A DNA stretch of 64,000 nt, taken from IMG/VR virus record IMGVR_UViG_3300031867_000027, positions 28,752 through 92,751 of that record, one strand, 5' to 3'. The translations under genes and the position numbers were made by a program. Positions 1 through 64,000 of this stretch are shown piece after piece. Position 1 is the stretch's first letter; the number at the start of each line of letters is the position of its first letter. The stretch comes from a virus. Lineage: Duplodnaviria > Caudoviricetes. The notes below the pieces were generated by a model. That model saw nothing but the letters and a program-made list of their open reading frames with translations. It was not told where the DNA came from and ran no database searches.

Positions 1-63
1 AGAGGACTCAAAATCCTCCGATGTGAGAACATCTTGTGAGTTCAAGTCTCACTATCGGCACCA
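1..63 (+). tRNA. tRNA-Leu(CAA), 5' end truncated by window
   Basis: Anticodon arm GAGGA-CTCAAAA-TCCTC, long variable arm, T arm GTGAG-TTCAAGT-CTCAC, 3' CCA at 61-63. Confidence 0.9.
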
Positions 64-113
64 ATGCAACTTTGACTTTGGCCATGAGTCAATTTTGCCT
101 CCGTAAAGACACA

Positions 114-138
114 AAGAGCAGGCGTTGTCCTGCTTTTT
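114..138 (+). terminator. intrinsic terminator after tRNA
   Basis: AGCAGG...CCTGCT stem followed by T run. Confidence 0.55.
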
Positions 139-183
139 GTGTAAATGGCAATCGTTAATATATATGTAAAGGACGAAGGATTT

Positions 184-822
184 ATGCGGAATTCAGATAA
201 ACTACTGTCTCACTGGATAGGTGATACGCTGCGAAGTATGAATACCCAGCTGTTGAATTATCAATCTACGTGTTGTTGTATAGATATTCTCGGTGATAAA
301 GGTAAAGCTTCCGGTAGATGTTTCTCTGCGGATCCGGATTGTAGTTCGTGTATTAGCAAGTACCTTAATAAAGCAACGTGGGAGCGTGATGAATCAATGT
401 TTATGTGGCACTATAAGATGATACCTTTTCTTTCTAAGAATCTACTTGAATCTCAATGGAACAGGTGTATCGGCATAGCTGAGGATATAGGTCATATCGG
501 TGAGCCAAGAGGTGAGTTCGTGAAACCTGTAATGCAGTATCCGATTCAGCAGTTCCGGGATTACTGCAATATGCTCATCGTAGCTATGGTTCATAATCAT
601 ATTAATGTGAGTGGATCGCAGATAAGCAAGTTGGATGATTGCATAGGCTTTGAGATAGAAACAATTAATCTACATAGAGCTATATTTAAGGATTGGCATA
701 ATTCAGAATATCTTGATATATGCCTTATGAATTTGAAATCCTTAGCTTTCCAAGGTGTGATACCGGAATCCGATTATCAATATATCAAGACTAATGTAGC
801 TGATGCTGAGGTGAATAAATGA
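184..822 (+). CDS. hypothetical protein
   Basis: Long ORF; ATG at 184 has GAAGGA RBS and lies downstream of the AATCGTT promoter motif (track start 145 probably too early). Confidence 0.7.
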   Translation: MRNSDKLLSHWIGDTLRSMNTQLLNYQSTCCCIDILGDKGKASGRCFSADPDCSSCISKYLNKATWERDESMFMWHYKMIPFLSKNLLESQWNRCIGIAEDIGHIGEPRGEFVKPVMQYPIQQFRDYCNMLIVAMVHNHINVSGSQISKLDDCIGFEIETINLHRAIFKDWHNSEYLDICLMNLKSLAFQGVIPESDYQYIKTNVADAEVNK

Positions 823-1535
823 AGGTACTGGAGCTATTCGCAGGTACACGGTCTATAGGTAAAGCATTTGAAGCCAAGGGTCACGAAGTATTCTCCGTAG
901 AATGGGATAAGAAGTTTGAGAATATAGATCTGTACAAGGATATAGGTGAACTGACAGCATCTGAGATACTTGATAAGTTCGGTCAGCCTGATGTGGTATG
1001 GATGAGTCCAGACTGCTCAAGCTATTCTATGGCGGCTATATTCTACCATAGGGTTAAGAATCCGGAAACCGGGAATCTTGACCCTAAGACAGACTATGCT
1101 AAGTTCTGCGATAGGGTAGACCAACACTGTTTAGATCTTATAGATGAGTTAAAGCCTAAATTCTGGTTCATTGAGAACCCAAGGGGGGGGCTCCGCAGTA
1201 TGACCTTTATGCAGGGTTTACCAAGATTTACCGTGTCGTATTGCCAATATGGAGATATACGGCAAAAGCCTACGGATATATGGACTAATCACGCTGATCC
1301 TAAATTCAAACCTTTATGCAAACCGGGTGCTCCGTGTCACGTTGCTGCTCCGAGAGGAAGCAAGACAGGTACACAAGGGTTGGCTAATTCGATGGAGAGA
1401 AGTAGAATTCCGGAAAAGCTCTGTGAACACATCGTTAATATATGTGAGGAATATATTGAATCTCAAACTACGGAACATACACCGGGATATTACAAATCTA
1501 AAGTTGTACAGTATAAACCCAAGAAACTATTCTAA
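819..1535 (+). CDS. C5-cytosine DNA methyltransferase-like (short form)
   Basis: Motif I LELFAG, SPDC catalytic motif, FIENP; ends KPKKLF. Confidence 0.8.
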   Translation: MKVLELFAGTRSIGKAFEAKGHEVFSVEWDKKFENIDLYKDIGELTASEILDKFGQPDVVWMSPDCSSYSMAAIFYHRVKNPETGNLDPKTDYAKFCDRVDQHCLDLIDELKPKFWFIENPRGGLRSMTFMQGLPRFTVSYCQYGDIRQKPTDIWTNHADPKFKPLCKPGAPCHVAAPRGSKTGTQGLANSMERSRIPEKLCEHIVNICEEYIESQTTEHTPGYYKSKVVQYKPKKLF

Positions 1536-1544
1536 GGTGGTCAT

Positions 1545-2135
1545 ATGCGTAAACAGATTCAAGATCAATCCGTGTCATACAGCAAGGGAAATAACAATGA
1601 GTGTTATACTCCGGCCTATGGTGTCCTCCCTATAATCAAGTATCTTCCGAAGGATAAGATAATATGGTGTCCGTTCGATTTAGAGAATAGTCAGTATGTT
1701 ATCCAGCTCAGAAAAGCCGGGTATGATGTTGTATTCTCTCATATTCACTCCGGTCAGGATTTCTTTTATTATGAACCGGATAGGTGGGATGTAATGGTAA
1801 GCAACCCACCATATGAAGGAAAACGTCAGATATTTGAACGAGCTTTAAGCTTTAATAAGCCATTTGCTTTGCTTATGATGAATACTTGGCTTAATGATGC
1901 CGCTCCGAAACAATTGTTTATGGACAAGCAGTTGCAACTTCTGATGTTCGATAAACGTATCAAGTTTATGAATAATGGTGTACTTAGCAACAAGATTACA
2001 TTTTCCAGTAGTTACTATTGTTATAACCTGCTCCCAAGGGATTTGATTATAGAGAGACTTGTTGAACCTAATTTCAATTATATTGATACAATGTCAGAGT
2101 TCTCAGGTTTGCCAAAATCAAAGAAACTGTTTTAA
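1545..2135 (+). CDS. N6-adenine DNA methyltransferase-like
   Basis: ECYTP, IWCPFD, SNPPY; ends KSKKLF. Confidence 0.8.
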   Translation: MRKQIQDQSVSYSKGNNNECYTPAYGVLPIIKYLPKDKIIWCPFDLENSQYVIQLRKAGYDVVFSHIHSGQDFFYYEPDRWDVMVSNPPYEGKRQIFERALSFNKPFALLMMNTWLNDAAPKQLFMDKQLQLLMFDKRIKFMNNGVLSNKITFSSSYYCYNLLPRDLIIERLVEPNFNYIDTMSEFSGLPKSKKLF

Positions 2136-2151
2136 TCAGAGAGGTATATGT

Positions 2152-2496
2152 ATGGGTTCTATATCCTTATTTGCTATCCCAAAAAGCAAAGATGATTCTT
2201 CTAAAACCGAAGATTCTAAGATTGCAGAGCTGATAAAGCGTAGGCGTAGACAGATTTTAGTTCATAGCTTTATTTACTATGAGCTGAATCAGAACATCAT
2301 CTCTGATGCTCAGTGGTCTGCTTGGGCTCAGGAGTTAGAGGAACTACAGTCTAAGTATCCGGATATATCAGATAACACAGAGTTCGCATCCGATTTCAAA
2401 GATTTTGACCATAGTACAGGAGCTAATCTCCGGGATGCATATAATAAGCCTAACATCGTCACCTTGGCATTTCGATTACTGCATTATAAGGAGTGA
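2152..2496 (+). CDS. stand-alone NAD-ligase domain Ia-like protein
   Basis: ILVHSFIYYELNQNIISDAQW..ELEELQSKYP resembles LigA N-terminal YY..D.P.ISD.EYD.L..EL..LE..P; RBS GAGAGGT. Confidence 0.65.
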   Translation: MGSISLFAIPKSKDDSSKTEDSKIAELIKRRRRQILVHSFIYYELNQNIISDAQWSAWAQELEELQSKYPDISDNTEFASDFKDFDHSTGANLRDAYNKPNIVTLAFRLLHYKE

Positions 2497-2502
2497 TATA
2501 TA

Positions 2503-2703
2503 ATGAAGTGTATTCATTGTAAGTACAGAAGGACTCTATATGCAACTGTAGATCTACAGTGCTATTGCAGTCATAGCCCGTTACAGAAGAAGATAAAAGC
2601 TGAGATCATAGGTGATTTGACAGCACCAGACTGGTGTCCGTTGAAAAATACCGAACTATCGGAGAATGCAGATGCTGACACTGAACAGAATATACAATAT
2701 TGA
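2503..2703 (+). CDS. small Cys-rich protein
   Basis: CxxC...C...PDWCPL; AGGAGTGA RBS. Confidence 0.6.
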   Translation: MKCIHCKYRRTLYATVDLQCYCSHSPLQKKIKAEIIGDLTAPDWCPLKNTELSENADADTEQNIQY

Positions 2704-3451
2704 TTGCCTTGAAGGTATGAATCTGATAGATGATAAGTCAATTGATATGATATTTGTTGATTTACCATATCAGAAAACTCACAATTCTTGGGATGTAATG
2801 ATTCCCTTTGAACCAATGTGGGAACAGTTTGAGCGTATTATCAAAGACAATGGAGCGATTCTACTCTTTGGTCAGGATAAGTTTACTGCAAAGCTGATGC
2901 TCTCTAATGAGAAGATACATAGATATAACATCATTTGGGATAAGGTCTTACCCAGCGGTCATCTGAATGCCAAAGTAATGCCTTTAAGATCCCACGAAGA
3001 TATATGTGTATTCTATAAGAACCCCGGCACGTATAACCCTCAGATGCGATTAGGTGATATGTGTCATACAAGAGGTAAAGCCGTAGGTCAAATGGCAAGT
3101 GATGTATCTCAACAGAAGAATTATGGTGACTACGAAATCGTCGAAACCGATGGTAAGTGGAAATACCCTACATCTATATGGACTTTTCAAAAACCACATC
3201 CTTCTACCGCTCTGCATCCTACACAAAAGCCGATTGACCTTTGCCGTTATGCTATCCGCACATACACCAATGAGGGTGATACGGTCCTTGATTGCTGTTG
3301 CGGCAGCGGATCCATTCCATTAGCCGCAAAGCTTGAACGCAGAAATTATATCGGTATGGATAATGGTTTTTCTGAAAAAGAAAACAGACCGTGGGCTGAT
3401 ATAGCTACAGAGCGTATAGCTCAATATAAAGTGAGTAGGAGATTATTCTAA
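2666..3451 (+). CDS. N4C/N6A DNA methyltransferase (beta class)
   Basis: DLPY, HPTQKP, VLDCCCGSGS; ends SRRLF. Confidence 0.9.
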   Translation: MQMLTLNRIYNIDCLEGMNLIDDKSIDMIFVDLPYQKTHNSWDVMIPFEPMWEQFERIIKDNGAILLFGQDKFTAKLMLSNEKIHRYNIIWDKVLPSGHLNAKVMPLRSHEDICVFYKNPGTYNPQMRLGDMCHTRGKAVGQMASDVSQQKNYGDYEIVETDGKWKYPTSIWTFQKPHPSTALHPTQKPIDLCRYAIRTYTNEGDTVLDCCCGSGSIPLAAKLERRNYIGMDNGFSEKENRPWADIATERIAQYKVSRRLF

Positions 3452-4194
3452 TGAGTGAAGTTAAACTATATCAAGGTGACTGTTTAGAGCTAATGAAACA
3501 GATACCAGATAAGAGCGTAGATATGATACTCTGTGATTTGCCGTATGGCACAACAGCTTGTAATTGGGATGTGATAATTCCGTTTGAATCTTTATGGAGC
3601 GAATATAATCGTATTATAAAAGATAATGGGGCAATTGCGCTTTTTGGGAATGAGCCTTTTACAAGTAAGTTGATTGTCAGTAATTTAAAGGGGTTTAAAT
3701 ATCGTTGGGATTGGAATAAAAAAATTCCGTCAGGAATGGGATATGCAAAATATAGACCTATGCAACAGACAGAGGATATATGTATATTCTCAAAAAATGG
3801 TTCAAAAACAAGATATTATCCACAAATGATAAAAAGAGATGAACCAATAAAAAGTGGTGGAAACACAATTCAGACAGGTGTATATTCAGGCTTTAAGTGT
3901 ATGGGAGAAGGAAAAGAATACAAAAAGACATATGATTACAAATTCCCTGTAACGCTTATTGAGTTTGACAAAATACGGCGTGGAGCTATTCACCCTACTC
4001 AAAAGCCAGTTCCTTTGCTTGAATATTTAATCAAAACCTATACAAATGAAGGTGATACCATCCTTGATAATTGCATGGGTAGTGGCAGTACAGGTGTTGC
4101 AGCCAAAAATCTCAATCGAGACTTCATTGGCATAGAGTTAGACGAAAACTACTTTGAAATTGCAAAATCACGAATTTTAGGTAACGTAGAATAG
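3451..4194 (+). CDS. N4C/N6A DNA methyltransferase (beta class)
   Basis: GDCLE, DLPY, HPTQKP, LDNCMGSGSTG. Confidence 0.9.
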   Translation: MSEVKLYQGDCLELMKQIPDKSVDMILCDLPYGTTACNWDVIIPFESLWSEYNRIIKDNGAIALFGNEPFTSKLIVSNLKGFKYRWDWNKKIPSGMGYAKYRPMQQTEDICIFSKNGSKTRYYPQMIKRDEPIKSGGNTIQTGVYSGFKCMGEGKEYKKTYDYKFPVTLIEFDKIRRGAIHPTQKPVPLLEYLIKTYTNEGDTILDNCMGSGSTGVAAKNLNRDFIGIELDENYFEIAKSRILGNVE

Positions 4195-4251
4195 GCAAAA
4201 AGTGGCTCTATTTTTACGATGAAATTCTGCTTTTATTGAAAGGAAGATATA

Positions 4252-5049
4252 ATGAGTAATATACAGTTAATATAGGGCGACTGCCTTGAACATCTCAAAG
4301 ACCTGCCCGACAATAGCGTAGACTTAATTCTTTGTGATCTCCCATATAAGGAAACTGGCAATAAATGGGATAAATCGTTTGATTTAGAAGGGGTGTGTCG
4401 TGAGTTTGAACGTCTAATTAAAGAAGATGGTTGCATTGCCCTTACTGGTACGTTTAGGTTTGGAGTGCAGTTATTCAATCTTATGCCTCATCTCTATAAG
4501 TATGACTGGGTATGGGAGAAAGATAACGGCACAAACGCCCCTAACGTAAATCTTCAGCCATTTAGAATACATGAATTTGTATTTATCTTTGGCAAGGGCA
4601 GAGTGACAAATGGCACAAGAACACCTATGAAGTATTTTCCTCAAAAGACAGACGCTACTCCATATTGTCAAAAGTCGGGCAGAATGAGTGACAACTGGAA
4701 GGGCGGTTTAGGCACTGTTGTAACAAACAATAAGGACGGCAAGCGTCACCCTAAGACAATACAGAAGTTCACAAGAGACAAAGGTGGATTCCACCCTACA
4801 CAAAAACCTGTAGCTTTACTTGAATACCTTATCAAAACATATACAAGAGAGGGGGACTTAGTTCTGGATTGTGTTATGGGTAGTGGTTCAACTGGCGTAG
4901 CAGCGAAGAACCTCAACAGAGATTTTATAGGTATAGAGCTTGATGAAGAATACTTCAAGATAGCTAAGGACCGTATCGAACATCAGCAGAGATTTCCTGA
5001 TATGCCTTATAAGAAACCACAGGAATCTAAGAGTAAGAGATTATTCTAA
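4252..5049 (+). pseudogene. N4C/N6A DNA methyltransferase with in-frame TAG at codon 8
   Basis: RBS GAAAGGAAG then MSNIQLI*GDCLEHLKDLPDNSVDLILCDLPY, in frame with ORF 4393..5049; TAG at 4273-4275; ends KSKRLF. Confidence 0.8.
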
Positions 5050-5062
5050 AGGAGATTTAATA

Positions 5063-5656
5063 ATGGCAAAGGATTGGAAAGGAAACAGCACATCCGTATA
5101 TGCTAACTTAGCAGCAAGTAATCATTCTGAGGAAGATAGAGCAGATAAAGATTACTATGCAACTCCACCATCTGCCGTGGAAGAACTGCTTAGAAGAGAG
5201 TCATTTAACCACTACATATTAGAACCAGCTGTAGGGGGAGGTCATATTGCTGATGTACTGAAGGCTCACGGTTATCAGGTACAGACTATGGATATAGTTG
5301 ATAGAGGGTATCCCGGCACTGAGGTCAAAGACTTCTTTACAGCCAATAAGAATGATTTGAAATGTTCACCGGACATTATAAGTAATCCTCCGTATGCTCT
5401 TGCATCTGACTTTATAGAACATTGCCTCGATATATCTATGGACACTGTAAAGGTTGCAATGCTTCTTAAGATACAGTTCCTTGAAACACAAAAACGATAC
5501 ATTTTGTTCCGAAAACATCTCCCAAAGAAGATATATGTCTTTGTAAATCGGGTGAACTGTGGTAAAAATGGTGTGTTTAGTGGTGAGTCATCAGCCGTAT
5601 GCTATGCTTGGTTTGTATGGGAGAAAGGGTATCAGGGTCTACCGGAGATTGATTGA
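5063..5656 (+). CDS. N6-adenine DNA methyltransferase; frame continues past TGA to 5695
   Basis: DYYATP, ILEPAVGGG, SNPPY, YAWFVWEKG; after the TGA reads IANDEPKSKRLF-stop. Confidence 0.85.
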   Translation: MAKDWKGNSTSVYANLAASNHSEEDRADKDYYATPPSAVEELLRRESFNHYILEPAVGGGHIADVLKAHGYQVQTMDIVDRGYPGTEVKDFFTANKNDLKCSPDIISNPPYALASDFIEHCLDISMDTVKVAMLLKIQFLETQKRYILFRKHLPKKIYVFVNRVNCGKNGVFSGESSAVCYAWFVWEKGYQGLPEID

Positions 5657-5705
5657 ATAGCGAATGATGAACCAAAATCAAAGAGATTATTCTAATATAT
5701 AAAGA

Positions 5706-5731
5706 AAAGCACCTCAATCCGAGGTGCTTTC
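5706..5731. terminator. bidirectional terminator between convergent genes
   Basis: AAAGCACCTC-AATCC-GAGGTGCTTT. Confidence 0.65.
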
Positions 5732-6148
5732 TGATTCATTGTCAATATTCATTTGAGTCTGCACAGCTCTCTGCACAAATTGATTCAGACTTTCATTGTG
5801 CTTTGCAGCGTGATCCGCTATGGTTTGCTTGTAGCCTTTGGGAAAGTTGAGTTCAAAGCGATCATAGGCTTTTTGTCTCCACTTGGCCTTAGCTCTGCCC
5901 TCAGCCTTTGTGTACTTATACGGTTGAGCAGTTTTGCCAGCCGCAGCGCATTCCGGACAATACTTCTGTTTACTTGCAGAAACAACATATTCCTTACCAC
6001 AGATGATACATTTATCGGTACTACCTATGGTCCTGCTTGTCTCAACCCCTGATGCTATCTGCTTTTCAATTCTGCACTCTGGGCAATACTCCGTAGTATC
6101 ATTACCTTGGAATGTAGCTCCACAGTTTTTGCATATACGTTCTTTCAT
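5714..6148 (-). CDS. double zinc-ribbon plus ribbon-helix-helix (Arc/HicB-like) regulator
   Basis: Two CxxCG...YCPEC units; C-terminal YDRFELNFPKG..IADHAAKHNESLNQFVQRAV. Confidence 0.7.
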   Translation of the reverse strand: MKERICKNCGATFQGNDTTEYCPECRIEKQIASGVETSRTIGSTDKCIICGKEYVVSASKQKYCPECAAAGKTAQPYKYTKAEGRAKAKWRQKAYDRFELNFPKGYKQTIADHAAKHNESLNQFVQRAVQTQMNIDNESESTSD

Positions 6149-6198
6149 AGAAAATAATTCAACTCCTTCCTAATATATAATAATGATTATCTGATTCC

Positions 6199-6227
6199 AT
6201 TATATCACAGTTACGGTAGTATGTCAA
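6199..6227 (-). promoter_or_regulatory. sigmaA-type early promoter for the RHH gene
   Basis: TTGACA-17-TATAAT on minus strand; spacer carries GTTACGGTAGTA. Confidence 0.8.
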
Positions 6228-6268
6228 TCTGAGGGATATAATTAAAATATAAATTTATTATTTTCCTA

Positions 6269-6297
6269 TTGACATACGTGTTACGGTAGTATATAAT
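6269..6297 (+). promoter_or_regulatory. sigmaA-type early promoter
   Basis: TTGACA-17-TATAAT; spacer carries GTTACGGTAGTA. Confidence 0.85.
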
Positions 6298-6342
6298 AAG
6301 ATTAGAGAAAACCTAAGACAGCCGAAAGGCAAGGAGGAAACT

Positions 6343-6669
6343 ATGAGATCTATGTTCGATACTAAAAAGACTAAGGCAGAGATGCTACAGATAGTAGCTG
6401 ATGAGTCGAAAACTGCATTCAACGGTACATACGAAGATGGAAGTAGGATACTGAATGAACTGCAAGAACTCAGCTTCAAGGTGGGTGACGGTCATAAGTG
6501 GTGCAATTATGAGAAGTGTGTTACATCTATTCTGATGAGCGCAGAAGCTTCTGATTCTGATAGAGAAAGAGCCTTGATGCTTTATGCCGGGTACAATCAG
6601 TGGTTAGGCAGAGAAGTTGCTTGCACGAATATTCAGAGAGCTCTTATGGGAGAGGAGAATGAGGAATGA
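6343..6669 (+). CDS. hypothetical early protein
   Basis: AAGGAGG RBS behind consensus promoter. Confidence 0.75.
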   Translation: MRSMFDTKKTKAEMLQIVADESKTAFNGTYEDGSRILNELQELSFKVGDGHKWCNYEKCVTSILMSAEASDSDRERALMLYAGYNQWLGREVACTNIQRALMGEENEE

Positions 6670-6830
6670 TCTATACAACATATGCTCCAGATACGGATAC
6701 TACATTCATAATGGAAGATAAGGAAAGACCGGATGGTACCACGGAAACAAGAGTAATGGGTTTCTACTATGGAGAACCCAATGATGCTGATACAGAACGG
6801 TACTACGGAAGTCTGAAAGCGGTGTATTAA
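6666..6830 (+). CDS. small acidic hypothetical protein (54 aa, not in track)
   Basis: MIYTTYAPDTDTTFIMEDK...GFYYGEP...KAVY; ATGA overlap with upstream stop. Confidence 0.65.
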   Translation: MIYTTYAPDTDTTFIMEDKERPDGTTETRVMGFYYGEPNDADTERYYGSLKAVY

Positions 6831-6878
6831 TTTACACCGTTTTCGGTCGTTATAATATAATGAAGGGGGATAACATAT

Positions 6879-7964
6879 ATGAAACGCAAGAACAATACAT
6901 TGGAAAGACCTATACCGTTAAAGCACATAGATCAAGTCAGAGATAGTATTAAGGGCTATGGTGATGTCTACTCTGTTATGGATAGATGCAGAGCCAAGTT
7001 CATCGAATCAGGTATTAGTTGGGATGATAGGTGTTATCTTCCTTTGACTTGTGTAGTTGAGTTCCACAAGAACATTCGTAGCTTAAAGCAGATACCAGAT
7101 TCAGAAGGGTACGTACAGCTCTTGTTTCATACATATCAGTGGAGACAGCATAAGCAGATATATAGTTTTGACTCTACATTTGCAGAAGAATTGGTACAGT
7201 CTGATTCATCTGAGGTAGATACAGCTGTATTTGATAATCTACCATACAATTCTCTCTATGTAGAGATTAAAGATGGATTACACGCAGAGATGGGTAATCA
7301 TATAGTAGGATTTTACTGTTCTTACAACACTCAGGCCTATGCAAATGGTGATCCTGCTTGGGAAAGTGGATTCGCTAATTGCTTACATATAGTATTTGTA
7401 TCATCTAACGGAGCTGTAGTAGGTTGTCCTATCGCATTAGCAAAAGGCATTACTGTTAAGGATTCCCTCAATATGTACCTTCACGAATATGTGAAAGCTA
7501 TGGAAGCTGATCATAGTAGCAAAGATGAAGATGGTAGTTACTTCAATGCGCTAAAAGATGTACTGCCTACACTGTTAAATGCGGCTGTAAACCTTCTGTT
7601 ATATATCTGCTCTGTCAATAATGATATTCAGGAGAATCCGGAGCAGAAGAAAATATATAAAGCACCTTCTGCTTGCAGTATATCTAAGGATAAGCTCAGT
7701 GAAGTCAGAAAATGGGATGTAGGGTATAGAATCGGTAGAATCATAAGAGATTCAAAGAATGAGTCAGATACCAGACCACACGGAACTCATACTAACTCTT
7801 CCACTAAAAGACCGCATTCACGCAGAGGTCACTTCCATCATTATTGGGTTGGTAAGAGAGAATCGGAAGAGAGAAAGCTTATAGTAAAGTGGGTAGCTCC
7901 AATGTTTATTAATGCAAAGATAACTGAGGAAATGCCTGCGGTTATAACTAAGATAGAGTCATAA
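6879..7964 (+). CDS. acrVA2: AcrVA2/FinQ-family protein (anti-CRISPR-like)
   Basis: WR..IY.FD, FDNLPY..LYVEI, HIVGF, LLLYIC, GYRIG, TKRPHSRRGHFHHYWVG, VKW..MFIN in the order recalled for AcrVA2. Confidence 0.7.
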   Translation: MKRKNNTLERPIPLKHIDQVRDSIKGYGDVYSVMDRCRAKFIESGISWDDRCYLPLTCVVEFHKNIRSLKQIPDSEGYVQLLFHTYQWRQHKQIYSFDSTFAEELVQSDSSEVDTAVFDNLPYNSLYVEIKDGLHAEMGNHIVGFYCSYNTQAYANGDPAWESGFANCLHIVFVSSNGAVVGCPIALAKGITVKDSLNMYLHEYVKAMEADHSSKDEDGSYFNALKDVLPTLLNAAVNLLLYICSVNNDIQENPEQKKIYKAPSACSISKDKLSEVRKWDVGYRIGRIIRDSKNESDTRPHGTHTNSSTKRPHSRRGHFHHYWVGKRESEERKLIVKWVAPMFINAKITEEMPAVITKIES

Positions 7965-7969
7965 AGGAT

Positions 7970-8686
7970 GTGAACGTGTTGAAAGATTACATATTAAAGC
8001 AGCTTAGTGTTTTAACAGAATGGAACAATTGTTATGTTGAAGAGGGTGCTGATGGTGCTATAACACTGATAGTTCCTATGCATTTAGACAATACTTATGT
8101 CACGGTTAATATTGATGGTGCTGTAGCAGGATGGTCTAAGAAGCGGATAAATCAGAATGACTATTCTATATCATTCCACATTATGCCTATTAGTGATATG
8201 CAGATTAACATAGAAGTCTATTCCCGTGGTATAATTGCATATGCAATGTTGGAGCAGAAATGTATATCAAATAATCCGGTATGGGTATTCTCTAATTTTA
8301 ACAACACAATTAATGCATTCAACTATGCAGATTATCCGTATATTCAGTTTACAGCATCATACAATGAGAGCAATCAGTTTACCGGATTCATAGCTTATTA
8401 TATAGGCTTAATAAAGAAGCTCATAAATGATGAACCCTATGATTTTACAGATAATGCTACGTATGATAGTGAACCGGAGTATCATAATTTAGCTCCGGAT
8501 GGGGATTTGATAATCACTATTAGTGATAAAACATTCAATATGCTTAAAAAGCTTGGGTATGGTATAAAGCTATCAGATGGTACGCTGTTACATATCACAA
8601 AGAGTATGTTGGGTAAAAAGATAATACGTAAGGATTCTGAACCCACGGTATTCTATCCGCTGAATGAGAGTGATTTTGTGGGTTGA
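7970..8686 (+). CDS. hypothetical protein
   Basis: 238-aa ORF with RBS. Confidence 0.7.
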   Translation: MNVLKDYILKQLSVLTEWNNCYVEEGADGAITLIVPMHLDNTYVTVNIDGAVAGWSKKRINQNDYSISFHIMPISDMQINIEVYSRGIIAYAMLEQKCISNNPVWVFSNFNNTINAFNYADYPYIQFTASYNESNQFTGFIAYYIGLIKKLINDEPYDFTDNATYDSEPEYHNLAPDGDLIITISDKTFNMLKKLGYGIKLSDGTLLHITKSMLGKKIIRKDSEPTVFYPLNESDFVG

Positions 8687-8858
8687 TAAAGACAAGAAAT
8701 GATAGCCACCAGCACTATAAAGCCTACTGAGCCACATAGCTTAGTGGGCTTTTATTTTTGCAAAATTCCAATCGTTATAATATGTAGGGATAAGGTCTGA
8801 ATACAAATAGACCTTATATATGTATACATATTTATAATAGAATGGAGTTGTTGCTGCT

Positions 8859-10826
8859 TTGGCTGAAAAACTGACTATAGGTAGTCTCTTTTCCGGTATA
8901 GGTGGATTTGAGTATGTAGCATCACTATACGGAATAGAGCCTATATGGGCTTCTGAGATTGAAGATGCTCCTATACGTATCACTAAAAGACACTTCCCCA
9001 AGATGAAACATTATGGGGATATTACGAAGATGAATGGTGCAGAGATTGAACCTGTTGATATCATTTCCGGGGGGTCACCCTGTACCGATCTATCCGTGGC
9101 CGGAAAACAAGAAGGTATAAGCCGTAAATGCTCTGCCTGCGGAATGGTTCTCCCATTGAACTTTTCAGAAAATCTGTGTCCTAAATGTGGAGCGGAAATA
9201 GAGTTTACACGCAGCGGTCTGTTTATGGAGCAGATCAGAATAATAAAAGAAATGAGGAAAGCTACAAATGAACGGTTTCCAAAAGTTATTATCTGGGAAA
9301 ATGTTCCCGGAGCTCTCGGATCAAACAACGGAGATGACTTCCAATGTGTCCTCAGCGAATTCGTTGGATTATTTGGAGAAAAACTACCAACGCTTAGACC
9401 TGAGAAGTGGTGTAAAGCAGGGGAGATTGTGGGAGACAACGGTTCCCTCGCTTGGAGAACTCTCGATGCTCAATATTGGGGAGTACCCCAGCGAAGAAAG
9501 AGAATCTACCTTGTCGTCGATCTTACAGGACAACGTGCCGGAGAAATACTATTTAAGTCAGAAAGCTTGCGAAGGCATACTCCGCAGGGCGAAATCCCGT
9601 GGAAAAGAACTTCCGGAGCGGTTAAGAGTAGCATTGGAACAGCAGATAGAACAGGCAAAGCAGAATCCGGAGAAGTAGAATCTTGTGTTGTACTTAATGA
9701 TCAGGGTGGTTCAGTAATGGATGTTACTGAGGGTAAAACCGGAACACTAAGAGCTGAAACTCACGGTCACGCACCTGTGGTAGTAGATGATGTTGATAGA
9801 ACAGTATATGGTATATGCTCTCTTGGATCTAACTGTATGAAGTCAGATAATCCGGATAGCGGATTCTACGAAGCAGATATAATTAAGACTTTGGATACTT
9901 CCGGTGCTAACCCTTCTTGTAATCAGGGTGGCAATGTGATAGTTGAAACTCCGGTGTACTGTATGCAAGGGAACTGCATAGACAGAGGCATTAAATCCGG
10001 TTGTAACGGTAAAGGTTGGGGTGAAGATGTATGCTTTACGTTGACCACAGCTGACCGACACGCTGTAGCTTATAGTGTGTCAGAAAATGGATCACAGGAA
10101 GTACGTATTACAAAAGAAGTAGCAGCTACACTTACAACAGGGGGTGGAAAACCCGGTCAGGGTTATCCTTGCGTGTTAGAAGAGAACGAATCTCAATGCG
10201 GAGCTTTCCTTGGCAAGCAGAGTGATTCTGCAAGAGGTATCGGTTATTCTGAAAAGGTGTCTCCTACTTTAGTTGCTGGAGAACCCCCACAAGTTGCTGA
10301 GTATGATAAGCATAGTATGGCGTTTTCATATCAGATGGGTCCGGGTGTACCATATCTTCCTTGTAGCGATGAACTCTCCCCAACGTTAGTATCGAGTCAA
10401 CATATAGGTGTGCTCATCGACAATCACGGTCAAGATTGTAGATGGAAAGAGTGCAAAGATGGCATATGCCCTACATTATCCGCTAATATGGGTATGGGTG
10501 GTAATAATCAGCCATTATATGTAGAGCCTACTATCGCTGCAAGTAAAGCATCTTTCTTCACAAGAGCATCAGAGAATGATGTAGCGGAATGTTTGGTGGC
10601 TACAGATTACAAAGACCCTCAGATTGTACTTAGGCCTAATAGTATTGTTCGTAGACTTACACCATTGGAGTGTACCAGACTTCAAGGTTTCCCAGACGGT
10701 TGGGTAGATGGTGAATCTGATGCAGCTCAAAACAAAGCATTAGGAAACTCAGTTGCATTACCTTGTGTTGACTATGTGATGAGCGGTGTGGTTGATGTTC
10801 TTGATCCGATAGTAGAGGGTGATTAA
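8859..10826 (+). CDS. C5-cytosine DNA methyltransferase, multi-TRD, with zinc-ribbon insert
   Basis: SLFSGIGG, GGSPC, WENVPG, PQRRKR, about 8 TL-type repeats, RRLTPLEC.RLQGFPD, GNSV. Confidence 0.93.
   Translation: MAEKLTIGSLFSGIGGFEYVASLYGIEPIWASEIEDAPIRITKRHFPKMKHYGDITKMNGAEIEPVDIISGGSPCTDLSVAGKQEGISRKCSACGMVLPLNFSENLCPKCGAEIEFTRSGLFMEQIRIIKEMRKATNERFPKVIIWENVPGALGSNNGDDFQCVLSEFVGLFGEKLPTLRPEKWCKAGEIVGDNGSLAWRTLDAQYWGVPQRRKRIYLVVDLTGQRAGEILFKSESLRRHTPQGEIPWKRTSGAVKSSIGTADRTGKAESGEVESCVVLNDQGGSVMDVTEGKTGTLRAETHGHAPVVVDDVDRTVYGICSLGSNCMKSDNPDSGFYEADIIKTLDTSGANPSCNQGGNVIVETPVYCMQGNCIDRGIKSGCNGKGWGEDVCFTLTTADRHAVAYSVSENGSQEVRITKEVAATLTTGGGKPGQGYPCVLEENESQCGAFLGKQSDSARGIGYSEKVSPTLVAGEPPQVAEYDKHSMAFSYQMGPGVPYLPCSDELSPTLVSSQHIGVLIDNHGQDCRWKECKDGICPTLSANMGMGGNNQPLYVEPTIAASKASFFTRASENDVAECLVATDYKDPQIVLRPNSIVRRLTPLECTRLQGFPDGWVDGESDAAQNKALGNSVALPCVDYVMSGVVDVLDPIVEGD
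9268..9678 (+). CDS. overprinted methyltransferase beta subunit (M.EcoHK31I beta-like)
   Basis: Alternative frame within MTase; KMFPE..., EYPSEERESTLSSIL...KYYLSQKACEGILRRA..RGKELP; upstream GAGG RBS. Confidence 0.7.
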   Translation: MNGFQKLLSGKMFPELSDQTTEMTSNVSSANSLDYLEKNYQRLDLRSGVKQGRLWETTVPSLGELSMLNIGEYPSEERESTLSSILQDNVPEKYYLSQKACEGILRRAKSRGKELPERLRVALEQQIEQAKQNPEK

Positions 10827-10827
10827 A

Positions 10828-10869
10828 AATAAGGACCGCAGGCTGAAATCCAGCTTGCGGTCTATTATT
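10828..10869. terminator. bidirectional terminator
   Basis: GACCGCAGGCTG-AAATC-CAGCTTGCGGTC between convergent genes. Confidence 0.7.
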
Positions 10870-12634
10870 ATGTACTGTAGATGGATACATAGTATGTTAA
10901 ATCGAATCTATGATGCCTCTTACGTATGGAATTCCTTTGATAAGAGAATTGTTGTTGTGGAATCATTAGATGTTTAATGGTTTCAGAACAACGATATTCT
11001 TTTCCATAGGTCATTGATGATGTTTCCCCATTTTTAAGTATTATATCTATATTCATTGAGTTATCATTTACAGAGGAGACTTCTATCTTGTATATAGCCT
11101 CCTTGATAAGAGAATCTATACAATCCTTTGATATAAGCTCATCAGCATCACTATGTATCTTTAATATGGTATTTCTTATGTTTTTTACAGATTTCAGCTC
11201 TTGTTCGATTGTTGTATCTGATGATTCATAGACTTGTAATTGTTCTGTCAGAACGCTCAGTGCAGAATCAAGTTCGTTGTTTTTGAGGTTGAAGTCAGCT
11301 TTCGATATATCATCATCCATATACAGGTCTAATAACCTTGCTTTTCTTTCGTGAATTCTTTGGATTTGCTGATTCAGTTTAGAGATTTCAGCTTTGTGAT
11401 CCGGTACAGTCTTTTTGTATAGTTCTATGAATTCATCTATGTATTTGTCCATATTACCAATTAAATTTTTGAACATATCTGAAAGGATGCCGTACAGTTC
11501 CCATTCCATAATGGCAAATGATTTACAAGACTTAGCTCCTGATTTCTTTTTGGAACTGCATACCCACTGATATGTGGTATTTCCTTTTTGAACACTATTA
11601 GAATATGATGTTCTCCAATATGCTGATCCATCTGCGGCACAGTATATTTTTCCAGTCAGCGGTGATCTGTCTTTGAATGATCTGCCGTGATTTTTTATAG
11701 CTTCACTACGTTCTTTGAATATTTTATCACATTTATTCCATAATTCTTCTGGAACAATAGCCGGAACAGTTTCACCGGATTCATCTTTGTAATAAACCCA
11801 TTCTTCTTCCGGAAGGAATTTCTGCTGCTTAGTACGATAGTCAACAATTCTTACCTTATTACCACAATAATATCCCTTATACTTTGGATTCTGCAAGATG
11901 CCGCAGATGGTATTAGGTGATATATCCGTACCACTCCGGCTTTTGTATCCTTTCTCTTTAAGCACATTAGCTATCTTTCGGGTGCTGTAATCTCCGGTAG
12001 CATACAAGCTGTATATCAGCCGTATCATTTCAGCTTCTTTTTCTACGATGGTGAGCTTACAATCCTCTTTATTGTAGCCATACAACCGATTATTACCCAT
12101 CACTCTACCGCTTTCGATAGAGCGTTTCTGCCCCCAATGAACACGCTCTGAGAGCTTTCTGACTTCATCAGCAGCGATACTTGACATTATAGTAAGTCTT
12201 AGTTCGCTATCAGTATCAATAGTGCAGATACCATCATTCTGAAAGTACACACCGACACCGGAACGAAGTAATTCTCTTGTATAGGTAAGGCTGTCTATTG
12301 TGTTTCGTGCAAATCTTGATACTTCTTTTGTAAGTATCAAATCAAACTGACCAGCTTTACCGTCAGCAATCATATTTAAGAAGTTTTCTCTATTACTTGC
12401 TGATTCTCCACGGATTCGGTCAACATATCCATCAACAAAAGTCCAATTAGGATTATTCTGAATCATATCAGTGAAAAACTCAATCTGATGTTCAATAGAT
12501 CCTTCTTGTTCTTCTCTTGTAGTGGATACACGGGCATAAAATGTGACCCTAAGTTCTATATCGTGGATTGTTTTGTGCTGCATTTTTAGCATATTTGCAA
12601 CGCTGTATATATCCATATGTATCATCTCCCACAT
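10868..12634 (-). CDS. large serine recombinase (integrase family)
   Basis: FYARVST catalytic Ser, KEVSRFARN, recombinase domain ILQNPKYKG..PAIV, zinc-ribbon/coiled coil. Confidence 0.93.
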   Translation of the reverse strand: MWEMIHMDIYSVANMLKMQHKTIHDIELRVTFYARVSTTREEQEGSIEHQIEFFTDMIQNNPNWTFVDGYVDRIRGESASNRENFLNMIADGKAGQFDLILTKEVSRFARNTIDSLTYTRELLRSGVGVYFQNDGICTIDTDSELRLTIMSSIAADEVRKLSERVHWGQKRSIESGRVMGNNRLYGYNKEDCKLTIVEKEAEMIRLIYSLYATGDYSTRKIANVLKEKGYKSRSGTDISPNTICGILQNPKYKGYYCGNKVRIVDYRTKQQKFLPEEEWVYYKDESGETVPAIVPEELWNKCDKIFKERSEAIKNHGRSFKDRSPLTGKIYCAADGSAYWRTSYSNSVQKGNTTYQWVCSSKKKSGAKSCKSFAIMEWELYGILSDMFKNLIGNMDKYIDEFIELYKKTVPDHKAEISKLNQQIQRIHERKARLLDLYMDDDISKADFNLKNNELDSALSVLTEQLQVYESSDTTIEQELKSVKNIRNTILKIHSDADELISKDCIDSLIKEAIYKIEVSSVNDNSMNIDIILKNGETSSMTYGKEYRCSETIKHLMIPQQQFSYQRNSIRKRHHRFDLTYYVSIYST

Positions 12635-12637
12635 TAA

Positions 12638-12666
12638 ACTATATCATACCGTTACCGCATTGTCAA
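12638..12666 (-). promoter_or_regulatory. sigmaA-type promoter of recombinase
   Basis: TTGACA-17-TATAGT; spacer contains GTAACGGTA. Confidence 0.7.
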
Positions 12667-12728
12667 TATCTACATAATAATTTTTCTGATTTAGCAATCG
12701 TTATAAGTAGTAGAAGAGGTGATGCTAC

Positions 12729-12860
12729 GTGGATAATATCAAATATATTGTATTCAAATCTTGGGCGAAGGTACTGTTGGATAAGCAGGTTATTACCTTA
12801 GAACAATTCAATGCTCTATGCTTAGAGATTGATTCAGCTCAAAGAGTAAACCGTGGGTGA
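12729..12860 (+). CDS. 43-aa SHOCT-like protein (not in track)
   Basis: GTG start after GAGGTGA; MDNIKYIVFKSWAKVLLDKQVITLEQFNALCLEID; promoter motif at 12695. Confidence 0.55.
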   Translation: MDNIKYIVFKSWAKVLLDKQVITLEQFNALCLEIDSAQRVNRG

Positions 12861-12908
12861 TTAAGCCTACGGTTTTCTTGTTGATAACCTTATATAATAG
12901 AAATTATT

Positions 12909-13148
12909 ATGCTTATAAGGGGGTGCTCTGCCTTGGAGCTGAATATACCTGAGTATGACATCACTGTTGTTCCGGGTAGTGTTATCAGGATCGGAAGATT
13001 TGAACACGAAACTTGGATAGTCGAATATGGTTGGTATTCGTGGGGTGGAAATAGACCTGTATGCGGTTGGTATTTGACTAATTCAATGACCAAATCCGTA
13101 AAACCGTTATACTACACAGATTTAGAAGATACCTATGTGGTTGAGTGA
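12909..13148 (+). CDS. hypothetical late protein
   Basis: ORF directly after AACCTTATATA motif. Confidence 0.6.
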   Translation: MLIRGCSALELNIPEYDITVVPGSVIRIGRFEHETWIVEYGWYSWGGNRPVCGWYLTNSMTKSVKPLYYTDLEDTYVVE

Positions 13149-13159
13149 GAGGTGTACGT

Positions 13160-13384
13160 ATGAGCAATGTAACAATCTATCTGCAAAAACATCTAACTTG
13201 GGAAGGGTCTGTATCTGTTACACACTATGAGATTATAGTTGACAGTGAGTCTGACCTTCCAAGTGATGAGTATTATTTTGGTGCAGATCACAAAATCGCT
13301 ATGGGTAGCATAGCGTGGGTCATAACTGCTTCTGAATTCTATATGTATAACTCATCACATCAATGGATTAAACAGAATACTTAA
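13160..13384 (+). CDS. small virion-associated hypothetical protein
   Basis: GAGGTG RBS; DLP...MGSIAWV...YMYNS..QW. Confidence 0.6.
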   Translation: MSNVTIYLQKHLTWEGSVSVTHYEIIVDSESDLPSDEYYFGADHKIAMGSIAWVITASEFYMYNSSHQWIKQNT

Positions 13385-13401
13385 ATGCAGGAGGGATTTA
13401 T

Positions 13402-13677
13402 ATGGTGGTAAATGTATTAGGTGGTACACTTCCGCAGATTGAGATAGATCAGTATGTTGAAATGCTTAAAACAAAGTATAGTGGTCGAACAATTCAACAG
13501 CTGGATATTACCGTAGATAATGATTTTGTTGACATAAAAACTACCTTAGCACCTCTGCCGTTTTACCGATTAAGAAGGATCACCGGGTATTTGACCAATA
13601 CGTTGGATCGGTGGTGCGATGGTAAGAGGGCAGAAGAGAGAGATAGAGTAAAACACTCAATCGTTGAAATGGAGTGA
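13402..13677 (+). CDS. mini protein carrying only the NrdD C-terminal glycyl-radical motif
   Basis: RLRRITGYL...WCDGKRAEERDRVKH. Confidence 0.75.
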   Translation: MVVNVLGGTLPQIEIDQYVEMLKTKYSGRTIQQLDITVDNDFVDIKTTLAPLPFYRLRRITGYLTNTLDRWCDGKRAEERDRVKHSIVEME

Positions 13678-13684
13678 TTATAAT

Positions 13685-15856
13685 ATGCGAACACTATGGA
13701 ATGAAGGTCGTGTTGTAGGGTTATCCGCATATGAGATATTTGTACGTCATATACTCGGTAAGAATCCGGCTGCTGTAGTTCCTTCTGAGCAAGCGTGGTT
13801 AGCATCTATGCTGTCAAATGGATCATCTATGCTGTTGCAGGTAGGTGTTGATAATATAGATGGCAGCCACTACATTGAAATAGATATGCCTGTTACAAGT
13901 GAGTTGTGGGCGGCCAATACTATTGTAGGCTCATTCTTCTTAGGCACTGGAGCAGGCTCAGGAACTACAACAAGTTGGTGTGACCGTGTAACTGATTACG
14001 GTCCGTTGATTCAGAATGATTCTGAGCATAGCCCGGAAGGTGGTGTGATACCCCCAACAGATAAAGCAGTAAGCATATCTGATACTGTGAGAGATCAGCT
14101 CCGTGAGTATGCCAAAATAATTGATGGTATAGTCATTCAGCCGGGTGAGTGGACAGAGAACTCAACTAAGCCACCACAGAAGGGTCTTACTCCGGATGCA
14201 TCTGTACCTCCGGTACTTAGGATTCTTGTCAATGATAGAATAGAAACACCATTCTATATATTGTTGACCGGATTCTCCTACAGGGGGATATTGGATGGAG
14301 TAATGGATTATACTGCATTCAACCTTAACCCTGAGAATGGTGACTACCTCGGTCCTGTATCTTTCCCTTGGGCGAATAAGATTATATTCTCAGTGCCATC
14401 CGCAGTTATATCTGAATTGAACAATGTAGCTGTTGATGTTGTGGACCTCGCAAATATGTACTTATATAATACAAAGTATATATGGCCTTTCAAGAATCCT
14501 CCGGGAGTTGGTGATTTTACAAAGGCAGATTTGTATGATGTAAAGAGCTTAACAGGTGTACAAGTATTGTCCGGATACGTTTCAGATGAATTCATTGACA
14601 CATTCTGTGTAAGCTATAAGGAAGCTATTGATGCTGATGCCGATGGTAAGATAAGCAGTACAATGCAGATTCAATTAAAGTATATTAGGCAAATAGAACA
14701 GCTGTATGGTACAGCTGTAGCTTCTGATTCGACTAAGTGGATGTACTTCTTCTACTATATTAGGGACTCTCTTGGTGTAAGCAGCCAAGATGGGGCATTC
14801 TGGCCGGTAAATATGGAAACACATCAGGTACTATTCACAACATTCTCTGCACCTCCTGACATAAATACTACAAGAGGATTCAACTTCTCTGGAGAACCGT
14901 ATACTGATTCCGATGTTACAGTACCTTATACGTCAACAGATATTATGGGTACATATTGGAATCAGGACCTTAACCCCGGTGGTACTACTGTCAGTCAACA
15001 TCTTACTGCTCCCGGCGAGTACGTATTTGAGAATCACCCTATTCAGCATTTAGCTATCACAGATTATGAACTATTCAATCAGCCCATAGCAGGTGTTCCC
15101 AAACCTCCGGCATCATATGGTGATGACTTCATAGCGTGGTTGTCAGCTACACCAATATCTAAGGTCTTAGCTTCTACAGAAGCCGCATCAATAGAGATAA
15201 TGGATTCTATGGGAATACACGAATCTTACAGAGCACTTGATGCTGAATCCTTCTTACAATACCTTGCAACAGGTAGAGATATGACACAGCCAATAGATGC
15301 AGATTATTCAACAGCTACTACGGACCGATACTTTTATATATATGATAAAAACACCATATTATCTATAAAAGCACAAGCAGCGTGGCCTGCTACTCCTTAC
15401 CCAGCCTATGCAACAATGAAAGCCAGCTTATCTGTTGCTGACTTCTTTAAGCCTGCTAAAGTATATATTTATAGATCTTCCGATAATGTGGATATTACTA
15501 AGCAGATGACAGATCCCACATTCCATTTGTGGGGAGCAGAAACCAAGGTAAACAAAGATAGTATAACCGCATTAGCTTTAACGGATGAATTCGGTTGTCT
15601 GCTGCCGATGAACGGTGTTCAAGGCACCATTACCGGAGATACCGTTAATTGGGATATGTTGATGACAGCTTTATCTCAGAATAAGTCAGTTGATGTGCTT
15701 AATGGTGCTAAAGTCAGAACTAACTATGTGCAGCTTGGCAACGGTTTGAGATTCTATATATCTGCTACCGAACCTACCGATACCGATGTTCCAGAAGGAT
15801 CAGTAGGCTTAGGTTGGGATGGAGTCAAGATATATACATCCGGTGCTTGGGTATAA
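13685..15856 (+). CDS. large virion structural protein (tail fibre/baseplate-like)
   Basis: GLSAYEI..WLAS N-terminus, acidic Thr/Ser-rich body, C-terminal YISATEPT motif; late operon. Confidence 0.55.
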   Translation: MRTLWNEGRVVGLSAYEIFVRHILGKNPAAVVPSEQAWLASMLSNGSSMLLQVGVDNIDGSHYIEIDMPVTSELWAANTIVGSFFLGTGAGSGTTTSWCDRVTDYGPLIQNDSEHSPEGGVIPPTDKAVSISDTVRDQLREYAKIIDGIVIQPGEWTENSTKPPQKGLTPDASVPPVLRILVNDRIETPFYILLTGFSYRGILDGVMDYTAFNLNPENGDYLGPVSFPWANKIIFSVPSAVISELNNVAVDVVDLANMYLYNTKYIWPFKNPPGVGDFTKADLYDVKSLTGVQVLSGYVSDEFIDTFCVSYKEAIDADADGKISSTMQIQLKYIRQIEQLYGTAVASDSTKWMYFFYYIRDSLGVSSQDGAFWPVNMETHQVLFTTFSAPPDINTTRGFNFSGEPYTDSDVTVPYTSTDIMGTYWNQDLNPGGTTVSQHLTAPGEYVFENHPIQHLAITDYELFNQPIAGVPKPPASYGDDFIAWLSATPISKVLASTEAASIEIMDSMGIHESYRALDAESFLQYLATGRDMTQPIDADYSTATTDRYFYIYDKNTILSIKAQAAWPATPYPAYATMKASLSVADFFKPAKVYIYRSSDNVDITKQMTDPTFHLWGAETKVNKDSITALALTDEFGCLLPMNGVQGTITGDTVNWDMLMTALSQNKSVDVLNGAKVRTNYVQLGNGLRFYISATEPTDTDVPEGSVGLGWDGVKIYTSGAWV

Positions 15857-15866
15857 TTGAGGTGGT

Positions 15867-16394
15867 GTGATGAAAAGATATATTCGTAGAAGCATTGCGG
15901 CTTCCTTGAAGCAGTTAGATGATGGTGGTATACTCCTTACAGATTATGTCGGGGATGTAGTCAATCTGCTCATAAATAAGCCTAAGCCTTACAGATTGTG
16001 CTATCTTGAATATGATGATGTGTGGCTGATAGCAGATGCTATGACATATCTTCACGAGGAAATGATAGAAAAATCCGTAGATGAAGGGTGGCTTCCTAAG
16101 ACATTAGAGTTTATGAGAAAGTATAATGAGGACATCTCGGATATAGATGCTAATAGGTCTGTGAATTTGATTTTTCTGACCGATGAGTGTATGACACAAT
16201 TCGGTAGCTATACAGATCCTTATGCTACAGCCGAGTTTGGGTATGAATATCCGATAACTACAGGTTCATTATTCACAAAATCCAATCTATCAAGTAATTA
16301 TTTGAAACGATCCGCCCCTGAACTATACAACAAGCTTAAAAAATATGCTATATCCGAGAATAGGATAATAGATGATGATACGGCGTGGGATTGA
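15867..16394 (+). CDS. hypothetical protein with MKRYI N-terminus
   Basis: GAGGTGG RBS. Confidence 0.7.
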   Translation: MMKRYIRRSIAASLKQLDDGGILLTDYVGDVVNLLINKPKPYRLCYLEYDDVWLIADAMTYLHEEMIEKSVDEGWLPKTLEFMRKYNEDISDIDANRSVNLIFLTDECMTQFGSYTDPYATAEFGYEYPITTGSLFTKSNLSSNYLKRSAPELYNKLKKYAISENRIIDDDTAWD

Positions 16395-16405
16395 GGTAGA
16401 AGCAT

Positions 16406-16804
16406 ATGAAACGATACATTATATCAGCACAGCAACAACCTACCGGAAGTGCTCTTGTCAATAAGATAGGTATGTATTTATACAAACATTTGGATGGTGC
16501 ATTCAAATATACAAAGGATCGCAACACCTTTGATGTGTATGTTACACTTCTGTATGAGCTCAAAGAGGAATATGGTGGAACTAAGAACGATGTGCAGGAG
16601 ATGACTATAAACATTAGTATTACTACCTATCAGAATAAGATAAGGGTCAACACTATTGAAGTCACTCCAAAAGCTCGTACTTTGGGATTTGATTTATTCC
16701 CCATAGACAAGATGTATGATATGCAGTTGGCGATGGATATAATAAAATGGAAAGTGAGCAAGCGCATTCAGAAAGCTTATGAACATTATATTATCCTATT
16801 CTAA
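16406..16804 (+). CDS. hypothetical protein with MKRYI N-terminus
   Basis: GAGGT RBS. Confidence 0.7.
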   Translation: MKRYIISAQQQPTGSALVNKIGMYLYKHLDGAFKYTKDRNTFDVYVTLLYELKEEYGGTKNDVQEMTINISITTYQNKIRVNTIEVTPKARTLGFDLFPIDKMYDMQLAMDIIKWKVSKRIQKAYEHYIILF

Positions 16805-16860
16805 ATGATAAATAGCCATATCCAATCGTTATTATAGGTAGGATATGGCTATATTTTTCA

Positions 16861-16900
16861 GTTGCAACTTTGTTGCAAGTTTGTTGCAAGTTTGTTGCAA
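16861..16900. repeat. 11-bp tandem repeat (TTTGTTGCAAG), about 3.6 copies
   Basis: Read directly; each unit contains palindrome TTGCAA. Confidence 0.9.
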
Positions 16901-16933
16901 TATATGATTATATTATATAAAGGAGCGCACTAT

Positions 16934-17344
16934 ATGACTGTCGATTTTATATTCCCGGATAACTTAAATCTTGAAGATGAAAGCCTTAAGGATATGGTGT
17001 CAGATGTCAATGCCTTTGTTGCAGAACTACCTGATGATGCTACGCTATTACACCTCAGATTGCCGGATGATATTATGTTTAATGACGCTACAAATAATAG
17101 AATCCGTTGGTATATGAAGGGTATCAGAGAGTTTTTATCTGTAGCAAGACCTAACATTGTCACACTATGTAATCAATTTGATATGACTGCGGATAGTGAA
17201 AACTTCATATCGGCTGACTTTGATGTACCTGATGAATTATCTAAAGATACTCTATTATCCCTATGCTATGAGTTACTATCCATAGTAGATGAATCCGATA
17301 CTATGATTGATACCTCTGTTTCAGAGATAATTTTACCGGACTAA
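16934..17344 (+). CDS. hypothetical acidic protein
   Basis: AAGGAG RBS before ATG 16934. Confidence 0.65.
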   Translation: MTVDFIFPDNLNLEDESLKDMVSDVNAFVAELPDDATLLHLRLPDDIMFNDATNNRIRWYMKGIREFLSVARPNIVTLCNQFDMTADSENFISADFDVPDELSKDTLLSLCYELLSIVDESDTMIDTSVSEIILPD

Positions 17345-17401
17345 AGCGTGGAATCAACCTTATATATATCCGACAGTACAGTAGGTAGGTGAACAGTTCT
17401 T

Positions 17402-18007
17402 ATGATTAAGATGCAGGATTATATTGAAGCTATGCAGTTTATGGGTTTTAAGGCTATAGCTAAAAAGCACTATTCCGCAAGCGTATCAACCGATGTTGGT
17501 GTATGTAGAATCGTGTCAAGCTATAGCAAGAACAGCATCCGATTAATGGTATGTGGCTCAAAGGGTGCATATGTGCGAAATACTGATAATGTAGCTGATG
17601 CAATAGGCATAATTGAATCTTGCTATAATAGATATATGTACTCAATCATTGAGAATGTGACCTTAACAGCATTGTCAGATCGCAAAGCTGTATTAGCTGC
17701 CATTAATACCAAGAACTTAGCAAAGAATCTTGTCCGCTGTAAATCGTCTAATGTATGGGCTTATGGTATGAATATCAAGGACAGAAAAGACAAGACCGGG
17801 GATATGATTATGCAGTTCAAAGATAAGAACGGTGGTCCTTCTGATTTGTACATCTATTTCGATGTGCCTGTGACTTTATATCGTAGGCTGCAATCAGCTC
17901 CATCCGTAGGTCACTTCTTCTGGCAGTACATAAGAAACGTTTATTCTTATAGTAAACTAACTGGAAATAAGAGAGGTGTGTTACCTAATGCCATCAATAA
18001 CTGGTAA
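17402..18007 (+). CDS. KTSC-domain protein
   Basis: C-terminal SSNV..YG...QF...LYIYFDVP..LY..L.SAPSVG.FF..YIR. Confidence 0.7.
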   Translation: MIKMQDYIEAMQFMGFKAIAKKHYSASVSTDVGVCRIVSSYSKNSIRLMVCGSKGAYVRNTDNVADAIGIIESCYNRYMYSIIENVTLTALSDRKAVLAAINTKNLAKNLVRCKSSNVWAYGMNIKDRKDKTGDMIMQFKDKNGGPSDLYIYFDVPVTLYRRLQSAPSVGHFFWQYIRNVYSYSKLTGNKRGVLPNAINNW

Positions 18008-18608
18008 TGACGTATGGAAACCCGTAGTTGGTTATGAGGGACTATATGAAGTGTCTAATACAGGGACAGTTCGTGCATTAGAACGTACCGTCATGGGTAG
18101 AAATCAAGTAAGCACATTTAATAGAGTTTATCCTGCAAGAATATTGTCATTTCATTATTTACCACGGAACTACATTCAGGTATTTCTTGCTAAGAATGGG
18201 AAAACAAAGGGATATTTAGTTCATAGATTAGTAGCCGAAACATTCATACCTAATCCTGAGAATAAACCAGAAGTCAATCATAAGGATAGAAACCCAGCTA
18301 ATAATAATGTAGAAAATTTAGAGTGGGTGTCTAAACAAGAAAATATGGATCACGCAATAGCTACAGGTTGGAATCCAAAACTAAGTAGATTAGGCGCGAA
18401 AAGTACAGAATTGCACAAATTACGGCAGAGTTTGGCTTTAACAAATAGAAAAGATATATCCATACCGTGTAGGTGTATTGAAACCGGACAGGAATATCCA
18501 TCTATAAGCGAAGCCGTGAGGCAGACAAAATTAGGTTGGACTTCAATTAAACGATCTATTGATGAGCATAAATCAATATTCGGTAAATACACTTTTGAGT
18601 ATGTGTAG
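17976..18608 (+). CDS. NUMOD4-HNH homing endonuclease
   Basis: WKPVVGYEGLYEVSNTG.VR; VHRLVAETFIPNPENKPEVNHKD..PANN.VENLEW. Confidence 0.9.
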   Translation: MCYLMPSITGNDVWKPVVGYEGLYEVSNTGTVRALERTVMGRNQVSTFNRVYPARILSFHYLPRNYIQVFLAKNGKTKGYLVHRLVAETFIPNPENKPEVNHKDRNPANNNVENLEWVSKQENMDHAIATGWNPKLSRLGAKSTELHKLRQSLALTNRKDISIPCRCIETGQEYPSISEAVRQTKLGWTSIKRSIDEHKSIFGKYTFEYV

Positions 18609-18620
18609 GAGTGATTAATT

Positions 18621-19112
18621 GTGAATATAAAGAAGAATTATATCAAAGCAGATTCCACAAGTACAGAAATATCAACTAAGATTTCTGAGCAGGGAACAAT
18701 ATTCTATAGAATATCTCTTGATGATGTCATAGATTACTACTCGGATCCCAAGCGTAACGTATGGGTATGGAAATCATTCATTGAACTTGGTTGGAACTGC
18801 ATAAACTTTGATAATAGTTTATTCGGAAGTTACGTAGATGGCTCAGACCTATATCTCTGTGTGACCGACGGTATAGAGATTGATGTTGATGGTGTAGCTG
18901 TGAATCCGGAGCTGGCATTTGAAGAATATGATATATCAGATCTCAGTGAGTATATTCTTCCGGGTAATGATGGCATTATCAAGCGATACATCACTGAGGA
19001 TGAGATAAAGACCCCTATGTTTGACAAGTGGGCTGGTGAGATCATTGATGCCGGATATGACTTCACAGATATGGTGAAGTATGCAAATGAATTCTACGAC
19101 TTCACAACTTGA
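18621..19112 (+). CDS. hypothetical acidic protein
   Basis: AGGAGTGA RBS; N-terminal KKNYIKAD. Confidence 0.7.
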   Translation: MNIKKNYIKADSTSTEISTKISEQGTIFYRISLDDVIDYYSDPKRNVWVWKSFIELGWNCINFDNSLFGSYVDGSDLYLCVTDGIEIDVDGVAVNPELAFEEYDISDLSEYILPGNDGIIKRYITEDEIKTPMFDKWAGEIIDAGYDFTDMVKYANEFYDFTT

Positions 19113-19116
19113 TATA

Positions 19117-19845
19117 TCAGAGATTATCACATAATCGTTTATGTAGAACAATCAAAGCTTTAGGGTATGCATTCATAAGTTCAGCATATGGTATATCATA
19201 AAGCTTTGACAACTTCTTTATATCTCGCTCAGTAAGTTGCGATTCAGTTTCTATCATTTCCTGAATCAATAATTCTTCAATGGTGTCATATTCATCAGTC
19301 TGGTATTTTTCAATTCCCTGTACAGGTCTATTTGAGTGCAAGAATAGTTCAGCATCAGACATATTGACTGGGATGTTTGCACCCAATATAGACTTCAAAG
19401 CAAGCATCTGATCTGCCGGAAGTGTGACCTTTGATAAATCTTCATATGTGATTTCATTCCACGATTTACCTAATTGTTTTGCTGCTTTCATACAAGCACC
19501 TCGGCGTTTAGTATAACTAACAGTGGCATTGAATCTGCGGATTTCCTCAGCGATTCTTGGTTTGAAGAAAACTGCGAAAGATAAGTCATCTCGATACATA
19601 GGTGTCCATTTGTATTTCCACCACATACCCATAAACGAGAGAAGTGCTGATTGAAACTTATCCTCATAGGCTACATTCTCTACGAATGTAGATGATGCTA
19701 CATATCCAAAGAATGTATAGTTGAGGTCGATGATCTCATCTCGTTCTTTCTTACAGGCAATCCGAGCTTCCTTTTCCATAGGTAGAGAATCGTATATCTC
19801 AATGGTCCGGGTTTTGATGTACTGAGCATCATATGATTTTGGCAT
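19117..19845 (-). CDS. sigma70-family-like factor (putative late sigma)
   Basis: RDEIIDLN..F..VA...YEDKFQSA...SFAVFFKPRI.EEIRR resembles sigma region 2; GGAGGT RBS. Confidence 0.55.
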   Translation of the reverse strand: MPKSYDAQYIKTRTIEIYDSLPMEKEARIACKKERDEIIDLNYTFFGYVASSTFVENVAYEDKFQSALLSFMGMWWKYKWTPMYRDDLSFAVFFKPRIAEEIRRFNATVSYTKRRGACMKAAKQLGKSWNEITYEDLSKVTLPADQMLALKSILGANIPVNMSDAELFLHSNRPVQGIEKYQTDEYDTIEELLIQEMIETESQLTERDIKKLSKLYDIPYAELMNAYPKALIVLHKRLCDNL

Positions 19846-19957
19846 AGGTGTGTACCTCCAATCTAAAATATCCTTCTAACGATTATAACGATTGCAATTT
19901 TCAAAAAAATAATAAATTACTGATATATAAGGTTGAGTATACAGCTATGTATAAATC

Positions 19958-19990
19958 AAATGCCCCCAGCTTGTTCGCTGAGGGCATTTC
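19958..19990 (-). terminator. terminator hairpin
   Basis: AAATGCCC.CAGC...GCTGAGGGCATTT. Confidence 0.6.
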
Positions 19991-20006
19991 TATTGAATAA
20001 CTGTTC

Positions 20007-20843
20007 TTATTCATACATCTGAACATCAATAACCTTGAGATCATATGAAGCTGATGCCGGAATAATATAATCCTGTGTAGGTCCCATAAATACTATGTCG
20101 GTCTTACCATTAGTAGCTACACGCTTTTCACCACAATAAATGGCTTTTACTCCATCGCGCATAACTACTACTGCGGAATCAATAAGAGTATCATACTTGA
20201 GCACATCTGAAAATGTTTCACAGATCAGCTTAGGTGCAAGATACTGATCTGCAAACTTGGCAAAGACCTTGCGGAGATATGTGTATATCTCAGATTCCCT
20301 TGCTTTTGCCTTGTGGGATAACTTCTTCCCACTGATAATGTTCCTAATTACAGACTTTGTATCCTTGTCAAGATCTTCATATATAGAAGCAAGAATATCA
20401 GCCGCAAGGTGGATGTATGGATCAGATTCATCTTCTATATTATCAAATATATTGATTTCTCGGTCCTCAACATCTGTCTGATAGTTAGATATTGTATTAT
20501 AATATCTAAAGGATTCAGATTTGACCCTACGGAGACACCCCATACAGTTATAAGCTACCCGGTAGATATATGACCCTGTGTACTTCTTGGGATTAGCTGC
20601 GATAATCGGTACATTCTTCATAAGATACTGAAGTATGATGGATACTGCATCATCTTCTTCTGTGAATTCAGCTTCTGCTTTTGTCCAAGCAAGTGTGATT
20701 TCTGCAAAGAAGTTGATATATAGCGCAACTGCCTTATGCTCATCCGGAAGCACTAACCACTGTTCATAGGTAATAGGTGCAGATATACCTGTCGCTTCCA
20801 TAAATCTTGTTTTTGTCTCTGTGAATGCTTTGAAAGTTCCCAT
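20007..20843 (-). CDS. ECF-sigma-like protein, paralog of 22562..23179
   Basis: Start MGTFKAF after AAGGAG; LY..F..I...EDDAVS...QYLMKNV...YIYRVAYN. Confidence 0.5.
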   Translation of the reverse strand: MGTFKAFTETKTRFMEATGISAPITYEQWLVLPDEHKAVALYINFFAEITLAWTKAEAEFTEEDDAVSIILQYLMKNVPIIAANPKKYTGSYIYRVAYNCMGCLRRVKSESFRYYNTISNYQTDVEDREINIFDNIEDESDPYIHLAADILASIYEDLDKDTKSVIRNIISGKKLSHKAKARESEIYTYLRKVFAKFADQYLAPKLICETFSDVLKYDTLIDSAVVVMRDGVKAIYCGEKRVATNGKTDIVFMGPTQDYIIPASASYDLKVIDVQMYE

Positions 20844-21070
20844 AATTTCATTCTCCTTTTTGATGTGTTTCTGAATTTTGATATGCTTTATACTATTTAT
20901 AACGATTGCAAATTTTAATTTTTGTAAAACAAATGTTCGTCTATGTGAATGCAGAAATAACCGCAAAACAAAGCTTGCTTTTTTTTGAAGATAATTAATG
21001 TTCTGCGGCTATCTTCCCCTCATTGATGTATCTGACAACACTGAGAGGATAACTGTGTTGACTTTTACCA

Positions 21071-21099
21071 TTGACAAAATGGTGACGGTGGTGTATAAT
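21071..21099 (+). promoter_or_regulatory. sigmaA-type promoter, antisense to antirepressor
   Basis: TTGACA-17-TATAAT with GTGACGGTG in spacer. Confidence 0.65.
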
Positions 21100-21117
21100 A
21101 GTAGTACACACAAAAGA

Positions 21118-21972
21118 TTAATGTGGCTTCTTAGAAATCTGACTCTGTTCAATCATTGGTACTATACCATTCTTCTTGAGAAGTTCATATATGAACATTC
21201 TTCCTTTCTGAGTCCACATTGTAAATGGCTTAGAATCTCGGATACCATCACCTCCGGGGTAATCAACCATCTTAGTGTGAGTATATCCGTAACCAGCATA
21301 CTTAGCATAGAGAAGCCATTGACCATTCTGTAGATATTGTACACCCAGACCTTTAAGCATTCGATTCAGCCATACTGCTGATTTGCCATAATCCTTAGCG
21401 ATCTGTGTAGCCGTGATTAATCCCGGTGAATTCAATATCATCTGAGCATATGCTGCTACAGGTTTGAGCTTATCTATCTGTTGCGACTGCTGAAGATTCT
21501 TGATGTGAAGTTCCTCATTCTTCTCAGTGAGCTGTGCATTACGTTCTTTCTCAATTTGAACTTTGGCTCTTTCTTCTTTGAGTTGTGTAGCAAGACCAAT
21601 CACTAAGTCCGGATCATTAATTAGTCTGTCAAGTGTAGGTTCGGTCATATATGCTCCGTGTTTACGGATAGAGGGAAGCACTTCTGATGTGACCCAGTGC
21701 TTAAACTCTTTTGCCTTTTGGAGCTTGCTGCCAAACACAAGAGCATATACGCCAGATTCATTGATGAGCCAACCACCACGCTGTCCCAAACTCGATAACG
21801 ATTCGTTATTAAGTTTGTCCTCATCATCAACGTGGTCTGCGAGTGCCTTGCTTGCATTGCTATAGCCGAGAATCTCAGCCACATCCTTGCCTACAAAGTA
21901 GGGTATTCCATCTACTTCTATGATTCTGACAGCTCCGAAGATGTCATTTTTGAAAACTTGAATTCCATCCAT
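21118..21972 (-). CDS. phage antirepressor (BRO-N plus KilAC/ANT)
   Basis: FVGKDVAEILGY, INESGVY.L.F.S, WVTSEVLPSIRKHGAY, TQIAKDYG, WTQKGR.FIY. Confidence 0.92.
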   Translation of the reverse strand: MDGIQVFKNDIFGAVRIIEVDGIPYFVGKDVAEILGYSNASKALADHVDDEDKLNNESLSSLGQRGGWLINESGVYALVFGSKLQKAKEFKHWVTSEVLPSIRKHGAYMTEPTLDRLINDPDLVIGLATQLKEERAKVQIEKERNAQLTEKNEELHIKNLQQSQQIDKLKPVAAYAQMILNSPGLITATQIAKDYGKSAVWLNRMLKGLGVQYLQNGQWLLYAKYAGYGYTHTKMVDYPGGDGIRDSKPFTMWTQKGRMFIYELLKKNGIVPMIEQSQISKKPH

Positions 21973-22080
21973 ATCGGATATCTCCTTTCATTAATAAATT
22001 TTTGAAATCGCTAATCGTTATTATGAGTAGAGGGGCGATGTGGTATTACTCCTATACTCAATGTTGTATCTACTACAATT

Positions 22081-22133
22081 ATTATATTCCTAAAATACGT
22101 GGAAGTCAATAGTAATTCCTAAAAAATATGGAA
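22081..22133 (-). promoter_or_regulatory. antirepressor promoter with two TTCC-N10-GGAA operators
   Basis: Minus strand TTGACT-17-TATAAT; repeats at 22087-22104 and 22116-22133. Confidence 0.6.
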
Positions 22134-22168
22134 TTTGTAGACTTGCACATAAATGAGGTGACTGTTTT

Positions 22169-22483
22169 ATGTATAACCCACAATATACCGCATCAACAAT
22201 AAAGTCGAGAGCTAAATCATTAGGTATCACGATGAATGAACTTAATTCAAGGTGTGGTCTAAATAAGAACACCATCGCTATGTCTGCCGATTCTAAGGGT
22301 GGACTAAATGCGGCTACATTAAATAGTGTAGCGGATGTGTTGCAATGCTCCGTAGATTATCTGCTTGGTAGAAACACTCCGAGCTTTTCTGCTGAACACA
22401 CTGAATTAATTTATCTGTTTGACCAATTAAGCGATAGCAACAAGGAAGTTATAGCTAAACTATTAGTTGAACTCGGAAAATAA
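22169..22483 (+). CDS. XRE-family HTH repressor
   Basis: IKSRAKSLGITMNEL...L..VADVLQCSVDYLLGR. Confidence 0.85.
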   Translation: MYNPQYTASTIKSRAKSLGITMNELNSRCGLNKNTIAMSADSKGGLNAATLNSVADVLQCSVDYLLGRNTPSFSAEHTELIYLFDQLSDSNKEVIAKLLVELGK

Positions 22484-22561
22484 TGCAGAGCATTATCAGC
22501 GTACCATCCCCGGATATTCACTGAAAAGAATACTTCTCATATCAAAAAAGGGAATCCAATA

Positions 22562-23179
22562 TTAGGATTCCCTTTTATATTTATCAAATATTCGTTTAAG
22601 TTCTTTCAGCTTAGGTGATTTAGGTTTAGGACGATAGCCATTATATATACGTTCAATTATTTTCTGTTGTTGAATATTGAGTTGCTTTATAGTATCATAC
22701 ATTTCAGATTCAAGAATCAAATTATCATATAACTGCTCTAAATTTTCAGTCAGGTAATCATCTTCCGGTGTGTATGAATCATCCTCATACTGCTGTTCGC
22801 TATCATCTATAAGCGGTATTGTGTTTTCATATTCACCAATATCACGCTTGATTCTACCAAGAGCGTATATAGCATTGAATGCGATCTGATATATGTAGGC
22901 AGGGCAGTATCTATCTTTCTGTATAATAATCTTATCTACATTCTTCATAAGATACTGTATTACAGTTGATACTGCGGTTTCTTCCTCAATATATGGATAT
23001 TGTATTTTATTCTTCCTATAGGCAAGATGTATTTGATCATAAAACTGCACATATAAACCGATGGCTTTCAGGTCAGCTGGTAGCTGTTCCCACTCATAAT
23101 AATTATTTAGGTCATACGGATAGCAGTCTAATGATTCCTTAAACCGTGTATATGTTTGTCTAAATGCTGTTTTATTCAT
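22562..23179 (-). CDS. ECF-sigma-like protein, paralog of 20007..20843
   Basis: LYVQFYDQI...EEETAVS..IQYLMKNV...AYIYQIAFN; C-terminal IKQLNIQQQKII. Confidence 0.5.
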   Translation of the reverse strand: MNKTAFRQTYTRFKESLDCYPYDLNNYYEWEQLPADLKAIGLYVQFYDQIHLAYRKNKIQYPYIEEETAVSTVIQYLMKNVDKIIIQKDRYCPAYIYQIAFNAIYALGRIKRDIGEYENTIPLIDDSEQQYEDDSYTPEDDYLTENLEQLYDNLILESEMYDTIKQLNIQQQKIIERIYNGYRPKPKSPKLKELKRIFDKYKRES

Positions 23180-23214
23180 ATTATCACACTCCCTTTAAGG
23201 TTTTTTCTATTCTA

Positions 23215-23244
23215 ATTATATACTACCGTTACTACAACTGTCAA
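23215..23244 (-). promoter_or_regulatory. sigmaA-type early promoter
   Basis: TTGACA-18-TATAAT with GTAACGGTAGTA. Confidence 0.7.
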
Positions 23245-23249
23245 TACCC

Positions 23250-23620
23250 TACATATAATTTTCATATTTTAACCAAATACAGATAGTAAACCCTATGGAA
23301 GATTAAAAACAGTCTTTCCATAGGGATTTACTTTTTGAATATGCGATGTGGATGTGTCTAAAATTGAACAGTTTTAGTTTTTGAATTAGTAAACATAAAA
23401 TACATAGCTTTGAAAATAAAATAATTTTATATTCATAGAGTGTAGGTATATGGACTCATATACTGTTCAAAAATGAACCAATCGGCCTATAATACTTATA
23501 TAATACTTACTATAAAATTAATAAAGATATAATAAAATAGAAAAGTATTATAACAGATTTCAATTCCTTTTATTTTTTTTCAAGTAAAGCACTCCTATGT
23601 GGGGGTGTTTTTTATTTGTG
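23250..23620. other. AT-rich non-coding region, candidate replication origin
   Basis: Longest intergenic gap; hairpin near 23285-23333, TATAATACTTA repeats; directly upstream of replication operon. Confidence 0.35.
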
Positions 23621-23757
23621 ATTTTTCCAATCGTTATAATATGTGACAGCTTGTCACGTACTGAGTCATTCTTGAAAATATCAATCGTTATAATAAGTGA
23701 CAGGGCAAGCTATATCTTGATGGTATTATTGCCAAATAACAGCCGGAGGTTATAATT

Positions 23758-24789
23758 ATGCGAATTGCAGCAGTAAAGACACATTTAAGCAAGGCGTTGG
23801 AGAAGATTGAAGCATATGCTACAGCCGATACCGCTTATAATGCCAGCACACTTGATAAGTTTGAGGAATTGTCTGAAATGTGTATAAGGATGCACGAATT
23901 ACTGGCTTCTATTACTCATACAGATAGACAAAAGACTACGGATACAGCCGAAAAGGTTGATAGTATGCAATCCGCTATTGAGCAGCTTACTAAGCAGATG
24001 GCCAGTATGCAAGCTCAGATGGATCAGATTTCTGAGAAAGTGAATAGTACCGCTAATACTCCGAGTATAGTAGTGTCTACATCCACATCTGAATCTGATG
24101 CTGAGGAGAAAACAAGCATAGCAAGTGTAGTTGTACCTTCTATGGATGCTGATACAAGTACACAGATTGATATAAGCCGGGTTACGAAGAGGGAGAATTC
24201 TGAGAATGCAAAGAAAGCGGCAAAAGCATACGATGATGTATTACGCAAGATTGCCGCTTCACCCCAACCGTATTATGAATTGACCGATTTATGCAGATTG
24301 CTATATGATTGGCACAAGAAACGGTTTATGGATAATTACAAGTATAACTGCAAGTTCAAGTATTCGTATAAGCGTATTAGAAAGCTGATATGTCTGATAA
24401 CCATTGCTTATGGTTATCACGTTGAGCATAAAGACGTTGAGCAATTTATGTCTACATTTAGAGGATTTCTTGATAAGATAGGTACAGATCCGCAGACTAC
24501 GGATTGCTTTGCTGTGCCATATGAGATCAACCAGATGGAGAAGGATTATGATTCTTCATATGATAATGCAACAGCGGCAGCCTTGTATTATCAGCTGTGG
24601 GATCTGGGCTTGGGAGATATCTTAAAATGTGGACTTCCTATTGAGTACAGACCTGAATGTAATGGTATAGAAAAGTGCTTTACTTCAATTGATTATAGTA
24701 TACTCTATGATGCTAATGATAACCCGGAGCATTATCTGACATCTATGCCTACGTTAAACTCTATACCAAAGGATAAGGATTGGGAGTGA
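23758..24789 (+). CDS. hypothetical protein (coiled-coil N-terminus), first gene of replication operon
   Basis: GGAGG RBS; two promoter motifs upstream. Confidence 0.75.
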   Translation: MRIAAVKTHLSKALEKIEAYATADTAYNASTLDKFEELSEMCIRMHELLASITHTDRQKTTDTAEKVDSMQSAIEQLTKQMASMQAQMDQISEKVNSTANTPSIVVSTSTSESDAEEKTSIASVVVPSMDADTSTQIDISRVTKRENSENAKKAAKAYDDVLRKIAASPQPYYELTDLCRLLYDWHKKRFMDNYKYNCKFKYSYKRIRKLICLITIAYGYHVEHKDVEQFMSTFRGFLDKIGTDPQTTDCFAVPYEINQMEKDYDSSYDNATAAALYYQLWDLGLGDILKCGLPIEYRPECNGIEKCFTSIDYSILYDANDNPEHYLTSMPTLNSIPKDKDWE

Positions 24790-26507
24790 TGAATTTGCGA
24801 TTTACAAGTATCGCTGAGACTTTATCTTATCCGTCAAAGCTAAAAGCTACGTTGCAGAAGTATCATATTGACATTATAACTTATTGTTTATCTCATTATA
24901 AACCTACTAAGGTGTTCAAAGATAAGATCATTGCGACTATGAACAGAGTTACCGTGGCTGTTATGCAGGGGGATTCCATAGAACTGGATATGTCATCGGA
25001 TATTGATTCACTACTCAACAGTATAGCAGTAGATGCGTCCATAGTGATGTCTGACTATTTGGGTGCCTTGTATATAGATACGTCAAGAGTTGAGTGGGAT
25101 GTAGATGAGCACATAGCTACTGCGGCTGTAGAGTCTAAACCAACCACTCAGAACAAATCCGTAAGTCCATCACCTTCACAGACTGTTGTTCCGACTCCGA
25201 AGGAAGATCTATATCTTAGAGCTCCCAATGTTCCTTTATTTGATGTGGATAGACCGTGGCTTAACTTCTTCCATAATGGTGTTAATCACACTTTGTATAT
25301 GACAACTCCGGTTATACCTACAAAGCAGCGTGAGATAACTATAACTACTGATGTTAAGCTGATGAATTCATCTGATTTGATGAAACTATACCCTAACAAA
25401 TTCATTGCTACAAGAGCTCCGGTTATGTATACTCCGGTATCCGGTTTAGATTTTGATGATAGGTTAGGTATCATTTTCCCCATAGAAGGATTTACAAGGG
25501 AGCAGGTCAGGGAAAACATCATCAAGTACCCTCATCTGTATAAACTGGATAGGTGGGTAAATGATGAGTGTATAAGTTTATACCGGAATATTGAGATAAA
25601 TGGCAATATCTTTGATACGTTGACCATATGGGATGAACTACCTGAGAGTAAAGTTATACCTAAGACTTCTGAGTTCATCAAGGAGTATGTAGCACGTAGA
25701 TATCTACTTGAGCGTGATGCCGGGGTGCAACATAAATACCCTATGCGTGGTGCTCTGAATCCATTTCTCACGTTGTTCACTACATCAACTGAGTATGCAT
25801 CTATGGGTTATGCCGATCCCTTAGCTTTAGCCGAGCAATGTGTATCAGCCAGAGTAGCATACTGGACTTCACGGAATCCAATATATACGTTGTATAAGAA
25901 TCCCACTATGCCGGATTGTGCTTCCGGGAATTGTATATATAAGTCATTCTGTTCAAAGGCTGTGTGTGACAATGCGTGTCCTGCGCTGGTAGAGACTTCC
26001 TACTTGCAAGAGCGGAACGGTCTGATGAATAACACGCAGGTATTCAAGGAGAAGCAACAGGTCTATGATGGTATGCTAACGGCTTTGCACTCTGATAGGC
26101 TGTTGAATGTGCTTATATCTAATGATACTATATCTACCGCAAATGCATTAGCTTATGCTGCTATTTGTGAAAATTGGCAGGGTAACAGGTTACATTGTGC
26201 AGTATACAATCTCCGATACTCTAAGTATATTGATTCTATACAGCGGTCTTGGGGATTGAAGAATACTCCGGAAGCATTAGAGTATGAGCAGATATGGCTG
26301 TCTCAGGCTAAAGTGCTTATCATATCTAACCTTGACTATATTCAGTTCAAGGATTTCCACGCTCAAACCATATTGAATATACTTCAAGATAGAGCATCGC
26401 ATAATCTTCCTACATATATAGTTTCTCCGAAGCTGAGTAATCTTGTCGGTTCAGGAGCATTCTTTGGTAGATTGAAAACTATGATGGAGGGGGCGATTGT
26501 GAAATGA
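24780..26507 (+). CDS. protein with C-terminal DnaC/IstB-like helicase-loader domain, Walker motifs degenerate
   Basis: Cys cluster then KVLIISNLD, NILQDRASHNLPTYIVS, GRL; sits before DnaB. Confidence 0.55.
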   Translation: MGVMNLRFTSIAETLSYPSKLKATLQKYHIDIITYCLSHYKPTKVFKDKIIATMNRVTVAVMQGDSIELDMSSDIDSLLNSIAVDASIVMSDYLGALYIDTSRVEWDVDEHIATAAVESKPTTQNKSVSPSPSQTVVPTPKEDLYLRAPNVPLFDVDRPWLNFFHNGVNHTLYMTTPVIPTKQREITITTDVKLMNSSDLMKLYPNKFIATRAPVMYTPVSGLDFDDRLGIIFPIEGFTREQVRENIIKYPHLYKLDRWVNDECISLYRNIEINGNIFDTLTIWDELPESKVIPKTSEFIKEYVARRYLLERDAGVQHKYPMRGALNPFLTLFTTSTEYASMGYADPLALAEQCVSARVAYWTSRNPIYTLYKNPTMPDCASGNCIYKSFCSKAVCDNACPALVETSYLQERNGLMNNTQVFKEKQQVYDGMLTALHSDRLLNVLISNDTISTANALAYAAICENWQGNRLHCAVYNLRYSKYIDSIQRSWGLKNTPEALEYEQIWLSQAKVLIISNLDYIQFKDFHAQTILNILQDRASHNLPTYIVSPKLSNLVGSGAFFGRLKTMMEGAIVK

Positions 26508-27847
26508 TAGCTTCTATTGAGTTGCAGGTTATATCTAAGATACTGACCTCAGATGATCCACAGGAAGTCGAAACGCTCTGCGAGTTCGATGATTCATACT
26601 ACTCTTTGTTCAAACCGCATATACAGTTTATCCTGAAACATAAGGATAAGTACGGTAAAGTTCCGGATCCGTTCACATTCCAGTCAGAGTTTATGGATTT
26701 CAACACTGTTGCTGTCCGTGAGTCTATGGATTATCTCACTGAGCAGATGCGTAAGAATAAGCGGCATATTCTTATGACTGAGACATTTAACCAGCTCAAA
26801 GATATGGGATCTGATGACATAGATGTAGCTTGGCAGTATCTGAGACTTCAGTGCGAAAAAGTGGATGAGTTGGATTCTACTCAGCCATTGGATATTGTTC
26901 ACGATGCTCAGAAACGTGGTAGTCAAGTTATAGAGTACAGTCAGCAATCAAGAATACCTACAGGATTTCCGGAGATTGACAAGGCTATGTATGGTGGACT
27001 GTCCACCGTAGAAGAACTACTTGTCCTTGTAGCGAGGACGAATTCCGGAAAGTCGTGGATTGCATCTAAAATGATGGAAACCGCACAGAAGAACGGTTTC
27101 CCCGTGTTATACTATTCACCGGAAATGCAAGCAAGTTATCTTGGTACAAGATTCGATACGTGGCGTGGTCATTTTTCCAACTCCCAGATTCATCAAGGTA
27201 ATTATACTGAGCAGTATTATGACTACCTTAAAAAACTGCAAGAGGAAGATGCAAGTGCTTTTGTATTAGAAGATAAAGACGCTCCGGATGGAAATGTTAA
27301 TGTGCCGTTGTTGAAACGTTTTGTCCGGAAAAATAAGATAAAGCTGGTAGTCATTGATGGCCTTTCATATATGGAAGATGCGAAGGGTAAGAGGGGAGAC
27401 ACGGACTCCATTAAGTATAAGAACTTGTGCGCAGACCTCTTTCAGATGAGTAAACAGTGTGGCTGTGCTGTTGTAGTTATTCTTCAAGCAAACAGAGCTA
27501 CGAAGGATAACAAGGATGATAAGGGTGAGGTGTTCCCCAACATTTACAACATTGAAGGTTCGGATCACCCAGCGAGAATCGCTACTCAGGTATTTGCGAT
27601 GAGACAGATATTTGATAAGCACGTTCTTGATATCCGCTTAGAGAAGTCAAGAAATGCTAATAATCAGAAACCTGAGTTCTCATATGCTTGGGATATTAAC
27701 ACAGGTAACGTTCAGTATCTTGCAAGTGAAGCTGATATTGTAGGTTCAAGCGGTGTTCCTACGGTCAACGCTGCGCTTAATGTACCGAACGTAGCCGCTC
27801 AGACCGCAGATATATCTCTTGATGATTCTGACGATCTAAGGTGGTGA
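26504..27847 (+). CDS. dnaB: DnaB-like replicative helicase
   Basis: IPTGFPEID, ARTNSGKS, YSPEM, VVIDG, QANR, KSRN. Confidence 0.9.
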   Translation: MIASIELQVISKILTSDDPQEVETLCEFDDSYYSLFKPHIQFILKHKDKYGKVPDPFTFQSEFMDFNTVAVRESMDYLTEQMRKNKRHILMTETFNQLKDMGSDDIDVAWQYLRLQCEKVDELDSTQPLDIVHDAQKRGSQVIEYSQQSRIPTGFPEIDKAMYGGLSTVEELLVLVARTNSGKSWIASKMMETAQKNGFPVLYYSPEMQASYLGTRFDTWRGHFSNSQIHQGNYTEQYYDYLKKLQEEDASAFVLEDKDAPDGNVNVPLLKRFVRKNKIKLVVIDGLSYMEDAKGKRGDTDSIKYKNLCADLFQMSKQCGCAVVVILQANRATKDNKDDKGEVFPNIYNIEGSDHPARIATQVFAMRQIFDKHVLDIRLEKSRNANNQKPEFSYAWDINTGNVQYLASEADIVGSSGVPTVNAALNVPNVAAQTADISLDDSDDLRW

Positions 27848-27851
27848 ATCT

Positions 27852-28844
27852 ATGGTAGACGTAGTAGAGGTTTTAGATAAGCTTGAATTCTATGGGCTTC
27901 TGAAACAAAGTAAGCGTGTAGGGAACTATATGCAGATACACTGTCCGTTTCACGGTAACGGTCAAGAGAAGAAGCCATCCTGCGGTGTGTTGCTTGTAGA
28001 TGAAGTTCGTGCCGGAAAGAAGTACCCAAAAGGCTTCTTCCATTGCTTTGCCTGCTCTTATGCTAAAACGCTGGAGCAGGCTGTGAGCGATATGTTGAAG
28101 CAACAGAACATACAACAATCCGGGGTAGAATGGCTTACTGAGAACATTCCCGGCTTTGAGGTGGCAGATGATAGTGATGATCTTATATCTATGGATACTA
28201 TGGATGCCCTTATGGGTAAGTATGCAGTAGATTATATCAATTTGCTATCTCAGAAGAAACCTGAGTATATCACTGAGGAAGAACTTGCTAAATATAGATA
28301 TACAGTACCATATATGTATGAGCGCAAGCTGACCGATGAGATAATCGAGAAGTATGATATTGGCTTTGATGCTAATTGGATTCCTCCGGGAAGGAAGAAA
28401 CCAGTTCCGTGTATAACTTTTCCTGTGCGAGATATGTATGGCAATACCTTATTCTTCTGCCGTAGAGCTATTGCTACTAAGTTGTTTAACTATCCGCAAG
28501 GTGTAGTTAAACCTGTTTACGGCATATACGAACTACCAAAGGATTGTAAATCCGTAGTGGTGTGTGAGAGCTGCTTCAACGCTCTCACATCAGTTCGATA
28601 TGGCAGACCTGCGGTAGCTTTATTGGGTACTGGTAATACATATCAGATAAACCAATTGAAACAATTAGGTGTCAATGAGTTCATATTAGGGTTTGACCCT
28701 GACGATGCCGGAAGAAGGGCTACGGAGAAGCTTAAAAAAGCATTACGAAGTGTAGCTATTGTGTGGTCCTTTGATGGTATCCCAGAAGGTAAGGATATAA
28801 ATGATTTGACCGAAGATGAGTTCAATCAGCTGGAATTAATATGA
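27852..28844 (+). CDS. dnaG: DNA primase (CHC2 zinc finger plus TOPRIM)
   Basis: CPFH..FHCFAC; VCES; FDPDDAG; KDIND. Confidence 0.9.
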   Translation: MVDVVEVLDKLEFYGLLKQSKRVGNYMQIHCPFHGNGQEKKPSCGVLLVDEVRAGKKYPKGFFHCFACSYAKTLEQAVSDMLKQQNIQQSGVEWLTENIPGFEVADDSDDLISMDTMDALMGKYAVDYINLLSQKKPEYITEEELAKYRYTVPYMYERKLTDEIIEKYDIGFDANWIPPGRKKPVPCITFPVRDMYGNTLFFCRRAIATKLFNYPQGVVKPVYGIYELPKDCKSVVVCESCFNALTSVRYGRPAVALLGTGNTYQINQLKQLGVNEFILGFDPDDAGRRATEKLKKALRSVAIVWSFDGIPEGKDINDLTEDEFNQLELI

Positions 28845-28851
28845 TGAAGGA

Positions 28852-29175
28852 GTGAGATGCAAAATGAATATTATGGATAATGAGTATTCAAATGAGTTTG
28901 ATAAGCTCCGTAGGAATCGTGTAGAGGTCAGCTATTACAAATACGGTCCTGTACGAGATAACTTTGCATCCGGTAGGGTTGATGCTATCGGTAGTCTTGA
29001 ACTCTGCCTTGAGAAGTTCAAAAAGACCCACAATACGGAGTACCTGCTCGACGTTGCTAATTATGCTATGTTTAGATATATGTACCCTTTACCCGGTGAG
29101 TTCTTCAAACAAACTGATAGTTCTGAAAGTGCAGGTACTATTGGTACGCCTATCAATATGGAGCGTGATTATTAA
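28852..29175 (+). CDS. conserved phage hypothetical protein
   Basis: YYKYG...NTEYLLDVANYAMF. Confidence 0.7.
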   Translation: MRCKMNIMDNEYSNEFDKLRRNRVEVSYYKYGPVRDNFASGRVDAIGSLELCLEKFKKTHNTEYLLDVANYAMFRYMYPLPGEFFKQTDSSESAGTIGTPINMERDY

Positions 29176-29501
29176 TGACAAATACTGTGTTGATTAAGTG
29201 GGATACCGGAGAGCTGGAATTAGATATGACCTGCTTCATTGATGATATGCCTGATAAATTTAAGTGTGAACGTATAGCTACTTTAGCGAAGGAATCCGAT
29301 AGAAATTATGGTACATCTGTTGTTCCGGAACTACAACGGTACTGTTCTGACTTCATACAGAATATGGATCATATTTATACGGATAAAAGAGCAACGACTA
29401 AGTGGAAGAAACAAATTAAGCAATTCACAGCTTTTCTGCTTGAACCCTTACCTCAGCCGAAACCACAGATTGTAAAGCTTAAATCTATACGGTTGTTCTG
29501 A
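29175..29501 (+). CDS. hypothetical protein ending KSIRLF
   Basis: ORF coupled to upstream stop. Confidence 0.7.
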   Translation: MTNTVLIKWDTGELELDMTCFIDDMPDKFKCERIATLAKESDRNYGTSVVPELQRYCSDFIQNMDHIYTDKRATTKWKKQIKQFTAFLLEPLPQPKPQIVKLKSIRLF

Positions 29502-29507
29502 AAGAAG

Positions 29508-29783
29508 GTGGTCTGTGTGGATATTAATGTGAACGGATCTGATTTTGGAGCAGTAGTCAATTGTGCTGTAAGATATGCTGTCGGTAGAGCTACCTATATG
29601 CCTCATCTTGTAGTGGATTTTATAACTCCGATACTGTCAGAACTTGATGATACTACATTATTTGTTATGCGTAGGGATATTGAAGAATCAGATAGTTTAG
29701 GTGATCCGAGGATAGATGCTCCGAAATGGAGAAAGCTTTTGCTTGACATTAATCTTGAATTATTGCATCAAGCAAAAAAGTGA
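29508..29783 (+). CDS. hypothetical protein
   Basis: AVRYAVGRATYMP motif typical of small phage proteins. Confidence 0.7.
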   Translation: MVCVDINVNGSDFGAVVNCAVRYAVGRATYMPHLVVDFITPILSELDDTTLFVMRRDIEESDSLGDPRIDAPKWRKLLLDINLELLHQAKK

Positions 29784-29872
29784 AATCATCAATCGTTATT
29801 ATATATAGCAGCAGATACAATTGCTGTTATCATATCAAAATTACTAACATATCGAAAGGAAAGTGATTAATT

Positions 29873-30571
29873 ATGGCATTTAAGAGTGTCGCAGAAATCA
29901 AGGCTACAAAGTATGATGGTAAGTTCATACTTGAAAACGATGGGGATTATGCTGATGTAATATTCCTCTATCGTTCTGCTGAGGAGGTCGTAGCCGCAGA
30001 TGTTCACTACATCAAGTCCTCTGATTACAATGGATATGTACACTGTCTTGGTAATGGCTGTCCTGCTTGTCTTAAGAACATCAGAACTCAGACAAAAATG
30101 TTCGTACCGCTGTATGTTCGGTCATTGAATGGTAATCCTGTAAATGAACTTCAGTTCTGGGATAGAACATTGAAGTTTGAACCACAGCTTCAGACAGATC
30201 TCTTTAAGAAGGTACCGAAGCCCTCAGAGTATGTCTGCCGCATTACAAGAAATGGAGTTCACGGTGATGTCAACACACGCTACGCTATAACTCTTGTTGC
30301 TAATAACAAGGATATGCCTTATGACAAGGTTATGTCTGACAATAATACCAAGTTCCCGGACTTCTATGAGCATATCTGCAAGGAAGTTGATGCAGTTGTT
30401 CTGAATGCTTGGCTTGCTAACAGTGAGGGTGCATCCGTGAATACAGCTCTTCCTGACTATGTGGCTACACCCAGAGTAAGCGCAGCCGTAGCTCCGGTAG
30501 AAGTACCTGCTTCTGTTGAACTTCCTAATACGGATACGGATGAGATTACAGAAGAAGTAGACTTTGATTAA
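29873..30571 (+). CDS. single-stranded DNA-binding protein (gp32-like)
   Basis: HY..., CLGNGCPAC, ITRNG...TRY, acidic tail EEVDFD; precedes polymerase. Confidence 0.7.
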   Translation: MAFKSVAEIKATKYDGKFILENDGDYADVIFLYRSAEEVVAADVHYIKSSDYNGYVHCLGNGCPACLKNIRTQTKMFVPLYVRSLNGNPVNELQFWDRTLKFEPQLQTDLFKKVPKPSEYVCRITRNGVHGDVNTRYAITLVANNKDMPYDKVMSDNNTKFPDFYEHICKEVDAVVLNAWLANSEGASVNTALPDYVATPRVSAAVAPVEVPASVELPNTDTDEITEEVDFD

Positions 30572-30578
30572 TTAACAA

Positions 30579-30622
30579 AATCCCACTACATAATAGTATA
30601 TCCACTACTTGTAGTGGGATTT
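30579..30622 (+). terminator. stem-loop after SSB
   Basis: AAATCCCACTACA...TGTAGTGGGATTT. Confidence 0.55.
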
Positions 30623-30641
30623 CATTATTACAGGGAAGGTG

Positions 30642-32015
30642 ATGACAATGGGGCTTTTTAGTAAAGTCCAAATGGAACAGATAAACGCAGCCGCAAAGAA
30701 GTGTACGCAGGTCACTGAGCCTAAGAAGAAGAAAACCAGCGCAAAATTCATCAACTCAAAGGTAGATGCTATGTCTGCTAAGGTTATTGAGCACTTCAAA
30801 GACTCAACTGCGGAACTGATAACATCGGTAGACCAACTTCACGATTATATCACCAAAATGTGTGAAGCTGGGATAGGTGCTATAGATACCGAGACTACCG
30901 GCCTTGACAGAATACAGGATACTATTGTGGGTGTATCACTATATTATCCCTGTGGTGTTGAGTGCTACATTCCCATAAAGCATATCATTCCTATATTTGA
31001 AGAGCCATATAAGGATCAGCTTACATATGAGCAGGTCGGAATAGAATTACAAAGGTTAGTAGATAGTAAATGCAAACTTATATTTGCAAATGCGGACTTT
31101 GACCTTGCAATGATATTCAAAGACCTCAAGGTAGATCTGATTCCGGTATGCTTTTATGATGTTATTTTGGCGTGGCGTTGTATCAAAGAGAACGAGAAGG
31201 ATAATTCTCTTAAAGGTCTGTATACAAAGTATGTTGTCAAGGGTGCTATAGATAGGATGAAGTTCTCAGATTTCTTTACACCCGAATTGTTCCCATACTG
31301 CAAACCCTCAGTTGCAAAGCTCTATGCCGCTGCTGATGCTAAGTATACATATGATCTTTTTGTATGGCAGTTACCTTATCTTCAGAAAGACAATCCTAAG
31401 TGTCAGAAGCATCATCTTGAAGCGATTGCTGACCTTGTATGGGGGTTGGAACTGCCGCTTATAGCAGTTACACAGAATATGCATCGGAGAGGTGTGTATC
31501 TGGAATCATCGGTAGCAGATATGCTTAATGTGAAGTATAAGGCTTTGCTTGCTAAAGAACAGAGCGATATACAGGATAGCTTGAAGTCATATATGGATGA
31601 TACTCAGTATTATACATCTGTGAAATGTCCATTTGGCGACTATAGCAACTTCAACCCTAATAGCACTCAACACGTTCAGTGGGTTGTTTATGATTTGCTG
31701 AAACTTGACAGTAAGGGTAATGGCAGAAGCACCGATAAGGACGTATTAGGTCAGTTTAGTACACCTATAATCAAGCAGATACTTCATTATCGTAGTTTAG
31801 TTACCCTTATAGGTACATTTGTAGAAAAGCTGCCAATTGTTGCTGATTCAACACCTGATCACAAAATTCACTGTGAATTTAAGCAGGCAGGAACCGATAC
31901 CGGCCGATATTCTTCACGGGATCCTAATATGCAGAACATACCTTCTCGACAAGGCGATATCCGTAGAATGTTTAGAGCAACACCGGGATATGTAATGATG
32001 TCCTCAGACTACAGT
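30642..32015 (+). CDS. polA: family A DNA polymerase exon 1 (3'-5' exonuclease, up to motif A DYS)
   Basis: DTETTG, TGRYSSRDPNMQNIP, IRRMF, SSDYS. Confidence 0.92.
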
Positions 32016-32413
32016 TGACTGTTGGCGGTAGTCTTTAATCTAAACTCGGCTAATTCGATGAAAGCCTTGGGATTGTTTATTGGTTCACGCCCAAGTGTCA
32101 ATATCGAGCAAGGCAGAGTAAAATCTGCCGTGTGGAGAGACTATCAAAAGCTATAAATTCTCCGTTTAGAGAAATCTATAAATACTGCCGATACGCATAT
32201 TGGACGTATGTATGCGGTAGGGAGAGTTGAGAATAAGGCAGTAGCGATACTGCACGAAGCAAGTAGAGTACAGCTCATATTGAGTTAGTGTATAGATGAT
32301 ATTAGTCTATTGTAAATCTATTAAATGGAAACACCGAGTACATTGTGTGAGTGGTAACAGCTTTACAGTGTAAAGAGTTAGTCCGATCCCTATGGTAACA
32401 TAGGAAATCAACG

Positions 32414-32484
32414 ATAACCTGTTGGATAATAACTTGTTGAATAATAACCTGTTGTGAGTTATCTTGTTGCATTTAACCTTATAT
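32414..32484 (+). repeat. 15-bp-period imperfect repeat (ATAACCTGTTG) x4 plus late promoter motif
   Basis: Units at 32414, 32429, 32444, 32459; AACCTTATAT at 32475. Confidence 0.85.
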
Positions 32485-32504
32485 GTATATTGAGGTGATG
32501 CTAT

Positions 32505-33239
32505 ATGGTTATATATACCATAACAAACAAGATTAACGGAAAAAAGTATGTAGGTCGTACAGTGATGTCTATAAATTTACGTATAGATGGTCACAGAGCC
32601 GCATACAATCAGGGTGTACGCTATAAGTTGTATGATGCTGTGCGAGAAGCAGGTGGTTGGTATAACTTTGAGGTTGAAGTTATTGATTCATCTGCTAAAA
32701 CCGAAGAAGAGTTGAATGCACTTGAAGCGTATTACATTGAGAAGTTTGACTCCATTAACAATGGATATAATATGATTCCGGGTGGAGATTATAACCCAAT
32801 GGATTACCCTGAGATTTCTGAAAAGCACGATGCAAAAATGCGAACACCCAAAGTACGAAATCAGATATCTGAATCTATGACAAATTATCGTAAGGATCAT
32901 CCGTTCGATTATAAGCATAGGGTGGGTATTTCTGAGAATAAACGGAGTTTTTATGCATCAGAAGCAGGTCAGGCACTTTTAGCAAAACAAAAAGCTGATC
33001 ATGATGCTAAAAGGAAGATATTGCAGGAACAAGGCAAGAAACCTTCAAATAAACGCAGCGTGTATTGTGTAGATGAATCCGGCAATATAGTTGCAAAATT
33101 TCAATCTATGCAGGAAGCTGCTCGATGGTGGGATTCGATTAATAAAGTATGTACAACCTTAGATGGCTATACCTCTAAGATTAGGCGTTCTTGTCAACAG
33201 AATAAGTATTATCACGGGTTAAAATGGCAATACGAATAA
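32505..33239 (+). CDS. intron-encoded GIY-YIG homing endonuclease
   Basis: VIYTITNKINGKKYVG..R...E..YI...NGYN; NUMOD-like C-terminus. Confidence 0.9.
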   Translation: MVIYTITNKINGKKYVGRTVMSINLRIDGHRAAYNQGVRYKLYDAVREAGGWYNFEVEVIDSSAKTEEELNALEAYYIEKFDSINNGYNMIPGGDYNPMDYPEISEKHDAKMRTPKVRNQISESMTNYRKDHPFDYKHRVGISENKRSFYASEAGQALLAKQKADHDAKRKILQEQGKKPSNKRSVYCVDESGNIVAKFQSMQEAARWWDSINKVCTTLDGYTSKIRRSCQQNKYYHGLKWQYE

Positions 33240-33263
33240 TATTGTTAATTGATTTAATCAGAA

Positions 33264-33470
33264 CAACAAGAACCTAAACTAACAGCATATGTATCGCAAG
33301 AACCCAAAATGATAGATACATTCAAGAAGGGTAAGGATATATATGCTACCATTGGATCTATTGCATTCAATGTTCCCTATGAGGACTGTTTAGAGTTTCA
33401 TCCGGTAACACATGAGTATCAGCCAGAGGGTAAACTCAGGAGAACAAGAAGCAAACCAATGGTATTGGGT
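33264..33470 (+). CDS. polA: polA exon 2
   Basis: QQEPKLTAYVS...KDIYA...RTRSKPMVLG (motif B first half), 69 codons. Confidence 0.88.
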
Positions 33471-33979
33471 AGACCAAGTGTTTATGCCCCCTCAGTAGGT
33501 AGTCTTACAATAATAACTGCTGAGTGAAAATTTTGTGAACCCCATTACTCAGGGGTGTACAGTAGTATTACTGTGCTAACAGGGAAGCCTTATTATTAAG
33601 TTAAAGGTAATCCTGTGCCAAGTCTTTGAATCTCATATTTTTAATGAGGAGGTGATATATAATGGCTAAGACATTTAGAGTTTATATTATAACCAATACG
33701 GTTAATGATATGAAATATGTCGGTGTTACAAGTTAATCATTAAAAGAGCGATTTAGACAACATAAAGCGAGTGCTATGCTTAGATGTTCTAAAAGTCTTA
33801 TACATCAAGCCAGTAGTACACATAAGATTTGTAAGGCATATGGTTATACTTGGAGATTCAAAGAAAGGTCAATCGACTAATTATTAGGGTAGAAGATGAG
33901 TTGCTATCCGAAGCGCAAAAAACCCTTGTAAGACGGGGTTATGATATAGTCAGTGCCATTAGAAATAATGGAATAAACG
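33471..33979 (+). mobile_element. group I intron 2 in polA motif B
   Basis: P1 GGGT/GCCC; IGS GTTTAT pairs exon ATAAAC; P7 GACTA/TAGTC; terminal G; splicing restores VLG-INYG. Confidence 0.92.
33662..33880 (+). pseudogene. degenerate GIY-YIG endonuclease in intron 2
   Basis: GAGGAGGTG RBS; VYIITNTVNDMKYVGVTS*SLKERF.QH joined to YGYTWRF; TAA at 33734-33736. Confidence 0.8.
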
Positions 33980-35008
33980 ATAAACTATGGGATGCAAGGT
34001 AAAGCCCTTGGTGAGAAGATATTCGGAGATGATGATTCCATATCTGAGGAAGAAAAGACTAAGCAGGCTAATAAGGTCTTTGATGCTGTAATGGCAGGAT
34101 TTCCTGTGCTCAAACAAGCTATTGCAAATTGCAAAGCAAGAGCAAAGCAGATTGGCTATACCGAAACTATTCTCGGTAGACGTAGACATTTTCCTAACTT
34201 GCGAATGCCTCGCTTTGAGTTCAAAGCAGAGGATGGGTATATCAATCCGGATATAAACCCTCTTGATCCTACTACGCTTGATGCTAAAGATGATATTCCT
34301 GAGCGAATTCAGAAAGCCTTGTATAAGGAATTAGTATCTTATAAATACAATGGTCAGGTATACAAGCGAATCAGACAGTTGCACGAACAGGAACACATAA
34401 AGGTGTTTAATAATTCATCTAAGATAGCAGAGTCTGAGAGAGAATCTTGGAATGCCGTAATACAAGGATCAGCGGCCGATCTTACAAAGATGGCTATGCT
34501 TAGACTTGAAACAGATCCGGAGTGGCAGGAGATAGGTGGTAGGCTTATACTTCCTGTTCACGATGAGCTTATAGTTGAGGTACCCTTTGAGCATAGGGAG
34601 AAGGGTGCTGAGATATTAAAACGCTCAATGGAACAAGCCGGAAGTTTCTTACCATTCCCCATTAGCTGTGATATAGAAATGACCTTTAGATGGTATGGTT
34701 TAGAGGTAGATGATATACTGTCTTTCGATGCACCAACATCTATGGATTTTGATAATATGTCAGAATCAAATATCAAGTGGTTACAGAGTCGTTTATTTGA
34801 GCAGGGATATGTTATGCCTGTGTTTAAGAATGAGGATGGCTCTAAGCCTATAGGTATCGCTGCTAAGGGTATCAACGGCAAGCTGTCAGATGAACTTAAA
34901 TCTGCCTATGCAGATTATATACAGAAGTATGGTCTGACTTCTGATGAGCAGTTTATTCATCATATAGATACACTTGTATGTACAGGTATAGCTGAAAAAC
35001 TGCAATAA
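33980..35008 (+). CDS. polA: polA exon 3
   Basis: INYG, ETILGRRR, NAVIQGSAAD, VHDEL. Confidence 0.92.
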   Translation: MNYGMQGKALGEKIFGDDDSISEEEKTKQANKVFDAVMAGFPVLKQAIANCKARAKQIGYTETILGRRRHFPNLRMPRFEFKAEDGYINPDINPLDPTTLDAKDDIPERIQKALYKELVSYKYNGQVYKRIRQLHEQEHIKVFNNSSKIAESERESWNAVIQGSAADLTKMAMLRLETDPEWQEIGGRLILPVHDELIVEVPFEHREKGAEILKRSMEQAGSFLPFPISCDIEMTFRWYGLEVDDILSFDAPTSMDFDNMSESNIKWLQSRLFEQGYVMPVFKNEDGSKPIGIAAKGINGKLSDELKSAYADYIQKYGLTSDEQFIHHIDTLVCTGIAEKLQ

Positions 35009-35065
35009 ACCAATCGTTATTATATGTGAGGGGGGTAGGATTACATCTACCTCCCAGAAAGGAAT

Positions 35066-36178
35066 TTGATAATTATGAAGTTTACAGTATCAACAAAGCC
35101 ACTCAAGGTAGCGGCTAACCTTGCTATCATCAAGGAAAATGTGTCAAAGCTCTATCAGAGATCTATTCTTTTGCAGCTCTCCGCTGATAAGACAGATCTC
35201 AGAATCAACACAGAGAGCAATTCTATCTTTTCAGAAGTAGTGCTCAAGGGAACAGGTGAAGGTGAACCCAGTACGGTACTTATAGACAATCTGCTCTTTA
35301 AGGATCTTATATCTACTATCAATACTCCGCAGGTGACTATTGACTTCACAGCTAATGGTATAACTCTTATTGCCGGGAAATCAACATATGCGCTCCCTAA
35401 GATTATGGATAGTGATGAGATTCAGTTGGTATCACCTGATAAGGTTGAGAATCTGGATTCCGCAGTAGATGTTGATCGAAACGGTTGGAAGTTCATCAAG
35501 GCACACCAGTTGTTCGCTATGGCTACTTCTACATCTAATCCGGTATATAACTACGTATGGACCGGTGATTCTGATGTTATTGTAGGTGACTACGTAAATA
35601 GTCTGTTCACGCATTCAGAGTCCGGTCAGATGGAAAAGCCTTGCCTGCTTTCAGAGTCCATCATCAATCTGCTTGTATCTATGCCTGATGATGCTAAGAT
35701 GATAGCTCACGGAGATAGCTATACCGTACTTGTAAAGTCGGATAGCTATGAGTATACTGCTCAGTTTAAGCCGCTCTATGAATCGGAGGAGAATGGTAAT
35801 TATAATGCTCCAATCATACTTGATATGATGACTGCTGATGATAGCAACGGCATTATTGTCAATGGGGATGAGATTATATCTGCATTGAATCAGGCACTTC
35901 TTCTTGCTGATACTAAGGTGCATAACATATCATTTATCGTATCCAGTGAAGGTGTAAGAATCAAGGATAACAGAGTGGATTGCTTTATAGCACCGGAGAA
36001 TGAAGTGAATGTAGATACATATGAACTTACATTCAATCCTAATGTGTTGAAAGCAGTTATCTCTGCTTGCCCGGAGTCCATTATTAAGATATGCCCCACG
36101 TTTGCAGATGATGAAGTAGTCGGTATTCTTGTAGTTGATAAGGCGATGACCGTAGTGCTCGGAGGACTTGAATCATAA
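35066..36178 (+). CDS. dnaN: sliding clamp (DNA Pol III beta-like)
   Basis: About 370 aa acidic protein, MKFTV..., three-domain pattern, FNPNVL; next to clamp loader. Confidence 0.7.
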   Translation: MIIMKFTVSTKPLKVAANLAIIKENVSKLYQRSILLQLSADKTDLRINTESNSIFSEVVLKGTGEGEPSTVLIDNLLFKDLISTINTPQVTIDFTANGITLIAGKSTYALPKIMDSDEIQLVSPDKVENLDSAVDVDRNGWKFIKAHQLFAMATSTSNPVYNYVWTGDSDVIVGDYVNSLFTHSESGQMEKPCLLSESIINLLVSMPDDAKMIAHGDSYTVLVKSDSYEYTAQFKPLYESEENGNYNAPIILDMMTADDSNGIIVNGDEIISALNQALLLADTKVHNISFIVSSEGVRIKDNRVDCFIAPENEVNVDTYELTFNPNVLKAVISACPESIIKICPTFADDEVVGILVVDKAMTVVLGGLES

Positions 36179-36948
36179 TGGCATTCAGACAAGTGAATTT
36201 TGAACACCTTGCAAAATTCAATTCAGAAGCAAGTAGTATTCTTATTAATAAGTATAAGGATCAGCTTATTGCCAACATACAAAGTGAGTGTGCAGGACCT
36301 AAATCCTGCACATTCGCTCCATCCTCTATGCGCTGTAACCGTAAATCTTGGTTTAGGTTGAGAGGTACACAACCGGATTTTATTGCAGAACCGGATCTTG
36401 TGCTTAGTCATACCGCAGTAGTTGGAACAGCTTTGCATGAACATATCCAGTCTGTATTGGAGCAGGCTTTTGGTGCTGATTGGGTTTCAGTTGAGGACTA
36501 TCTTAAAGAGAATCCTATACCGTATAAATATGTCTTAACTCAGAATGGTCACGAAACGCTGGTTGAAATCCCTGAAATCCCTATAAAATTTGCGTGTGAC
36601 GGTATCTTACGTATACACGGTAAATTCTATTTATTGGAGATAAAGAGCTCTGAGTATAACAGCTGGGATAAGCTAACGACCACTAAACCACATCATATGG
36701 ACCAGATCGAAACTTATAGCACAATACTTAATATTCCAAATGTTTTGACTTTGTATGTAGATAGGCAATTCGGTGATGTTAAGTCCTATGAACACACTAT
36801 ACCTTTAGAACATATGATTGCCGTAAATGATAGAATAGCATATGTGAAACGTATGGTTGAGATGAATCTTGCACCTGACCGACTTCCTGTCGATGATTAT
36901 ATGTGCTTGAATTGTGAGTATAAAACTAAATGTAAGGAGTGGGGATAA
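36178..36948 (+). CDS. Cas4-like PD-(D/E)XK exonuclease
   Basis: PSS..C.R, GTALHE, DG..LEIKS, Q..Y, C-terminal C..CEY...C. Confidence 0.85.
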   Translation: MAFRQVNFEHLAKFNSEASSILINKYKDQLIANIQSECAGPKSCTFAPSSMRCNRKSWFRLRGTQPDFIAEPDLVLSHTAVVGTALHEHIQSVLEQAFGADWVSVEDYLKENPIPYKYVLTQNGHETLVEIPEIPIKFACDGILRIHGKFYLLEIKSSEYNSWDKLTTTKPHHMDQIETYSTILNIPNVLTLYVDRQFGDVKSYEHTIPLEHMIAVNDRIAYVKRMVEMNLAPDRLPVDDYMCLNCEYKTKCKEWG

Positions 36949-37991
36949 TGTCACTTGCAAATGATTACAGACCGAAAGATTGGGATGAAATGGTTGAGCA
37001 GAGTATCACTACTACTATTCTCAGGAACATCTGTGAATCTGATACAATTTCGTGTCGAAACTTTCTTCTTACAGGTCCGGCTGGCTGCGGAAAAACAACG
37101 ATTGCTCGTTTAATGTCTAATAAGTTAAACGGTGGAAATGCTGAAATCATTGAAATAGATGCTGCATCACACAGCGGAGCAGATGCTATGCGTGAGATAG
37201 TAGAGCAGGCTAAAACATATCCGATTGTCGGTAAGTATAAGTCCATTGTTTTAGATGAGGTTCACGCACTTTCAAGTCAGGGCTGGCAGGTGCTTCTCAA
37301 GACTCTTGAAGAAAGTCCGGCAAGGACCGTATTCTTTCTCTGTACTACTAACCCGGAGAAGATACCTAAGACTATCACTTCAAGAGTGCAACAGTTCCAA
37401 TTATCTAAGATAAGCTTACAGGGTATATGTAATCGAATCCAGTATGTGTTGGACTCTGAGATATCCAAGGGTCAGAACATAACATATACTCCGGATGGTA
37501 TCAGCTTTATTAGTAAGCTTGCGAATGGTGGTATGCGTGATGCGCTCACCTTACTTGATAAAGTGTTGGTCTACAGCTCTGATATTACATCTGAATCCGT
37601 AGCAACCGCTTTGAATTTAGCTAATTATGAAGATTACTTTGCATTGCTGAATGCGGTAGCAAAGCATAATAACGTTGAGATCACGGATGTAGTTGATAGA
37701 GTATATAATTCCGGTGTGAACTTCATTAAGTGGTTTGAAGAATTTCATTCTTTTCTTATGAACATAGTAAAGTATATTCTGTTGAAGGATATAAATAGAA
37801 CTATGATCCCAGCTCACTATGAAGATAAGTTATCCAAGTATAATATGAATCATTATTCTGCTTGCTTAAAGATATCTAATGTAGTGATGCAGATCAATCA
37901 GGATTTGAGAAGCACAAACTATTTACAGGAAACGGTTCTTACCCGGTTATGCTCTGTACCAGCTAAGTCACAGCCAAATAAAACTGAGTAA
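36939..37991 (+). CDS. dnaX: clamp loader gamma/tau subunit
   Basis: YRP, GPAGCGKTT, EIDAAS, DEVH, LLKTLEE, TITSR, GGMRDA. Confidence 0.93.
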   Translation: MGIMSLANDYRPKDWDEMVEQSITTTILRNICESDTISCRNFLLTGPAGCGKTTIARLMSNKLNGGNAEIIEIDAASHSGADAMREIVEQAKTYPIVGKYKSIVLDEVHALSSQGWQVLLKTLEESPARTVFFLCTTNPEKIPKTITSRVQQFQLSKISLQGICNRIQYVLDSEISKGQNITYTPDGISFISKLANGGMRDALTLLDKVLVYSSDITSESVATALNLANYEDYFALLNAVAKHNNVEITDVVDRVYNSGVNFIKWFEEFHSFLMNIVKYILLKDINRTMIPAHYEDKLSKYNMNHYSACLKISNVVMQINQDLRSTNYLQETVLTRLCSVPAKSQPNKTE

Positions 37992-38112
37992 TGTTTTGTG
38001 CAGTTTGCCTTTGAAATGAATATCAGCCTATAGGGTGAATACTTACTTCAAAGGCAATATGCACAAGAAATACATATGAGCATACATATGATAATAAAAT
38101 TTATTAACTGAG

Positions 38113-38673
38113 GTGATTTTTATGAATGACTCTATATACATAGATGACATCAATGATGTATCCGGTTGGTGTGATTCTAACTATGAGAAGGGATTCTCTA
38201 AGTATTTCAAGGGCATCCGTGAACTGTCTAAGCGGCTGAGTTCAAATTCCAGACCGATAACAGATAATGAACTTCAACACATATTAATAGACTTACCTAT
38301 GGCTTTATTTGATGCATCCGAAGCATTAAGTAAGCTGTACTTGGCATTAGAAGTAATCAAATTGAAGTCTAAGGAAGAAGAGTGTCAGTTCATTAAGGCA
38401 TCTACCGCAAAGACTATCACAGAACGTAAAGATGAAGCGGCTGTACAGATGACAGAGACTAAGGTGCTAATGATTGCATATCAGACACTTATTAGTCGGG
38501 TGGAAAATGAGATATCCTTATCAAAGGAGCTCATTATGGGTGCAAAGAAGGTATGGGATTCACGCAGAAGGACAGAAGAATCCAATCCGGTTAATCCTAT
38601 AGACCCTGATAAGAAACAGGATATCAATAGACTACCCGATTATAAGACACCGATATTTGGAGGTATAGATTGA
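38113..38673 (+). CDS. hypothetical helical protein (possible recombination mediator)
   Basis: ORF upstream of recA. Confidence 0.65.
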   Translation: MIFMNDSIYIDDINDVSGWCDSNYEKGFSKYFKGIRELSKRLSSNSRPITDNELQHILIDLPMALFDASEALSKLYLALEVIKLKSKEEECQFIKASTAKTITERKDEAAVQMTETKVLMIAYQTLISRVENEISLSKELIMGAKKVWDSRRRTEESNPVNPIDPDKKQDINRLPDYKTPIFGGID

Positions 38674-38846
38674 TGATGAATATTAAAGAAGCTATTGAGC
38701 GCGAGCTTGCCAGCTGTGAGCGGCAGCTTAGTGTTGAAGCAACCGAAGTTGCTAAACATCAGGCTATATATGATTGCTACCGGGATAGAAAATGTATGTT
38801 AGAGACATTTTTGGAAGTAGTATCAAAGGAGGATAATGAGCAATGA
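38673..38846 (+). CDS. small hypothetical protein (not in track)
   Basis: GGAGGT RBS; 57 aa; stop overlaps recA start. Confidence 0.6.
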   Translation: MMNIKEAIERELASCERQLSVEATEVAKHQAIYDCYRDRKCMLETFLEVVSKEDNEQ

Positions 38847-40003
38847 GCTATGCGGATATAATCAAGAGAAAGCAGAAAGAGTGGGGATGTAGTTCACTTA
38901 TGAATGCAGTATTTGAAGTACAGGGAGAGCGTATCCCATTCTCATCACCGCTGATGAACTGGTTCACTTACGGTGGTGTTCCACGGAATAAAGTTACGGA
39001 GGTCTATGGGGATTTCGGATCAGGCAAGTCAACGGTATCACAGGATATTTGCAAAAATGCTGCTGCATTGTTTCAGACTGAGTATGATGCGAAGGTATCT
39101 GAACTACAAGAAAAGATTGCATCCGGTAATAAGACAGCAAAAGATGAACTTGAGGAACTGGAAGAACTCGGACCAAAGAAAGTTCTCTATATTGACATAG
39201 AGCATTCCTTTGATATTACGTGGGCTAAGACACTTGGGTTGGATTTAAGTGTCATAGATGTGATGCAGCCACCCAACGTGTTCGGTGAAGATGTATTGCA
39301 GACCGTAAGAGAACTTGTTGAAACAGGTGAATTAGGCCTTATCGTATTAGATTCTCTTCCGGCACTCACACCCAAAACGGTTATGGAAAAGAAAATTGGT
39401 GAAAGAACGGTAGCAGCATTGGCAGGTCTGCTTGACACCTTCTATAAGTTGATTATTCCGTTGCTTACAAGATATGGTTGTACGCTTATCTGTATTAATC
39501 AGATCCGTGACAGTATGGATAATCCTTATATAGTAAAGACCCCCGGTGGCAATGCACCACGCTTCTATGCTTCTCTGAGATTGATGATGAGAAAAGGTAA
39601 GCCTATTGATTTCCTTGGTAATGAACTTCCTCAAACTGCTGAGAATCCGGCAGGTTGTATCATTCAAGCTACGATGACCAAGCAGAAAACTGCTCCTAAT
39701 GACAGAAAAATGGGTACCTTCTATCTAATGTTCCAGAGTGGAATTCGACCGGACTTCGACTATGCTACACTTGGAATCAAGAACTATGGATTAATCAAGA
39801 AATCAACAGGTTGGTATAGTTTTGTAGATCCCACAACGGGAGAACTTCTTGTGGATGAGACTGGTAAGACTATAAAGGTCAACGGACTCGGCAAGGTCTA
39901 TGATTTCCTCAACTCTAATGAGGATTACTATAAGAAGCTCAGAGATTATATTACCGCTGATATTAATGGAAAGGATGCCGCTAATGACGAAGAATCCGAC
40001 TAA
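38843..40003 (+). CDS. recA: RecA/UvsX recombinase
   Basis: GGVPR, YGDFGSGKST, YIDIEH, LDSLPAL, INQIR, TPGG.A.RFYAS.R. Confidence 0.93.
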   Translation: MSYADIIKRKQKEWGCSSLMNAVFEVQGERIPFSSPLMNWFTYGGVPRNKVTEVYGDFGSGKSTVSQDICKNAAALFQTEYDAKVSELQEKIASGNKTAKDELEELEELGPKKVLYIDIEHSFDITWAKTLGLDLSVIDVMQPPNVFGEDVLQTVRELVETGELGLIVLDSLPALTPKTVMEKKIGERTVAALAGLLDTFYKLIIPLLTRYGCTLICINQIRDSMDNPYIVKTPGGNAPRFYASLRLMMRKGKPIDFLGNELPQTAENPAGCIIQATMTKQKTAPNDRKMGTFYLMFQSGIRPDFDYATLGIKNYGLIKKSTGWYSFVDPTTGELLVDETGKTIKVNGLGKVYDFLNSNEDYYKKLRDYITADINGKDAANDEESD

Positions 40004-40478
40004 GTATTATAGCACAAAGCAGGAACAGATGATAGCAGATTACCTTGGATGGTCTGCTACCCCTGCCAGTGGAGCAAGATTGTTCAATCCGGGAGATGTT
40101 AAATCCTCAGATTGGTTAGCTGAGTGCAAAACTCATACTGAACCTAAAGACAAGATAGTTATAAAAAAGGACTGGTGGGTTAAGCTTGCAAATGAAGCCA
40201 AGGGTGTAATGAGAACACCGATTCTGTGTGTGGATAACGGTACTCAGAGACTAATCAATACGTGGGTTGTTATTCCTAAGTATTGTTATAGTGGTGACTA
40301 CCATAAGGTTGAGGAGTTAGGCTGCATAGATTCCCCAAAATCTTTTAGCTTTAGCCATTCAAGAGCTTTAGCCTTATTCAATGATACCGGAGTGTATGAA
40401 CTTTCGATAAACAATGAATCGTTATTATTAATGAAGATACAATGCTTCAAATCTAAATTCTTTGATGGGATAGGGTGA
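39984..40478 (+). CDS. Holliday junction resolvase-like PD-(D/E)XK nuclease
   Basis: QE..IA..LG..TPASGA..GDV...LAECKT. Confidence 0.75.
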   Translation: MTKNPTKYYSTKQEQMIADYLGWSATPASGARLFNPGDVKSSDWLAECKTHTEPKDKIVIKKDWWVKLANEAKGVMRTPILCVDNGTQRLINTWVVIPKYCYSGDYHKVEELGCIDSPKSFSFSHSRALALFNDTGVYELSINNESLLLMKIQCFKSKFFDGIG

Positions 40479-40810
40479 ATATGTTGACTACTGCTATAGA
40501 TAGAAAGTTTAAGTCACAAGGCTATACTAAGATCTCAGAATCAGAGTATGGTGTAGTATATGTAAAATCTGAAAGGTTTGGAATAGCCGAGATACGTATA
40601 TATCATACATCAAGTGATGTTTTGATAGAAAGCGTATACACATTGGGGCATACAGCTATCCCCAAGACTACACATTATGCTTTGACCTATAAATTGTTGA
40701 AACTTGTAGATAGAAAAATCCGAGAGCTCAAACGGAAATATCAGTGGGGAGATGAACCAAGTGACGATTCAGGAAGCCGGGAAACAGATCCTAACCAATC
40801 AGCCGACTAA
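40475..40810 (+). CDS. hypothetical protein
   Basis: ORF after promoter motif at 40416. Confidence 0.6.
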   Translation: MNMLTTAIDRKFKSQGYTKISESEYGVVYVKSERFGIAEIRIYHTSSDVLIESVYTLGHTAIPKTTHYALTYKLLKLVDRKIRELKRKYQWGDEPSDDSGSRETDPNQSAD

Positions 40811-41663
40811 GTTCTATATCTTCTGTGGTGAGGAATATGGCATAAAGTTTCGATATATTGAACAGTTGAAACAGCATTACGGTAGTATATCTGAGGTCAA
40901 TACCGTGGATGAAGTAATTAGTCTGATGCGCAAGAAAAGGTTGTTTCCGTTGCAACCAAAGGTCTATGTGATTAGATATGATGATACATTTATATCCAGC
41001 ATCAATGATAAGACTGCGGATTTAATAGCTTCTACCAATATAGTGGGTACAATAGTTTGTATATATGAGCAGACTAAGCATCGGACTAAGTGCAATAAGT
41101 ATCTGCTTGATTACACTGTAACATTTGATCCGGTGAATCCTACATTTATAAAGCAGTATTTGGAATCCGATTTTCCAAATCTTCCTACTACGTGTATAGA
41201 TATGGCTATAAAGCTCAGAGGCGATTATATGGGAGCATACCATATATGTGAGAGTATGACCTATGCCGGGATGTATGTAGATGATACTGTGGCTATGGTT
41301 AAGGCATTCAGTTCAACCGTAGCTACTGAGAATAATGCATTTAGATATGCCTTTGCCGCAAAGGACTTTAATTTGAGCTTGCATATTATAGATGAGTACA
41401 CCGGAGAGTTATCTGCTATGTTCTATACTATGCTTATGGCTCTGATAGAATTAGAGCGTATATCTTGTACCCCTAAGTGTAAGTCTGACCTTGGTAGATA
41501 TGCAAAGTTGTGGAGTGCTAATAGCATCTATTGGGCGTTTATGCACGTATACAATGAGCTCAGACAATCAAGATCCGGTGTATCATATAATGTGTATGAT
41601 CGGTTGATATATCTCCTATCTATTATGCAGTATCAGGAAATTCCGGCGTTAGGAGTGATATAG
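40752..41663 (+). CDS. holA: clamp loader delta-like subunit
   Basis: FYIFCGEEY, RLF..KVYVIR; position among clamp-loader genes. Confidence 0.6.
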   Translation: MNQVTIQEAGKQILTNQPTKFYIFCGEEYGIKFRYIEQLKQHYGSISEVNTVDEVISLMRKKRLFPLQPKVYVIRYDDTFISSINDKTADLIASTNIVGTIVCIYEQTKHRTKCNKYLLDYTVTFDPVNPTFIKQYLESDFPNLPTTCIDMAIKLRGDYMGAYHICESMTYAGMYVDDTVAMVKAFSSTVATENNAFRYAFAAKDFNLSLHIIDEYTGELSAMFYTMLMALIELERISCTPKCKSDLGRYAKLWSANSIYWAFMHVYNELRQSRSGVSYNVYDRLIYLLSIMQYQEIPALGVI

Positions 41664-41664
41664 T

Positions 41665-42444
41665 ATGCATTTGATGAATCAGCAACAGGCACTTATTGAC
41701 CTTACTCAGTTGGCAGAGCAGAGAAAACAGGCCGTTGTTATCAGCGGAGCATATGCTGTGGGAAAGACATATCTTGCAAGAGAGTATGGCAAGCTATTAG
41801 GTATTCCAGATTTCACGGTGATTGAACCCAAAGTTAATGACATCAAATCAATGATAGATTCTCTGATTCAGTTAGAAACCCCTATAGTTCTTTGTATTGA
41901 GAACCTTGACCTTGGTGTAGCCGCAGCATCTTATACATTGTTGAAGTTTTTGGAAGAGCCAAAATCCAACATATACATCGTTATAACTTGTAGGAACATA
42001 TCTCAGATCCCGGATACTATACTTAGTAGAGCAATCTTGGTGTCTGTACCTAACATACTGTCTGCTGATATAGATGCTTATGCTAAGACTAAGGACTCAC
42101 CATTGATTCAGACAATCCAAAATGATAATGTCTTGTGGCGGTGCATTCGGAATTTCGTGGAGCTGGATATGCTCATCGCTTTATCAGATAAGAACATATC
42201 TTATTTTAAGGATGTGATAGGTAATATATCACCTAAGAATTCCGTATCAAGTATAGTGTGGAAAATGCAGAAATTCCCGGATGGGTCAGCTGTACCTACG
42301 GAGATATTGCTGAGATACCTGATGTATAGTAATTCAGCGTGGTATCCATTGTGCCTAAGAGCTTTGAATGACTTAGCTTTGAACCGGATGAGTGCTCACG
42401 CTATACTTAGCAAGCTTGTATTTGAATTGAAATATGCGGTGTGA
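41665..42444 (+). CDS. holB: clamp loader delta-prime-like subunit
   Basis: GAYAVGKT, LLKFLEEP, IPDTILSR. Confidence 0.75.
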   Translation: MHLMNQQQALIDLTQLAEQRKQAVVISGAYAVGKTYLAREYGKLLGIPDFTVIEPKVNDIKSMIDSLIQLETPIVLCIENLDLGVAAASYTLLKFLEEPKSNIYIVITCRNISQIPDTILSRAILVSVPNILSADIDAYAKTKDSPLIQTIQNDNVLWRCIRNFVELDMLIALSDKNISYFKDVIGNISPKNSVSSIVWKMQKFPDGSAVPTEILLRYLMYSNSAWYPLCLRALNDLALNRMSAHAILSKLVFELKYAV

Positions 42445-42453
42445 GGTGTTTGT

Positions 42454-43383
42454 GTGAAGATAGGATTAATTGATGTGGATGGTCACAATTTCCCTAATCT
42501 TGCGCTTATGAGAATATCAGCCTATCATAAATCCATAGGTGATGATGTATCTTGGTGGAGTGCAGATTCGGCTATGTATGATATTGTATATATGAGCAAG
42601 ATATTTTCTAATACTTATACATCGCCAGTATCACGTCCTTTGAATTGTAAGAAGCTGGTTAAGGGTGGAACAGGATTTGCAATCAGTAACATTGATGGCG
42701 TTGAAGTATATGATCGGTCAAAGGATAGTGTTTTACCTCCTGATATGGAAAAGATGTTTCCGGACTATAGTATATATCCTGAATTCAATTTTGCAGTTAG
42801 TATGACATCAAGGGGATGTCCAAGAGGTTGCGCTTTTTGTCACGTAGTTTCAAAAGAGGGAAAGTGCGCTGTAAAAGTAGCAGATGTATCAGATTTTTGG
42901 TGTGGTCAGAGTGAAATTAAGGTATTGAACCCTAACATAACAGCGTTGAAACCCATAGATAAGCGAGATTTGATGACACAGTATATTAGTACAGGTGCGG
43001 TTATAGATTTCACTCAGGGATTAGATATTAGGCTGCTTACAGAGGATGATATATCAGATATAAATGCTATGCGTATAAGTGAGATTCATTTTGCGTGGGA
43101 TAATCCTAATGATGCACTAACCGATAAATTTAGGTATTATGCTGATAGAGCGAAGCATAAGCCACACGGTCACTTGGGTACGGTATATTGCCTTACTAAT
43201 TTTAACAGTATGATGGAGCAAAACTTATATAGGATATATACATTAAGAGATATGGGGTTTAATCCATATGTTATGGTGTATGACAAACCTAATGCTCCAA
43301 AGGAGATAAAGCGGCTACAACGTTGGTGTAATAATAAGTGGATATTCCGCACTTGTGATAGATTTGAGGATTATAAGCCATGA
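42454..43383 (+). CDS. radical SAM protein
   Basis: FPNLALM; TSRGCPRGCAFC (CxxxCxxC); DFTQGLDIRL. Confidence 0.85.
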   Translation: MKIGLIDVDGHNFPNLALMRISAYHKSIGDDVSWWSADSAMYDIVYMSKIFSNTYTSPVSRPLNCKKLVKGGTGFAISNIDGVEVYDRSKDSVLPPDMEKMFPDYSIYPEFNFAVSMTSRGCPRGCAFCHVVSKEGKCAVKVADVSDFWCGQSEIKVLNPNITALKPIDKRDLMTQYISTGAVIDFTQGLDIRLLTEDDISDINAMRISEIHFAWDNPNDALTDKFRYYADRAKHKPHGHLGTVYCLTNFNSMMEQNLYRIYTLRDMGFNPYVMVYDKPNAPKEIKRLQRWCNNKWIFRTCDRFEDYKP

Positions 43384-43952
43384 GTGCAGTAAAATTAAAA
43401 CAGTTATCTAATTTAATGCTCTTAGCAAATCTTCTAAGCACCGTATTCTATTCATTGTCATATCCCTATATCTATGCTGAAACCGTGAAAGTAGTACCAA
43501 AACAGTTTATCAGCTTAGAGCAGATAATAGCCTGTGTGTCGATAATTATATTCTGCCGATTGTGGAATAAGTATAGCGATAGGCTTTTCAAGCATTATAG
43601 GTTGATGCTTTGGTGTGAAGTGATTGCAGATTTAGTGTTGTTTGCAGATGTTATCATCAGGAATGATCTACGGTTTTACTTTCTATTCAACATCATAATA
43701 TTTGCCGTGATAACAAGAAACCTTATCTGCGGAAATACTAAGCTGAAAGCAAAGGTAAATCCAACGGAGAAACTAAGAGAGCGATTCGACAATAACCTAA
43801 ATATTGTAGATTCTACAGCTACATTGTTAGGAGCAGGCACAGCTATGTTTGTTCCTTTCAGCCTGAGAACACTATTTGTATTTGCGCTGATAGGGAACAT
43901 CATAGATAACTTTATATACCTATACATATATAATAAAGCCGTAAAGGAGTGA
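43380..43952 (+). CDS. multi-pass membrane protein (half-MFS-like)
   Basis: About six hydrophobic segments. Confidence 0.7.
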   Translation: MSAVKLKQLSNLMLLANLLSTVFYSLSYPYIYAETVKVVPKQFISLEQIIACVSIIIFCRLWNKYSDRLFKHYRLMLWCEVIADLVLFADVIIRNDLRFYFLFNIIIFAVITRNLICGNTKLKAKVNPTEKLRERFDNNLNIVDSTATLLGAGTAMFVPFSLRTLFVFALIGNIIDNFIYLYIYNKAVKE

Positions 43953-43956
43953 TACT

Positions 43957-44175
43957 ATGCTTGAAATACAGGTGAATGAATCAGATGTGCAAGTTCGCAT
44001 TAAGGGCGATTGCGAAGTGGATCTAAGGGCAGAGTTACTTATGGCAGCTCACGCTATTACCGGCCTATGGGCTAAAGGTACAGATATGTCATTTGATAAA
44101 TCGGTTATTATGATAATGCAGGGACTTTTGTCCTGCAACAGCGAAATTGAGATAGGAGAAGATGACGATGAATAA
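43957..44175 (+). CDS. hypothetical protein
   Basis: AAGGAGTGA RBS. Confidence 0.65.
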   Translation: MLEIQVNESDVQVRIKGDCEVDLRAELLMAAHAITGLWAKGTDMSFDKSVIMIMQGLLSCNSEIEIGEDDDE

Positions 44176-45295
44176 AAAGGAAGTAACAGAGATCAAGAAG
44201 AATTTCAATGAGGACTGCGGATTCTTTACGATGAATAAGGTACTCATAACAATGGTCAGTGGTGATGGTGATATCCTCTTTACCAAAAGACCAACTATGT
44301 TCAGTATGACCGAGCGTGAGCTTGATATGTACTATACAATGTTAAGAAATGTTCTGAGTACCAAAGTTGGTAGGAATCTTATACAGTACACATTCAAGGA
44401 TGATGATGACGGTAAGACTGCAAGAGGAAAACTGTTCGCAGCGGTTTTAACCAATCTGAATGAAGATAATGCAATGGCTGATTATGTGAACCACATTGTT
44501 GACTCCGTTGTATACTCCGGACCGTATGCAGTTATTACTGCTCATTGTACTTATACGGTAAGGCATAAGCATAAGGATGATACAATCAATGAGGATTCTA
44601 ATGAGGATTATAATTTTATCATCGCAGCATTCTGTCCGGCAAATACAGTAGACAGCGGATTCTCCTTCAATAATGCAACAGGTGATTTCTCTACAGAGTC
44701 TGATCCTAAGCTTTATATCTCTAAAAAGCCCACTGATGGATTCATTTACCCGGCATTTAATAACCGAACATCTGATGTGAATTCAATTATGTACTACACA
44801 AAGTCACCAAAGGATATGAATACTTCTATTGTTGAATTCACGTTAGGTGCTACATATACAATGTCTCCGGTTCAGGAAACAGATACATTCAACTATCTTA
44901 TAACTCAGACGTTCGGTGATGATACTAATTATCCGCTGATATATATGCTGAATGAAAAGCTCAATGCTCAGTATGATGCTTATAAGGATGACAGCGATCC
45001 GGTTTTGGTTGGGGTCAATGAAATATCAACTATGCTTGAATCCATTGGAGTAGAACCTGCTGATGTTGAGAAATTCCGAAATATGTATTCACTATTCTGC
45101 GATGGTATGACCTTCAATGTTGTGAATCTGATATGCAAAAATATTAAGTTCAAAACAACAGAGGGTTCAATCAGTATTAACTCAGGATTCGGTGATAAGG
45201 TGTCTCCGGTTGTTGTAGATGGAGCAAAGTCAATAAAGGTATCAACCGATGATACTAAGATTGTGGTCAATGATATACCTGTGACCCTTAAATAA
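44162..45295 (+). CDS. DUF4317-like protein
   Basis: MNKKEV.EIKK; KPTDGFIYPAFNNR.SDVN..MYY. Confidence 0.7.
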   Translation: MTMNKKEVTEIKKNFNEDCGFFTMNKVLITMVSGDGDILFTKRPTMFSMTERELDMYYTMLRNVLSTKVGRNLIQYTFKDDDDGKTARGKLFAAVLTNLNEDNAMADYVNHIVDSVVYSGPYAVITAHCTYTVRHKHKDDTINEDSNEDYNFIIAAFCPANTVDSGFSFNNATGDFSTESDPKLYISKKPTDGFIYPAFNNRTSDVNSIMYYTKSPKDMNTSIVEFTLGATYTMSPVQETDTFNYLITQTFGDDTNYPLIYMLNEKLNAQYDAYKDDSDPVLVGVNEISTMLESIGVEPADVEKFRNMYSLFCDGMTFNVVNLICKNIKFKTTEGSISINSGFGDKVSPVVVDGAKSIKVSTDDTKIVVNDIPVTLK

Positions 45296-45334
45296 CGTCA
45301 TCTCCTATACATTATTATATACTCCTTATATCAG

Positions 45335-45374
45335 GAAAAGCAGACTTGGTATCTATTACTGAGTCTGTTTTTCT
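45335..45374 (+). terminator. terminator ending the replication operon
   Basis: GAAAAGCAGACTTGG...CTGAGTCTGTTTTTC. Confidence 0.65.
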
Positions 45375-45437
45375 TAAAAATAAAGAATCAACCTTATATA
45401 ATAGTAGAACTATATTTGATATTCCGGTGGTGATATA

Positions 45438-45833
45438 ATGAGCCTCGACTATTCAAATCATTTCAATTTATATGAACACAATGAAGCCGTAGCTCATAGT
45501 GCTACTATAAATGTCGGTGATCTTCAAGATAAGTTTTTCCTAAAGCTACCTAACGGACTTGCTAAATATCTCACTTTAACCAAGATAGAGCGTGTCGGTC
45601 TTGAAGATAACGGTTCGGATGTTGATATTGAGGATAAAGTGGAGCAGGAGACAGGTAGAATATGGATTACCGTAGATAAAGGTGTATTTGATGTGACGGT
45701 AGGATTCCATATGTATCGACTTGTATTTGATGATTCAGATTTGCAGACAGAGCGATATTTGTATTTCTGTTACCACATTCAGGATAATGCTCCTGAAAAG
45801 CCATACATTTATATGAATCGAGAGGAGACTTAA
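45438..45833 (+). CDS. hypothetical late protein
   Basis: First ORF after AACCTTATATA at 45390. Confidence 0.7.
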   Translation: MSLDYSNHFNLYEHNEAVAHSATINVGDLQDKFFLKLPNGLAKYLTLTKIERVGLEDNGSDVDIEDKVEQETGRIWITVDKGVFDVTVGFHMYRLVFDDSDLQTERYLYFCYHIQDNAPEKPYIYMNREET

Positions 45834-45837
45834 TCCT

Positions 45838-46578
45838 ATGAGCAGTTGTAAGACAGCAATTATGTCATCTAAGCTTTACTTGGCCTGTGATGCTTCTAAG
45901 AAAAAGAAGATTCTTGCAGCATTGGCAGACCCCATCAATGTGGAACTTGTTGAGCAGCTTGATGAGTATATTGGTGATGAATATAAACAGACTCAGCCTA
46001 AAGATACTGATGTTAAGCAGAGCGATTCTGAGGATAAGTCACAGGAGACAGCTGAGACTGCTCCCGGTTCTAATCCGAAAGCCATCAGACCGTCAGGCTC
46101 ATCCGGTTCTTTGTTTGATAAACACAAGGATGAGCTTTTGGAAGAAGATGATGAGTGGGATCCGGATTCAACTTCCGGAACATCTGATGAAGCTGATACC
46201 GATACTGTGGTAGAGAATTCTGTCAAGATGGGTTCTAAACAGAAAGTAACCGCAGATACTTTAGTGACAAACCCCACAATAGGTATTAACAATACTATCA
46301 TCAATACTGCACACGAAGTAAAGGGTCTGCTTAATGCAAAAGGGGATACCGCAGGTGTTGCAAGAGTGAATGTGAAAAATGATGAGCTTTGGGTTTATTA
46401 CAGTGATGACGTCAATCTCAATAACGTGATGACCCCGGCTATAGATTCACTCAATGCAGCTTGCTATAGCAATCTTGTGTTCAATCGACTCGCACGTACT
46501 GAGAATGCTATCGTATTCACAATTACAGTATGTGATACGGGTGCTCCGGTGCAGCCTGCAACAACCGATGAAAAATAA
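45838..46578 (+). CDS. hypothetical protein with acidic linker (head-assembly candidate)
   Basis: GAGGAG RBS; late operon. Confidence 0.65.
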   Translation: MSSCKTAIMSSKLYLACDASKKKKILAALADPINVELVEQLDEYIGDEYKQTQPKDTDVKQSDSEDKSQETAETAPGSNPKAIRPSGSSGSLFDKHKDELLEEDDEWDPDSTSGTSDEADTDTVVENSVKMGSKQKVTADTLVTNPTIGINNTIINTAHEVKGLLNAKGDTAGVARVNVKNDELWVYYSDDVNLNNVMTPAIDSLNAACYSNLVFNRLARTENAIVFTITVCDTGAPVQPATTDEK

Positions 46579-46909
46579 TATACCTATAACTGAGGAACTT
46601 GATTTCCACTATCTGTTAGGGCTACTGCCACCACTGACCGGGGAATCTGAATTCGCTTGGCTACCAGAATTGTTTTCTATACTATCTGTTGAGAAGCCTG
46701 CTTTTGAGAAGTTAATAGACTTATGTAACTTCTGCGGTGGTGAAACATTACGGATTCCTACTATTGATGAACTATCAGATAGTATAGAAGCTTTGCAGTA
46801 TTTCTACGATACGGAGATAAAAGGTTTGTCCCGTACAGACATTGTTTCTCCTAAAATAGAAATGCTTGTGCGGAAAATAAAGGAAGTTTATTATGCTCAA
46901 TCAGGTTAA
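46568..46909 (+). CDS. Mor-like protein
   Basis: KLIDLCNFCGGETLRIP resembles Mor-family L...FGG..IYIP. Confidence 0.45.
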   Translation: MKNNIPITEELDFHYLLGLLPPLTGESEFAWLPELFSILSVEKPAFEKLIDLCNFCGGETLRIPTIDELSDSIEALQYFYDTEIKGLSRTDIVSPKIEMLVRKIKEVYYAQSG

Positions 46910-47120
46910 GCAGTACATAAGTAATCTTACGGAAGATGATTTCAACGCATACTATTATAAATATATGCTTGATGTTCAAGATAAGAATATTGACCGGGAG
47001 CTGAAACGTTTCCGATCACGTAATGTTTTATCTTTATATTCAATGGATAGGCTTATAGCTCAGACTCTTAGTGAGGTGAATTTAGATGGTGCCAGCAACA
47101 AAGTTGCAGAGCTTATATAA
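46893..47120 (+). CDS. hypothetical protein
   Basis: Coupled ORF. Confidence 0.6.
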   Translation: MLNQVKQYISNLTEDDFNAYYYKYMLDVQDKNIDRELKRFRSRNVLSLYSMDRLIAQTLSEVNLDGASNKVAELI

Positions 47121-47499
47121 CAAGCTATATATACAACTCCGAAAGTATATTTGGGATTTCAAAACAGTAGAAGCTTTAGCTGATTTTGAGATTTCGGTAT
47201 ATCGAAGGTTTCCGGATATTTCCGATGTAGAACGAAAGTTCAATCGGTTGATAAAGGATGTAACTTCCTCCGATGTGTACAGAGATGATGAAGATTTGAA
47301 GTATGCTATTGAGGATTTTGAGGAACAGTTAGATGATACAGATCAGTTCTATGCTGATTTAACTACATTTAGAGAGGTTGTGGAAACATATGAAGATGAC
47401 GATCAAGAAGAATCAGAAGGTGCAGAGTTCGATGAAGAATCAGAAGAGCTCGATGAAGAACCAGAAGAATCAGAAGAGTTCGATACAGAGCAGTTCTGA
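47086..47499 (+). CDS. hypothetical protein with acidic repeat tail
   Basis: GAGGTG RBS. Confidence 0.7.
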   Translation: MVPATKLQSLYNKLYIQLRKYIWDFKTVEALADFEISVYRRFPDISDVERKFNRLIKDVTSSDVYRDDEDLKYAIEDFEEQLDDTDQFYADLTTFREVVETYEDDDQEESEGAEFDEESEELDEEPEESEEFDTEQF

Positions 47500-47626
47500 C
47501 TATAACAAGGCTATGGAGCATATTATGTGTGCTATCTCTGCTCTTGGCGATAAGGCTAAATCCGGAGATAACACAGCAAGAGATGCCGTGGCTAATCTTA
47601 GCGTAGTGCTTTTTGATTTGAAGTAA
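47390..47626 (+). CDS. hypothetical protein with basic repeat N-terminus, overlapping upstream gene
   Basis: GAGG RBS; MKNQKSS repeats then helical domain. Confidence 0.55.
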   Translation: MKMTIKKNQKVQSSMKNQKSSMKNQKNQKSSIQSSSDYNKAMEHIMCAISALGDKAKSGDNTARDAVANLSVVLFDLK

Positions 47627-47635
47627 GAAGTAGGT

Positions 47636-48169
47636 GTGATTATGGCTATCGAAACTGTCGATAACTCCAACATCATCGAGAATCCAATTATAGCTAAACA
47701 AAAAGAGGACGTAGCAAAAATGCGAACGTCCTTATTGTCGTGTTCAAAAGAAAATGGAATCTCCACGATGAGAGCTATCCAAGATATAACAGTAATGCGA
47801 GTATATCATCAGCTGACACGTATCATTCGGTATACTGAGATGATGGATAAACTGGAAGATAAATTGTATGCGGCATTAGATTATCAGCTGGATAATGCTG
47901 AAGTCTCAGACCTTAATACATTGACTATGCTGATGGGTATACAGACGAATCTACAGAAAGCAATGATTGAGTCACATAAGCTGTTGCAACCGTATATGGA
48001 TTTACAGGACTTCAGCGTAGTAGACCTTGTTCATACTACCGAGGATGTTGATAATCCGATTACTCAGAAACTGATTACATCTGAGAGTCGAGATAAGATA
48101 CGGTATGCTGCTCAGAATGTCATAGAAATCTTACAAACCGGAGATACTAAGGCAGTAGGTGATGGCTAA
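47636..48169 (+). CDS. putative terminase small subunit
   Basis: Helical 177-aa ORF translationally coupled to large terminase. Confidence 0.45.
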   Translation: MIMAIETVDNSNIIENPIIAKQKEDVAKMRTSLLSCSKENGISTMRAIQDITVMRVYHQLTRIIRYTEMMDKLEDKLYAALDYQLDNAEVSDLNTLTMLMGIQTNLQKAMIESHKLLQPYMDLQDFSVVDLVHTTEDVDNPITQKLITSESRDKIRYAAQNVIEILQTGDTKAVGDG

Positions 48170-51100
48170 TGCAGTATTCGGCTACAGAACTTATAGACCG
48201 TATTCAGCATATTTATAAATCCTGTGACCAAACAGAACAAGAAGTTCTAATGCAGATACTTAAAGAGCTTGCAGATACCGGAACTTCACCTACCTATGAG
48301 CAGGTGTGGTTATCAGACTACATCGAGATCCCCGTTGATATAGATACATTCCTTGATACAGATGCTTTCCTTGGTAAGACAAACCGTAATGGTCAAGCAG
48401 TATATCCTTTTTGGAGACAGGAACTACATAATGTATTCGGAGCAGGCAATACCTTTAGTGAGTGGGTTCTGACAGGTGCTACACGTATAGGTAAGACTTC
48501 TACTGCAATCACGGCTACGGCATATATGCTCTATAGGCTTATGTGCTTGCGTGACCCACAGAAGTTCTTTGGTAAGAAAGATATTTCTAAGTTCTCTATA
48601 TTGTTTTTCAACATTACAAAGGATCTTGCAAAGGGAGTTGCTTTCCGAGAGTTCAATGATACCTTGAAATGCAGTCCTTGGTTCTGTCAACACGGTACGT
48701 TTTCTGATAGTGAACGTGATTTCTATTATATACCCAATGGTGGAAAAATAGTTATTGACTATGGTAGTAGTGCATCTCACGCATTAGGTCAACAGGTCTT
48801 TGTCGGTTTCTGTGATGAGGTAAACTTCTCTCAGGCAGGAATCAAGGATGTTAAAAAGGCAAAAGCACGTATGAAAGAAACATATAATACTATCGCAGCC
48901 CGTGTTAAGGGTACATTCAAACACGGTGGAGAAGTATTCGGTAAGATATTCGCCGTATCATCTAAGCGCAGCGATAGTGATTTTATGGAAGAATATGTCA
49001 AGGAACAGCTTGCTGCCGGAGCAGGTGAGCATATGTATATATCCGATGCTCCACAGTGGGAAGTTCTACCAAAGGAAACTTTTTCATCTAAGACATTTAC
49101 AATCGCTGTAGGTGGTAGACACCAAAAGAGCTTTGTAGTTCCTGAGAATCAGGATTTTCCGGAAGCAATAGCTGATCTTGAATCACAAGGATATAAAATA
49201 TTACACCCTCCGTTAGATATGAGGTCAGACTTCTTGGCTGACTTCAATGTAGCTTTAAGAGATTTAGCAGGCATAGCAGTATTAGGCTCAATGTCCTACT
49301 TTACTCAGGAAATGCTTACTAAGTGTATCAAGACGGATAGAAGAAACCCATTCTATTCCGACATATTACAGACCGGAGTGAAGGATAGTATCACACTGGA
49401 AGAATACTTCCATTTAGATGAGGTCCTACCTATATTCAAGCGAGTGCCTATTTATATACACCTTGACTTATCATTAGTATCTGACCGAACAGGTATTTCA
49501 GGCGGTGCGATTATAGGTCGCAAGGATATTACAAGTCCTGATGGGAAGAAGATATCCGAACCTATATATGCTCAGATGTTTGCGGTAGCAATAGAAGCCC
49601 CAAGAGATGATAAAATATCTTATTCAAAGATAGTGTCCTTTATCTGTTGGTTGCGAAAATCAGGGTTTAATATAGATAGGATAAGTCGAGATCAGTTCCA
49701 ATCTGAGTATGTGGCACAAGAGCTGGAGTCGAAGGGGTTTACCGTAGACAAGATATCTCTTGATAGAACACCGGATGGTTATGGAGCATTACACACAGTT
49801 ATTCTTGAAGAGCGTTTTGAAATGCTGGATAGTAAATTACTTCAAGATGAGCTCATTCATTTGCAACGTGATATGGTGACAGGACGTTGTGACCACCCGA
49901 TTGGTGGATGTTTTACCGATGATACTATGATTGCTTTAGTTGATGGCAGAAATGTATCTATCAAGGATCTGATGTTAGAGCAGGAGTATAAAACAAATTG
50001 GGTCTATACTGTCAATGAGACTACTCATAGAATAGAACCTAAACCTATAAAACGTGTATTTCAGTCAAAGATAACTAAGCAGTTAGTCAAGGTGACCTTG
50101 GATAATGGCGAAGTTATTACTTGTACACCCAACCATAGGTTTATGTTACGTGATGGGTCTTATCGGGAGATTCAGAATTGTAACGTAGGGGATTCTCTTA
50201 TGCCGTTATATACTAAGTATCCATCTAAAGGGGTTATGAAGCCGTATCGTATGTATTATGAACCATTTGAGGGTAAGTGGCATTTTGAGCATCGGCAGTT
50301 TTGCCCGAATATGGTGCGTAAGAAAGGTTATGTTGTACACCATCAAAACTACGTGAAGGGTGACAATACACCAACTAACTTGTTGTGTGTCACCAAAGAG
50401 GATCATACACGTATTCATAATAATCGTAGTAAGGATTATAGACAGCTATCTACAGCTATTCAATCTTGGCATATTAGAATGAAAGGTACTTCTGAGTATG
50501 AAAAACGTGCTGAGGCGTGTAGGCAGGGCATACTTAATCATTACAAATCTATAAATCCTAACTATGTGCCTTTTAAGGAGAAACAGGCAGAACGCATACA
50601 AGCTATAGAACGAATTTTCGGTATTGAATGGGAGAGACTTACGCCAAATGAGCGAAATTCCTATGGTAACAAATATGCCCGTATGTGTGACCCAACTATA
50701 CAGGAGCGTATATCTACCAAAGTTTCAGAACATCACAAGCAGGGAAAGTATCACAGGGTTCAAGAAGTTATCTCTCAGAAACGGTGGATTACCAATGGTG
50801 TAGAATCATTGTACATTGATAAGACAGCATCTATACCTGATGGCTATTATCCCGGTCGTAAAATAGCTTGGAGCAATGAGGCACGATCCAGAAATAAGGC
50901 AAGGTGGCAAAATATGACTCCGGAGGAACGTGCTGTACGTACAGCTAAGTGTGCAAGTGCTAAAGGAAAGGTTTGGATTAACAATGGGGTAGAATGCAAA
51001 TACCACCCTAAAAATCAGCCTTTACCGGATGGTTATGTGTTAGGTAGATTAAGACATAAAAAATCTACATCTGAATATAAGAATCATAAAATCGTGTCAA

Positions 51101-51378
51101 TTGAGTATATATCTGCACCACATAGAGTTTATGATTTAGAGATTTATGATAACCATAATTTCGCATTAGCCGCAGGTGTGTTTGTTCATAACTCAAAGGA
51201 TTTGTCTGATGCCACCGCAGGTTGGTTGTGGAATGCTGTGTTACACAATCAGGGAGTCACTATACCTACTCAGTCTAAGGTAAATGCTATCTTAGCAGTC
51301 AATGGTCCAAAAACATCTCCGACAAGCGCATTGCCGGGGTTGTTTGGCAATAAATACCGTACATTCGGTAAAAAGTAA
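48169..51378 (+). CDS. terminase large subunit with intein
   Basis: GATRIGKT Walker A, FCDE Walker B, HLDLS..SD.TG nuclease, DHP..|SKDLSDA. Confidence 0.9.
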   Translation: MQYSATELIDRIQHIYKSCDQTEQEVLMQILKELADTGTSPTYEQVWLSDYIEIPVDIDTFLDTDAFLGKTNRNGQAVYPFWRQELHNVFGAGNTFSEWVLTGATRIGKTSTAITATAYMLYRLMCLRDPQKFFGKKDISKFSILFFNITKDLAKGVAFREFNDTLKCSPWFCQHGTFSDSERDFYYIPNGGKIVIDYGSSASHALGQQVFVGFCDEVNFSQAGIKDVKKAKARMKETYNTIAARVKGTFKHGGEVFGKIFAVSSKRSDSDFMEEYVKEQLAAGAGEHMYISDAPQWEVLPKETFSSKTFTIAVGGRHQKSFVVPENQDFPEAIADLESQGYKILHPPLDMRSDFLADFNVALRDLAGIAVLGSMSYFTQEMLTKCIKTDRRNPFYSDILQTGVKDSITLEEYFHLDEVLPIFKRVPIYIHLDLSLVSDRTGISGGAIIGRKDITSPDGKKISEPIYAQMFAVAIEAPRDDKISYSKIVSFICWLRKSGFNIDRISRDQFQSEYVAQELESKGFTVDKISLDRTPDGYGALHTVILEERFEMLDSKLLQDELIHLQRDMVTGRCDHPIGGCFTDDTMIALVDGRNVSIKDLMLEQEYKTNWVYTVNETTHRIEPKPIKRVFQSKITKQLVKVTLDNGEVITCTPNHRFMLRDGSYREIQNCNVGDSLMPLYTKYPSKGVMKPYRMYYEPFEGKWHFEHRQFCPNMVRKKGYVVHHQNYVKGDNTPTNLLCVTKEDHTRIHNNRSKDYRQLSTAIQSWHIRMKGTSEYEKRAEACRQGILNHYKSINPNYVPFKEKQAERIQAIERIFGIEWERLTPNERNSYGNKYARMCDPTIQERISTKVSEHHKQGKYHRVQEVISQKRWITNGVESLYIDKTASIPDGYYPGRKIAWSNEARSRNKARWQNMTPEERAVRTAKCASAKGKVWINNGVECKYHPKNQPLPDGYVLGRLRHKKSTSEYKNHKIVSIEYISAPHRVYDLEIYDNHNFALAAGVFVHNSKDLSDATAGWLWNAVLHNQGVTIPTQSKVNAILAVNGPKTSPTSALPGLFGNKYRTFGKK
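49909..51192 (+). mobile_element. intein with HNH endonuclease (428 aa)
   Basis: Starts CFTDDT, block B CTPNHRF, VHHQN...DNTPTNL..H...H, ends VYDLEI..HNFAL..GVFVHN followed by Ser. Confidence 0.93.
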
Positions 51379-51411
51379 ACTTTTGAAACTTTTGAAAGTG
51401 GGGAAACTATT

Positions 51412-52968
51412 ATGTATGTTGAAAACTATTTTAAGGCAGGTTCATTCGTAGAGTTAGTACCTATCGGACTTCCTATTACCTTGCAGTATAATATCTCTGG
51501 TAATTTGGAAAAAACCTACATTGGATATGGTGCGGACCGTAAAGATGTATCCGATGTATTCAATGAAATTCTAATCAGCAGAGACTATATCCCTGCTAAG
51601 ATATCATTAACTAAAGGTACATCGTGGGTATATGGTGTGCTTTATACGAATGATATTCCGAGAACTATCAGCGGAGCATTGCCATCTTGCTTGCTTGCAA
51701 CATATGAGGCTAAGTTCAGAAATAATCCGGAGCAGTTTAGGTTCTTTGCCGGAAATGTAGAGTGTACATCCGTGAAGTTCCAAGGAGCATCCCACGTCAC
51801 TCAGTATTTACATCTCTGCAAGTTTAATGTTCTCCCCGGTTGGATTGTTCCTCCGAAGATGGATCGCTCTGTATTTGACAAATGGCTCAATGCCACTAAC
51901 TTTAATTTTAAGCACATCATTACAGATTACTTCATATTCAGCAAGGATAAGACAGAAGTTGTAAGTACAAATATACGTCAGCAGCAGATTATGTCAGTAG
52001 AGAATTATATTGATGATAACGGCTATTATAGATGTGCTGTAACTCTCGATGATGATACCGTAAAGTATATGCCATATGCTGATGCTGCTAAATTTGGTTT
52101 AACCAAAGAACTGACAGTTTATCTTGATAGTCATAGCTGTATGTTTGATACAGCCGGGTATACCGTAGATTATAATGATACTATTCATTGTTCCTACTGC
52201 GGTAAGATATATGCTGCGAATCTCAACTCTGGTGAGGAAACTATATGCTCAAATATTCATTGCACATCAAGACTGATAAGACCTATTCAGCGATTCCTTA
52301 CTGTTATGGGTATGCCCTCTATGACCGTAGATGATATTAAACATCACATCAAAGATAATACACTGACTTGTATCCCTGATATATTCCTTATTCGCCCATA
52401 TGTTAATTGTGAACTGAATGTCACGGTTGGTAAGGTATTACAGGCGATGATCCCACTGACACTAATCAAAGCACCAGATGTATACAGTTTGTTTACTACA
52501 GCCTGCTCCAATGATATAAAGACTATCAAGTATTATATCAATAATCCCGGATCTATCATAAATGATTTGAGGATCAATCACCCAGATGCGAATAAGCTTA
52601 TAAGCTGGCTGTCTGATGACTGTAATGCAAGTGATCTGACCACATTGTTGGAAACGGAACAAATTCATATCTCTCAGAGTGATAAATTCTTTGATGGTGC
52701 TCCGATATTCAGAAACAAGTTAATTTATATTACAGGTGAGTTCATTCACGGAACAACATCTGAAATATCAGCCATATTGCAGAGCTATTCTGCAAGAGTA
52801 ACTACTACCTACACTGATTGTGTGGATTGTGTGCTGGTAGGTGGTACTAATGAGAACGTCTGCGGTAAGAACGTGGTTGCAGCAAGGAATATGGGTATAC
52901 CGATAATGACAGAGCAGGATTTCTTTGCTATGTATGGTATTGATTCTGACCTTGCGAACCTTGTCTGA
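51412..52968 (+). CDS. NAD-dependent DNA ligase homolog lacking catalytic motifs (Zn finger, HhH, BRCT kept)
   Basis: ELVPIGLPITLQY in place of EPKxDG; CSYCG..CSNIHC; C-terminal BRCT FRNKLIYITG...ARNMGIPIMTEQDF. Confidence 0.7.
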   Translation: MYVENYFKAGSFVELVPIGLPITLQYNISGNLEKTYIGYGADRKDVSDVFNEILISRDYIPAKISLTKGTSWVYGVLYTNDIPRTISGALPSCLLATYEAKFRNNPEQFRFFAGNVECTSVKFQGASHVTQYLHLCKFNVLPGWIVPPKMDRSVFDKWLNATNFNFKHIITDYFIFSKDKTEVVSTNIRQQQIMSVENYIDDNGYYRCAVTLDDDTVKYMPYADAAKFGLTKELTVYLDSHSCMFDTAGYTVDYNDTIHCSYCGKIYAANLNSGEETICSNIHCTSRLIRPIQRFLTVMGMPSMTVDDIKHHIKDNTLTCIPDIFLIRPYVNCELNVTVGKVLQAMIPLTLIKAPDVYSLFTTACSNDIKTIKYYINNPGSIINDLRINHPDANKLISWLSDDCNASDLTTLLETEQIHISQSDKFFDGAPIFRNKLIYITGEFIHGTTSEISAILQSYSARVTTTYTDCVDCVLVGGTNENVCGKNVVAARNMGIPIMTEQDFFAMYGIDSDLANLV

Positions 52969-53001
52969 CCTTATATATAGTTGCGAAGGTGGTGTTAGAT
53001 T

Positions 53002-54516
53002 ATGGCTAACAATATTATAGATAGATTACTTAGAGCAATCAGAAAACCGCAGAAGAAACAGTCTTATTTAAGATTTACTACTTCCGGAGCTTTCGTGAAG
53101 TTATCAGATATGCGTGGTATATCAAGCGTATCTGATATTAAAAACCTTATTGATACTATGAGAAATCTTGCTAAGGATTCACAAATATCTACGGCTCTAT
53201 CTTACTATGCTACAGATAGTACCGTAGCTAATTCATCCGGTCAGATAATATGGGCGACATCAGAAGATCCGAAGGTAGCTGACTTGATTAATAAACTATT
53301 CCTTAGATGGAATATCAATGATTATGTCAGAGATCACATTCTTGAATTGGCTACTATTGGTAATCTGTATATACCCACTACTGATATGTATAAGACAGAA
53401 TCCGGCAATGTACACGCTCACGGAGTAGCATTGGATAACAATACAATACCTATGCAGGACTTTGATATTGTTCCGGCTTATAAGGTGCCTGCTGAGAATA
53501 TATTGCATATATGGTATCAGGGTCAGCCGGAGGGTTATGTATATCAGCCGGATGATAAGACGAATGAATATATCAATTTCCCTGAATCCGCAGTTATCCA
53601 CTTCTCGTTAGGTGGTTTGTTAGGTGATTACACCATTGATATGACAGAACCTGATGGTTCGGTTAGTACATATGACATTCAGTTTGCAAAGCCACTTATG
53701 GATGGTGCAGTCCTTCCTACGCAGAACTTATCCCTGTTAGAAGATTCATTACTTCTGTCATCTCTTATCCGTGTTGTAAAGTTTATCAACGTAGAATGTG
53801 CAAATGCTGAGGAAGAAGAGATTCAGGATATATTGCAAAGAATTAAAGACTTGATTGAGCAACAGCTTTCAATGAATACTATAACCGGGGATGCGCAGAG
53901 CTTCCTTAACCCTCAGTCTCCGAACAATCTGATATATCTCCCAAAGGTCAACGGAGCAGATGCTATATCTATAACAGATCTCAATATGGCTGATAATACC
54001 GAGGCAGATAATAAGCTTTTGGACTACTATCAGAATAAGAAGTTATCCGTATTGGGTATACCGAAGGAAGCTATGAACTTCTCCTCCGCAGAAGGTTTAG
54101 GTGCTGCAGGAACTGTAATGTCTCAGCGATCCGCTTTGTATGCTAATATCCTTGAAAGGCTTATGACTGCATATAAGAACGGTTGGAGAAAAGCAATCAA
54201 CACATATTTTAGTGTGCGAAATCTCAGCGGATATGTAGACCAGTTTGATTTGCATATGAATCCTATTGTAACTACTCAGTCTACTATTCAGTTTGATAAG
54301 CGCGATGCTGCACTTAATCAGGCTGCAACTCTTGTTCAGTTGCTGAAGGATGCCGGAGTCGTAGAAGATAAACCGTATATTGATGCTTTGGTTGAAATCC
54401 TTGCAGAAGTATTTCCTAAAATGGCGGCTGATGCTACAAATTGGAAAATCAATGTCAGTGAAGATGTTGATGGTGCTGCTATGGGCGGCGGTATGGGAGG
54501 TGTCGGTCTTGAATAA
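53002..54516 (+). CDS. portal protein
   Basis: About 500 aa after terminase; LLEDSLLL..L.R, LDYYQNKKLSVLGIPK resembles T4 gp20-type portals. Confidence 0.75.
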   Translation: MANNIIDRLLRAIRKPQKKQSYLRFTTSGAFVKLSDMRGISSVSDIKNLIDTMRNLAKDSQISTALSYYATDSTVANSSGQIIWATSEDPKVADLINKLFLRWNINDYVRDHILELATIGNLYIPTTDMYKTESGNVHAHGVALDNNTIPMQDFDIVPAYKVPAENILHIWYQGQPEGYVYQPDDKTNEYINFPESAVIHFSLGGLLGDYTIDMTEPDGSVSTYDIQFAKPLMDGAVLPTQNLSLLEDSLLLSSLIRVVKFINVECANAEEEEIQDILQRIKDLIEQQLSMNTITGDAQSFLNPQSPNNLIYLPKVNGADAISITDLNMADNTEADNKLLDYYQNKKLSVLGIPKEAMNFSSAEGLGAAGTVMSQRSALYANILERLMTAYKNGWRKAINTYFSVRNLSGYVDQFDLHMNPIVTTQSTIQFDKRDAALNQAATLVQLLKDAGVVEDKPYIDALVEILAEVFPKMAADATNWKINVSEDVDGAAMGGGMGGVGLE

Positions 54517-54835
54517 TCTCAGAGATATGTTTTTCTCAGAACTCAAGCAGTATAATGGCACAAACTTCCGGACTCTCCGTGATGCTGATTTATCAAATAT
54601 GACACCTGATACCCTTAAAGTGTTCAGCAGTACATTGACCAGATATTTTATATTTGCGGAGAAACATCCGGATATAACAGAAGTTGAAGTTAGATTGCTG
54701 TGGTTTCAATTGAAATTGGATATGGTGGCACGATGCTTGGCAAAGTATCCGGTAGGAACTTTAGATGATTTCAAACCATTCCAAGTTGAGTTGCAGACAT
54801 ATGTTGCTGAAACCAAAGAAGAGAAAGTGAGTTGA
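54509..54835 (+). CDS. hypothetical protein
   Basis: TTG start after GGAGGTG. Confidence 0.6.
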   Translation: MNNLRDMFFSELKQYNGTNFRTLRDADLSNMTPDTLKVFSSTLTRYFIFAEKHPDITEVEVRLLWFQLKLDMVARCLAKYPVGTLDDFKPFQVELQTYVAETKEEKVS

Positions 54836-54841
54836 TTTATA

Positions 54842-55435
54842 ATGGGTGAACCCCTGAGATACAATATTACAGATTGGCACCAGCTTAGACAGGTTGTGTC
54901 TAACAATAGTCGAGAGCTCCGTATAGTTGTAAGTGATATAATTCAGCAGGACATACTTACCGGATTACGAATTCAGATATATCATTCTCTATTCGGTCCG
55001 TTGTTTGCCTGTGTGCTCAATGCTCAGGGTTCACTTATTACTGATGGTAGTGATGTTGATGACTTCTCCACAGAACGAATTCTTCAAGAGCTGGCTAAGT
55101 ATGGATTCTTTGTAACATATGAGCAGGCTACCGTACTTCCGGCAGATCAGCTTACTTTCCTTGCTACAATACAGAACCTTGGTTATGATAAGCTGAGGAT
55201 CCTTCCGGTTAGATCCGGGGATGTGGTACATAAATACCTTGTAGTATTTAATGTAGCAAAAGCCGCTAACTGGCTTAATAATATGCACATCGCTTCATAT
55301 TCTGAATATACAACGGTTCTGCAACGTGGTGGAGCAGTTAATATCACCGATAATGCAAAACAATGGTCTTGGGAATGGTTGGACTTTGTAGCTAATATCG
55401 AGGATATATTAGAACAGAACAATTACAGTGGGTGA
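54842..55435 (+). CDS. hypothetical virion protein
   Basis: ORF in morphogenesis operon. Confidence 0.65.
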   Translation: MGEPLRYNITDWHQLRQVVSNNSRELRIVVSDIIQQDILTGLRIQIYHSLFGPLFACVLNAQGSLITDGSDVDDFSTERILQELAKYGFFVTYEQATVLPADQLTFLATIQNLGYDKLRILPVRSGDVVHKYLVVFNVAKAANWLNNMHIASYSEYTTVLQRGGAVNITDNAKQWSWEWLDFVANIEDILEQNNYSG

Positions 55436-55441
55436 TGAACA

Positions 55442-55978
55442 ATGAGTATAAATCTTATTGGTGATGACATCATTCTAATGCGTGATCGTTACGATGAAGC
55501 CTTAGAGATGTATGGTATTCCCTGTAAATATCAATATCCACTTATGGCTACATCTAATGCGCAAGGTGAACCTGTCATAGATAGCTATTCTGATATGGTC
55601 GATACGGCTGTTTTCTTTGATGGAGATCCAAAGGTAAAGACCTATAAGCGATTAGGTTGGGTTGTTGAAAATGATAAGAACCTCCCATTTTTAATCCATT
55701 GTAGTTTTCATCTGCCGAATTTGCAGAAAGATTGCTTATTCCACATAGCCGGACAATATACCGGAATGCCTGATAGGGTGTTTAGAGTTACAGAACTTAC
55801 TTGTGCTTTACAAGCACCGGATCATATGGTGGCTCAGGTAGTTCCTGTATATGATAAAAACCCAGTAGGTAGAACCAAAAAGGAAGTTGAAAAGACTTAT
55901 AACAAGTCAAATACTTTCTTTAAGCCATATACAGATTATAGGGGTAATCCTATTTCTGAACAGAAAGGGGAGAAGTAA
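55442..55978 (+). CDS. putative neck/head-closure protein
   Basis: Size and position between portal and sheath. Confidence 0.45.
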   Translation: MSINLIGDDIILMRDRYDEALEMYGIPCKYQYPLMATSNAQGEPVIDSYSDMVDTAVFFDGDPKVKTYKRLGWVVENDKNLPFLIHCSFHLPNLQKDCLFHIAGQYTGMPDRVFRVTELTCALQAPDHMVAQVVPVYDKNPVGRTKKEVEKTYNKSNTFFKPYTDYRGNPISEQKGEK

Positions 55979-55980
55979 TT

Positions 55981-56586
55981 GTGCTGTACCTCTACGATTC
56001 GGCAATTGTTGAAGATTTAACGAAATCATTCAACCCTACAGAAGATGGAGCAAAGCCTGTGGTTAGGGTTGTGGGGCCGGAGAAGATAGTAGATTTAGCC
56101 GCTCAGATACAAGAAGATAGAATATCTTTCCCGATTATCGCTATCACAAGGAATGATTATCAGATAGATGAGCAGCGAATGAATTTCTCACGAGCCCATT
56201 TCGGTGTGGCTACTGTCTTTGATAATAAGACCAACAACCTTTACTATGAGAAAGCTTTACCTATTAAGCTCTCATATAACCTTACTCTGCTTACCACAAA
56301 TCAGGCAGATATGGATGAACTTGTAAGAGAAACACTGTTTAAGTATTTGCAGATGTACTATCTTACCATTAAACTACCATATGAAGCCGATAGAAAAATA
56401 AGGTTCGGCATATCCGTGGATGAGCGTACAGAGATTCAACGTTCTTCCGGTAGTTTGGAATATATAGAATCCGGTCAACTGTATCAATCTATTATCACAT
56501 TAAACTGTGAGGGCTGTGTTCTTGTAACTTACACACCAGCTCATCTGATGCGATACGCTACATCAACTGATATAGGTGTAGAGTGA
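55981..56586 (+). CDS. putative tail terminator/sheath stabilizer (gp15-like)
   Basis: ISFPIIAITR...PIKLSYNLTL....ADMDEL. Confidence 0.55.
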   Translation: MLYLYDSAIVEDLTKSFNPTEDGAKPVVRVVGPEKIVDLAAQIQEDRISFPIIAITRNDYQIDEQRMNFSRAHFGVATVFDNKTNNLYYEKALPIKLSYNLTLLTTNQADMDELVRETLFKYLQMYYLTIKLPYEADRKIRFGISVDERTEIQRSSGSLEYIESGQLYQSIITLNCEGCVLVTYTPAHLMRYATSTDIGVE

Positions 56587-56657
56587 TAACCTTATATAAT
56601 ATATGTAAATCAAAATCATATTAAGATAAGTGATTTTAGGTCAGAGGTGATTATTAA

Positions 56658-56924
56658 ATGATTTATAAAAATACATCAGGTGCAATAAGGAAATTCTATG
56701 GAGTAGAATTCAAACCCGGAGAAGTGAAGTCTGTTCCGGGGTATATCAATGCACACAATATGATCAGAGTACAAAGTATGCCTGAAACTGTCAGTGATGT
56801 ACCGAGTAATACTACGGTTGATAAGGTCGATACTCCGGAGGAACCCGTGGTAAAAACCGGAAACCGCAGAAAATCCAAGAATATATTAAAGGAGGATATT
56901 ACAGATGGCACAGATAATAATTAA
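56658..56924 (+). CDS. small late protein
   Basis: After AACCTTATATA motif; GAGGTGA RBS. Confidence 0.65.
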   Translation: MIYKNTSGAIRKFYGVEFKPGEVKSVPGYINAHNMIRVQSMPETVSDVPSNTTVDKVDTPEEPVVKTGNRRKSKNILKEDITDGTDNN

Positions 56925-58782
56925 TGAAATCTCAGACAACTATACCTTTAATACAGGTACAGGTGCCTTTGCCACAGTAGCTTTGCCTATCACAGCAGCG
57001 TGGGGTCCGGCGTACATTGATCCGGCAACTCTCGATGAGGGTACAACTGTTGCAGATGTACTTGAAGATACTGATTGGTTCAGATTCCCGGCAACTCAGC
57101 AGGGTCTTGAATCATTTGTATCTACATTCAGAGGTCCTTCCTCAAACTACAAGGTAGCTAATGATTATTCATATCAGATAGCTATGACTCTGCTTACCGC
57201 AGGCTATGATGTGCTGGTATGCCGTGTATGCCCCGGTACTAACGCAAGTGGTAGCATTACATTCGGTACAGGTAAGTCTCTTGACCTGACCGCTAAGTAT
57301 CCCGGTTCATTCGGAAACAACATTAAGGTCAGCATTAATAAGCTCACTTATAGGGTTGGTGCTGAAACATACTCATACTTCAATCTTATAGTATATGTAT
57401 CACCCGATGGAGTAGGCCTTACAGCTGTTGAGAATCTTAGCTTCACGTTCGGATACAACGAAGCTGATATTCCTATGCTTGATGAACTGACTTCTGATTT
57501 CCTTACATTTACAAATCACGGTGTAGCAGATACTGATACTCCCGATCCTACACCTACCGATACTACAGCACTCTCCGGTGGTTCTGATGAGATCTCAGCT
57601 GAACTGACTACAACCGCAGCAGAGTATGCTCAGGCACGTTATGGCGGTACATATGCTGTAGATGATAACGGTTATATCAACGGAGCAGGTTATTCTACTC
57701 CGGCATCAATAGCATATGTTTCAGCATTGGCTAATACCACAATTACGGATGCTACAAAGCTCAAGGCTATTAAGCAGATGGAGTGGTGCTACAATGCAGC
57801 ATTTAATGTATACCAACTCCTGAAGGATAAGTTGAACTACAATCCTAATAGAATCATCTGTCCTTGGGATGACCAGAATATCTTAGCTATCGCTCCCGAT
57901 ACAACAATCACAGCAAGTACATTTGTTGTATCTCCGCTCCAAAAGATCATTATGGATGTAGCATTCTTCAGCAGATGTGCTACTGGTATGCTTGACCTTC
58001 CTAAGTCGCTCCCAAGAAGCTTTGTATATAATACAAATGCTACTTCCCTTGGCTATGTACAGCAGCTGTCAGAGGTCACGGTCGCTCAGGGAGAGTATTC
58101 TAACAATATTCCGCTCTTCAATACAAATAGTGGTATCTACGGTCCGTGGGCTCCCTACCGACTGGTAGGTATGCAGAAGATGGTTTCTGTTCCTCCCTCA
58201 TTCATCGCTCTGCTCATTCATAGAGCTCAGGTTCTTAATCAGGCAGAACAGTATGAGTGGATTCTTCCTAAGAACAGAAAGCATAATCTTAAAATCGGTG
58301 AACCTGATTACTCCGTATCTACTAAGCTCCTCAACATCTGGCAGAAGCTTGATGGTGTCGGTGTAAACGTTATCACTAAGATCCCTGACCTCGGTACTAA
58401 CGTATGGGGTAACTCAACACTCTTTGATGTTCCTCCGGCTACATATCAGGCTCTTGCTAATATGTCTACAAGATGGATTGTAAATGCTGTCGAAGATGTA
58501 GTATATCGCTGTGGTATCGCTATAACCTTCCAGTACAATAACGAGCAGGCTTATGGCAAGTTCTATGCAGGAGTATCACCTATACTTGATACAATGGTAA
58601 CTGTCGGAGCAATCGAAGATTACAAGATTAAGATGTCCGCAGATGTAAACGGTTTGGATCAGGTGAACGCCAATACTGTGATTGGTAAGATTTGGCTTGT
58701 TGTGAATGGTGTTGTCAATGATATTGTTGTTGACCTCATTGCACTTCCGCAGGGTACGAGTCTGGCTGCTTTCGGTGAGTAA
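56905..58782 (+). CDS. contractile tail sheath protein
   Basis: WGP, AKYPGSFGN.IKV, LSGGSD, YGPW..VPPS, VNVI..VWGNSTL. Confidence 0.88.
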   Translation: MAQIIINEISDNYTFNTGTGAFATVALPITAAWGPAYIDPATLDEGTTVADVLEDTDWFRFPATQQGLESFVSTFRGPSSNYKVANDYSYQIAMTLLTAGYDVLVCRVCPGTNASGSITFGTGKSLDLTAKYPGSFGNNIKVSINKLTYRVGAETYSYFNLIVYVSPDGVGLTAVENLSFTFGYNEADIPMLDELTSDFLTFTNHGVADTDTPDPTPTDTTALSGGSDEISAELTTTAAEYAQARYGGTYAVDDNGYINGAGYSTPASIAYVSALANTTITDATKLKAIKQMEWCYNAAFNVYQLLKDKLNYNPNRIICPWDDQNILAIAPDTTITASTFVVSPLQKIIMDVAFFSRCATGMLDLPKSLPRSFVYNTNATSLGYVQQLSEVTVAQGEYSNNIPLFNTNSGIYGPWAPYRLVGMQKMVSVPPSFIALLIHRAQVLNQAEQYEWILPKNRKHNLKIGEPDYSVSTKLLNIWQKLDGVGVNVITKIPDLGTNVWGNSTLFDVPPATYQALANMSTRWIVNAVEDVVYRCGIAITFQYNNEQAYGKFYAGVSPILDTMVTVGAIEDYKIKMSADVNGLDQVNANTVIGKIWLVVNGVVNDIVVDLIALPQGTSLAAFGE

Positions 58783-58796
58783 TTACATTACATGTA

Positions 58797-58832
58797 AAGA
58801 ATCGGAGAGTATTATGCTCTCCGATTCTTTTT
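58797..58832 (+). terminator. terminator after sheath gene
   Basis: AAGAATCGGAGAG-TATTATG-CTCTCCGATTCTT then T run. Confidence 0.75.
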
Positions 58833-58842
58833 ATTGCAACAC

Positions 58843-58871
58843 TTGACATATATGCATACATATGGTATACT
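58843..58871 (+). promoter_or_regulatory. sigmaA-type promoter for tnpA-nuclease pair
   Basis: TTGACA-17-TATACT. Confidence 0.7.
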
Positions 58872-58884
58872 AAATATGTAGGGG

Positions 58885-59295
58885 GTGTGCCTAAATATGG
58901 GGGAATTCTCAATTACATATGGTCGGGGTTATGCATATTCATTACAGTATCATATAGTGTGGGGTGTATCAATGAACGTACCTCTACTTATGGGGGATAT
59001 AGCTATTGCGGTGAAACAGAATATATTAGATTCTTTGAAATCCTTGGATATTACAGTTATTGATTTAGAAGTTGCACCAACATATATACATTTGTTTGTA
59101 AACTGCAAACCTCAGATTCGATTATCTGATGTAGTGAAAGTATTGAAAGGTAACTCAGCCCGAAAACTATTTATGTTGAATAAACGTATTAAACATACGT
59201 ATGGCATTTCACACTTATGGACTAACTCTTATTTAGTGATTAGTCATAGTGATACCTATAAATCAATCATTGCTGACTATTTGCATCAGTTATAA
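58885..59295 (+). CDS. tnpA: IS200/IS605 TnpA-like Y1 transposase, HUH motif altered
   Basis: GRGYAYSLQYHIVW, TYIHL (normally DHxH), VKVLKGNSAR.LF, HLWTNSY, YLHQ. Confidence 0.8.
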   Translation: MCLNMGEFSITYGRGYAYSLQYHIVWGVSMNVPLLMGDIAIAVKQNILDSLKSLDITVIDLEVAPTYIHLFVNCKPQIRLSDVVKVLKGNSARKLFMLNKRIKHTYGISHLWTNSYLVISHSDTYKSIIADYLHQL

Positions 59296-59311
59296 GCGAG
59301 GAGGGTGTGTT

Positions 59312-61402
59312 ATGGAGAAACGGATTTGTGTTCTATGTGGGGATGAATTTGAACCTAAATCCTCAAGAAGAACTATGTGCTATAAAGACCATTATCATGC
59401 TTGTCCTGTCTGTGGTAAGCCCGTATTAACTGATAGTCTACGGCATATTAATACTTGTTGTTCCAAGGAGTGTAGCTTAAAATCGGCACAACAAAATGCT
59501 TCACGGTATTGGCAGACACATCCGGAAGCGTTGTCGGCTAAACAGGCAAAGATTGAACAGACAAATTTAGAACGTTACGGTAGTAAGAATCCTATGGGGG
59601 ATCTGACTATACGTGAGCGACAGCATAATAATTTGAAGAAAGTTATGTCTGAAAATGCAGAAGAGATTCAGCGCAAGCGACAATCTACCAACTTAGAACG
59701 ATATGGTGTTATACATCCTATGCAGTCAGAAGGTGTAAAATCTAAGGTTGAAGCAACGTGTATGCGTTTATATGGTGAGAAGTCCACTTTACATCTGCCT
59801 GAAGTAGAGGCTAAGACCAAAGCCACATTGCTTAGTAAATATGGTGTGGATAACCCGGCTAAATCTAAGGTTGTTAGGAATAAAATGACAAATACCTGTG
59901 TTGATCGATATGGTGTACCGTATCCAAGTACAATGTGTCCGGAAATAAAATTTAAGGTTAAAACTACAATGATGGAACGCTATGGTGTTGAACACCCGAT
60001 GCAATCTTCTGATATACTACAACGAGCTTTGGATCATCGGCAAGAAACAATGTCCAATCCTATAAAACGTGAAGATATACTAAGTAGGACAAAAGCTTCA
60101 CAGGAGAAACTATACGGTGGGTGGGGAATGGCATCTCCAATACTTGCGGATAAAGCGTGTAAAACTATGGAACGCTTATACGGTGCTAAATATTATACTA
60201 TGTCTGATGTGGGTAAGAAAAAGGTCGCAGAATCAAATATAGCTAAGTTTGGTGTAGCTGTATCTACTAAAAATGCGGCTGTTAGAGCAAAACTCAAACA
60301 GACTTTGCTTTCTAAGCAATCACCACAGATGCAATCTTTTAAGAAAGATCCCATATCATTTATTCAGGAATTGCCTGAGTATAAGCGAACAGAACCAATG
60401 CTTGCATCTATATTGGGTGTGACACCATCAACAATATCAGTGTTTGTATGCAGAAACAACTTACAAGGATATTTAGTTAATACGTATTCTTCTATGGAAA
60501 ATACGGTATGTTCTTGGTTGGATGATTGGGGAATTAAATATATTCGTTGTTCTAAATCTGTAATTCCCCCATTAGAGTTAGATATATATATCCCATCGCA
60601 TAACATAGCTATTGAGTGTAATCCTACGGCAACCCATAATTCATCATTTAAGACACCTTGGGGTGCAGAACCCAAATCCTATATGTATCACAAGAATAAA
60701 TCTATTGCCTGTAGAGACATTGGCATATTCTTGTTTCACATATTTGGGTATGAGATGAATGCTCGGCCTGATGTGATTAAGTCTATGCTGAGAAATGCCT
60801 TGGGCTGTACTGAATCAAAGATTTATGGTCGAGATACCTATGTAGTAGAATTATCAGCAGAAGAATCTATGCGGTTTTTGAATGAGCATCATAGACAAGG
60901 TGGTACTAATGCGAGCATTCGACTCGGACTGAAACATAAGATGACGAACAAGTTAGTTGCAGTAATGACTTTCAATAAAGTACGTAGTACAATCGGTGAA
61001 TCTGATGATGAAGGTGAGATTCTTGAACTCTCACGTTTCTGTAATCAAATCAATACTACCGTAGTAGGGGCCGCAAGCAAGCTGTTTAAGTATTTCAAGC
61101 AGCATTACTCTTTTGATAAAGTTATTTCTTTTTCAGATATAGCACACACAAAAGGTGACTTGTATTCTGTTTTAGGTTTCCGACAAGTTAATGAGTCTAA
61201 GCCAAGTTATGTTTGGGTCAGTTTGAAAGGGGCATCATATTTCAATCGTGTAAATTGTCAGAAGAAGAACCTACCTAATTTGTTTTCAGATGTTACTCAG
61301 GAAACAATTAAGAATCATACTGAAAAGGAAATTATGATGAATCACGGATTCGCTCAGGTGTTTGATTCAGGTACGATTCGTTGGGAGTACACCAATTCCT
61401 AA
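59312..61402 (+). CDS. Hef-like endonuclease: zinc ribbons, nine T..ERYG repeats, PD-(D/E)XK domain, Mom/GNAT-like C-terminus
   Basis: ELDIYIPSHNIAIECN; ELSRFC..VVGAASKL..SFSD..G.LY..LGF; GAGGAGG RBS. Confidence 0.75.
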   Translation: MEKRICVLCGDEFEPKSSRRTMCYKDHYHACPVCGKPVLTDSLRHINTCCSKECSLKSAQQNASRYWQTHPEALSAKQAKIEQTNLERYGSKNPMGDLTIRERQHNNLKKVMSENAEEIQRKRQSTNLERYGVIHPMQSEGVKSKVEATCMRLYGEKSTLHLPEVEAKTKATLLSKYGVDNPAKSKVVRNKMTNTCVDRYGVPYPSTMCPEIKFKVKTTMMERYGVEHPMQSSDILQRALDHRQETMSNPIKREDILSRTKASQEKLYGGWGMASPILADKACKTMERLYGAKYYTMSDVGKKKVAESNIAKFGVAVSTKNAAVRAKLKQTLLSKQSPQMQSFKKDPISFIQELPEYKRTEPMLASILGVTPSTISVFVCRNNLQGYLVNTYSSMENTVCSWLDDWGIKYIRCSKSVIPPLELDIYIPSHNIAIECNPTATHNSSFKTPWGAEPKSYMYHKNKSIACRDIGIFLFHIFGYEMNARPDVIKSMLRNALGCTESKIYGRDTYVVELSAEESMRFLNEHHRQGGTNASIRLGLKHKMTNKLVAVMTFNKVRSTIGESDDEGEILELSRFCNQINTTVVGAASKLFKYFKQHYSFDKVISFSDIAHTKGDLYSVLGFRQVNESKPSYVWVSLKGASYFNRVNCQKKNLPNLFSDVTQETIKNHTEKEIMMNHGFAQVFDSGTIRWEYTNS

Positions 61403-61417
61403 TTCATATACTACTAC

Positions 61418-61462
61418 AGATCACCCTCTATCGGTAATAATCGGTGGAGGGTGATTTGTTTT
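61418..61462 (+). terminator. stem-loop after nuclease gene
   Basis: ATCACCCTCTATCGG...TCGGTGGAGGGTGAT then T run. Confidence 0.65.
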
Positions 61463-61511
61463 TATTATCAGGAAAAGTTTGAACTGAGTAATCGTTATAG
61501 TAAGTAAGGGA

Positions 61512-62243
61512 GTGAATTGTATGGCGATATCGAATGAGAAAGTAAGAGCAAGGTATGAGAAGTATATAGGCAAGACATTTGGTGAGTGGGAAGTTATCGG
61601 TGTAACAGATGAGTTCTATGTAATCGGTCAAGAGAGACGAAGAAAACTCTTATGTAGATGTAGCTGTAAAGCGCATACTGTGAGAGCAGTTAGAGCTGAC
61701 CATGTTATACACGGGATATCTACATCCTGCGGTTGTGTGAAGTCGAAAGTTCGTAGGGAGAATATAAAAGAAGTAAAACCTGATCAGTATAGGCGTAATA
61801 TTATCACACCTACGTTGTGGTATGAGGACAAGGAAGAATATGTCATAGGTCATACACCAAGCGGTTACATATTCTATATAGATAAGTGCGACTATCCCAT
61901 AATTAGCCAATATGTTTGGGGTATACATCCGTATCACGGCTTAGGATTGATAAGAACAAAGGGTGAGCCAATATCAATGATACAACTCTTAATGCATATT
62001 CACAAATTTTACAAGGTGAAGTACAAGAACGGCAATAAGCTTGATTATCGTATGGAGAATTTAGATATTACTCCTATGCCGAAAGGTGTCTACTTCAATA
62101 AAAATCATAACAAGTGGCACGTAAGACTTACTATAGACGGTAAGAGGAAAACCATAGGTTATTATTCAGTAGCGAAAGATGCTGTAAGAGCATTGGAGCA
62201 GGCTAAACAAGAGTATAGGGGGCAAAATTATGATACTACCTGA
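61512..62243 (+). CDS. HNH-AP2 endonuclease-like protein, HNH degenerate
   Basis: CRCSC...STSCGC; KYKNGNKLDYRMENL; AP2 KGVYFNK..KW.V.L.IDGK...IGYY. Confidence 0.7.
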   Translation: MNCMAISNEKVRARYEKYIGKTFGEWEVIGVTDEFYVIGQERRRKLLCRCSCKAHTVRAVRADHVIHGISTSCGCVKSKVRRENIKEVKPDQYRRNIITPTLWYEDKEEYVIGHTPSGYIFYIDKCDYPIISQYVWGIHPYHGLGLIRTKGEPISMIQLLMHIHKFYKVKYKNGNKLDYRMENLDITPMPKGVYFNKNHNKWHVRLTIDGKRKTIGYYSVAKDAVRALEQAKQEYRGQNYDTT

Positions 62244-62919
62244 GATTTATAATGTACATGATGAGATATTACCGTTAATGCCGTTTAAGATACAAGGTTC
62301 AAATGGTGTGCATATAGACCAAATACCCTATAGTGTCAGTGGTATAGATTTCTATGGTTGTGATGAGGAGATAAGTTGTTTTGCTGATACGTACCATTAT
62401 GTGTATGATAAATACGAGCATGGTCAGCTTATAAAGCAGGAATTACAGTGTAATGACTACGGCAAATATGAATACTATTTCTCCGCAGGTGCATTGGCTA
62501 TTTTGTGTTCTATTTATGATATGAATATTCCTACCGAGGAAGCTGTGACAGCATATACACGGTTATACCCTGAGTGCATTCATAAATTTTATAATTTTAT
62601 GCTGAAGCATAAACCGGATAGCGGCATAAAGTTGTCTATTGACGGTGTAGATTTTCAGATGCAGTTAGTATTTCAGTGGGAGAACTCGGTTGAACCGTAT
62701 ACGTGTGTAGGCAGCGACTGTAGATTGTATGTACCATCGAGTGAAACTTTCAAGTGCATAAATACCTCAGTAGTTCTATGGGAGCAGGCTACACCTACTA
62801 AGAATCAGGAGTGTATGCTTTGTATGAATCCAATATATAACACTCGCAGATACGCCGTTATGCTCTTAGGTGAATTATATGAAATGGCTGAGAATAAGAG
62901 TAAAAAGGGGAGGAATTAA
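62230..62919 (+). CDS. hypothetical protein
   Basis: 229-aa ORF. Confidence 0.65.
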   Translation: MILPEIYNVHDEILPLMPFKIQGSNGVHIDQIPYSVSGIDFYGCDEEISCFADTYHYVYDKYEHGQLIKQELQCNDYGKYEYYFSAGALAILCSIYDMNIPTEEAVTAYTRLYPECIHKFYNFMLKHKPDSGIKLSIDGVDFQMQLVFQWENSVEPYTCVGSDCRLYVPSSETFKCINTSVVLWEQATPTKNQECMLCMNPIYNTRRYAVMLLGELYEMAENKSKKGRN

Positions 62920-62921
62920 TT

Positions 62922-63269
62922 ATGGGTCACGCAAATATACAGCATCCTGAAACCGGGATGTGGAGATGTTGGTCTACTGTCGTAGATAATTGGATAACTG
63001 ATTGGATGACAGAATCTGATTACAAGGAATGGATAATACAGGAAGCCGCCAATAGTATGCGTGAGGAATTATTGCACTTTGGTATAAAGACATCCCGATA
63101 TATCACATATAATGATTGCATATATAGTGTTGCTTTTCAGAGTATGTGTGAACAGTGTCCGGATAGGTTTGAAAGATGTGATGAATGTGATAAGAATATC
63201 ACTGTGGAAGCTTATATCAAACAAGGGGATGACTATTTGAATTTAGGATTTGCTGAAATGGGGGTGTAA
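62922..63269 (+). CDS. hypothetical protein
   Basis: GGAGG RBS; WSTVVD motif, Cys cluster. Confidence 0.7.
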   Translation: MGHANIQHPETGMWRCWSTVVDNWITDWMTESDYKEWIIQEAANSMREELLHFGIKTSRYITYNDCIYSVAFQSMCEQCPDRFERCDECDKNITVEAYIKQGDDYLNLGFAEMGV

Positions 63270-63378
63270 TCCTGAGAACTAAAAGCACAACTGTAAAAAT
63301 GTAGGGATAAGCAATCGTTATTATATTTAGGAAGAGTAATATCTTTCCTACATATTATTTTCAGGAGGAGAATTCATA

Positions 63379-63717
63379 ATGAGAGAATTAAATCAGATTT
63401 TATCAGACATCAATGCCGAAGCTGAGAAGTTATCTGCTCTGTATAAAGAGCTGGCGTTAGCAAAAGGTATACCTGTTGGTACAGTAGATACGGTTCCTTA
63501 TGGTGGTGCTATAGTATTTACAGTAAACTCCGATTCGATGTCGTTTGATGATGAATTAATGCGTGATATGTGTGTTAAGCTTGATTCATATGGTATATTT
63601 GCGGTATTCTGCAATAGTACAGATGTGAAGTATAGTATCTATCACACAATGCAGGAGTATGGCAAAGCTCTTGATGATGCGGTGGCTGAACTTAGAGGAG
63701 AGGAGCAGGACATATGA
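63379..63717 (+). CDS. hypothetical protein
   Basis: AGGAGG RBS; promoter motif at 63312. Confidence 0.7.
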   Translation: MRELNQILSDINAEAEKLSALYKELALAKGIPVGTVDTVPYGGAIVFTVNSDSMSFDDELMRDMCVKLDSYGIFAVFCNSTDVKYSIYHTMQEYGKALDDAVAELRGEEQDI

Positions 63718-64000
63718 TATTATGTTTTGAGTTGACAATGCCTAACCGGGGATCGTGGAATGGTCGGTGGTCTGGTGAAGATGATAAGCATTATATCATC
63801 AGAGCCTATCGCACAAAGGCTGAGATTGAGAAATATTCCTATCTTGACGGTAAGGACTTCTGGCACCGTTGGAATGATGGTTGGACAGCTTGTATATCCT
63901 GCTCAATCATAGATTCAAAAGAAGCAGCAAAGCGTAGGAAACAGAGTAAAGGTTTCTGTGGGTATGATTGGATGGTGCAGAGCATTCTTTCCGGCAATAT
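63714..64000 (+). CDS. conserved phage hypothetical protein, truncated by window end
   Basis: MILCFELTMPNRGSWNGRWSGED...WNDGWTACI. Confidence 0.7.
   Translation, partial: MILCFELTMPNRGSWNGRWSGEDDKHYIIRAYRTKAEIEKYSYLDGKDFWHRWNDGWTACISCSIIDSKEAAKRRKQSKGFCGYDWMVQSILSGN

Follow-up and report, generated by a model that had tools for sequence, protein, structure and literature searches.

Five of the seven DNA methyltransferases (MTases) encoded in the window, i.e. the whole 64,000-nucleotide stretch of viral DNA analysed here, have a short basic C-terminal tail that closes with Leu-Phe. We consider it probable that this tail is a variant clamp-binding motif which recruits DNA-modification enzymes to the sliding clamp encoded by the phage itself; the binding is predicted from sequence. 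The tail, [KR][KR]LF or xRLF, is found on MTases of three unrelated families and on a 108-aa protein of the replication region.

Tailed and tail-less proteins of the window

The genes concerned, all on the plus strand, are the following.

819 to 1535, +: M1, short C5-type DNA MTase, ends ...YKPKKLF (PF00145, phrog_757)
1545 to 2135, +: M2, NPPY-type DNA MTase, 24-aa linker and then ...PKSKKLF (phrog_799)
2666 to 3451, +: M3, N6/N4 DNA MTase, ends ...VSRRLF (PF01555, phrog_67)
3451 to 4194, +: M4, N6/N4 DNA MTase, paralogue of M3 and M5, without tail, ends ...GNVE (PF01555, C-terminus read)
4252 to 5049, +: M5, N6/N4 DNA MTase, ends ...SKSKRLF, in-frame TAG at codon 8 (frame reading, PF01555)
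5063 to 5698, +: M6, NPPY-type DNA MTase, TGA at 5654-5656, after which the frame runs on as IANDEPKSKRLF (phrog_799)
8859 to 10826, +: large C5 DNA MTase, 655 aa, without tail (PF00145 from the gene table of an identical 131-kb contig, C-terminus read)
29175 to 29501, +: 108-aa protein of the replication module, function not assigned, ends ...KLKSIRLF (homologue ends)

The protein ends quoted in the sequence-only reading were all found (at 1535, 2135, 3451 and 5049, behind the TGA of the 5063 ORF, and at 29501), and its family assignments were upheld: PF00145/phrog_757 for the gene at 819, phrog_799 for those at 1545 and 5063, and PF01555/phrog_67 for those at 2666, 3451 and 4393. The tail codons vary synonymously, as had been stated (CTA, CTG, TTA or TTG for Leu, TTC or TTT for Phe). 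The probability that a protein ends in [KR][KR]LF, computed from the composition of this genome, is 3.5e-5, i.e. 0.004 such ends are expected among the 117 ORFs; four were seen, plus one behind the TGA. Internal copies of the same tetrapeptide number only two in the window, the expectation being about one. The excess of tails is real and far beyond chance.

The window tails read P/S/V-[KR]-[KR]-L-F. They are strongly basic and lack the Gln that opens the canonical pentapeptide (Q-L-S/D-L-F), a residue found only in some relatives (QKKLF, QIKLF, QRRLF, QGKLF). None of the tails matches the PCNA PIP box, Q-x-x-[ILM]-x-x-[FY]-[FY]. Five of the six full-length homologues of the 108-aa protein end in ...KSIRLF, ...KSKRLF, ...KAKRLF, ...GNKKLF or ...KSKSLFKI. 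Two MTases out of seven, those at 3451-4194 and 8859-10826, do without the tail, so it is not required for every MTase.

The tail had also been described as following a linker outside the catalytic fold. The homologues agree with this description, since the same families come with and without linker and tail. All 77 IMG/VR homologues of M2 stop near residue 172, about 24 aa earlier, and have no extension. Among the best 120 homologues of M1, 34 carry a linker and xLF and 86 end at ...HIVDICE, and in the M6 family 21 of 120 homologues are tailed. The linker of the tailed M1 and M6 homologues is variable and the LF is invariant. Judged by these alignments, the tail is an appended and portable element.

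Two of the tailed MTases have in-frame stops. The true start of M5 is at 4252 (MSNIQLI), upstream of the listed 4393, and its TAG lies at 4273-4275; the M5 sequence, TAG included, is identical in another assembly. The M6 frame extends from 5063 to the TGA ending at 5656 and continues in frame as IANDEPKSKRLF up to the final stop at 5696-5698. Where the TGA stands, all homologues keep a Trp codon, and those of 91-98% identity read ...EIDWIANDEPKAKRLF. Because both stops are stable, being identical in three assemblies, they suggest relaxed selection or unusual decoding.

Tail carriers in relatives and in named phages

Among 3,066 unique ORFs of relatives that share the replication module, 28 carry the strict tail; control phage loci gave one in 2,037. 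A count of all tailed proteins among these 3,066 ORFs gave 56, i.e. 45 DpdA-like DNA transglycosylases, seven MTases, three HNH or NUMOD4 endonucleases and one 52-aa ORF; as the sequence-only reading had anticipated, the tail is almost confined to DNA-acting enzymes. In deeper clades it also occurs on weak GT2/TAGT-like and MT-A70-like matches and on clear Nlig-Ia proteins. Contigs L330 and L332 carry three to four tailed MTases directly after the delta'-like gene, in a slot that is held by a tailed DpdA in relatives, and on contig L335 all four MTases that end inside the locus are tailed. Many DpdA tails are not terminal and have one to four residues past the LF (KKLFDLPI, RKLFDL, KKLFSFQA).

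The tailed 315-343-aa proteins of the relatives match phrog_887 (E 1e-34 to 4e-38), which identifies them as DpdA homologues. They show 34-35% identity to Dp-1 and Flasso (tblastn), and the family connects to the DpdA of CAjan, 9g and NP1. No TGT family was matched in Pfam (one chance-level Nse5 match) or, at E<=0.01, in NCBIfam, and a PDB sequence search gave no match. The CAjan enzyme DpdA1 inserts preQ0 (10.1101/2023.04.13.536721).

Named phages whose hosts span several bacterial phyla have the tail as well. The DpdA C-terminal ends are QGKLF in Flasso, QRRLF in Dp-1, QELF in NP1, ERRLF in RHph_X3_2, MELF in CAjan, QGLF in VspDsh_1 and PVLF in Yong-L2-223, and in all seven the clamp gene lies no more than about 1.5 kb downstream of DpdA. 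The 7-deazaguanine precursor genes (FolE, QueD, QueE, QueC) adjoin DpdA in CAjan, VspDsh_1 and Yong-L2-223. In Mycobacteriophage Hilltopfarm the DpdA-like protein is without LF, and clamp and polymerase are unannotated within the first 54 kb. Ten phage genomes whose M2 or M6 homologues have no tail were searched for the clamp family of the window, and none of them has it (positive control 5/5), in line with the sequence-only reading. We note that the clamp belongs to one conserved module with the loader, polymerase, helicase, SSB and RecA, and its co-occurrence with the tail does not by itself set it apart from the other members.

Replication proteins and their own copies of the motif

The further genes of the window that bear on the proposal are given below.

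2152 to 2496, +: stand-alone ligase-like Nlig-Ia domain protein, begins MGSISLFAI, i.e. N-terminal SLF (PF22745)
30648 to 32018, +: DNA polymerase A, N-terminal half (exonuclease domain and start of the polymerase domain), begins MGLFS (PF01612, PF00476)
33992 to 35008, +: DNA polymerase A, C-terminal half (PF00476)
35075 to 36178, +: phage beta-type sliding clamp, proposed receptor of the tail (profile versus PDB, AF2, Foldseek)
36939 to 37991, +: DnaX-like clamp-loader ATPase (PF13177, PF00004, PF22608, PF12169)
40752 to 41663, +: delta-like clamp-loader subunit (phrog_20214, AF2 pLDDT 90.9, Foldseek)
41665 to 42444, +: delta'-like (HolB-like) clamp-loader subunit (PF13177)

The beta-like clamp and the DnaX, HolA and HolB proteins claimed for this phage are thus all present as clamp, DnaX-like ATPase, delta-like and delta'-like subunits. 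A profile of the clamp family reaches B. subtilis DnaN in the PDB (E 1.6e-6), and the AF2 model (pLDDT 93.7, pTM 0.89) retrieves B. subtilis DnaN 4tr6 with Foldseek (E 1.6e-22, TM 0.74), with hundreds of further DnaN chains behind it. The relationship is remote (12-17% identity to DnaN), and the protein scores below the Pfam DNA_pol3_beta cut-offs (PF00712, 21.2 bits versus 24.4; PF02768, 20.1 versus 27). According to the structural model, 35075-36178 is a true three-domain beta-clamp fold. The Foldseek matches of the delta-like subunit are E. coli and B. subtilis clamp-loader chains, delta among them. This subunit has KKRLFPL at residues 62-68, placed by the AF2 model in an exposed loop after helix 52-60, and 44 relatives keep the motif as K[HRQ][LI][IFV]PL.

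The polymerase gene is split by an insert with a GIY-YIG endonuclease (32505-33239; PF01541). Its MGLF start had been suggested as a variant of the motif, as had the MGSISLF of the protein at 2152, and both suggestions are upheld by conservation in the relatives: M-x-L-F opens the polymerase in 43 of 45, and an LF is kept in Nlig-Ia proteins at one end or the other (MKAKSLFAI or MSLFQ at the start, ...NSLF or ...GALF at the end). The polymerase of deeper clades begins M-A-x-L-F-D-L-P, i.e. with the wording of DpdA tails such as KKLFDLPI. In the clade whose polymerase starts with ...SLWG[DE], DpdA ends in ...GLGW or ...ELW in five of six cases; where the polymerase of a clade has LF, 15 of 16 cases show an LF tail. 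One evolutionary event may account for this LF-to-LW covariation, and the clamp alignments between clades are too diverged to reveal covariation of the pocket.

Candidate partners of the tail

The bacterial clamp-binding motif QL(S/D)LF is typically C-terminal (PMC9690074), and the E. coli clamp is known in complex with the dipeptide Ac-Leu-Phe (PDB 4k3l). Like the phage tail, the bacterial motif (Pol II, Pol IV, MutS/L, Hda, ligase) is short, often terminal, ends in Leu-Phe, occurs on many unrelated DNA enzymes including a polymerase, and is read by a protein of DnaN fold (PMC9690074; PDB 4k3l). In the window and its relatives the invariant Leu-Phe pair of the tails likewise comes after a variable linker, outside the conserved fold, and the motif is common to unrelated candidate clients, i.e. 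polymerase, delta-like subunit, MTases, DpdA, HNH endonucleases and Nlig-Ia proteins. The tag occurs widely, closely resembles the canonical bacterial motif and is not, as had been supposed, specific to this phage. It differs in having Lys/Arg at the Gln and Leu positions, in its clients (MTases, DpdA, homing endonucleases) and in a clamp that is phage-encoded and remote from DnaN. To our knowledge, neither DNA-modification enzymes (MTases, DpdA) nor homing endonucleases are clients of the bacterial clamp.

The beta-clamp fold, the 4k3l precedent, the known C-terminal LF motif and the KKRLF loop of the delta-like subunit make it plausible that the window clamp is the receptor, and we regard it as the putative one. 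The idea of a portable tag that docks DNA-modifying enzymes on the clamp has strong comparative evidence (the same tail on DpdA, MTases and HNH endonucleases, the co-varying polymerase motif, the adjacency of DpdA and clamp, tail-less MTases where the clamp family is missing), but it does not extend to all MTases, and M5 and M6 contain stops.

The resemblance to the bacterial motif, which includes Q-x-x-L-F in several relatives, and the fact that the phage clamp is itself a DnaN homologue would also suit docking on host DnaN, instead of or besides the phage clamp, as a tool-belt site at the host replisome. We consider this unlikely, since tailed proteins co-occur with a phage-encoded clamp, phages without this clamp family carry tail-less homologues, DpdA adjoins the clamp gene in the seven named phages and the phage polymerase has a matching motif. 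Still less probable is another replisome hub, i.e. the clamp loader, the DnaB-like helicase, SSB or a RecA-like protein, even though these candidates share one conserved module with the tail and are inseparable by comparative genomics. We know of no comparable LF-binding site on any of them. A terminal Leu-Phe peptide is, on the other hand, a known type of beta clamp ligand (PMC9690074; PDB 4k3l). Moreover, a replicative polymerase accompanied by a clamp and loader of its own has to contact this clamp, and LF is its only conserved terminal motif.

It is improbable that a host AAA+ protease reads the tail as a signal for degradation or remodelling, by which DNA-modifying enzymes and nucleases would be kept short-lived. 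An extreme C-terminus with basic residues ahead of two hydrophobic ones does suit the basic-hydrophobic degron class of ClpX (e.g. the MuA end RRKKAI), and the dose of an HNH nuclease or MTase is something a phage might limit; however, LF is followed by further residues in many DpdA tails, the polymerase and Nlig-Ia proteins bear this motif at their N-terminus, the aromatic position changes together with that of the polymerase, and there is a tight linkage between tail and clamp genes. A non-specific basic DNA-binding extension or the remnant of a recombination cassette boundary, without a specific partner, is very improbable in spite of the Lys/Arg-rich tails and the 14-15 identical terminal nucleotides of M3, M5 and M6, since what stays constant is the hydrophobic LF and not the run of basic residues, linkers and codons differ, and unrelated families carry the tail in phages with clamps just 35-47% identical to that of the window and also in named phages with hosts of several phyla.

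Docking on the phage clamp has partial parallels. The T4/RB69 clamp gp45 is bound by the C-terminal tails of gp43, gp33 and gp55, i.e. the clamp is the phage's own, and several phage proteins, not the polymerase alone, contact it through short hydrophobic tails at a terminus; that clamp is trimeric and PCNA-like, however, its clients are the polymerase and transcription factors, and we know of no DNA-modifying enzyme that uses it. DNMT1, which binds PCNA by a PIP box, is likewise a methyltransferase tethered to a sliding clamp, and new DNA is methylated efficiently (PMC9690074); in that case the clamp is PCNA, the motif is Qxx[IL]xxFF and the purpose is maintenance methylation, whereas the phage tail is proposed to serve anti-restriction protection of the viral genome. 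MuC of phage Mu is also a non-replication phage protein with a clamp-binding motif, but it is an activator of late transcription and a single client of the host beta clamp (PMC12867686). The ParB-dependent phage thymidine dioxygenases are DNA-hypermodification enzymes with a subclass-specific C-terminal extension and depend on a co-encoded DNA-loading partner to modify DNA efficiently after replication; their partner is ParB and not a replicative clamp, and the extension is a domain, more than a binding motif (PMC13229309).

We propose that the tail would act as a basic variant of the bacterial clamp-binding motif, i.e. a short linear element on a flexible linker outside the catalytic fold, whose terminal Leu-Phe may fit the hydrophobic cleft of the phage clamp. 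The phage DnaX-like, delta-like and delta'-like loader would put this clamp on DNA, and the polymerase would use it via its N-terminal M-G-L-F. The MTases would be drawn to clamps that remain on new DNA, as would, in relatives, DpdA transglycosylases, HNH endonucleases and probably glycosyltransferases. Docking would be expected to speed up modification, so that nascent phage DNA may be modified fast and processively, ahead of host restriction.

C-terminal Leu-Phe tails in the window

The tail, i.e. a C-terminal [KR][KR]LF or xRLF, and the methyltransferases that carry or lack it are distributed as follows.

819-1535, methyltransferase M1, ends KKLF
1545-2135, methyltransferase M2, ends KKLF
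2666-3451, methyltransferase M3, ends RRLF
3451-4194, methyltransferase M4, no tail
4252-5049, methyltransferase M5, ends KRLF
5063-5698, methyltransferase M6; ORF 5063-5656 halts at a TGA, and the in-frame continuation is IANDEPKSKRLF
8859-10826, C5 methyltransferase of 655 aa, no tail
29175-29501, 108-aa protein of the replication region, ends KSIRLF

The chance of a [KR][KR]LF end, calculated from the genome's own amino-acid composition, is 3.5e-5 per protein, which gives 0.004 expected ends among 117 ORFs; internal copies number 2 against about 1 expected. The tailed methyltransferases span three unrelated families (PF00145/phrog_757, phrog_799 with two members, and PF01555/phrog_67), and the Leu and Phe codons differ between tails. 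The sequence-only reading had described such ends on different methyltransferase families, written with varying codons, and its description is confirmed on all these points and can be extended. The end of ORF 16406-16804 (...YIILF) was not counted as a tail: it belongs to a separate family that has no basic residues before the LF and whose members all end in [FI]LF by descent. We note that this ORF lies in a set of small-protein paralogues which all begin MKRYI[KR] (MKRLIRA in the related contig L224) and occupy 15867-16804 of the window and bases 10423-17265 of the genome, upstream of the window. One subfamily of these ends in ...Y[EID][FI]LF in every relative, a separate LF end that is inherited by descent and is free of basic residues.

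Homologues of the methyltransferases indicate that the tail is an add-on to these enzymes. All 77 IMG/VR homologues of M2 stop about 24 residues sooner. Among the best 120 homologues of M6, 99 terminate at ...DWI(A), and the other 21 run on for 8-12 variable residues and then finish with [KR][KR]LF or a sequence very like it. The best 120 homologues of M1 divide in a similar manner, 86 terminating at ...HIVDICE and 34 adding a linker and xLF, e.g. KQIKLF, KPKRLF or QIRLFDL.

Two of the tailed genes contain in-frame stops. M5 starts at 4252 and has a TAG at codon 8 (4273-4275), the position being occupied by Gln in its paralogue, and the TGA of M6 (5654-5656) stands for a conserved Trp codon 13 codons from the gene end, where homologues at 91-98% identity read ...EIDWIANDEPKAKRLF. 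Both stops are the same in three assemblies. A genome-wide recoding of TAG or TGA was rejected, as no suppressor tRNA was found and reading through either stop does not generally merge ORFs. M5 and M6 could have become stable pseudogenes or could be translated past their stops.

The record is 92,751 bp long (the window comprises bases 28752-92751) and about 64% complete according to CheckV; the same phage is carried by a 131,112-bp ENA contig. Neither the methyltransferase island (megablast) nor the window clamp (tblastn) had a match among GenBank phages, and NCBIfam gave zero matches for every protein tried. The identical contig's gene table gives the 361-aa product of 6879-7964, adjoining the island, as an AcrVA2-like anti-CRISPR protein (PF26125), which suggests an anti-defence island. 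The same table lists a large serine recombinase (Resolvase/Recombinase/Zn_ribbon_recom) at 10868-12634 on the minus strand; this may point to a temperate phage or to a mobile insert.

The tail in related phages

A single-sequence search of IMG/VR with the window clamp (35075-36178) found nothing, so a profile was needed. The profile built from 68 clamp homologues recovered 52 IMG/VR loci that share a syntenic module in the order DnaB, primase, SSB, PolA, clamp, Cas4-like exonuclease, DnaX-like, RecA, delta-like and delta'-like. Directly after the delta'-like gene, the relatives encode a protein of 315-343 aa that matches phrog_887 (E ~1e-34), annotated as queuine tRNA-ribosyltransferase, and is homologous to the DNA transglycosylase DpdA of phages Dp-1, Flasso, NP1 and CAjan. 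Of 38 such proteins, 34 have [KR][KR]LF at the C terminus or at most 4 residues from it. Two relatives (L330 and L332) hold three or four methyltransferases in this slot instead, all of them tailed. In a closer relative with the same methyltransferase island as the window (L335), the four methyltransferases whose ends lie inside the locus are all tailed. The tail is also present on two HNH/NUMOD4 endonucleases and a short NUMOD4-like ORF in relatives, and it is kept in five of six homologues of the 108-aa protein.

In total, 56 of the 3,066 unique ORFs of the relatives are tailed, namely 45 DpdA proteins, 7 methyltransferases, 3 HNH endonucleases and one 52-aa ORF. The strict C-terminal form occurs in 28 of 3,066 ORFs of the relatives and in 1 of 2,037 ORFs from control loci of phages, and the carriers in the relatives are nearly all DNA enzymes.

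DpdA was not found in the record, which at about 64% completeness leaves its absence from the phage uncertain. The region of the window that corresponds to the relatives' slot (42454-45295) encodes a radical-SAM protein (phrog_9298), a 190-aa protein and a DUF4317 protein (E 5e-77). In deeper clades, xLF ends occur on proteins that adjoin DpdA and the clamp and have weak GT2/TAGT-like glycosyltransferase or MT-A70-like matches, in the following loci.

L229, 8902-9801
L232, 8940-9887
L226, 11020-11886
L242, 16532-17089

The tag may thus extend to DNA glycosyltransferases, as far as these weak matches indicate.

The clamp and the proteins that share its putative motif

The candidate receptor, the 367-aa product of 35075-36178, falls short of Pfam cut-offs. 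Its family profile reaches B. subtilis DnaN (E 1.6e-6), and its AF2 model (pLDDT 93.7) matches DnaN structures (E 1e-22, TM ~0.74). Among the Foldseek matches is PDB 4k3l, the E. coli clamp with an Ac-Leu-Phe dipeptide. The clamp dimer modelled in complex with residues 160-196 of M2 (a 37-mer), without control runs, gave a score of 0.02, a value that tells neither in favour of binding nor against it. The delta-like protein (40752-41663, 303 aa, phrog_20214) is, judging from its AF2 model (pLDDT 90.9), a clamp-loader subunit, with Foldseek matches to chains of the E. coli and B. subtilis clamp loaders, delta among them. It contains KKRLFPL in a loop following helix 52-60, conserved across relatives as K[HRQ][LI][IFV]PL; the Leu-Phe pair by which E. 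coli delta touches beta presumably lies in much the same place. In bacteria the canonical clamp motif is QL(S/D)LF and is usually C-terminal (PMC9690074).

Similar motifs are found at the start of other proteins. The window polymerase begins with MGLFS (start 30648), and M-x-L-F opens the polymerase in 43 of 45 relatives. The 114-aa product of 2152-2496 is a stand-alone DNA-ligase Nlig-Ia (NAD+-binding) domain protein, and no ligase catalytic domain accompanies it in the record. This family recurs in relatives with a terminal LF-type motif every time, either an N-terminal SLF (MGSISLFAI in the window, MKAKSLFAI in L335) or a C-terminal xLF. The suggestion that MGLF and MGSISLF are variants of the tail is borne out by this retention. 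In deeper clades the polymerase opens M-A-x-L-F-D-L-P, the same wording as in DpdA tails such as KKLFDLPI. Where a clade has LF polymerases, its tails are LF in 15 of 16 cases; one clade has polymerases that open ...SLWG[DE], and its DpdA ends in ...GLGW or ...ELW in 5 of 6. The clamps were too diverged for any alignment column to give a usable signal for the LF and LW clades.

An insert of some 2 kb divides the polymerase gene itself (family A, 30639-35008) into two ORFs; the insert encodes a GIY-YIG endonuclease (32505-33239) as well as a conserved ORF of 72 aa (33309-33527; 87% identical in L078, a related contig). Intact, split and much longer, intein-like forms of this gene are found in relatives. 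The SSB-like protein (29873-30571) and the Cas4-like exonuclease (36178-36948) open with MAF[KR] in the window and most relatives, and the SSB-like protein has an acidic C-terminal tail with Phe last or adjacent to the end (...VDFD in the window, ...VSF or ...VDF in relatives).

Seven named phages have an xLF-ended DpdA (Flasso, Dp-1, NP1, RHph_X3_2, CAjan, VspDsh_1 and Yong-L2-223). In all of them a clamp gene lies at most ~1.5 kb downstream of DpdA, in 3 of 7 the polymerase gene comes after the clamp, and the polymerases, where read, open ...G[LF]FWQD[LM]P. Mycobacteriophage Hilltopfarm has a DpdA-like protein without LF, and no clamp or polymerase is annotated in the first 54 kb of its genome. 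The window clamp family was absent from 10 of 10 genomes of phages whose homologues of the window methyltransferases lack the tail, in a search that recovered 5 of 5 positive controls, distant ones included. PF00712 fails to detect the clamps annotated in CAjan, NP1 and Yong-L2-223, so it is unusable as proof of clamp absence.

Interpretation and significance

The tail is probably a clamp-binding motif of a basic type that docks on the phage clamp, and it would draw DNA-modification enzymes and some homing endonucleases there. The docking tag proposed by the sequence-only reading is thus supported in part and seems to us rather probable: the presence of the tail on DNA enzymes, the polymerase motif and the clamp neighbourhood speak for it, and from these we infer that the clamp is the receptor of a motif shared with the polymerase. 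Docking may also speed up the protection of DNA. As rivals, the tails could dock on the host clamp or bind a different hub of the replisome. The readings as a degron or as a basic extension without specificity fit poorly, since the invariant part is LF and not the basic residues, motif copies also exist at N-terminal and near-terminal positions, and the aromatic residue changes in step with the motif of the polymerase.

Phages counter restriction chiefly by modifying their DNA, and we know of no account of how post-replicative modification enzymes match the speed of the fork. In the DpdA literature insertion is regarded as post-replicative; efficiency varies widely by subfamily and some enzymes fail when expressed alone in E. 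coli. Full-text literature searches gave no report tying DpdA or phage methyltransferases to the clamp or to clamp-binding motifs. Conceptual neighbours are DNMT1-PCNA (PMC9690074), Mu MuC with the beta clamp (PMC12867686) and the ParB-dependent phage T-dioxygenases (PMC13229309). Clamp docking of the tails, if real, would amount to a prokaryotic-virus counterpart of DNMT1-PCNA and would bring beta-type clamps three new client classes, i.e. methyltransferases, DpdA and homing endonucleases. The tail would also be a simple sequence mark for finding fork-coupled modification enzymes in metagenomes. The clamp-docking reading is general and directly testable. We consider the chances evenly balanced that a general rule holds for phages with their own clamp, namely that post-replicative DNA-modification enzymes are clamp clients via a Leu-Phe or Leu-Trp tag that is terminal and portable, with DpdA (including that of CAjan, 9g-like Queuovirinae and Dp-1), orphan methyltransferases with several different folds and probably DNA glycosyltransferases in its scope. 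If true, modification would be physically tied to the fork, which could account for high modification levels and for the poor performance of some enzymes alone in a foreign host.

Follow-up and report, generated by a model that had tools for sequence, protein, structure and literature searches.

A polA group I intron that appears to end in adenosine in a phage lineage

The 3'-terminal guanosine of group I introns (omega-G) is treated as universal because one pocket binds both the GTP of the first splicing step and omega-G in the second. In the Tetrahymena intron, exon ligation suffers severely when omega-G becomes A without a matching switch of the pocket to A-U, and engineered Tetrahymena omega-A (G414A) ribozymes with such an A-U swap of the guanosine site were reportedly described by Michel in 1989 and by Been and Perrotta in 1991. 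The intron described here also ends in A, but where the engineered ribozymes need the P7 G-C pair to become A-U, the natural lineage keeps G-C in all six sequences aligned. For the ribozymes that have been studied, one paper describes a single pocket in which omega G and the P7 G-C pair form a base triple (PMC2588497, citing Michel et al.). A literature search for a natural precedent with a non-G omega nucleotide returned nothing relevant, although such an absence is weak evidence.

In the T4 nrdB (sunY) intron, Michel et al. are said to have found in 1992 that long-range pairings and P10 return the 3' junction, which is hundreds of nucleotides away, to the core. This intron and the one described here share an IA-type core followed by an endonuclease ORF, a remote 3' junction and an in-frame stop at the start. 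However, the T4 intron ends in G, whereas the present intron ends in A, has polA as its host gene and encodes a different GIY-YIG protein. The polymerase introns of SPO1, SP82, Bastille, T7-like PhiI/W31, Pf-WMP3 and phiL7 are self-splicing IA2 introns, with P7.1/P7.2 but no P2, a stop codon at the start, a sequestered endonuclease ribosome-binding site and a 4-bp P10 (PMC3428280, PMC11878797). They resemble the present intron in their placement in conserved parts of family A polymerases, in P7.1/P7.2, in the stop codon at the start, in the sequestered ribosome-binding site and in the short P10. In contrast, they encode HNH nicking endonucleases rather than a GIY-YIG protein and, as described for Pf-WMP3, have a typical 3' guanosine, whereas the present intron has an A end and interrupts motif A between its S and Q codons.

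The intron was found in a 92.7-kb viral contig from IMG/VR, a metagenome assembly with an estimated completeness of 64%, of which a stretch of 64,000 nucleotides (the window) was studied. No close relative of the window was detected among GenBank phages by megablast. Positions 30639-35008 (+) contain a family A DNA polymerase gene (polA) in three pieces, with two group I introns between them (Table 1). The Pfam DNA_pol_A profile is covered from 28 to 160, 161 to 201 and 263 to 380 in exons 1, 2 and 3, respectively, and is gap-free across the exon junctions. A second polA was sought across the record and none was found, leaving just one. In an index of 5.8 billion proteins, no polA product of over 800 aa exceeds 66% identity to the omega-A clade, the best match being at 66%, and neither an intronless nor a spliced version from this clade was seen.

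Table 1. Features of the interrupted polA gene, in window coordinates.
Feature	Coordinates	Strand	Description	Basis
polA exon 1	30639..32015	+	3'-5' exonuclease and polymerase to motif A (...SSDYS)	Pfam PF01612, PF00476 (profile 28-160)
P1 hairpin	32007..32033	+	Exon GACUACAGU and intron UGA, paired with UUGGCGGUAGUC; 5' site after U32015 (U32015·G32025)	
Group I intron 1, IA-type	32016..33263	+	1248 nt; last nucleotide A33263	RF00028 and covarying fold; Pfam, tblastn and relatives for ends
P10 guide UGUUG	32020..32024	+	Pairs with CAACA 33264-33268; directly 5' of G32025	
P3-P6 region	32045..32133	+	P3 5' strand 32045-49; P4 32055-60/32102-07; P5 32064-71/32090-98; P6 32108-17/32124-33	Alignment, fold
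L5 invariant GGUU	32082-85	+		
P7 5' strand	32137..32143	+	G-A(bulge)-G-A-C-U-A; bulged A32138; G32139-C32383 is the guanosine-binding pair	
P7.1/P7.2 extension	32150..32329	+	About 180 nt between P7 and P3'; helices 7-14, several with compensatory changes	
P3 3' strand; P8	32334-38; 32339-52/32360-72	+		Rfam match, fold
P7 3' strand; J7/9	32379-84; 32385-87	+	UAGUCC; GAU	Rfam match, fold
P9	32389-32404	+	CCUAUG-GUAA-CAUAGG	Rfam match, fold
Long-range helix 5' strand	32405..32416	+	AAAUCAACGAUA; closes the ORF-bearing loop with 33240-33255	
Tandem heptamers	32418..32469	+	CCUGUUG/CUUGUUG/CCUGUUG/CUUGUUG; complementary to first 7 nt of exon 2, CAACAAG	
RBS-sequestering hairpin	32475..32497	+	AACCUU ... 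GAGGUG; kept in 6/6 sequences	Predicted
GIY-YIG homing endonuclease ORF	32505..33239	+	244 aa; 3' of P9	Pfam PF01541, 32.8 bits (threshold 22.6)
Intron 1 3' tail	33240..33263	+	UAUUGUUAAUUGAUUU-AAUC-AGAA; closing-helix 3' strand 33240-55; AAUC 33256-59; G33261 at -3; omega A33263	
polA exon 2	33264..33470	+	QQEPKLTAY...PMVLG; first 5 nt are the P10 3' strand	Pfam, tblastn
Group I intron 2, canonical	33471..33979	+	5' site after U33470; ends G33979; decayed GIY-YIG remnant	Rfam, tblastn
polA exon 3	33980..35008	+		Pfam, tblastn

Exon 1 ends GAC UAC AGU (D-Y-S, with AGU at 32013-32015) and is followed by an in-frame UGA at 32016-32018; the 3' end of intron 1 reads ...UUGAUUUAAUCAGAA (33263), after which the exon continues CAA CAA GAA CCU. 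Exon 1 carries the DNA_pol_A match up to profile position 160, and from 33264 the match resumes with position 161. When the intronless polymerase of the relative L008 was used as a tblastn query, residues 6-458 aligned to 30636-32015 and residues 459-527 to 33264-33470, with neither gap nor overlap. The motif D[YF]S[QAG]QEP[KR], with an invariant Ser, is present in 66 of 66 relatives in which motif A is uninterrupted. Taken together, the Pfam boundary (160/161), the tblastn boundary (458/459) and the 66 intronless relatives lead to an expected protein junction of DYS↓QQEPK (the arrow marks a splice junction here and below). All combinations of 5' sites at 32014, 32015 and 32016 with in-frame 3' sites near 33258-33266 were checked by reading, and the sole G-terminated in-frame combination, U32016/G33261, gives AGU UAA CAA, which contains an in-frame stop. 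The reading frame, the Pfam profile, the 66 intronless relatives and P1 with its adjacent P10 therefore make A33263 the last intron base.

On this evidence, which comes from sequence comparison, AGU↓CAA can be taken with good confidence as the likely mature junction of intron 1, and there is a reasonable probability that the ribozyme produces it with an adenosine as the terminal base. The original prediction had arrived at the same 5' and 3' splice sites, in agreement with the frame, the profile, the tblastn boundary and the 66 relatives, and at a P10 between the internal guide sequence and exon CAACA. That pairing is borne out, since UGUUG at 32020-24 adjoins U32015·G32025 and pairs with 33264-68. 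Its further statements that P7 looks canonical and that the intron ends in A and not G also hold: the guanosine-binding pair is G-C in six of six sequences, and A33263 is common to six lineages.

The Rfam model RF00028 gives a full-length match at 31995-32405 (39.2 bits, E 1e-7), below the gathering threshold of 50 bits; the score is lowered by the P7.1/P7.2 insert of about 180 nt and by the remote 3' end. A second, partial Rfam group I match lies in the next polA gap. A canonical fold comprising P1, P3-P9 and P7.1/P7.2, with P7 as a pseudoknot, was scored on six aligned introns, because RNAalifold on its own wrongly joins the P3 5' strand to the P7 3' region. This fold has 111 pairs, and 98% of the 666 cells are standard pairs, compared with 31-43% in slid-partner controls. 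Compensatory changes are seen in 29 of the 111 pairs, which was matched in none of 500 shuffles, and 13 pairs are compensatory within the five omega-A sequences alone.

P1 (GACUAC-A-GUUGA, 32007-18, with UUGGC-G-GUAGUC, 32022-33) consists of 11 pairs that are paired in 98.5% of cells over the six sequences, including the U32015·G32025 wobble in all six, and is identical in the omega-G sister intron L174. P10 has 4-6 contiguous base pairs in all six lineages and uses the same register in L174. At exon position +3 this helix has A-U in the window, G·U in L169 and G-C in L171, a covariation which indicates that the guide tracks synonymous exon changes. Two P7 pairs other than G32139-C32383 swap compensatorily in L174. 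The intron has the P1 U·G, the P3-P9 core with its P3/P7 pseudoknot, the P7 G-C pair with a bulged A and the P10 of a group I intron; among the features assessed, only the terminal G is missing and only the Rfam gathering threshold is not reached. The extra P7.1/P7.2 helices are an IA hallmark, and the intron can be assigned to subgroup IA (IA2-like).

A change in the G pocket that might compensate for omega-A was sought in the aligned introns, and none specific to the omega-A lineage was detected. In J6/7, every omega-A intron has G at position 32135, where the omega-G relatives (L174, L175, L179) have U. This position also tracks the P4 pair 32058-32104 (A-U vs G-C), and so perhaps belongs to a P4 triple unrelated to omega.

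The unusual 3' end is not confined to the window. In about 35 independent contigs from six lineages, drawn from ENA and Logan assemblies with differing samples and assemblers, the intron ends CAGAA↓ or CAAAA↓ and is followed by CARCAR. The window and seven L162-type loci have AAUCAGAA↓CAACAAG, and the P0001 cluster, which has this L162-type end, is found on at least 24 contigs. The corresponding sequence is AAUCAGAA↓CAGCAGG in L169 and L170, AACCAGAA↓CAGCAGG in L171, AACCAGAA↓CAACAGG in L172 and L173, and AAUCAAAA↓CAACAGG in L195, which is represented by one 1-kb contig. Because L195 reads CAAAA↓, with no G at -3, that G appears to be dispensable. The A at the omega position is real and is not an assembly artefact; the original prediction would have been refuted by reads with G at 33263 or by an assembly error of 2 nt, and the independent contigs contradict both. 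A search of IMG/VR for the exact 3'-junction string gave no match. The clade is present in dozens of samples, and an in-frame stop directly follows exon 1 in all alleles.

The sister intron L174, from an NCBI MAG, has the canonical omega-G end UUUAACCG↓CAGCAAG, and three remoter introns at the same polA site (L175, L179 and L007) end ...ACAG↓. All four share with intron 1 of the window the insertion site, P1 and the P10 register. Their cores and GIY-YIG cassettes are homologous to those of intron 1, the cassettes with an identical 5' leader, but all four end in omega-G (...ACCG↓ or ...ACAG↓) where the window intron ends in A. This comparison indicates that the intron family is normally canonical and that one sub-lineage departs from it. 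Separately, L174 (L174:1-2027) and many polA relatives have an intein (PF14890) farther upstream, ending ...SHN↓TGR.

Within the omega-A genomes, exon 2 read from CAA has a pN/pS of 0.06-0.24 at a pS of 0.65-0.85, and the endonuclease has a pN/pS of about 0.1-0.2 at a pS of 0.47-0.8. By these values, purifying selection acts on both exon 2 and the endonuclease, and synonymous divergence is close to saturation. The ribozyme core is 83-93% identical, and neighbouring synonymous sites are 47-85% diverged. Long carriage together with selection on the ribozyme and on the downstream frame is hard to square with anything except accurate intron removal. The best reading of these data is that intron 1 is functional and vertically maintained, with omega-A in at least six related lineages.

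The ribozyme core lies entirely upstream of the endonuclease ORF. The predicted helix that closes the ORF-bearing loop (32405-32416/33240-33255) has a free energy of -7.6 kcal/mol in the window and -8 to -12 in other omega-A lineages, and is kept with differing sequences in each lineage, such as AAAUCAG/CUGAUUU in L172. Eight nucleotides (AAUCAGAA) connect it to exon 2. The AAUC (AAYC) of the tail may pair with the invariant GGUU of L5; this pairing is wobble-compatible in all sequences, without true covariation, and its distance to omega is 0, 3 or 6 nt. An alternative P9.0, formed from GAU of J7/9 and AUC of the tail, fails in the lineages with ACC. Between P9 and the ribosome-binding site of the endonuclease, each genome contains three or four heptamers of the form CYUGYUG, and every genome has one copy that fits the exon-2 variant found in that genome, with 6-7 of the 7 positions matching. 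These heptamers could tether the remote 3' exon at the RNA level, or they could be DNA operator mimics of the homing site involved in endonuclease autoregulation.

Homologues of the endonuclease in a large protein index have 94, 84, 82, 78, 78 and 62% identity, and all are in polA at the same place. An IMG/VR search with the endonuclease protein gave only relatives with at most 49% identity, and a scan of JGI metagenomes with the endonuclease alignment gave a single close match, L181, which is truncated. The predicted hairpin that pairs AACCUU with the Shine-Dalgarno GAGGUG in six of six sequences suggests that endonuclease translation is restrained in the precursor RNA. Homologous GIY-YIG cassettes with about 40% identity are found in L175 (2365-3480), L179 (2356-3494) and L007 (7025-8147), and share a 5' leader made up of a single heptamer and an AACCUU...GAGGUGAU hairpin, as in the window. 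In these introns, which occupy the same polA site, the cassette is in the P6 loop and not after P9, a difference which suggests that it moves as a module within the intron. The remnant in intron 2 comprises 24 codons of a GIY-YIG gene (MAKTFRVYIITNTVNDMKYVGVTS) followed by a stop. At the intron 2 site, an intact GIY-YIG/NUMOD3 gene of 252 aa is present in L162-type relatives, and L168 and L171 are without intron 2.

The explanation that we favour, and consider fairly probable, is a functional omega-A intron with the junction AGU↓CAA, in which ligation would proceed without a docked guanosine and the 3' site would be set mainly by P10 and other tethers. The first step would be ordinary, with GTP in the P7 G-C pocket attacking after U32015. 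P10 (UGUUG/CAACA) would align the phosphate before C33264 beside the 5' exon, and the long-range helix bracketing the endonuclease ORF would return the remote 3' end to the core. In the second step, the phosphate after A33263 would be attacked with no guanosine docked in the pocket; besides P10, the closing helix, the possible contact between tail and L5, and the exon-complementary heptamers may act as tethers. This step would probably be slower than in canonical introns. It is expected to be slow or assisted because omega-G-to-A mutants of model introns are said to ligate very poorly without a change in the pocket, and no compensating change was found.

Such an end would arise most simply by substitution of A for G, or by insertion of two nucleotides (AA) behind an ancestral ...CAG↓, and either event may have been tolerated because P10 already governed the choice of site. 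Among the options listed in the original prediction, this corresponds to a mixture of an omega-A intron and an unusual mode of 3' site selection, while the third option, a shifted splice pair, is left without support. If the explanation is correct, intron 1 is a natural case in an essential gene with an unchanged pocket, and lets the roles of omega-G and of P10 and tethers be tested, with L174 (terminal G) and L195 (no G at -3) as natural controls. An omega-A end also matters for annotation pipelines that demand a terminal G, and for ribozyme engineering.

It is possible, but unlikely, that AGU↓CAA is the correct junction and is reached by A-to-I editing of A33263, by a protein cofactor or maturase, or by RNA-repair cleavage and religation. 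All of the junction evidence fits such routes equally well, and the unchanged G-C pocket makes unaided ligation at omega-A chemically awkward; inosine at A33263, if that base were edited, can use the G pocket. However, no candidate factor has been identified, and the well-kept P10 and core suggest that the ribozyme itself acts. The GAAC context of A33263 also differs from the known bacterial TadA editing motif, which counts against editing.

Quite unlikely is the proposal that intron 1 no longer splices accurately, with the polymerase either assembled from separately made fragments or defective. Relatives with polA as two genes near this site, and the in-frame stop after exon 1 in all alleles, would be in keeping with it. 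Yet exon 2, as read in the sequence, has neither a start codon nor a ribosome-binding site and is nevertheless under strong purifying selection, compensatory changes keep the ribozyme core and P10 intact, and the break would fall inside catalytic motif A in a clade that is found in dozens of samples.

The same degree of scepticism, or slightly more, applies to a canonical splice one register over, using U32016·G32024, omega-G33261 and a P10 of AACA/UGUU, with the resulting UAA read through or bypassed, or the protein truncated. This is the sole combination that has both a U·G and a terminal G; its P10 has 4 bp in five of the sequences, and stop-initiated inserts are found at exactly this site in related phages. 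However, this P10 is broken in L171, L195 has no G at -3, and the omega-G sister L174, with its identical P1, must use the first U to maintain the frame. A hop from the Ser AGU would have no landing codon, S is followed directly by Q in the relatives without any additional residue, and stop-codon use in the window appears standard. When the window sequence was searched for a hop or frameshift that could rescue G-terminated registers, neither a matching landing codon nor a slippery site was found.

A shifted pair with the 5' site after A32013 and the 3' site after G33261, giving DYKQQEPK, is in frame and has a terminal G; this is the pair that the original prediction had given as 32013/33262 (DYKQQE). 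It is very improbable, as the 5' exon would end in an A that faces G32027, which is a mismatch, or U, neither a U·G nor a P10 is available in this register, the Ser that it removes is invariant in 66 of 66 relatives, and L195 does not have the G. A sequencing or assembly error at 33262-33263 might be suspected in a window that is one metagenome-assembled contig, but is of negligible probability, since at least 24 P0001-type contigs and four other lineages, taken from ENA and Logan and built with different assemblers, have the same 3' end.

In 16 IMG/VR contigs from remoter relatives (L064 and L196-L210), polA is divided into two genes just upstream of motif A (examples are L064:7028-7060 and L207:2571-5821). 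A free-standing GIY-YIG gene is usually located between the two halves, and in L207 it has 38% identity to the window endonuclease (E 2e-40). The N-terminal polA gene of L207 ends about 70 residues beyond ...MFIAS, and the stop of the endonuclease overlaps (ATGA) the start of a short ORF, M-KKLLARR-N-YVLMSSDYS, with a basic leader. After the Ser codon UCU of the split genes there is an insert of 6, 7, 9, 11, 15 or 16 nt that invariably opens with UAG or UAA and closes with UCA. Downstream of it, CAR CAR GAR CC... opens a frame of about 300 codons encoding the remaining polymerase. A covarying hairpin joins the insert to the exon before it (GUGACUWY with RWAGUCAC), and the position of the insert is the exact codon boundary at which intron 1 of the window is inserted.

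This arrangement looks like a bypass cassette of the T4 gene-60 type, in which the ribosome would hop from UCU to UCA. It has in common with T4 gene 39-mobA-gene 60 an endonuclease-split gene whose downstream piece opens with a short basic leader and contains an untranslatable gap; the gap is opened by a stop after the putative take-off codon, has a matching candidate landing codon at its end and contains a potential hairpin. However, the T4 gap is 50 nt long whereas the polA inserts have 6-16 nt, the codons UCU and UCA are synonymous rather than identical, and the gene concerned is polA. If this reading is true, the cassette would be a second, independent example of an endonuclease combined with a bypass besides T4 gene 60. 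Like intron 1, the insert would destroy the endonuclease's own target site.

The composite proposal has slightly better than an even chance of holding: that the clade ligates accurately at omega-A with a G-C pocket, P10 and tethers replacing omega-G recognition, and that the same endonuclease family also occurs free-standing, at an identical polA codon boundary, with a probably hopped insert of 6-16 nt. The polA gene of this phage group is a hotspot of introns, inteins, free-standing endonucleases and gene splitting. Finally, the N-terminal polA fragments have tails of about 70-80 aa (L064:6790-7030, L207:3935-4136) with the pattern …NSFTVDRWxEVxTxxGWxYAxxIxVGDxL…. These tails have no Pfam match and resemble the block-B region of Hint/intein domains, and might represent a split-intein remnant or an association domain.

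Follow-up and report, generated by a model that had tools for sequence, protein, structure and literature searches.

A TnpA-like gene, probably domesticated, ahead of a putative homing endonuclease in gut myoviruses

In the phage genome studied here, a gene for a TnpA-like protein stands directly ahead of one for a free-standing endonuclease, and the protein has the look of a transposase put to a new use, not of a new kind of jumping element. The window, that is the whole stretch of 64,000 nucleotides that was analysed, comes from a T4-portal-type gut myovirus, and the two genes form a cassette in a variable region past the tail sheath gene. The reading that we favour, with reasonable though far from complete confidence, is that of a resident, selfish homing-endonuclease cassette that has gained a tnpA-derived first cistron, since domesticated and with a likely role in nucleic-acid binding. 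The features of the locus are as follows, in window coordinates.

56905..58782, + strand: 625-aa tail sheath gene (phrog_279 and phrog_23, tail sheath), which forms the conserved flank upstream of the cassette
58796..58836, + strand: intrinsic terminator hairpin of the sheath gene, with a perfect stem, a loop of 3-7 nt and a T-run
58843..58871, + strand: cassette promoter of the sigma-A/sigma-70 type (TTGACA, 17 nt, TATACT, with a TG extension)
58897..59295, + strand: TnpA-like gene, 132 aa (Pfam Y1_Tnp, PF01797, E 8.6e-23)
59312..61402, + strand: endonuclease gene, 696 aa (DUF7487, E 9.6e-37; phrog_3339 'homing endonuclease', E 5e-110)
60488..60808, + strand: nuclease domain of the endonuclease, aa 393-499, I-Bth0305I-like
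60827..61399, + strand: GNAT-fold domain at the C-terminus of the endonuclease, aa 506-696, whose best Foldseek match is phage Mu Mom
61416..61465, + strand: cassette intrinsic terminator, a 20-bp stem with G-U pairs and a T-run

The initial annotation had described a two-gene unit with its own sigma-A promoter, and all parts of such a unit were located. A 16-nt gap separates the stop of the TnpA-like gene from the start of the endonuclease gene. The unit does lie directly 3′ of the sheath gene, which ends at 58782 and has a PHROG tail sheath match along with a weak match to Pfam Phage_sheath_domII; the sheath protein is 98%, 87% and 72% identical to those of relatives. The suggestion that this is a slot where a tail tube gene often follows was not borne out, as the relatives carry hypervariable small genes after the sheath gene and no tube gene was identified there. 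The gene 3′ of the cassette is also present in one relative (L004).

We are confident that the TnpA-like protein adopts the IS200/IS605 fold, as judged from a predicted model with a pLDDT of 94.2. The best PDB matches of this model were ISDra2 TnpA 2xma and 2fyx (TM 0.89, rmsd 1.6), and profile searches of the PDB returned the ISDra2, IS608 and IS200 TnpA proteins. Its active site departs from that of canonical relatives. Where these have D-H-[VI]-H, the HUH position reads T-Y-I-H (Y63-I-H65); the alignment confirmed the YIH noted earlier, and T-Y-[VI]-H is fixed in 6/6 subfamily proteins. The reported loss of the KYR motif was also upheld, with V-S-M-N-V in the place of T-K-Y-R-K. The catalytic Tyr/Gln helix had been described as kept, which is true of the tyrosine (Y128, on the C-terminal helix and invariant in the alignments) but not of the glutamine, found at Tyr+3 (Q131, in a protein ending at L132) instead of the Tyr+4 of the canonical Y-I-x-x-Q. 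All of these substituted motifs are fixed across the six subfamily proteins. The two histidines and the Gln four residues past the Tyr (Y---Q, class 1) coordinate Mg, and in vivo the Gln is indispensable (BMC Genomics 2018, PMC6006769). The one His-to-Tyr change and the shifted Gln suggest that the TnpA-like protein is probably inactive. Y-x-H variants were found in about 14 other TnpA-like cluster representatives, some with KYR intact, and such a site might keep some chemistry. Two other Y-x-H proteins, P0162 and P0153, have small neighbours of no assigned family, with neither an endonuclease nor TnpB beside them.

The partner is a free-standing homing endonuclease of the Hef/EDxHD (Vsr-like) type, its homing activity being putative. 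It comprises a Cys-rich N-terminus/Zn ribbon, DUF7487 repeats (127.5 bits against a cut-off of 27, over three stretches), an I-Bth0305I-like nuclease and a Mom-like GNAT domain. The earlier label of Hef-like proved apt, since the nuclease domain superposes on I-Bth0305I (3r3p_A: VIA-align Z 13.0, rmsd 2.1 A, 94/97 residues aligned, 22% identity; Foldseek TMt 0.81). Within this domain E422, D424, E435 and N443 are invariant and H442 is near-invariant. For the GNAT domain, Foldseek returned 8bv8 (E 9.4e-7), and VIA gave a Z of 13.6 over 160 aligned residues to Mom, against a Z of 13-14 to many GNATs. A PDB sequence search with the whole endonuclease returned no match. The partner had been said to have no RuvC motifs, and indeed neither the RuvC nor the Zn-ribbon domain of TnpB (PF07282/PF01385) was detected in it. 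A homing-type context is seen in its free-standing position, its own promoter and terminator, and its presence or absence among relatives. The family has more than 3,900 homologues and was found in 414 phage records, in many of which it is annotated as a homing endonuclease.

Three diverged lineages of metagenomic phages carry the pair, always past the sheath gene and at the identical site (L004, L005/L006, L007/L008 and L011), and the TnpA-like proteins of these lineages have diverged to about 58-64% identity. The idea of recurring tnpA and Hef-like pairs is thus sustained in that the pairing occurs repeatedly, but the genes can be separated. In L015 the endonuclease lies past the sheath gene with nothing upstream of it, and in L014 it lies there with its own promoter; neither has a TnpA-like gene. 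The same absence is seen in L013, L016, L017 and the P0029 contig, where the endonuclease past the sheath gene is preceded, in the upstream slot, by a 75-aa ORF that matches phrog_582 'Arc-like repressor' (E 2e-7 and 1e-6). A palindrome overlaps the -35 of the promoter of this Arc-like gene. In the endonuclease tree the TnpA clade and the Arc clade each have 100/100 support, and the Arc-like clade is the sister. As the TnpA-associated endonucleases form one clade, their sequences point to a single acquisition of the TnpA-like gene. A more distant phage (L009, sheath 52% identical) has no endonuclease past the sheath gene. Among 1.84 billion representatives the TnpA-like subfamily accounts for a single 50% cluster; scans of metagenomes and genomes returned no further members. 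A megablast of the region against GenBank phages gave no match, IMG/VR gave no hits when scanned with the single sequence of either the sheath or the TnpA-like protein, and a sheath alignment search of IMG/VR recovered only two distant loci.

The unit had been described as bounded by two hairpins. Both are present, at 58796-58830 (-23.6 kcal/mol, z -7.65) and 61416-61459 (-31.3 kcal/mol, z -7.8) by RNA folding; however, both are intrinsic terminators followed by a T-run, and they are mutually dissimilar. These hairpins bear on the proposal of a composite mobile element driven by another nuclease, in which an active Y-x-H TnpA-like protein would excise and insert the hairpin-bounded unit whilst the protein-guided endonuclease took a TnpB-like restoring or driving role. 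Such an element would agree with two strong hairpins bracketing the unit, with an intact fold that keeps the Tyr128 helix, and with the recurrence of Y-x-H variants in nature. However, the hairpins are unrelated, perfect, T-tailed and strand-specific (G-U pairs), and no IS ends in the form of a matching imperfect subterminal pair were found, whereas the nearest canonical relative (48%, L001) is a normal tnpA-tnpB element whose matching imperfect end hairpins carry TTTAGTCGTG at both ends, with no counterpart at the phage locus. The endonuclease occurs at the same site without the TnpA-like gene, which means that the hairpins are not the boundaries of the unit, and one metal-binding His has been lost. 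Moreover, every instance sits at one locus, where the divergence of the pair matches that of the sheath gene (window against L005, dS ~1.05 for the TnpA-like gene, ~1.18 for the endonuclease and ~0.89 for the sheath). The 92.7-kb record holds a single TnpA-like copy and no TnpB domain (PF07282; controls positive), although it is about 64% complete and a TnpB gene or second copy may lie outside it. A protein-guided endonuclease has also been argued to be unfit for restorative homing unless insertion is site-restricted (2026 review, PMC13565253). Taken together, these data make an active composite element very improbable.

The alternative raised alongside it, a domesticated TnpA, is supported. 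The TnpA-like gene is under purifying selection, with a dN/dS of 0.15-0.27 at saturated dS (0.09-0.16 for the endonuclease). Its ORF is exactly 132 aa, free of frameshifts and stops, in 6/6 distinct sequences, full length therefore in every lineage, and the alignment contains 61 invariant columns, the substituted motif positions among them. This conservation argues against a hitch-hiker with no function: an IS fragment caught in the endonuclease operon and retained only for its promoter and upstream position. In favour of such a fragment are the missing ends, the lost catalytic residues, an endonuclease that works without the TnpA-like gene in relatives, and an evolution faster than that of both neighbours (58-64% against 80-87% identity). 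We regard a hitch-hiker as distinctly unlikely.

For a domesticated protein, the hairpin directly upstream is a candidate target. It begins 14 nt past the sheath stop, and its core stem ATCGGAGAG/CTCTCCGAT does not vary in any of the relatives that carry the TnpA-like gene: it is unchanged in the window, L004, L005, L007 and L008, whilst the loop and flanks vary. This invariant stem is 9 bp long and seen in only three independent lineages; its pattern occurs once in the window, and it may simply be the sheath terminator. The downstream terminator shows no sequence conservation in L004 or L005, but both retain a hairpin there that includes wobble pairs. A remnant IS left end was also considered for the upstream hairpin and rejected as the main reading, given its perfect, T-tailed stem and its closeness to the sheath stop; it is further disfavoured in that the hairpin is unlike the canonical end hairpin and has CGGAGAGTA in common with the post-sheath hairpin of L015, which has no TnpA-like gene. 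Rfam gave sub-threshold matches only, and that of psRNA14 over the downstream terminator (36 bits against a gathering score of 60) was taken as chance.

The promoter has 11/12 consensus matches plus an upstream TG, and is the best site within 56000-64000. It is kept in L004, L005 and L007, and a consensus promoter also precedes the endonuclease in relatives lacking the TnpA-like gene. Canonical TnpA relatives have CATATGGTATA(A/C)T directly 5′ of tnpA, and arrival of the promoter with the IS was considered; most of this block corresponds to the extended -10 consensus of the Firmicutes type, and two further copies of the 11-mer lie within genes of the window.

Two facts hint at a hairpin-binding regulator: in the sister clade the slot is taken by an Arc-like repressor, and the upstream stem is invariant. 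It is plausible that the TnpA-like protein would act as a regulatory hairpin binder. A different use of the same contact would make it a partner of the endonuclease: a TnpA-like dimer would bind or nick a single-stranded hairpin near the cassette to aid homing, mark self DNA or bias repair, as a helper or subunit and not a regulator of transcription. The tight linkage and co-inheritance of the two genes, the retained nucleophile Tyr and the invariant stem adjoining the cassette are consistent with this; however, the endonuclease family is overwhelmingly solitary among its more than 3,900 members, and close relatives function at the same site without the TnpA-like gene, and we hold a partnership of this kind to be unlikely. 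As a broader proposal, which we put forward tentatively and with low confidence, the Y1-HUH derivative could be a dedicated part of a protein-guided homing-endonuclease cassette that reads the adjacent DNA or RNA hairpin for regulation, homing or self-protection.

Under the favoured reading of a resident cassette with a domesticated first cistron, a free-standing Hef/EDxHD endonuclease cassette would already have been present in the variable region past the sheath gene when one sub-lineage fixed an IS200/IS605 tnpA as a new first cistron, lying between the promoter of the cassette and the endonuclease gene. The TnpA-like protein would no longer transpose anything. Its most likely role would be to bind nucleic acid and so regulate or assist the cassette; by analogy with the Arc-like protein, the TnpA-like protein may control the strong promoter or expression of the endonuclease, and the sequence-invariant hairpin directly upstream is the candidate binding site. 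Presumably, the endonuclease both spreads the cassette and keeps it in place, by cleaving co-infecting relatives that lack it (intronless homing).

One endonuclease at one site, found with either of two upstream genes (TnpA-like or Arc-like) or with an empty slot, offers a natural comparison, which could show how phage homing endonucleases are held in check. The scope is narrow, being one small clade of uncultured gut phages. Were the TnpA-like protein indeed a dedicated component, this would be a two-protein homing module without a described counterpart, and a phage case of TnpA domestication in a slot filled by an Arc-like repressor in sister phages.

The usual partners of IS200/IS605 TnpA are the RNA-guided nucleases TnpB or IscB. 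Pairing TnpA with a protein-guided homing endonuclease has been argued to be nearly impossible as a transposon strategy (2026 review, PMC13565253), and this locus fits that argument because its paired TnpA is stranded and catalytically degenerate. That the protein is nevertheless conserved points to exaptation of a hairpin-binding HUH fold. It shares with the TnpA of ISDra2 and IS608 the fold and length class (TM 0.8-0.9 to 2xma and 2fyx), a nucleophile Tyr on the C-terminal helix and the core motifs GRGY, CKPQ, KGNSAR and HLW. Unlike them, it has a Tyr for the first HUH His, no K-Y-R and its Gln at Tyr+3, it comes from a single-copy gene at one locus without subterminal end hairpins or TnpB, and that gene is predicted to be co-transcribed with a protein-guided homing endonuclease.

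Hef-type enzymes belong to the EDxHD (Vsr-like, I-Bth0305I) family (Taylor 2011). As with the endonucleases of T-even (Hef), Campylobacter and Dickeya phages, the cassette gene is free-standing, is flanked by conserved phage genes and has a promoter and a terminator of its own, and it is present or absent among relatives at an endonuclease hot spot. It differs in its DUF7487 repeats and C-terminal Mom-like GNAT domain and, in the TnpA clade, in being the second cistron behind a TnpA-like gene. A small protein encoded upstream of a potentially toxic nuclease, under the same strong promoter, recalls Arc in IS605 elements (bioRxiv 10.64898/2026.09.24.754181) and the C proteins of restriction-modification systems. 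The likeness to Arc-like RHH repressor cassettes extends to the sister clade, with its Arc-like gene in the identical slot; here, however, the slot holds a Y1-HUH fold and not an RHH, and repression is only a candidate function. Recruitment of an IS200/IS605-type protein into another genetic system is familiar from RAYT/TnpA-REP, although RAYTs retain HUH and have the REP hairpins of bacterial chromosomes as their substrates, whereas the phage protein has a degenerate metal site. Finally, IStrons (a group I intron with IS605 genes) likewise join a homing-type element to IS605 parts, but they retain both TnpB and the IS ends and lack a protein-guided endonuclease, whereas the phage cassette has such an endonuclease and no ends.

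The window covers the final 64 kb of a 92.7-kb IMG/VR virus record with an estimated completeness of 64%. Genes for a T4-type portal, a gp15-like protein and a tail sheath mark the genome as that of a large myovirus. Gut metagenomes and gut Firmicutes are the sources of both the phage's relatives and the canonical TnpA homologues closest to its own. The initial annotation placed a two-gene unit with its own promoter between two hairpins after the sheath gene, and this description is accurate.

Features of the cassette following the sheath gene.
58782: stop of the tail sheath gene
58796-58830: upstream hairpin and T-run; perfect stem, 14 nt past the sheath stop; RNA fold -23.6 kcal/mol, z -7.65
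58843-58871: cassette promoter, TTGACA-17 nt-TATACT with TG extension; 11/12 consensus positions, top promoter-like site within 8 kb
58897-59295: TnpA-like ORF, 132 aa; ribosome-binding site AGGGGGTG upstream
59312-61402: endonuclease ORF, 696 aa; GGAGGG site, 16 nt past the TnpA-like stop
61416-61465: downstream hairpin and T-run closing the cassette; 20-bp stem with G-U pairs; -31.3 kcal/mol, z -7.8

Both hairpins look like ordinary intrinsic terminators.

The TnpA-like protein is assigned to Pfam Y1_Tnp (E 8.6e-23) and to PHROG transposase families, and a profile built on this protein with its homologues matches the solved ISDra2, IS608 and IS200 transposases. Its AlphaFold model (pLDDT 94.2) superposes on ISDra2 TnpA (2fyx) with a TM of 0.89 and an rmsd of 1.6 Å. 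Set against canonical relatives, V-S-M-N-V replaces T-K-Y-R-K and T-Y-I-H replaces D-H-[VI]-H, confirming the earlier reading of YIH for HUH and of a lost KYR motif. The catalytic Tyr/Gln helix, reported as kept, retains its Tyr, but Y-L-H-Q, just ahead of the C-terminus, takes the place of the canonical Y-I-x-x-Q, leaving the Gln one residue off Tyr+4. The Mg ligands of Y1 transposases are the two HUH histidines and the Gln at Tyr+4, which is essential in vivo (PMC6006769); thus one ligand is replaced, another is moved by one residue and the nucleophile Tyr is kept. Y-x-H is also found in place of HUH in ~14 other TnpA-like cluster representatives (including P0153, P0162, P0187, P0194, P0203, P0229 and P0272), some of which keep KYR. 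Replacement of the first histidine by Tyr therefore recurs across the TnpA family, and may mark a broader set of re-purposed or altered Y1 proteins.

Five more 132-aa TnpA-like proteins (58-94% identical) carry all of the substituted motifs, and the order sheath, TnpA-like gene, 695-696-aa DUF7487 gene is common to the related loci L004, L005/L006, L007/L008 and L011. The search for recurring pairs of tnpA and a Hef-like gene thus succeeded, but inheritance is vertical only and the position is always after the sheath. Synonymous divergence between the window and L005 is about equal for the TnpA-like gene (1.05), the endonuclease (1.18) and the 3′ half of the sheath gene (0.89), so the pair dates back to the divergence of these phages. 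Ratios of dN/dS (0.15-0.27, 0.09-0.16 and 0.09-0.13, respectively) place both cassette genes under purifying selection; the TnpA-like gene is the fastest-evolving, yet has no stop, frameshift or length change. When 1.84 billion cluster representatives were scanned in full with HMMER, the subfamily formed a single 50% cluster (next match 5e-32), and metagenome and genome contig scans for further members gave canonical TnpAs only. So far the arrangement is restricted to a single small clade of uncultured gut phages. The sheath proteins of L007 (1173-3308) and L011 (3339-5474) carry a central, surface-exposed insertion of ~86 residues relative to the window sheath (56905-58782); the C-terminal 240 residues are 84-87% identical.

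The TnpA-like gene and the endonuclease gene do not form one unit: close endonuclease homologues directly follow the sheath in relatives lacking the TnpA-like gene. In L015 (endonuclease 43% identical) the endonuclease comes immediately after the sheath terminator hairpin, whilst in L014 (59%) a terminator and consensus promoter lie upstream of it. In L013, L016, L017 and the P0029 contig (59-61%) the order is terminator, consensus promoter, 75-aa ORF and endonuclease, with an inverted repeat overlapping the promoter -35. This ORF matches phrog_582 'Arc-like repressor' (E 2e-7 and 1e-6) and, weakly, Pfam Arc/RHH. L039 has a tandem pair of DUF7487 endonuclease genes after the sheath (1876-6136), and no endonuclease follows the sheath of L009 (52% identical). 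The pairing is not unique to the window, but its genes are separable. In a maximum-likelihood tree of the endonuclease, the TnpA-associated and Arc-associated clades each have 100/100 support, with L014 as sister of the TnpA-associated one and L015 and L039 placed outside. The simplest history would have the endonuclease as a long-standing resident of a post-sheath hot spot, with an exchangeable slot between its promoter and start codon that the TnpA-like gene would have entered a single time.

The closest canonical relative (48% identical), from a human faecal phage contig, is an ordinary tnpA-tnpB element with imperfect hairpins at both ends sharing TTTAGTCGTG. No such end hairpins flank the TnpA-like gene, and there is no room for an IS right end downstream of it. 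The upstream cassette hairpin is unlike the canonical ends and has CGGAGAGTA in common with the hairpin that follows the sheath in the TnpA-free L015. Even L004, a 94-97% relative, has a downstream hairpin whose sequence departs from that of the window, with pairing preserved. The -10 block resembles canonical tnpA promoters, most of this resemblance being consensus. A composite mobile element, as initially proposed, is not supported, given the single locus, the lack of matching IS ends and the separable genes.

The endonuclease belongs to a very large phage family, with >3,900 homologues in a word-based search and 414 matching GenBank phage records, including Campylobacter, Dickeya (F-Lim), Salmonella and jumbo-phage genes annotated as homing endonucleases. 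In a structure model covering residues 340-696 (pLDDT 89), residues 393-499 superpose on the I-Bth0305I catalytic domain (Z 13.0, rmsd 2.1 Å, 94/97 residues, 22% identity; Foldseek TMt 0.81). Taylor et al. placed phage Hef-type enzymes in the Vsr-like EDxHD family (PMC3239194), whose prototype is I-Bth0305I, so the label 'Hef-like' is correct in the phage sense. No TnpB domain was detected in the endonuclease, or across the 92.7-kb record (~64% complete). Residues 506-696 (60827-61399) adopt a GNAT fold with phage Mu Mom, a DNA-modifying protein, as top Foldseek match; this C-terminal domain is conserved in the DUF7487 family, with invariant residues including E572, R575, G586, A588 and S589. 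As no paper tying a Mom-like domain to homing endonucleases was found in the literature searched, DNA modification or self-protection is put forward as a conceivable role.

A second, unrelated homing-endonuclease-like gene directly follows the cassette (61491-62243; ~240 aa from the ATG at 61521), with an AP2 domain, a weak HNH_3 match (Pfam) and PHROG HNH endonuclease matches down to 4.5e-16. It is present in L004 (94%) and absent after the endonuclease in L005, L011, L014 and L015. The motif ATCGTTATAGTA precedes it. The form ATCGTTAT[AT][AG]TA has eight + strand sites (8771, 16825, 23630, 23684, 29792, 35013, 61491 and 63314) and nine both-strand matches in the window against 1.26 expected by chance, and in L005, L009, L010, L014 and L015 the core AATCGTTAT is found behind the sheath gene or ahead of small genes. 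The motif is probably a phage-specific, perhaps late, promoter, unlike the cassette's sigma-A promoter. Between the HNH/AP2 gene and a conserved 112-aa gene (63379-63717), 62230-63269 holds 229-aa and 115-aa ORFs without PHROG match. The corresponding stretch of L004 (11432-12171), which is otherwise 94-99% identical, holds unrelated 186-aa and 60-aa ORFs; this looks like a gene cassette swapped within a hypervariable post-sheath region. In the P0029 contig, a TnpB gene (OrfB_IS605 and Cas12f1-like_TNB, 365 aa) lies ~1.4 kb downstream of the endonuclease. The post-sheath region is a hot spot for homing endonucleases and IS605-family elements alike.

The TnpA-like gene is under purifying selection and its product has a fixed length and 61 invariant positions, which speaks for a function at the protein level, whilst the loss of a metal ligand, ends and mobility speaks against transposition; of the other initial proposal, the domestication of TnpA is supported. 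The HUH fold of the IS200/IS605 TnpA family binds DNA hairpins. The upstream hairpin, beside the promoter, has a 9-bp stem core invariant in three lineages while loop and flanks vary. A terminator would accept compensatory substitutions, as is the case for the downstream hairpin. Taken together, selection, the invariant stem, the hairpin-binding fold and the analogy with the Arc-like family, a bona fide repressor family, in the same slot of the sister clade favour, with moderate confidence, a putative regulatory or accessory nucleic-acid-binding role. No description of a comparable TnpA-like and homing-endonuclease arrangement was found in the literature searched. In IS605 elements, Arc proteins act as repressors of the nuclease and transposase promoters (bioRxiv 10.64898/2026.09.24.754181). 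A 2026 review regards protein-guided endonucleases as ill-suited partners of these transposons (PMC13565253), a view which a stranded transposase in this cassette fits.
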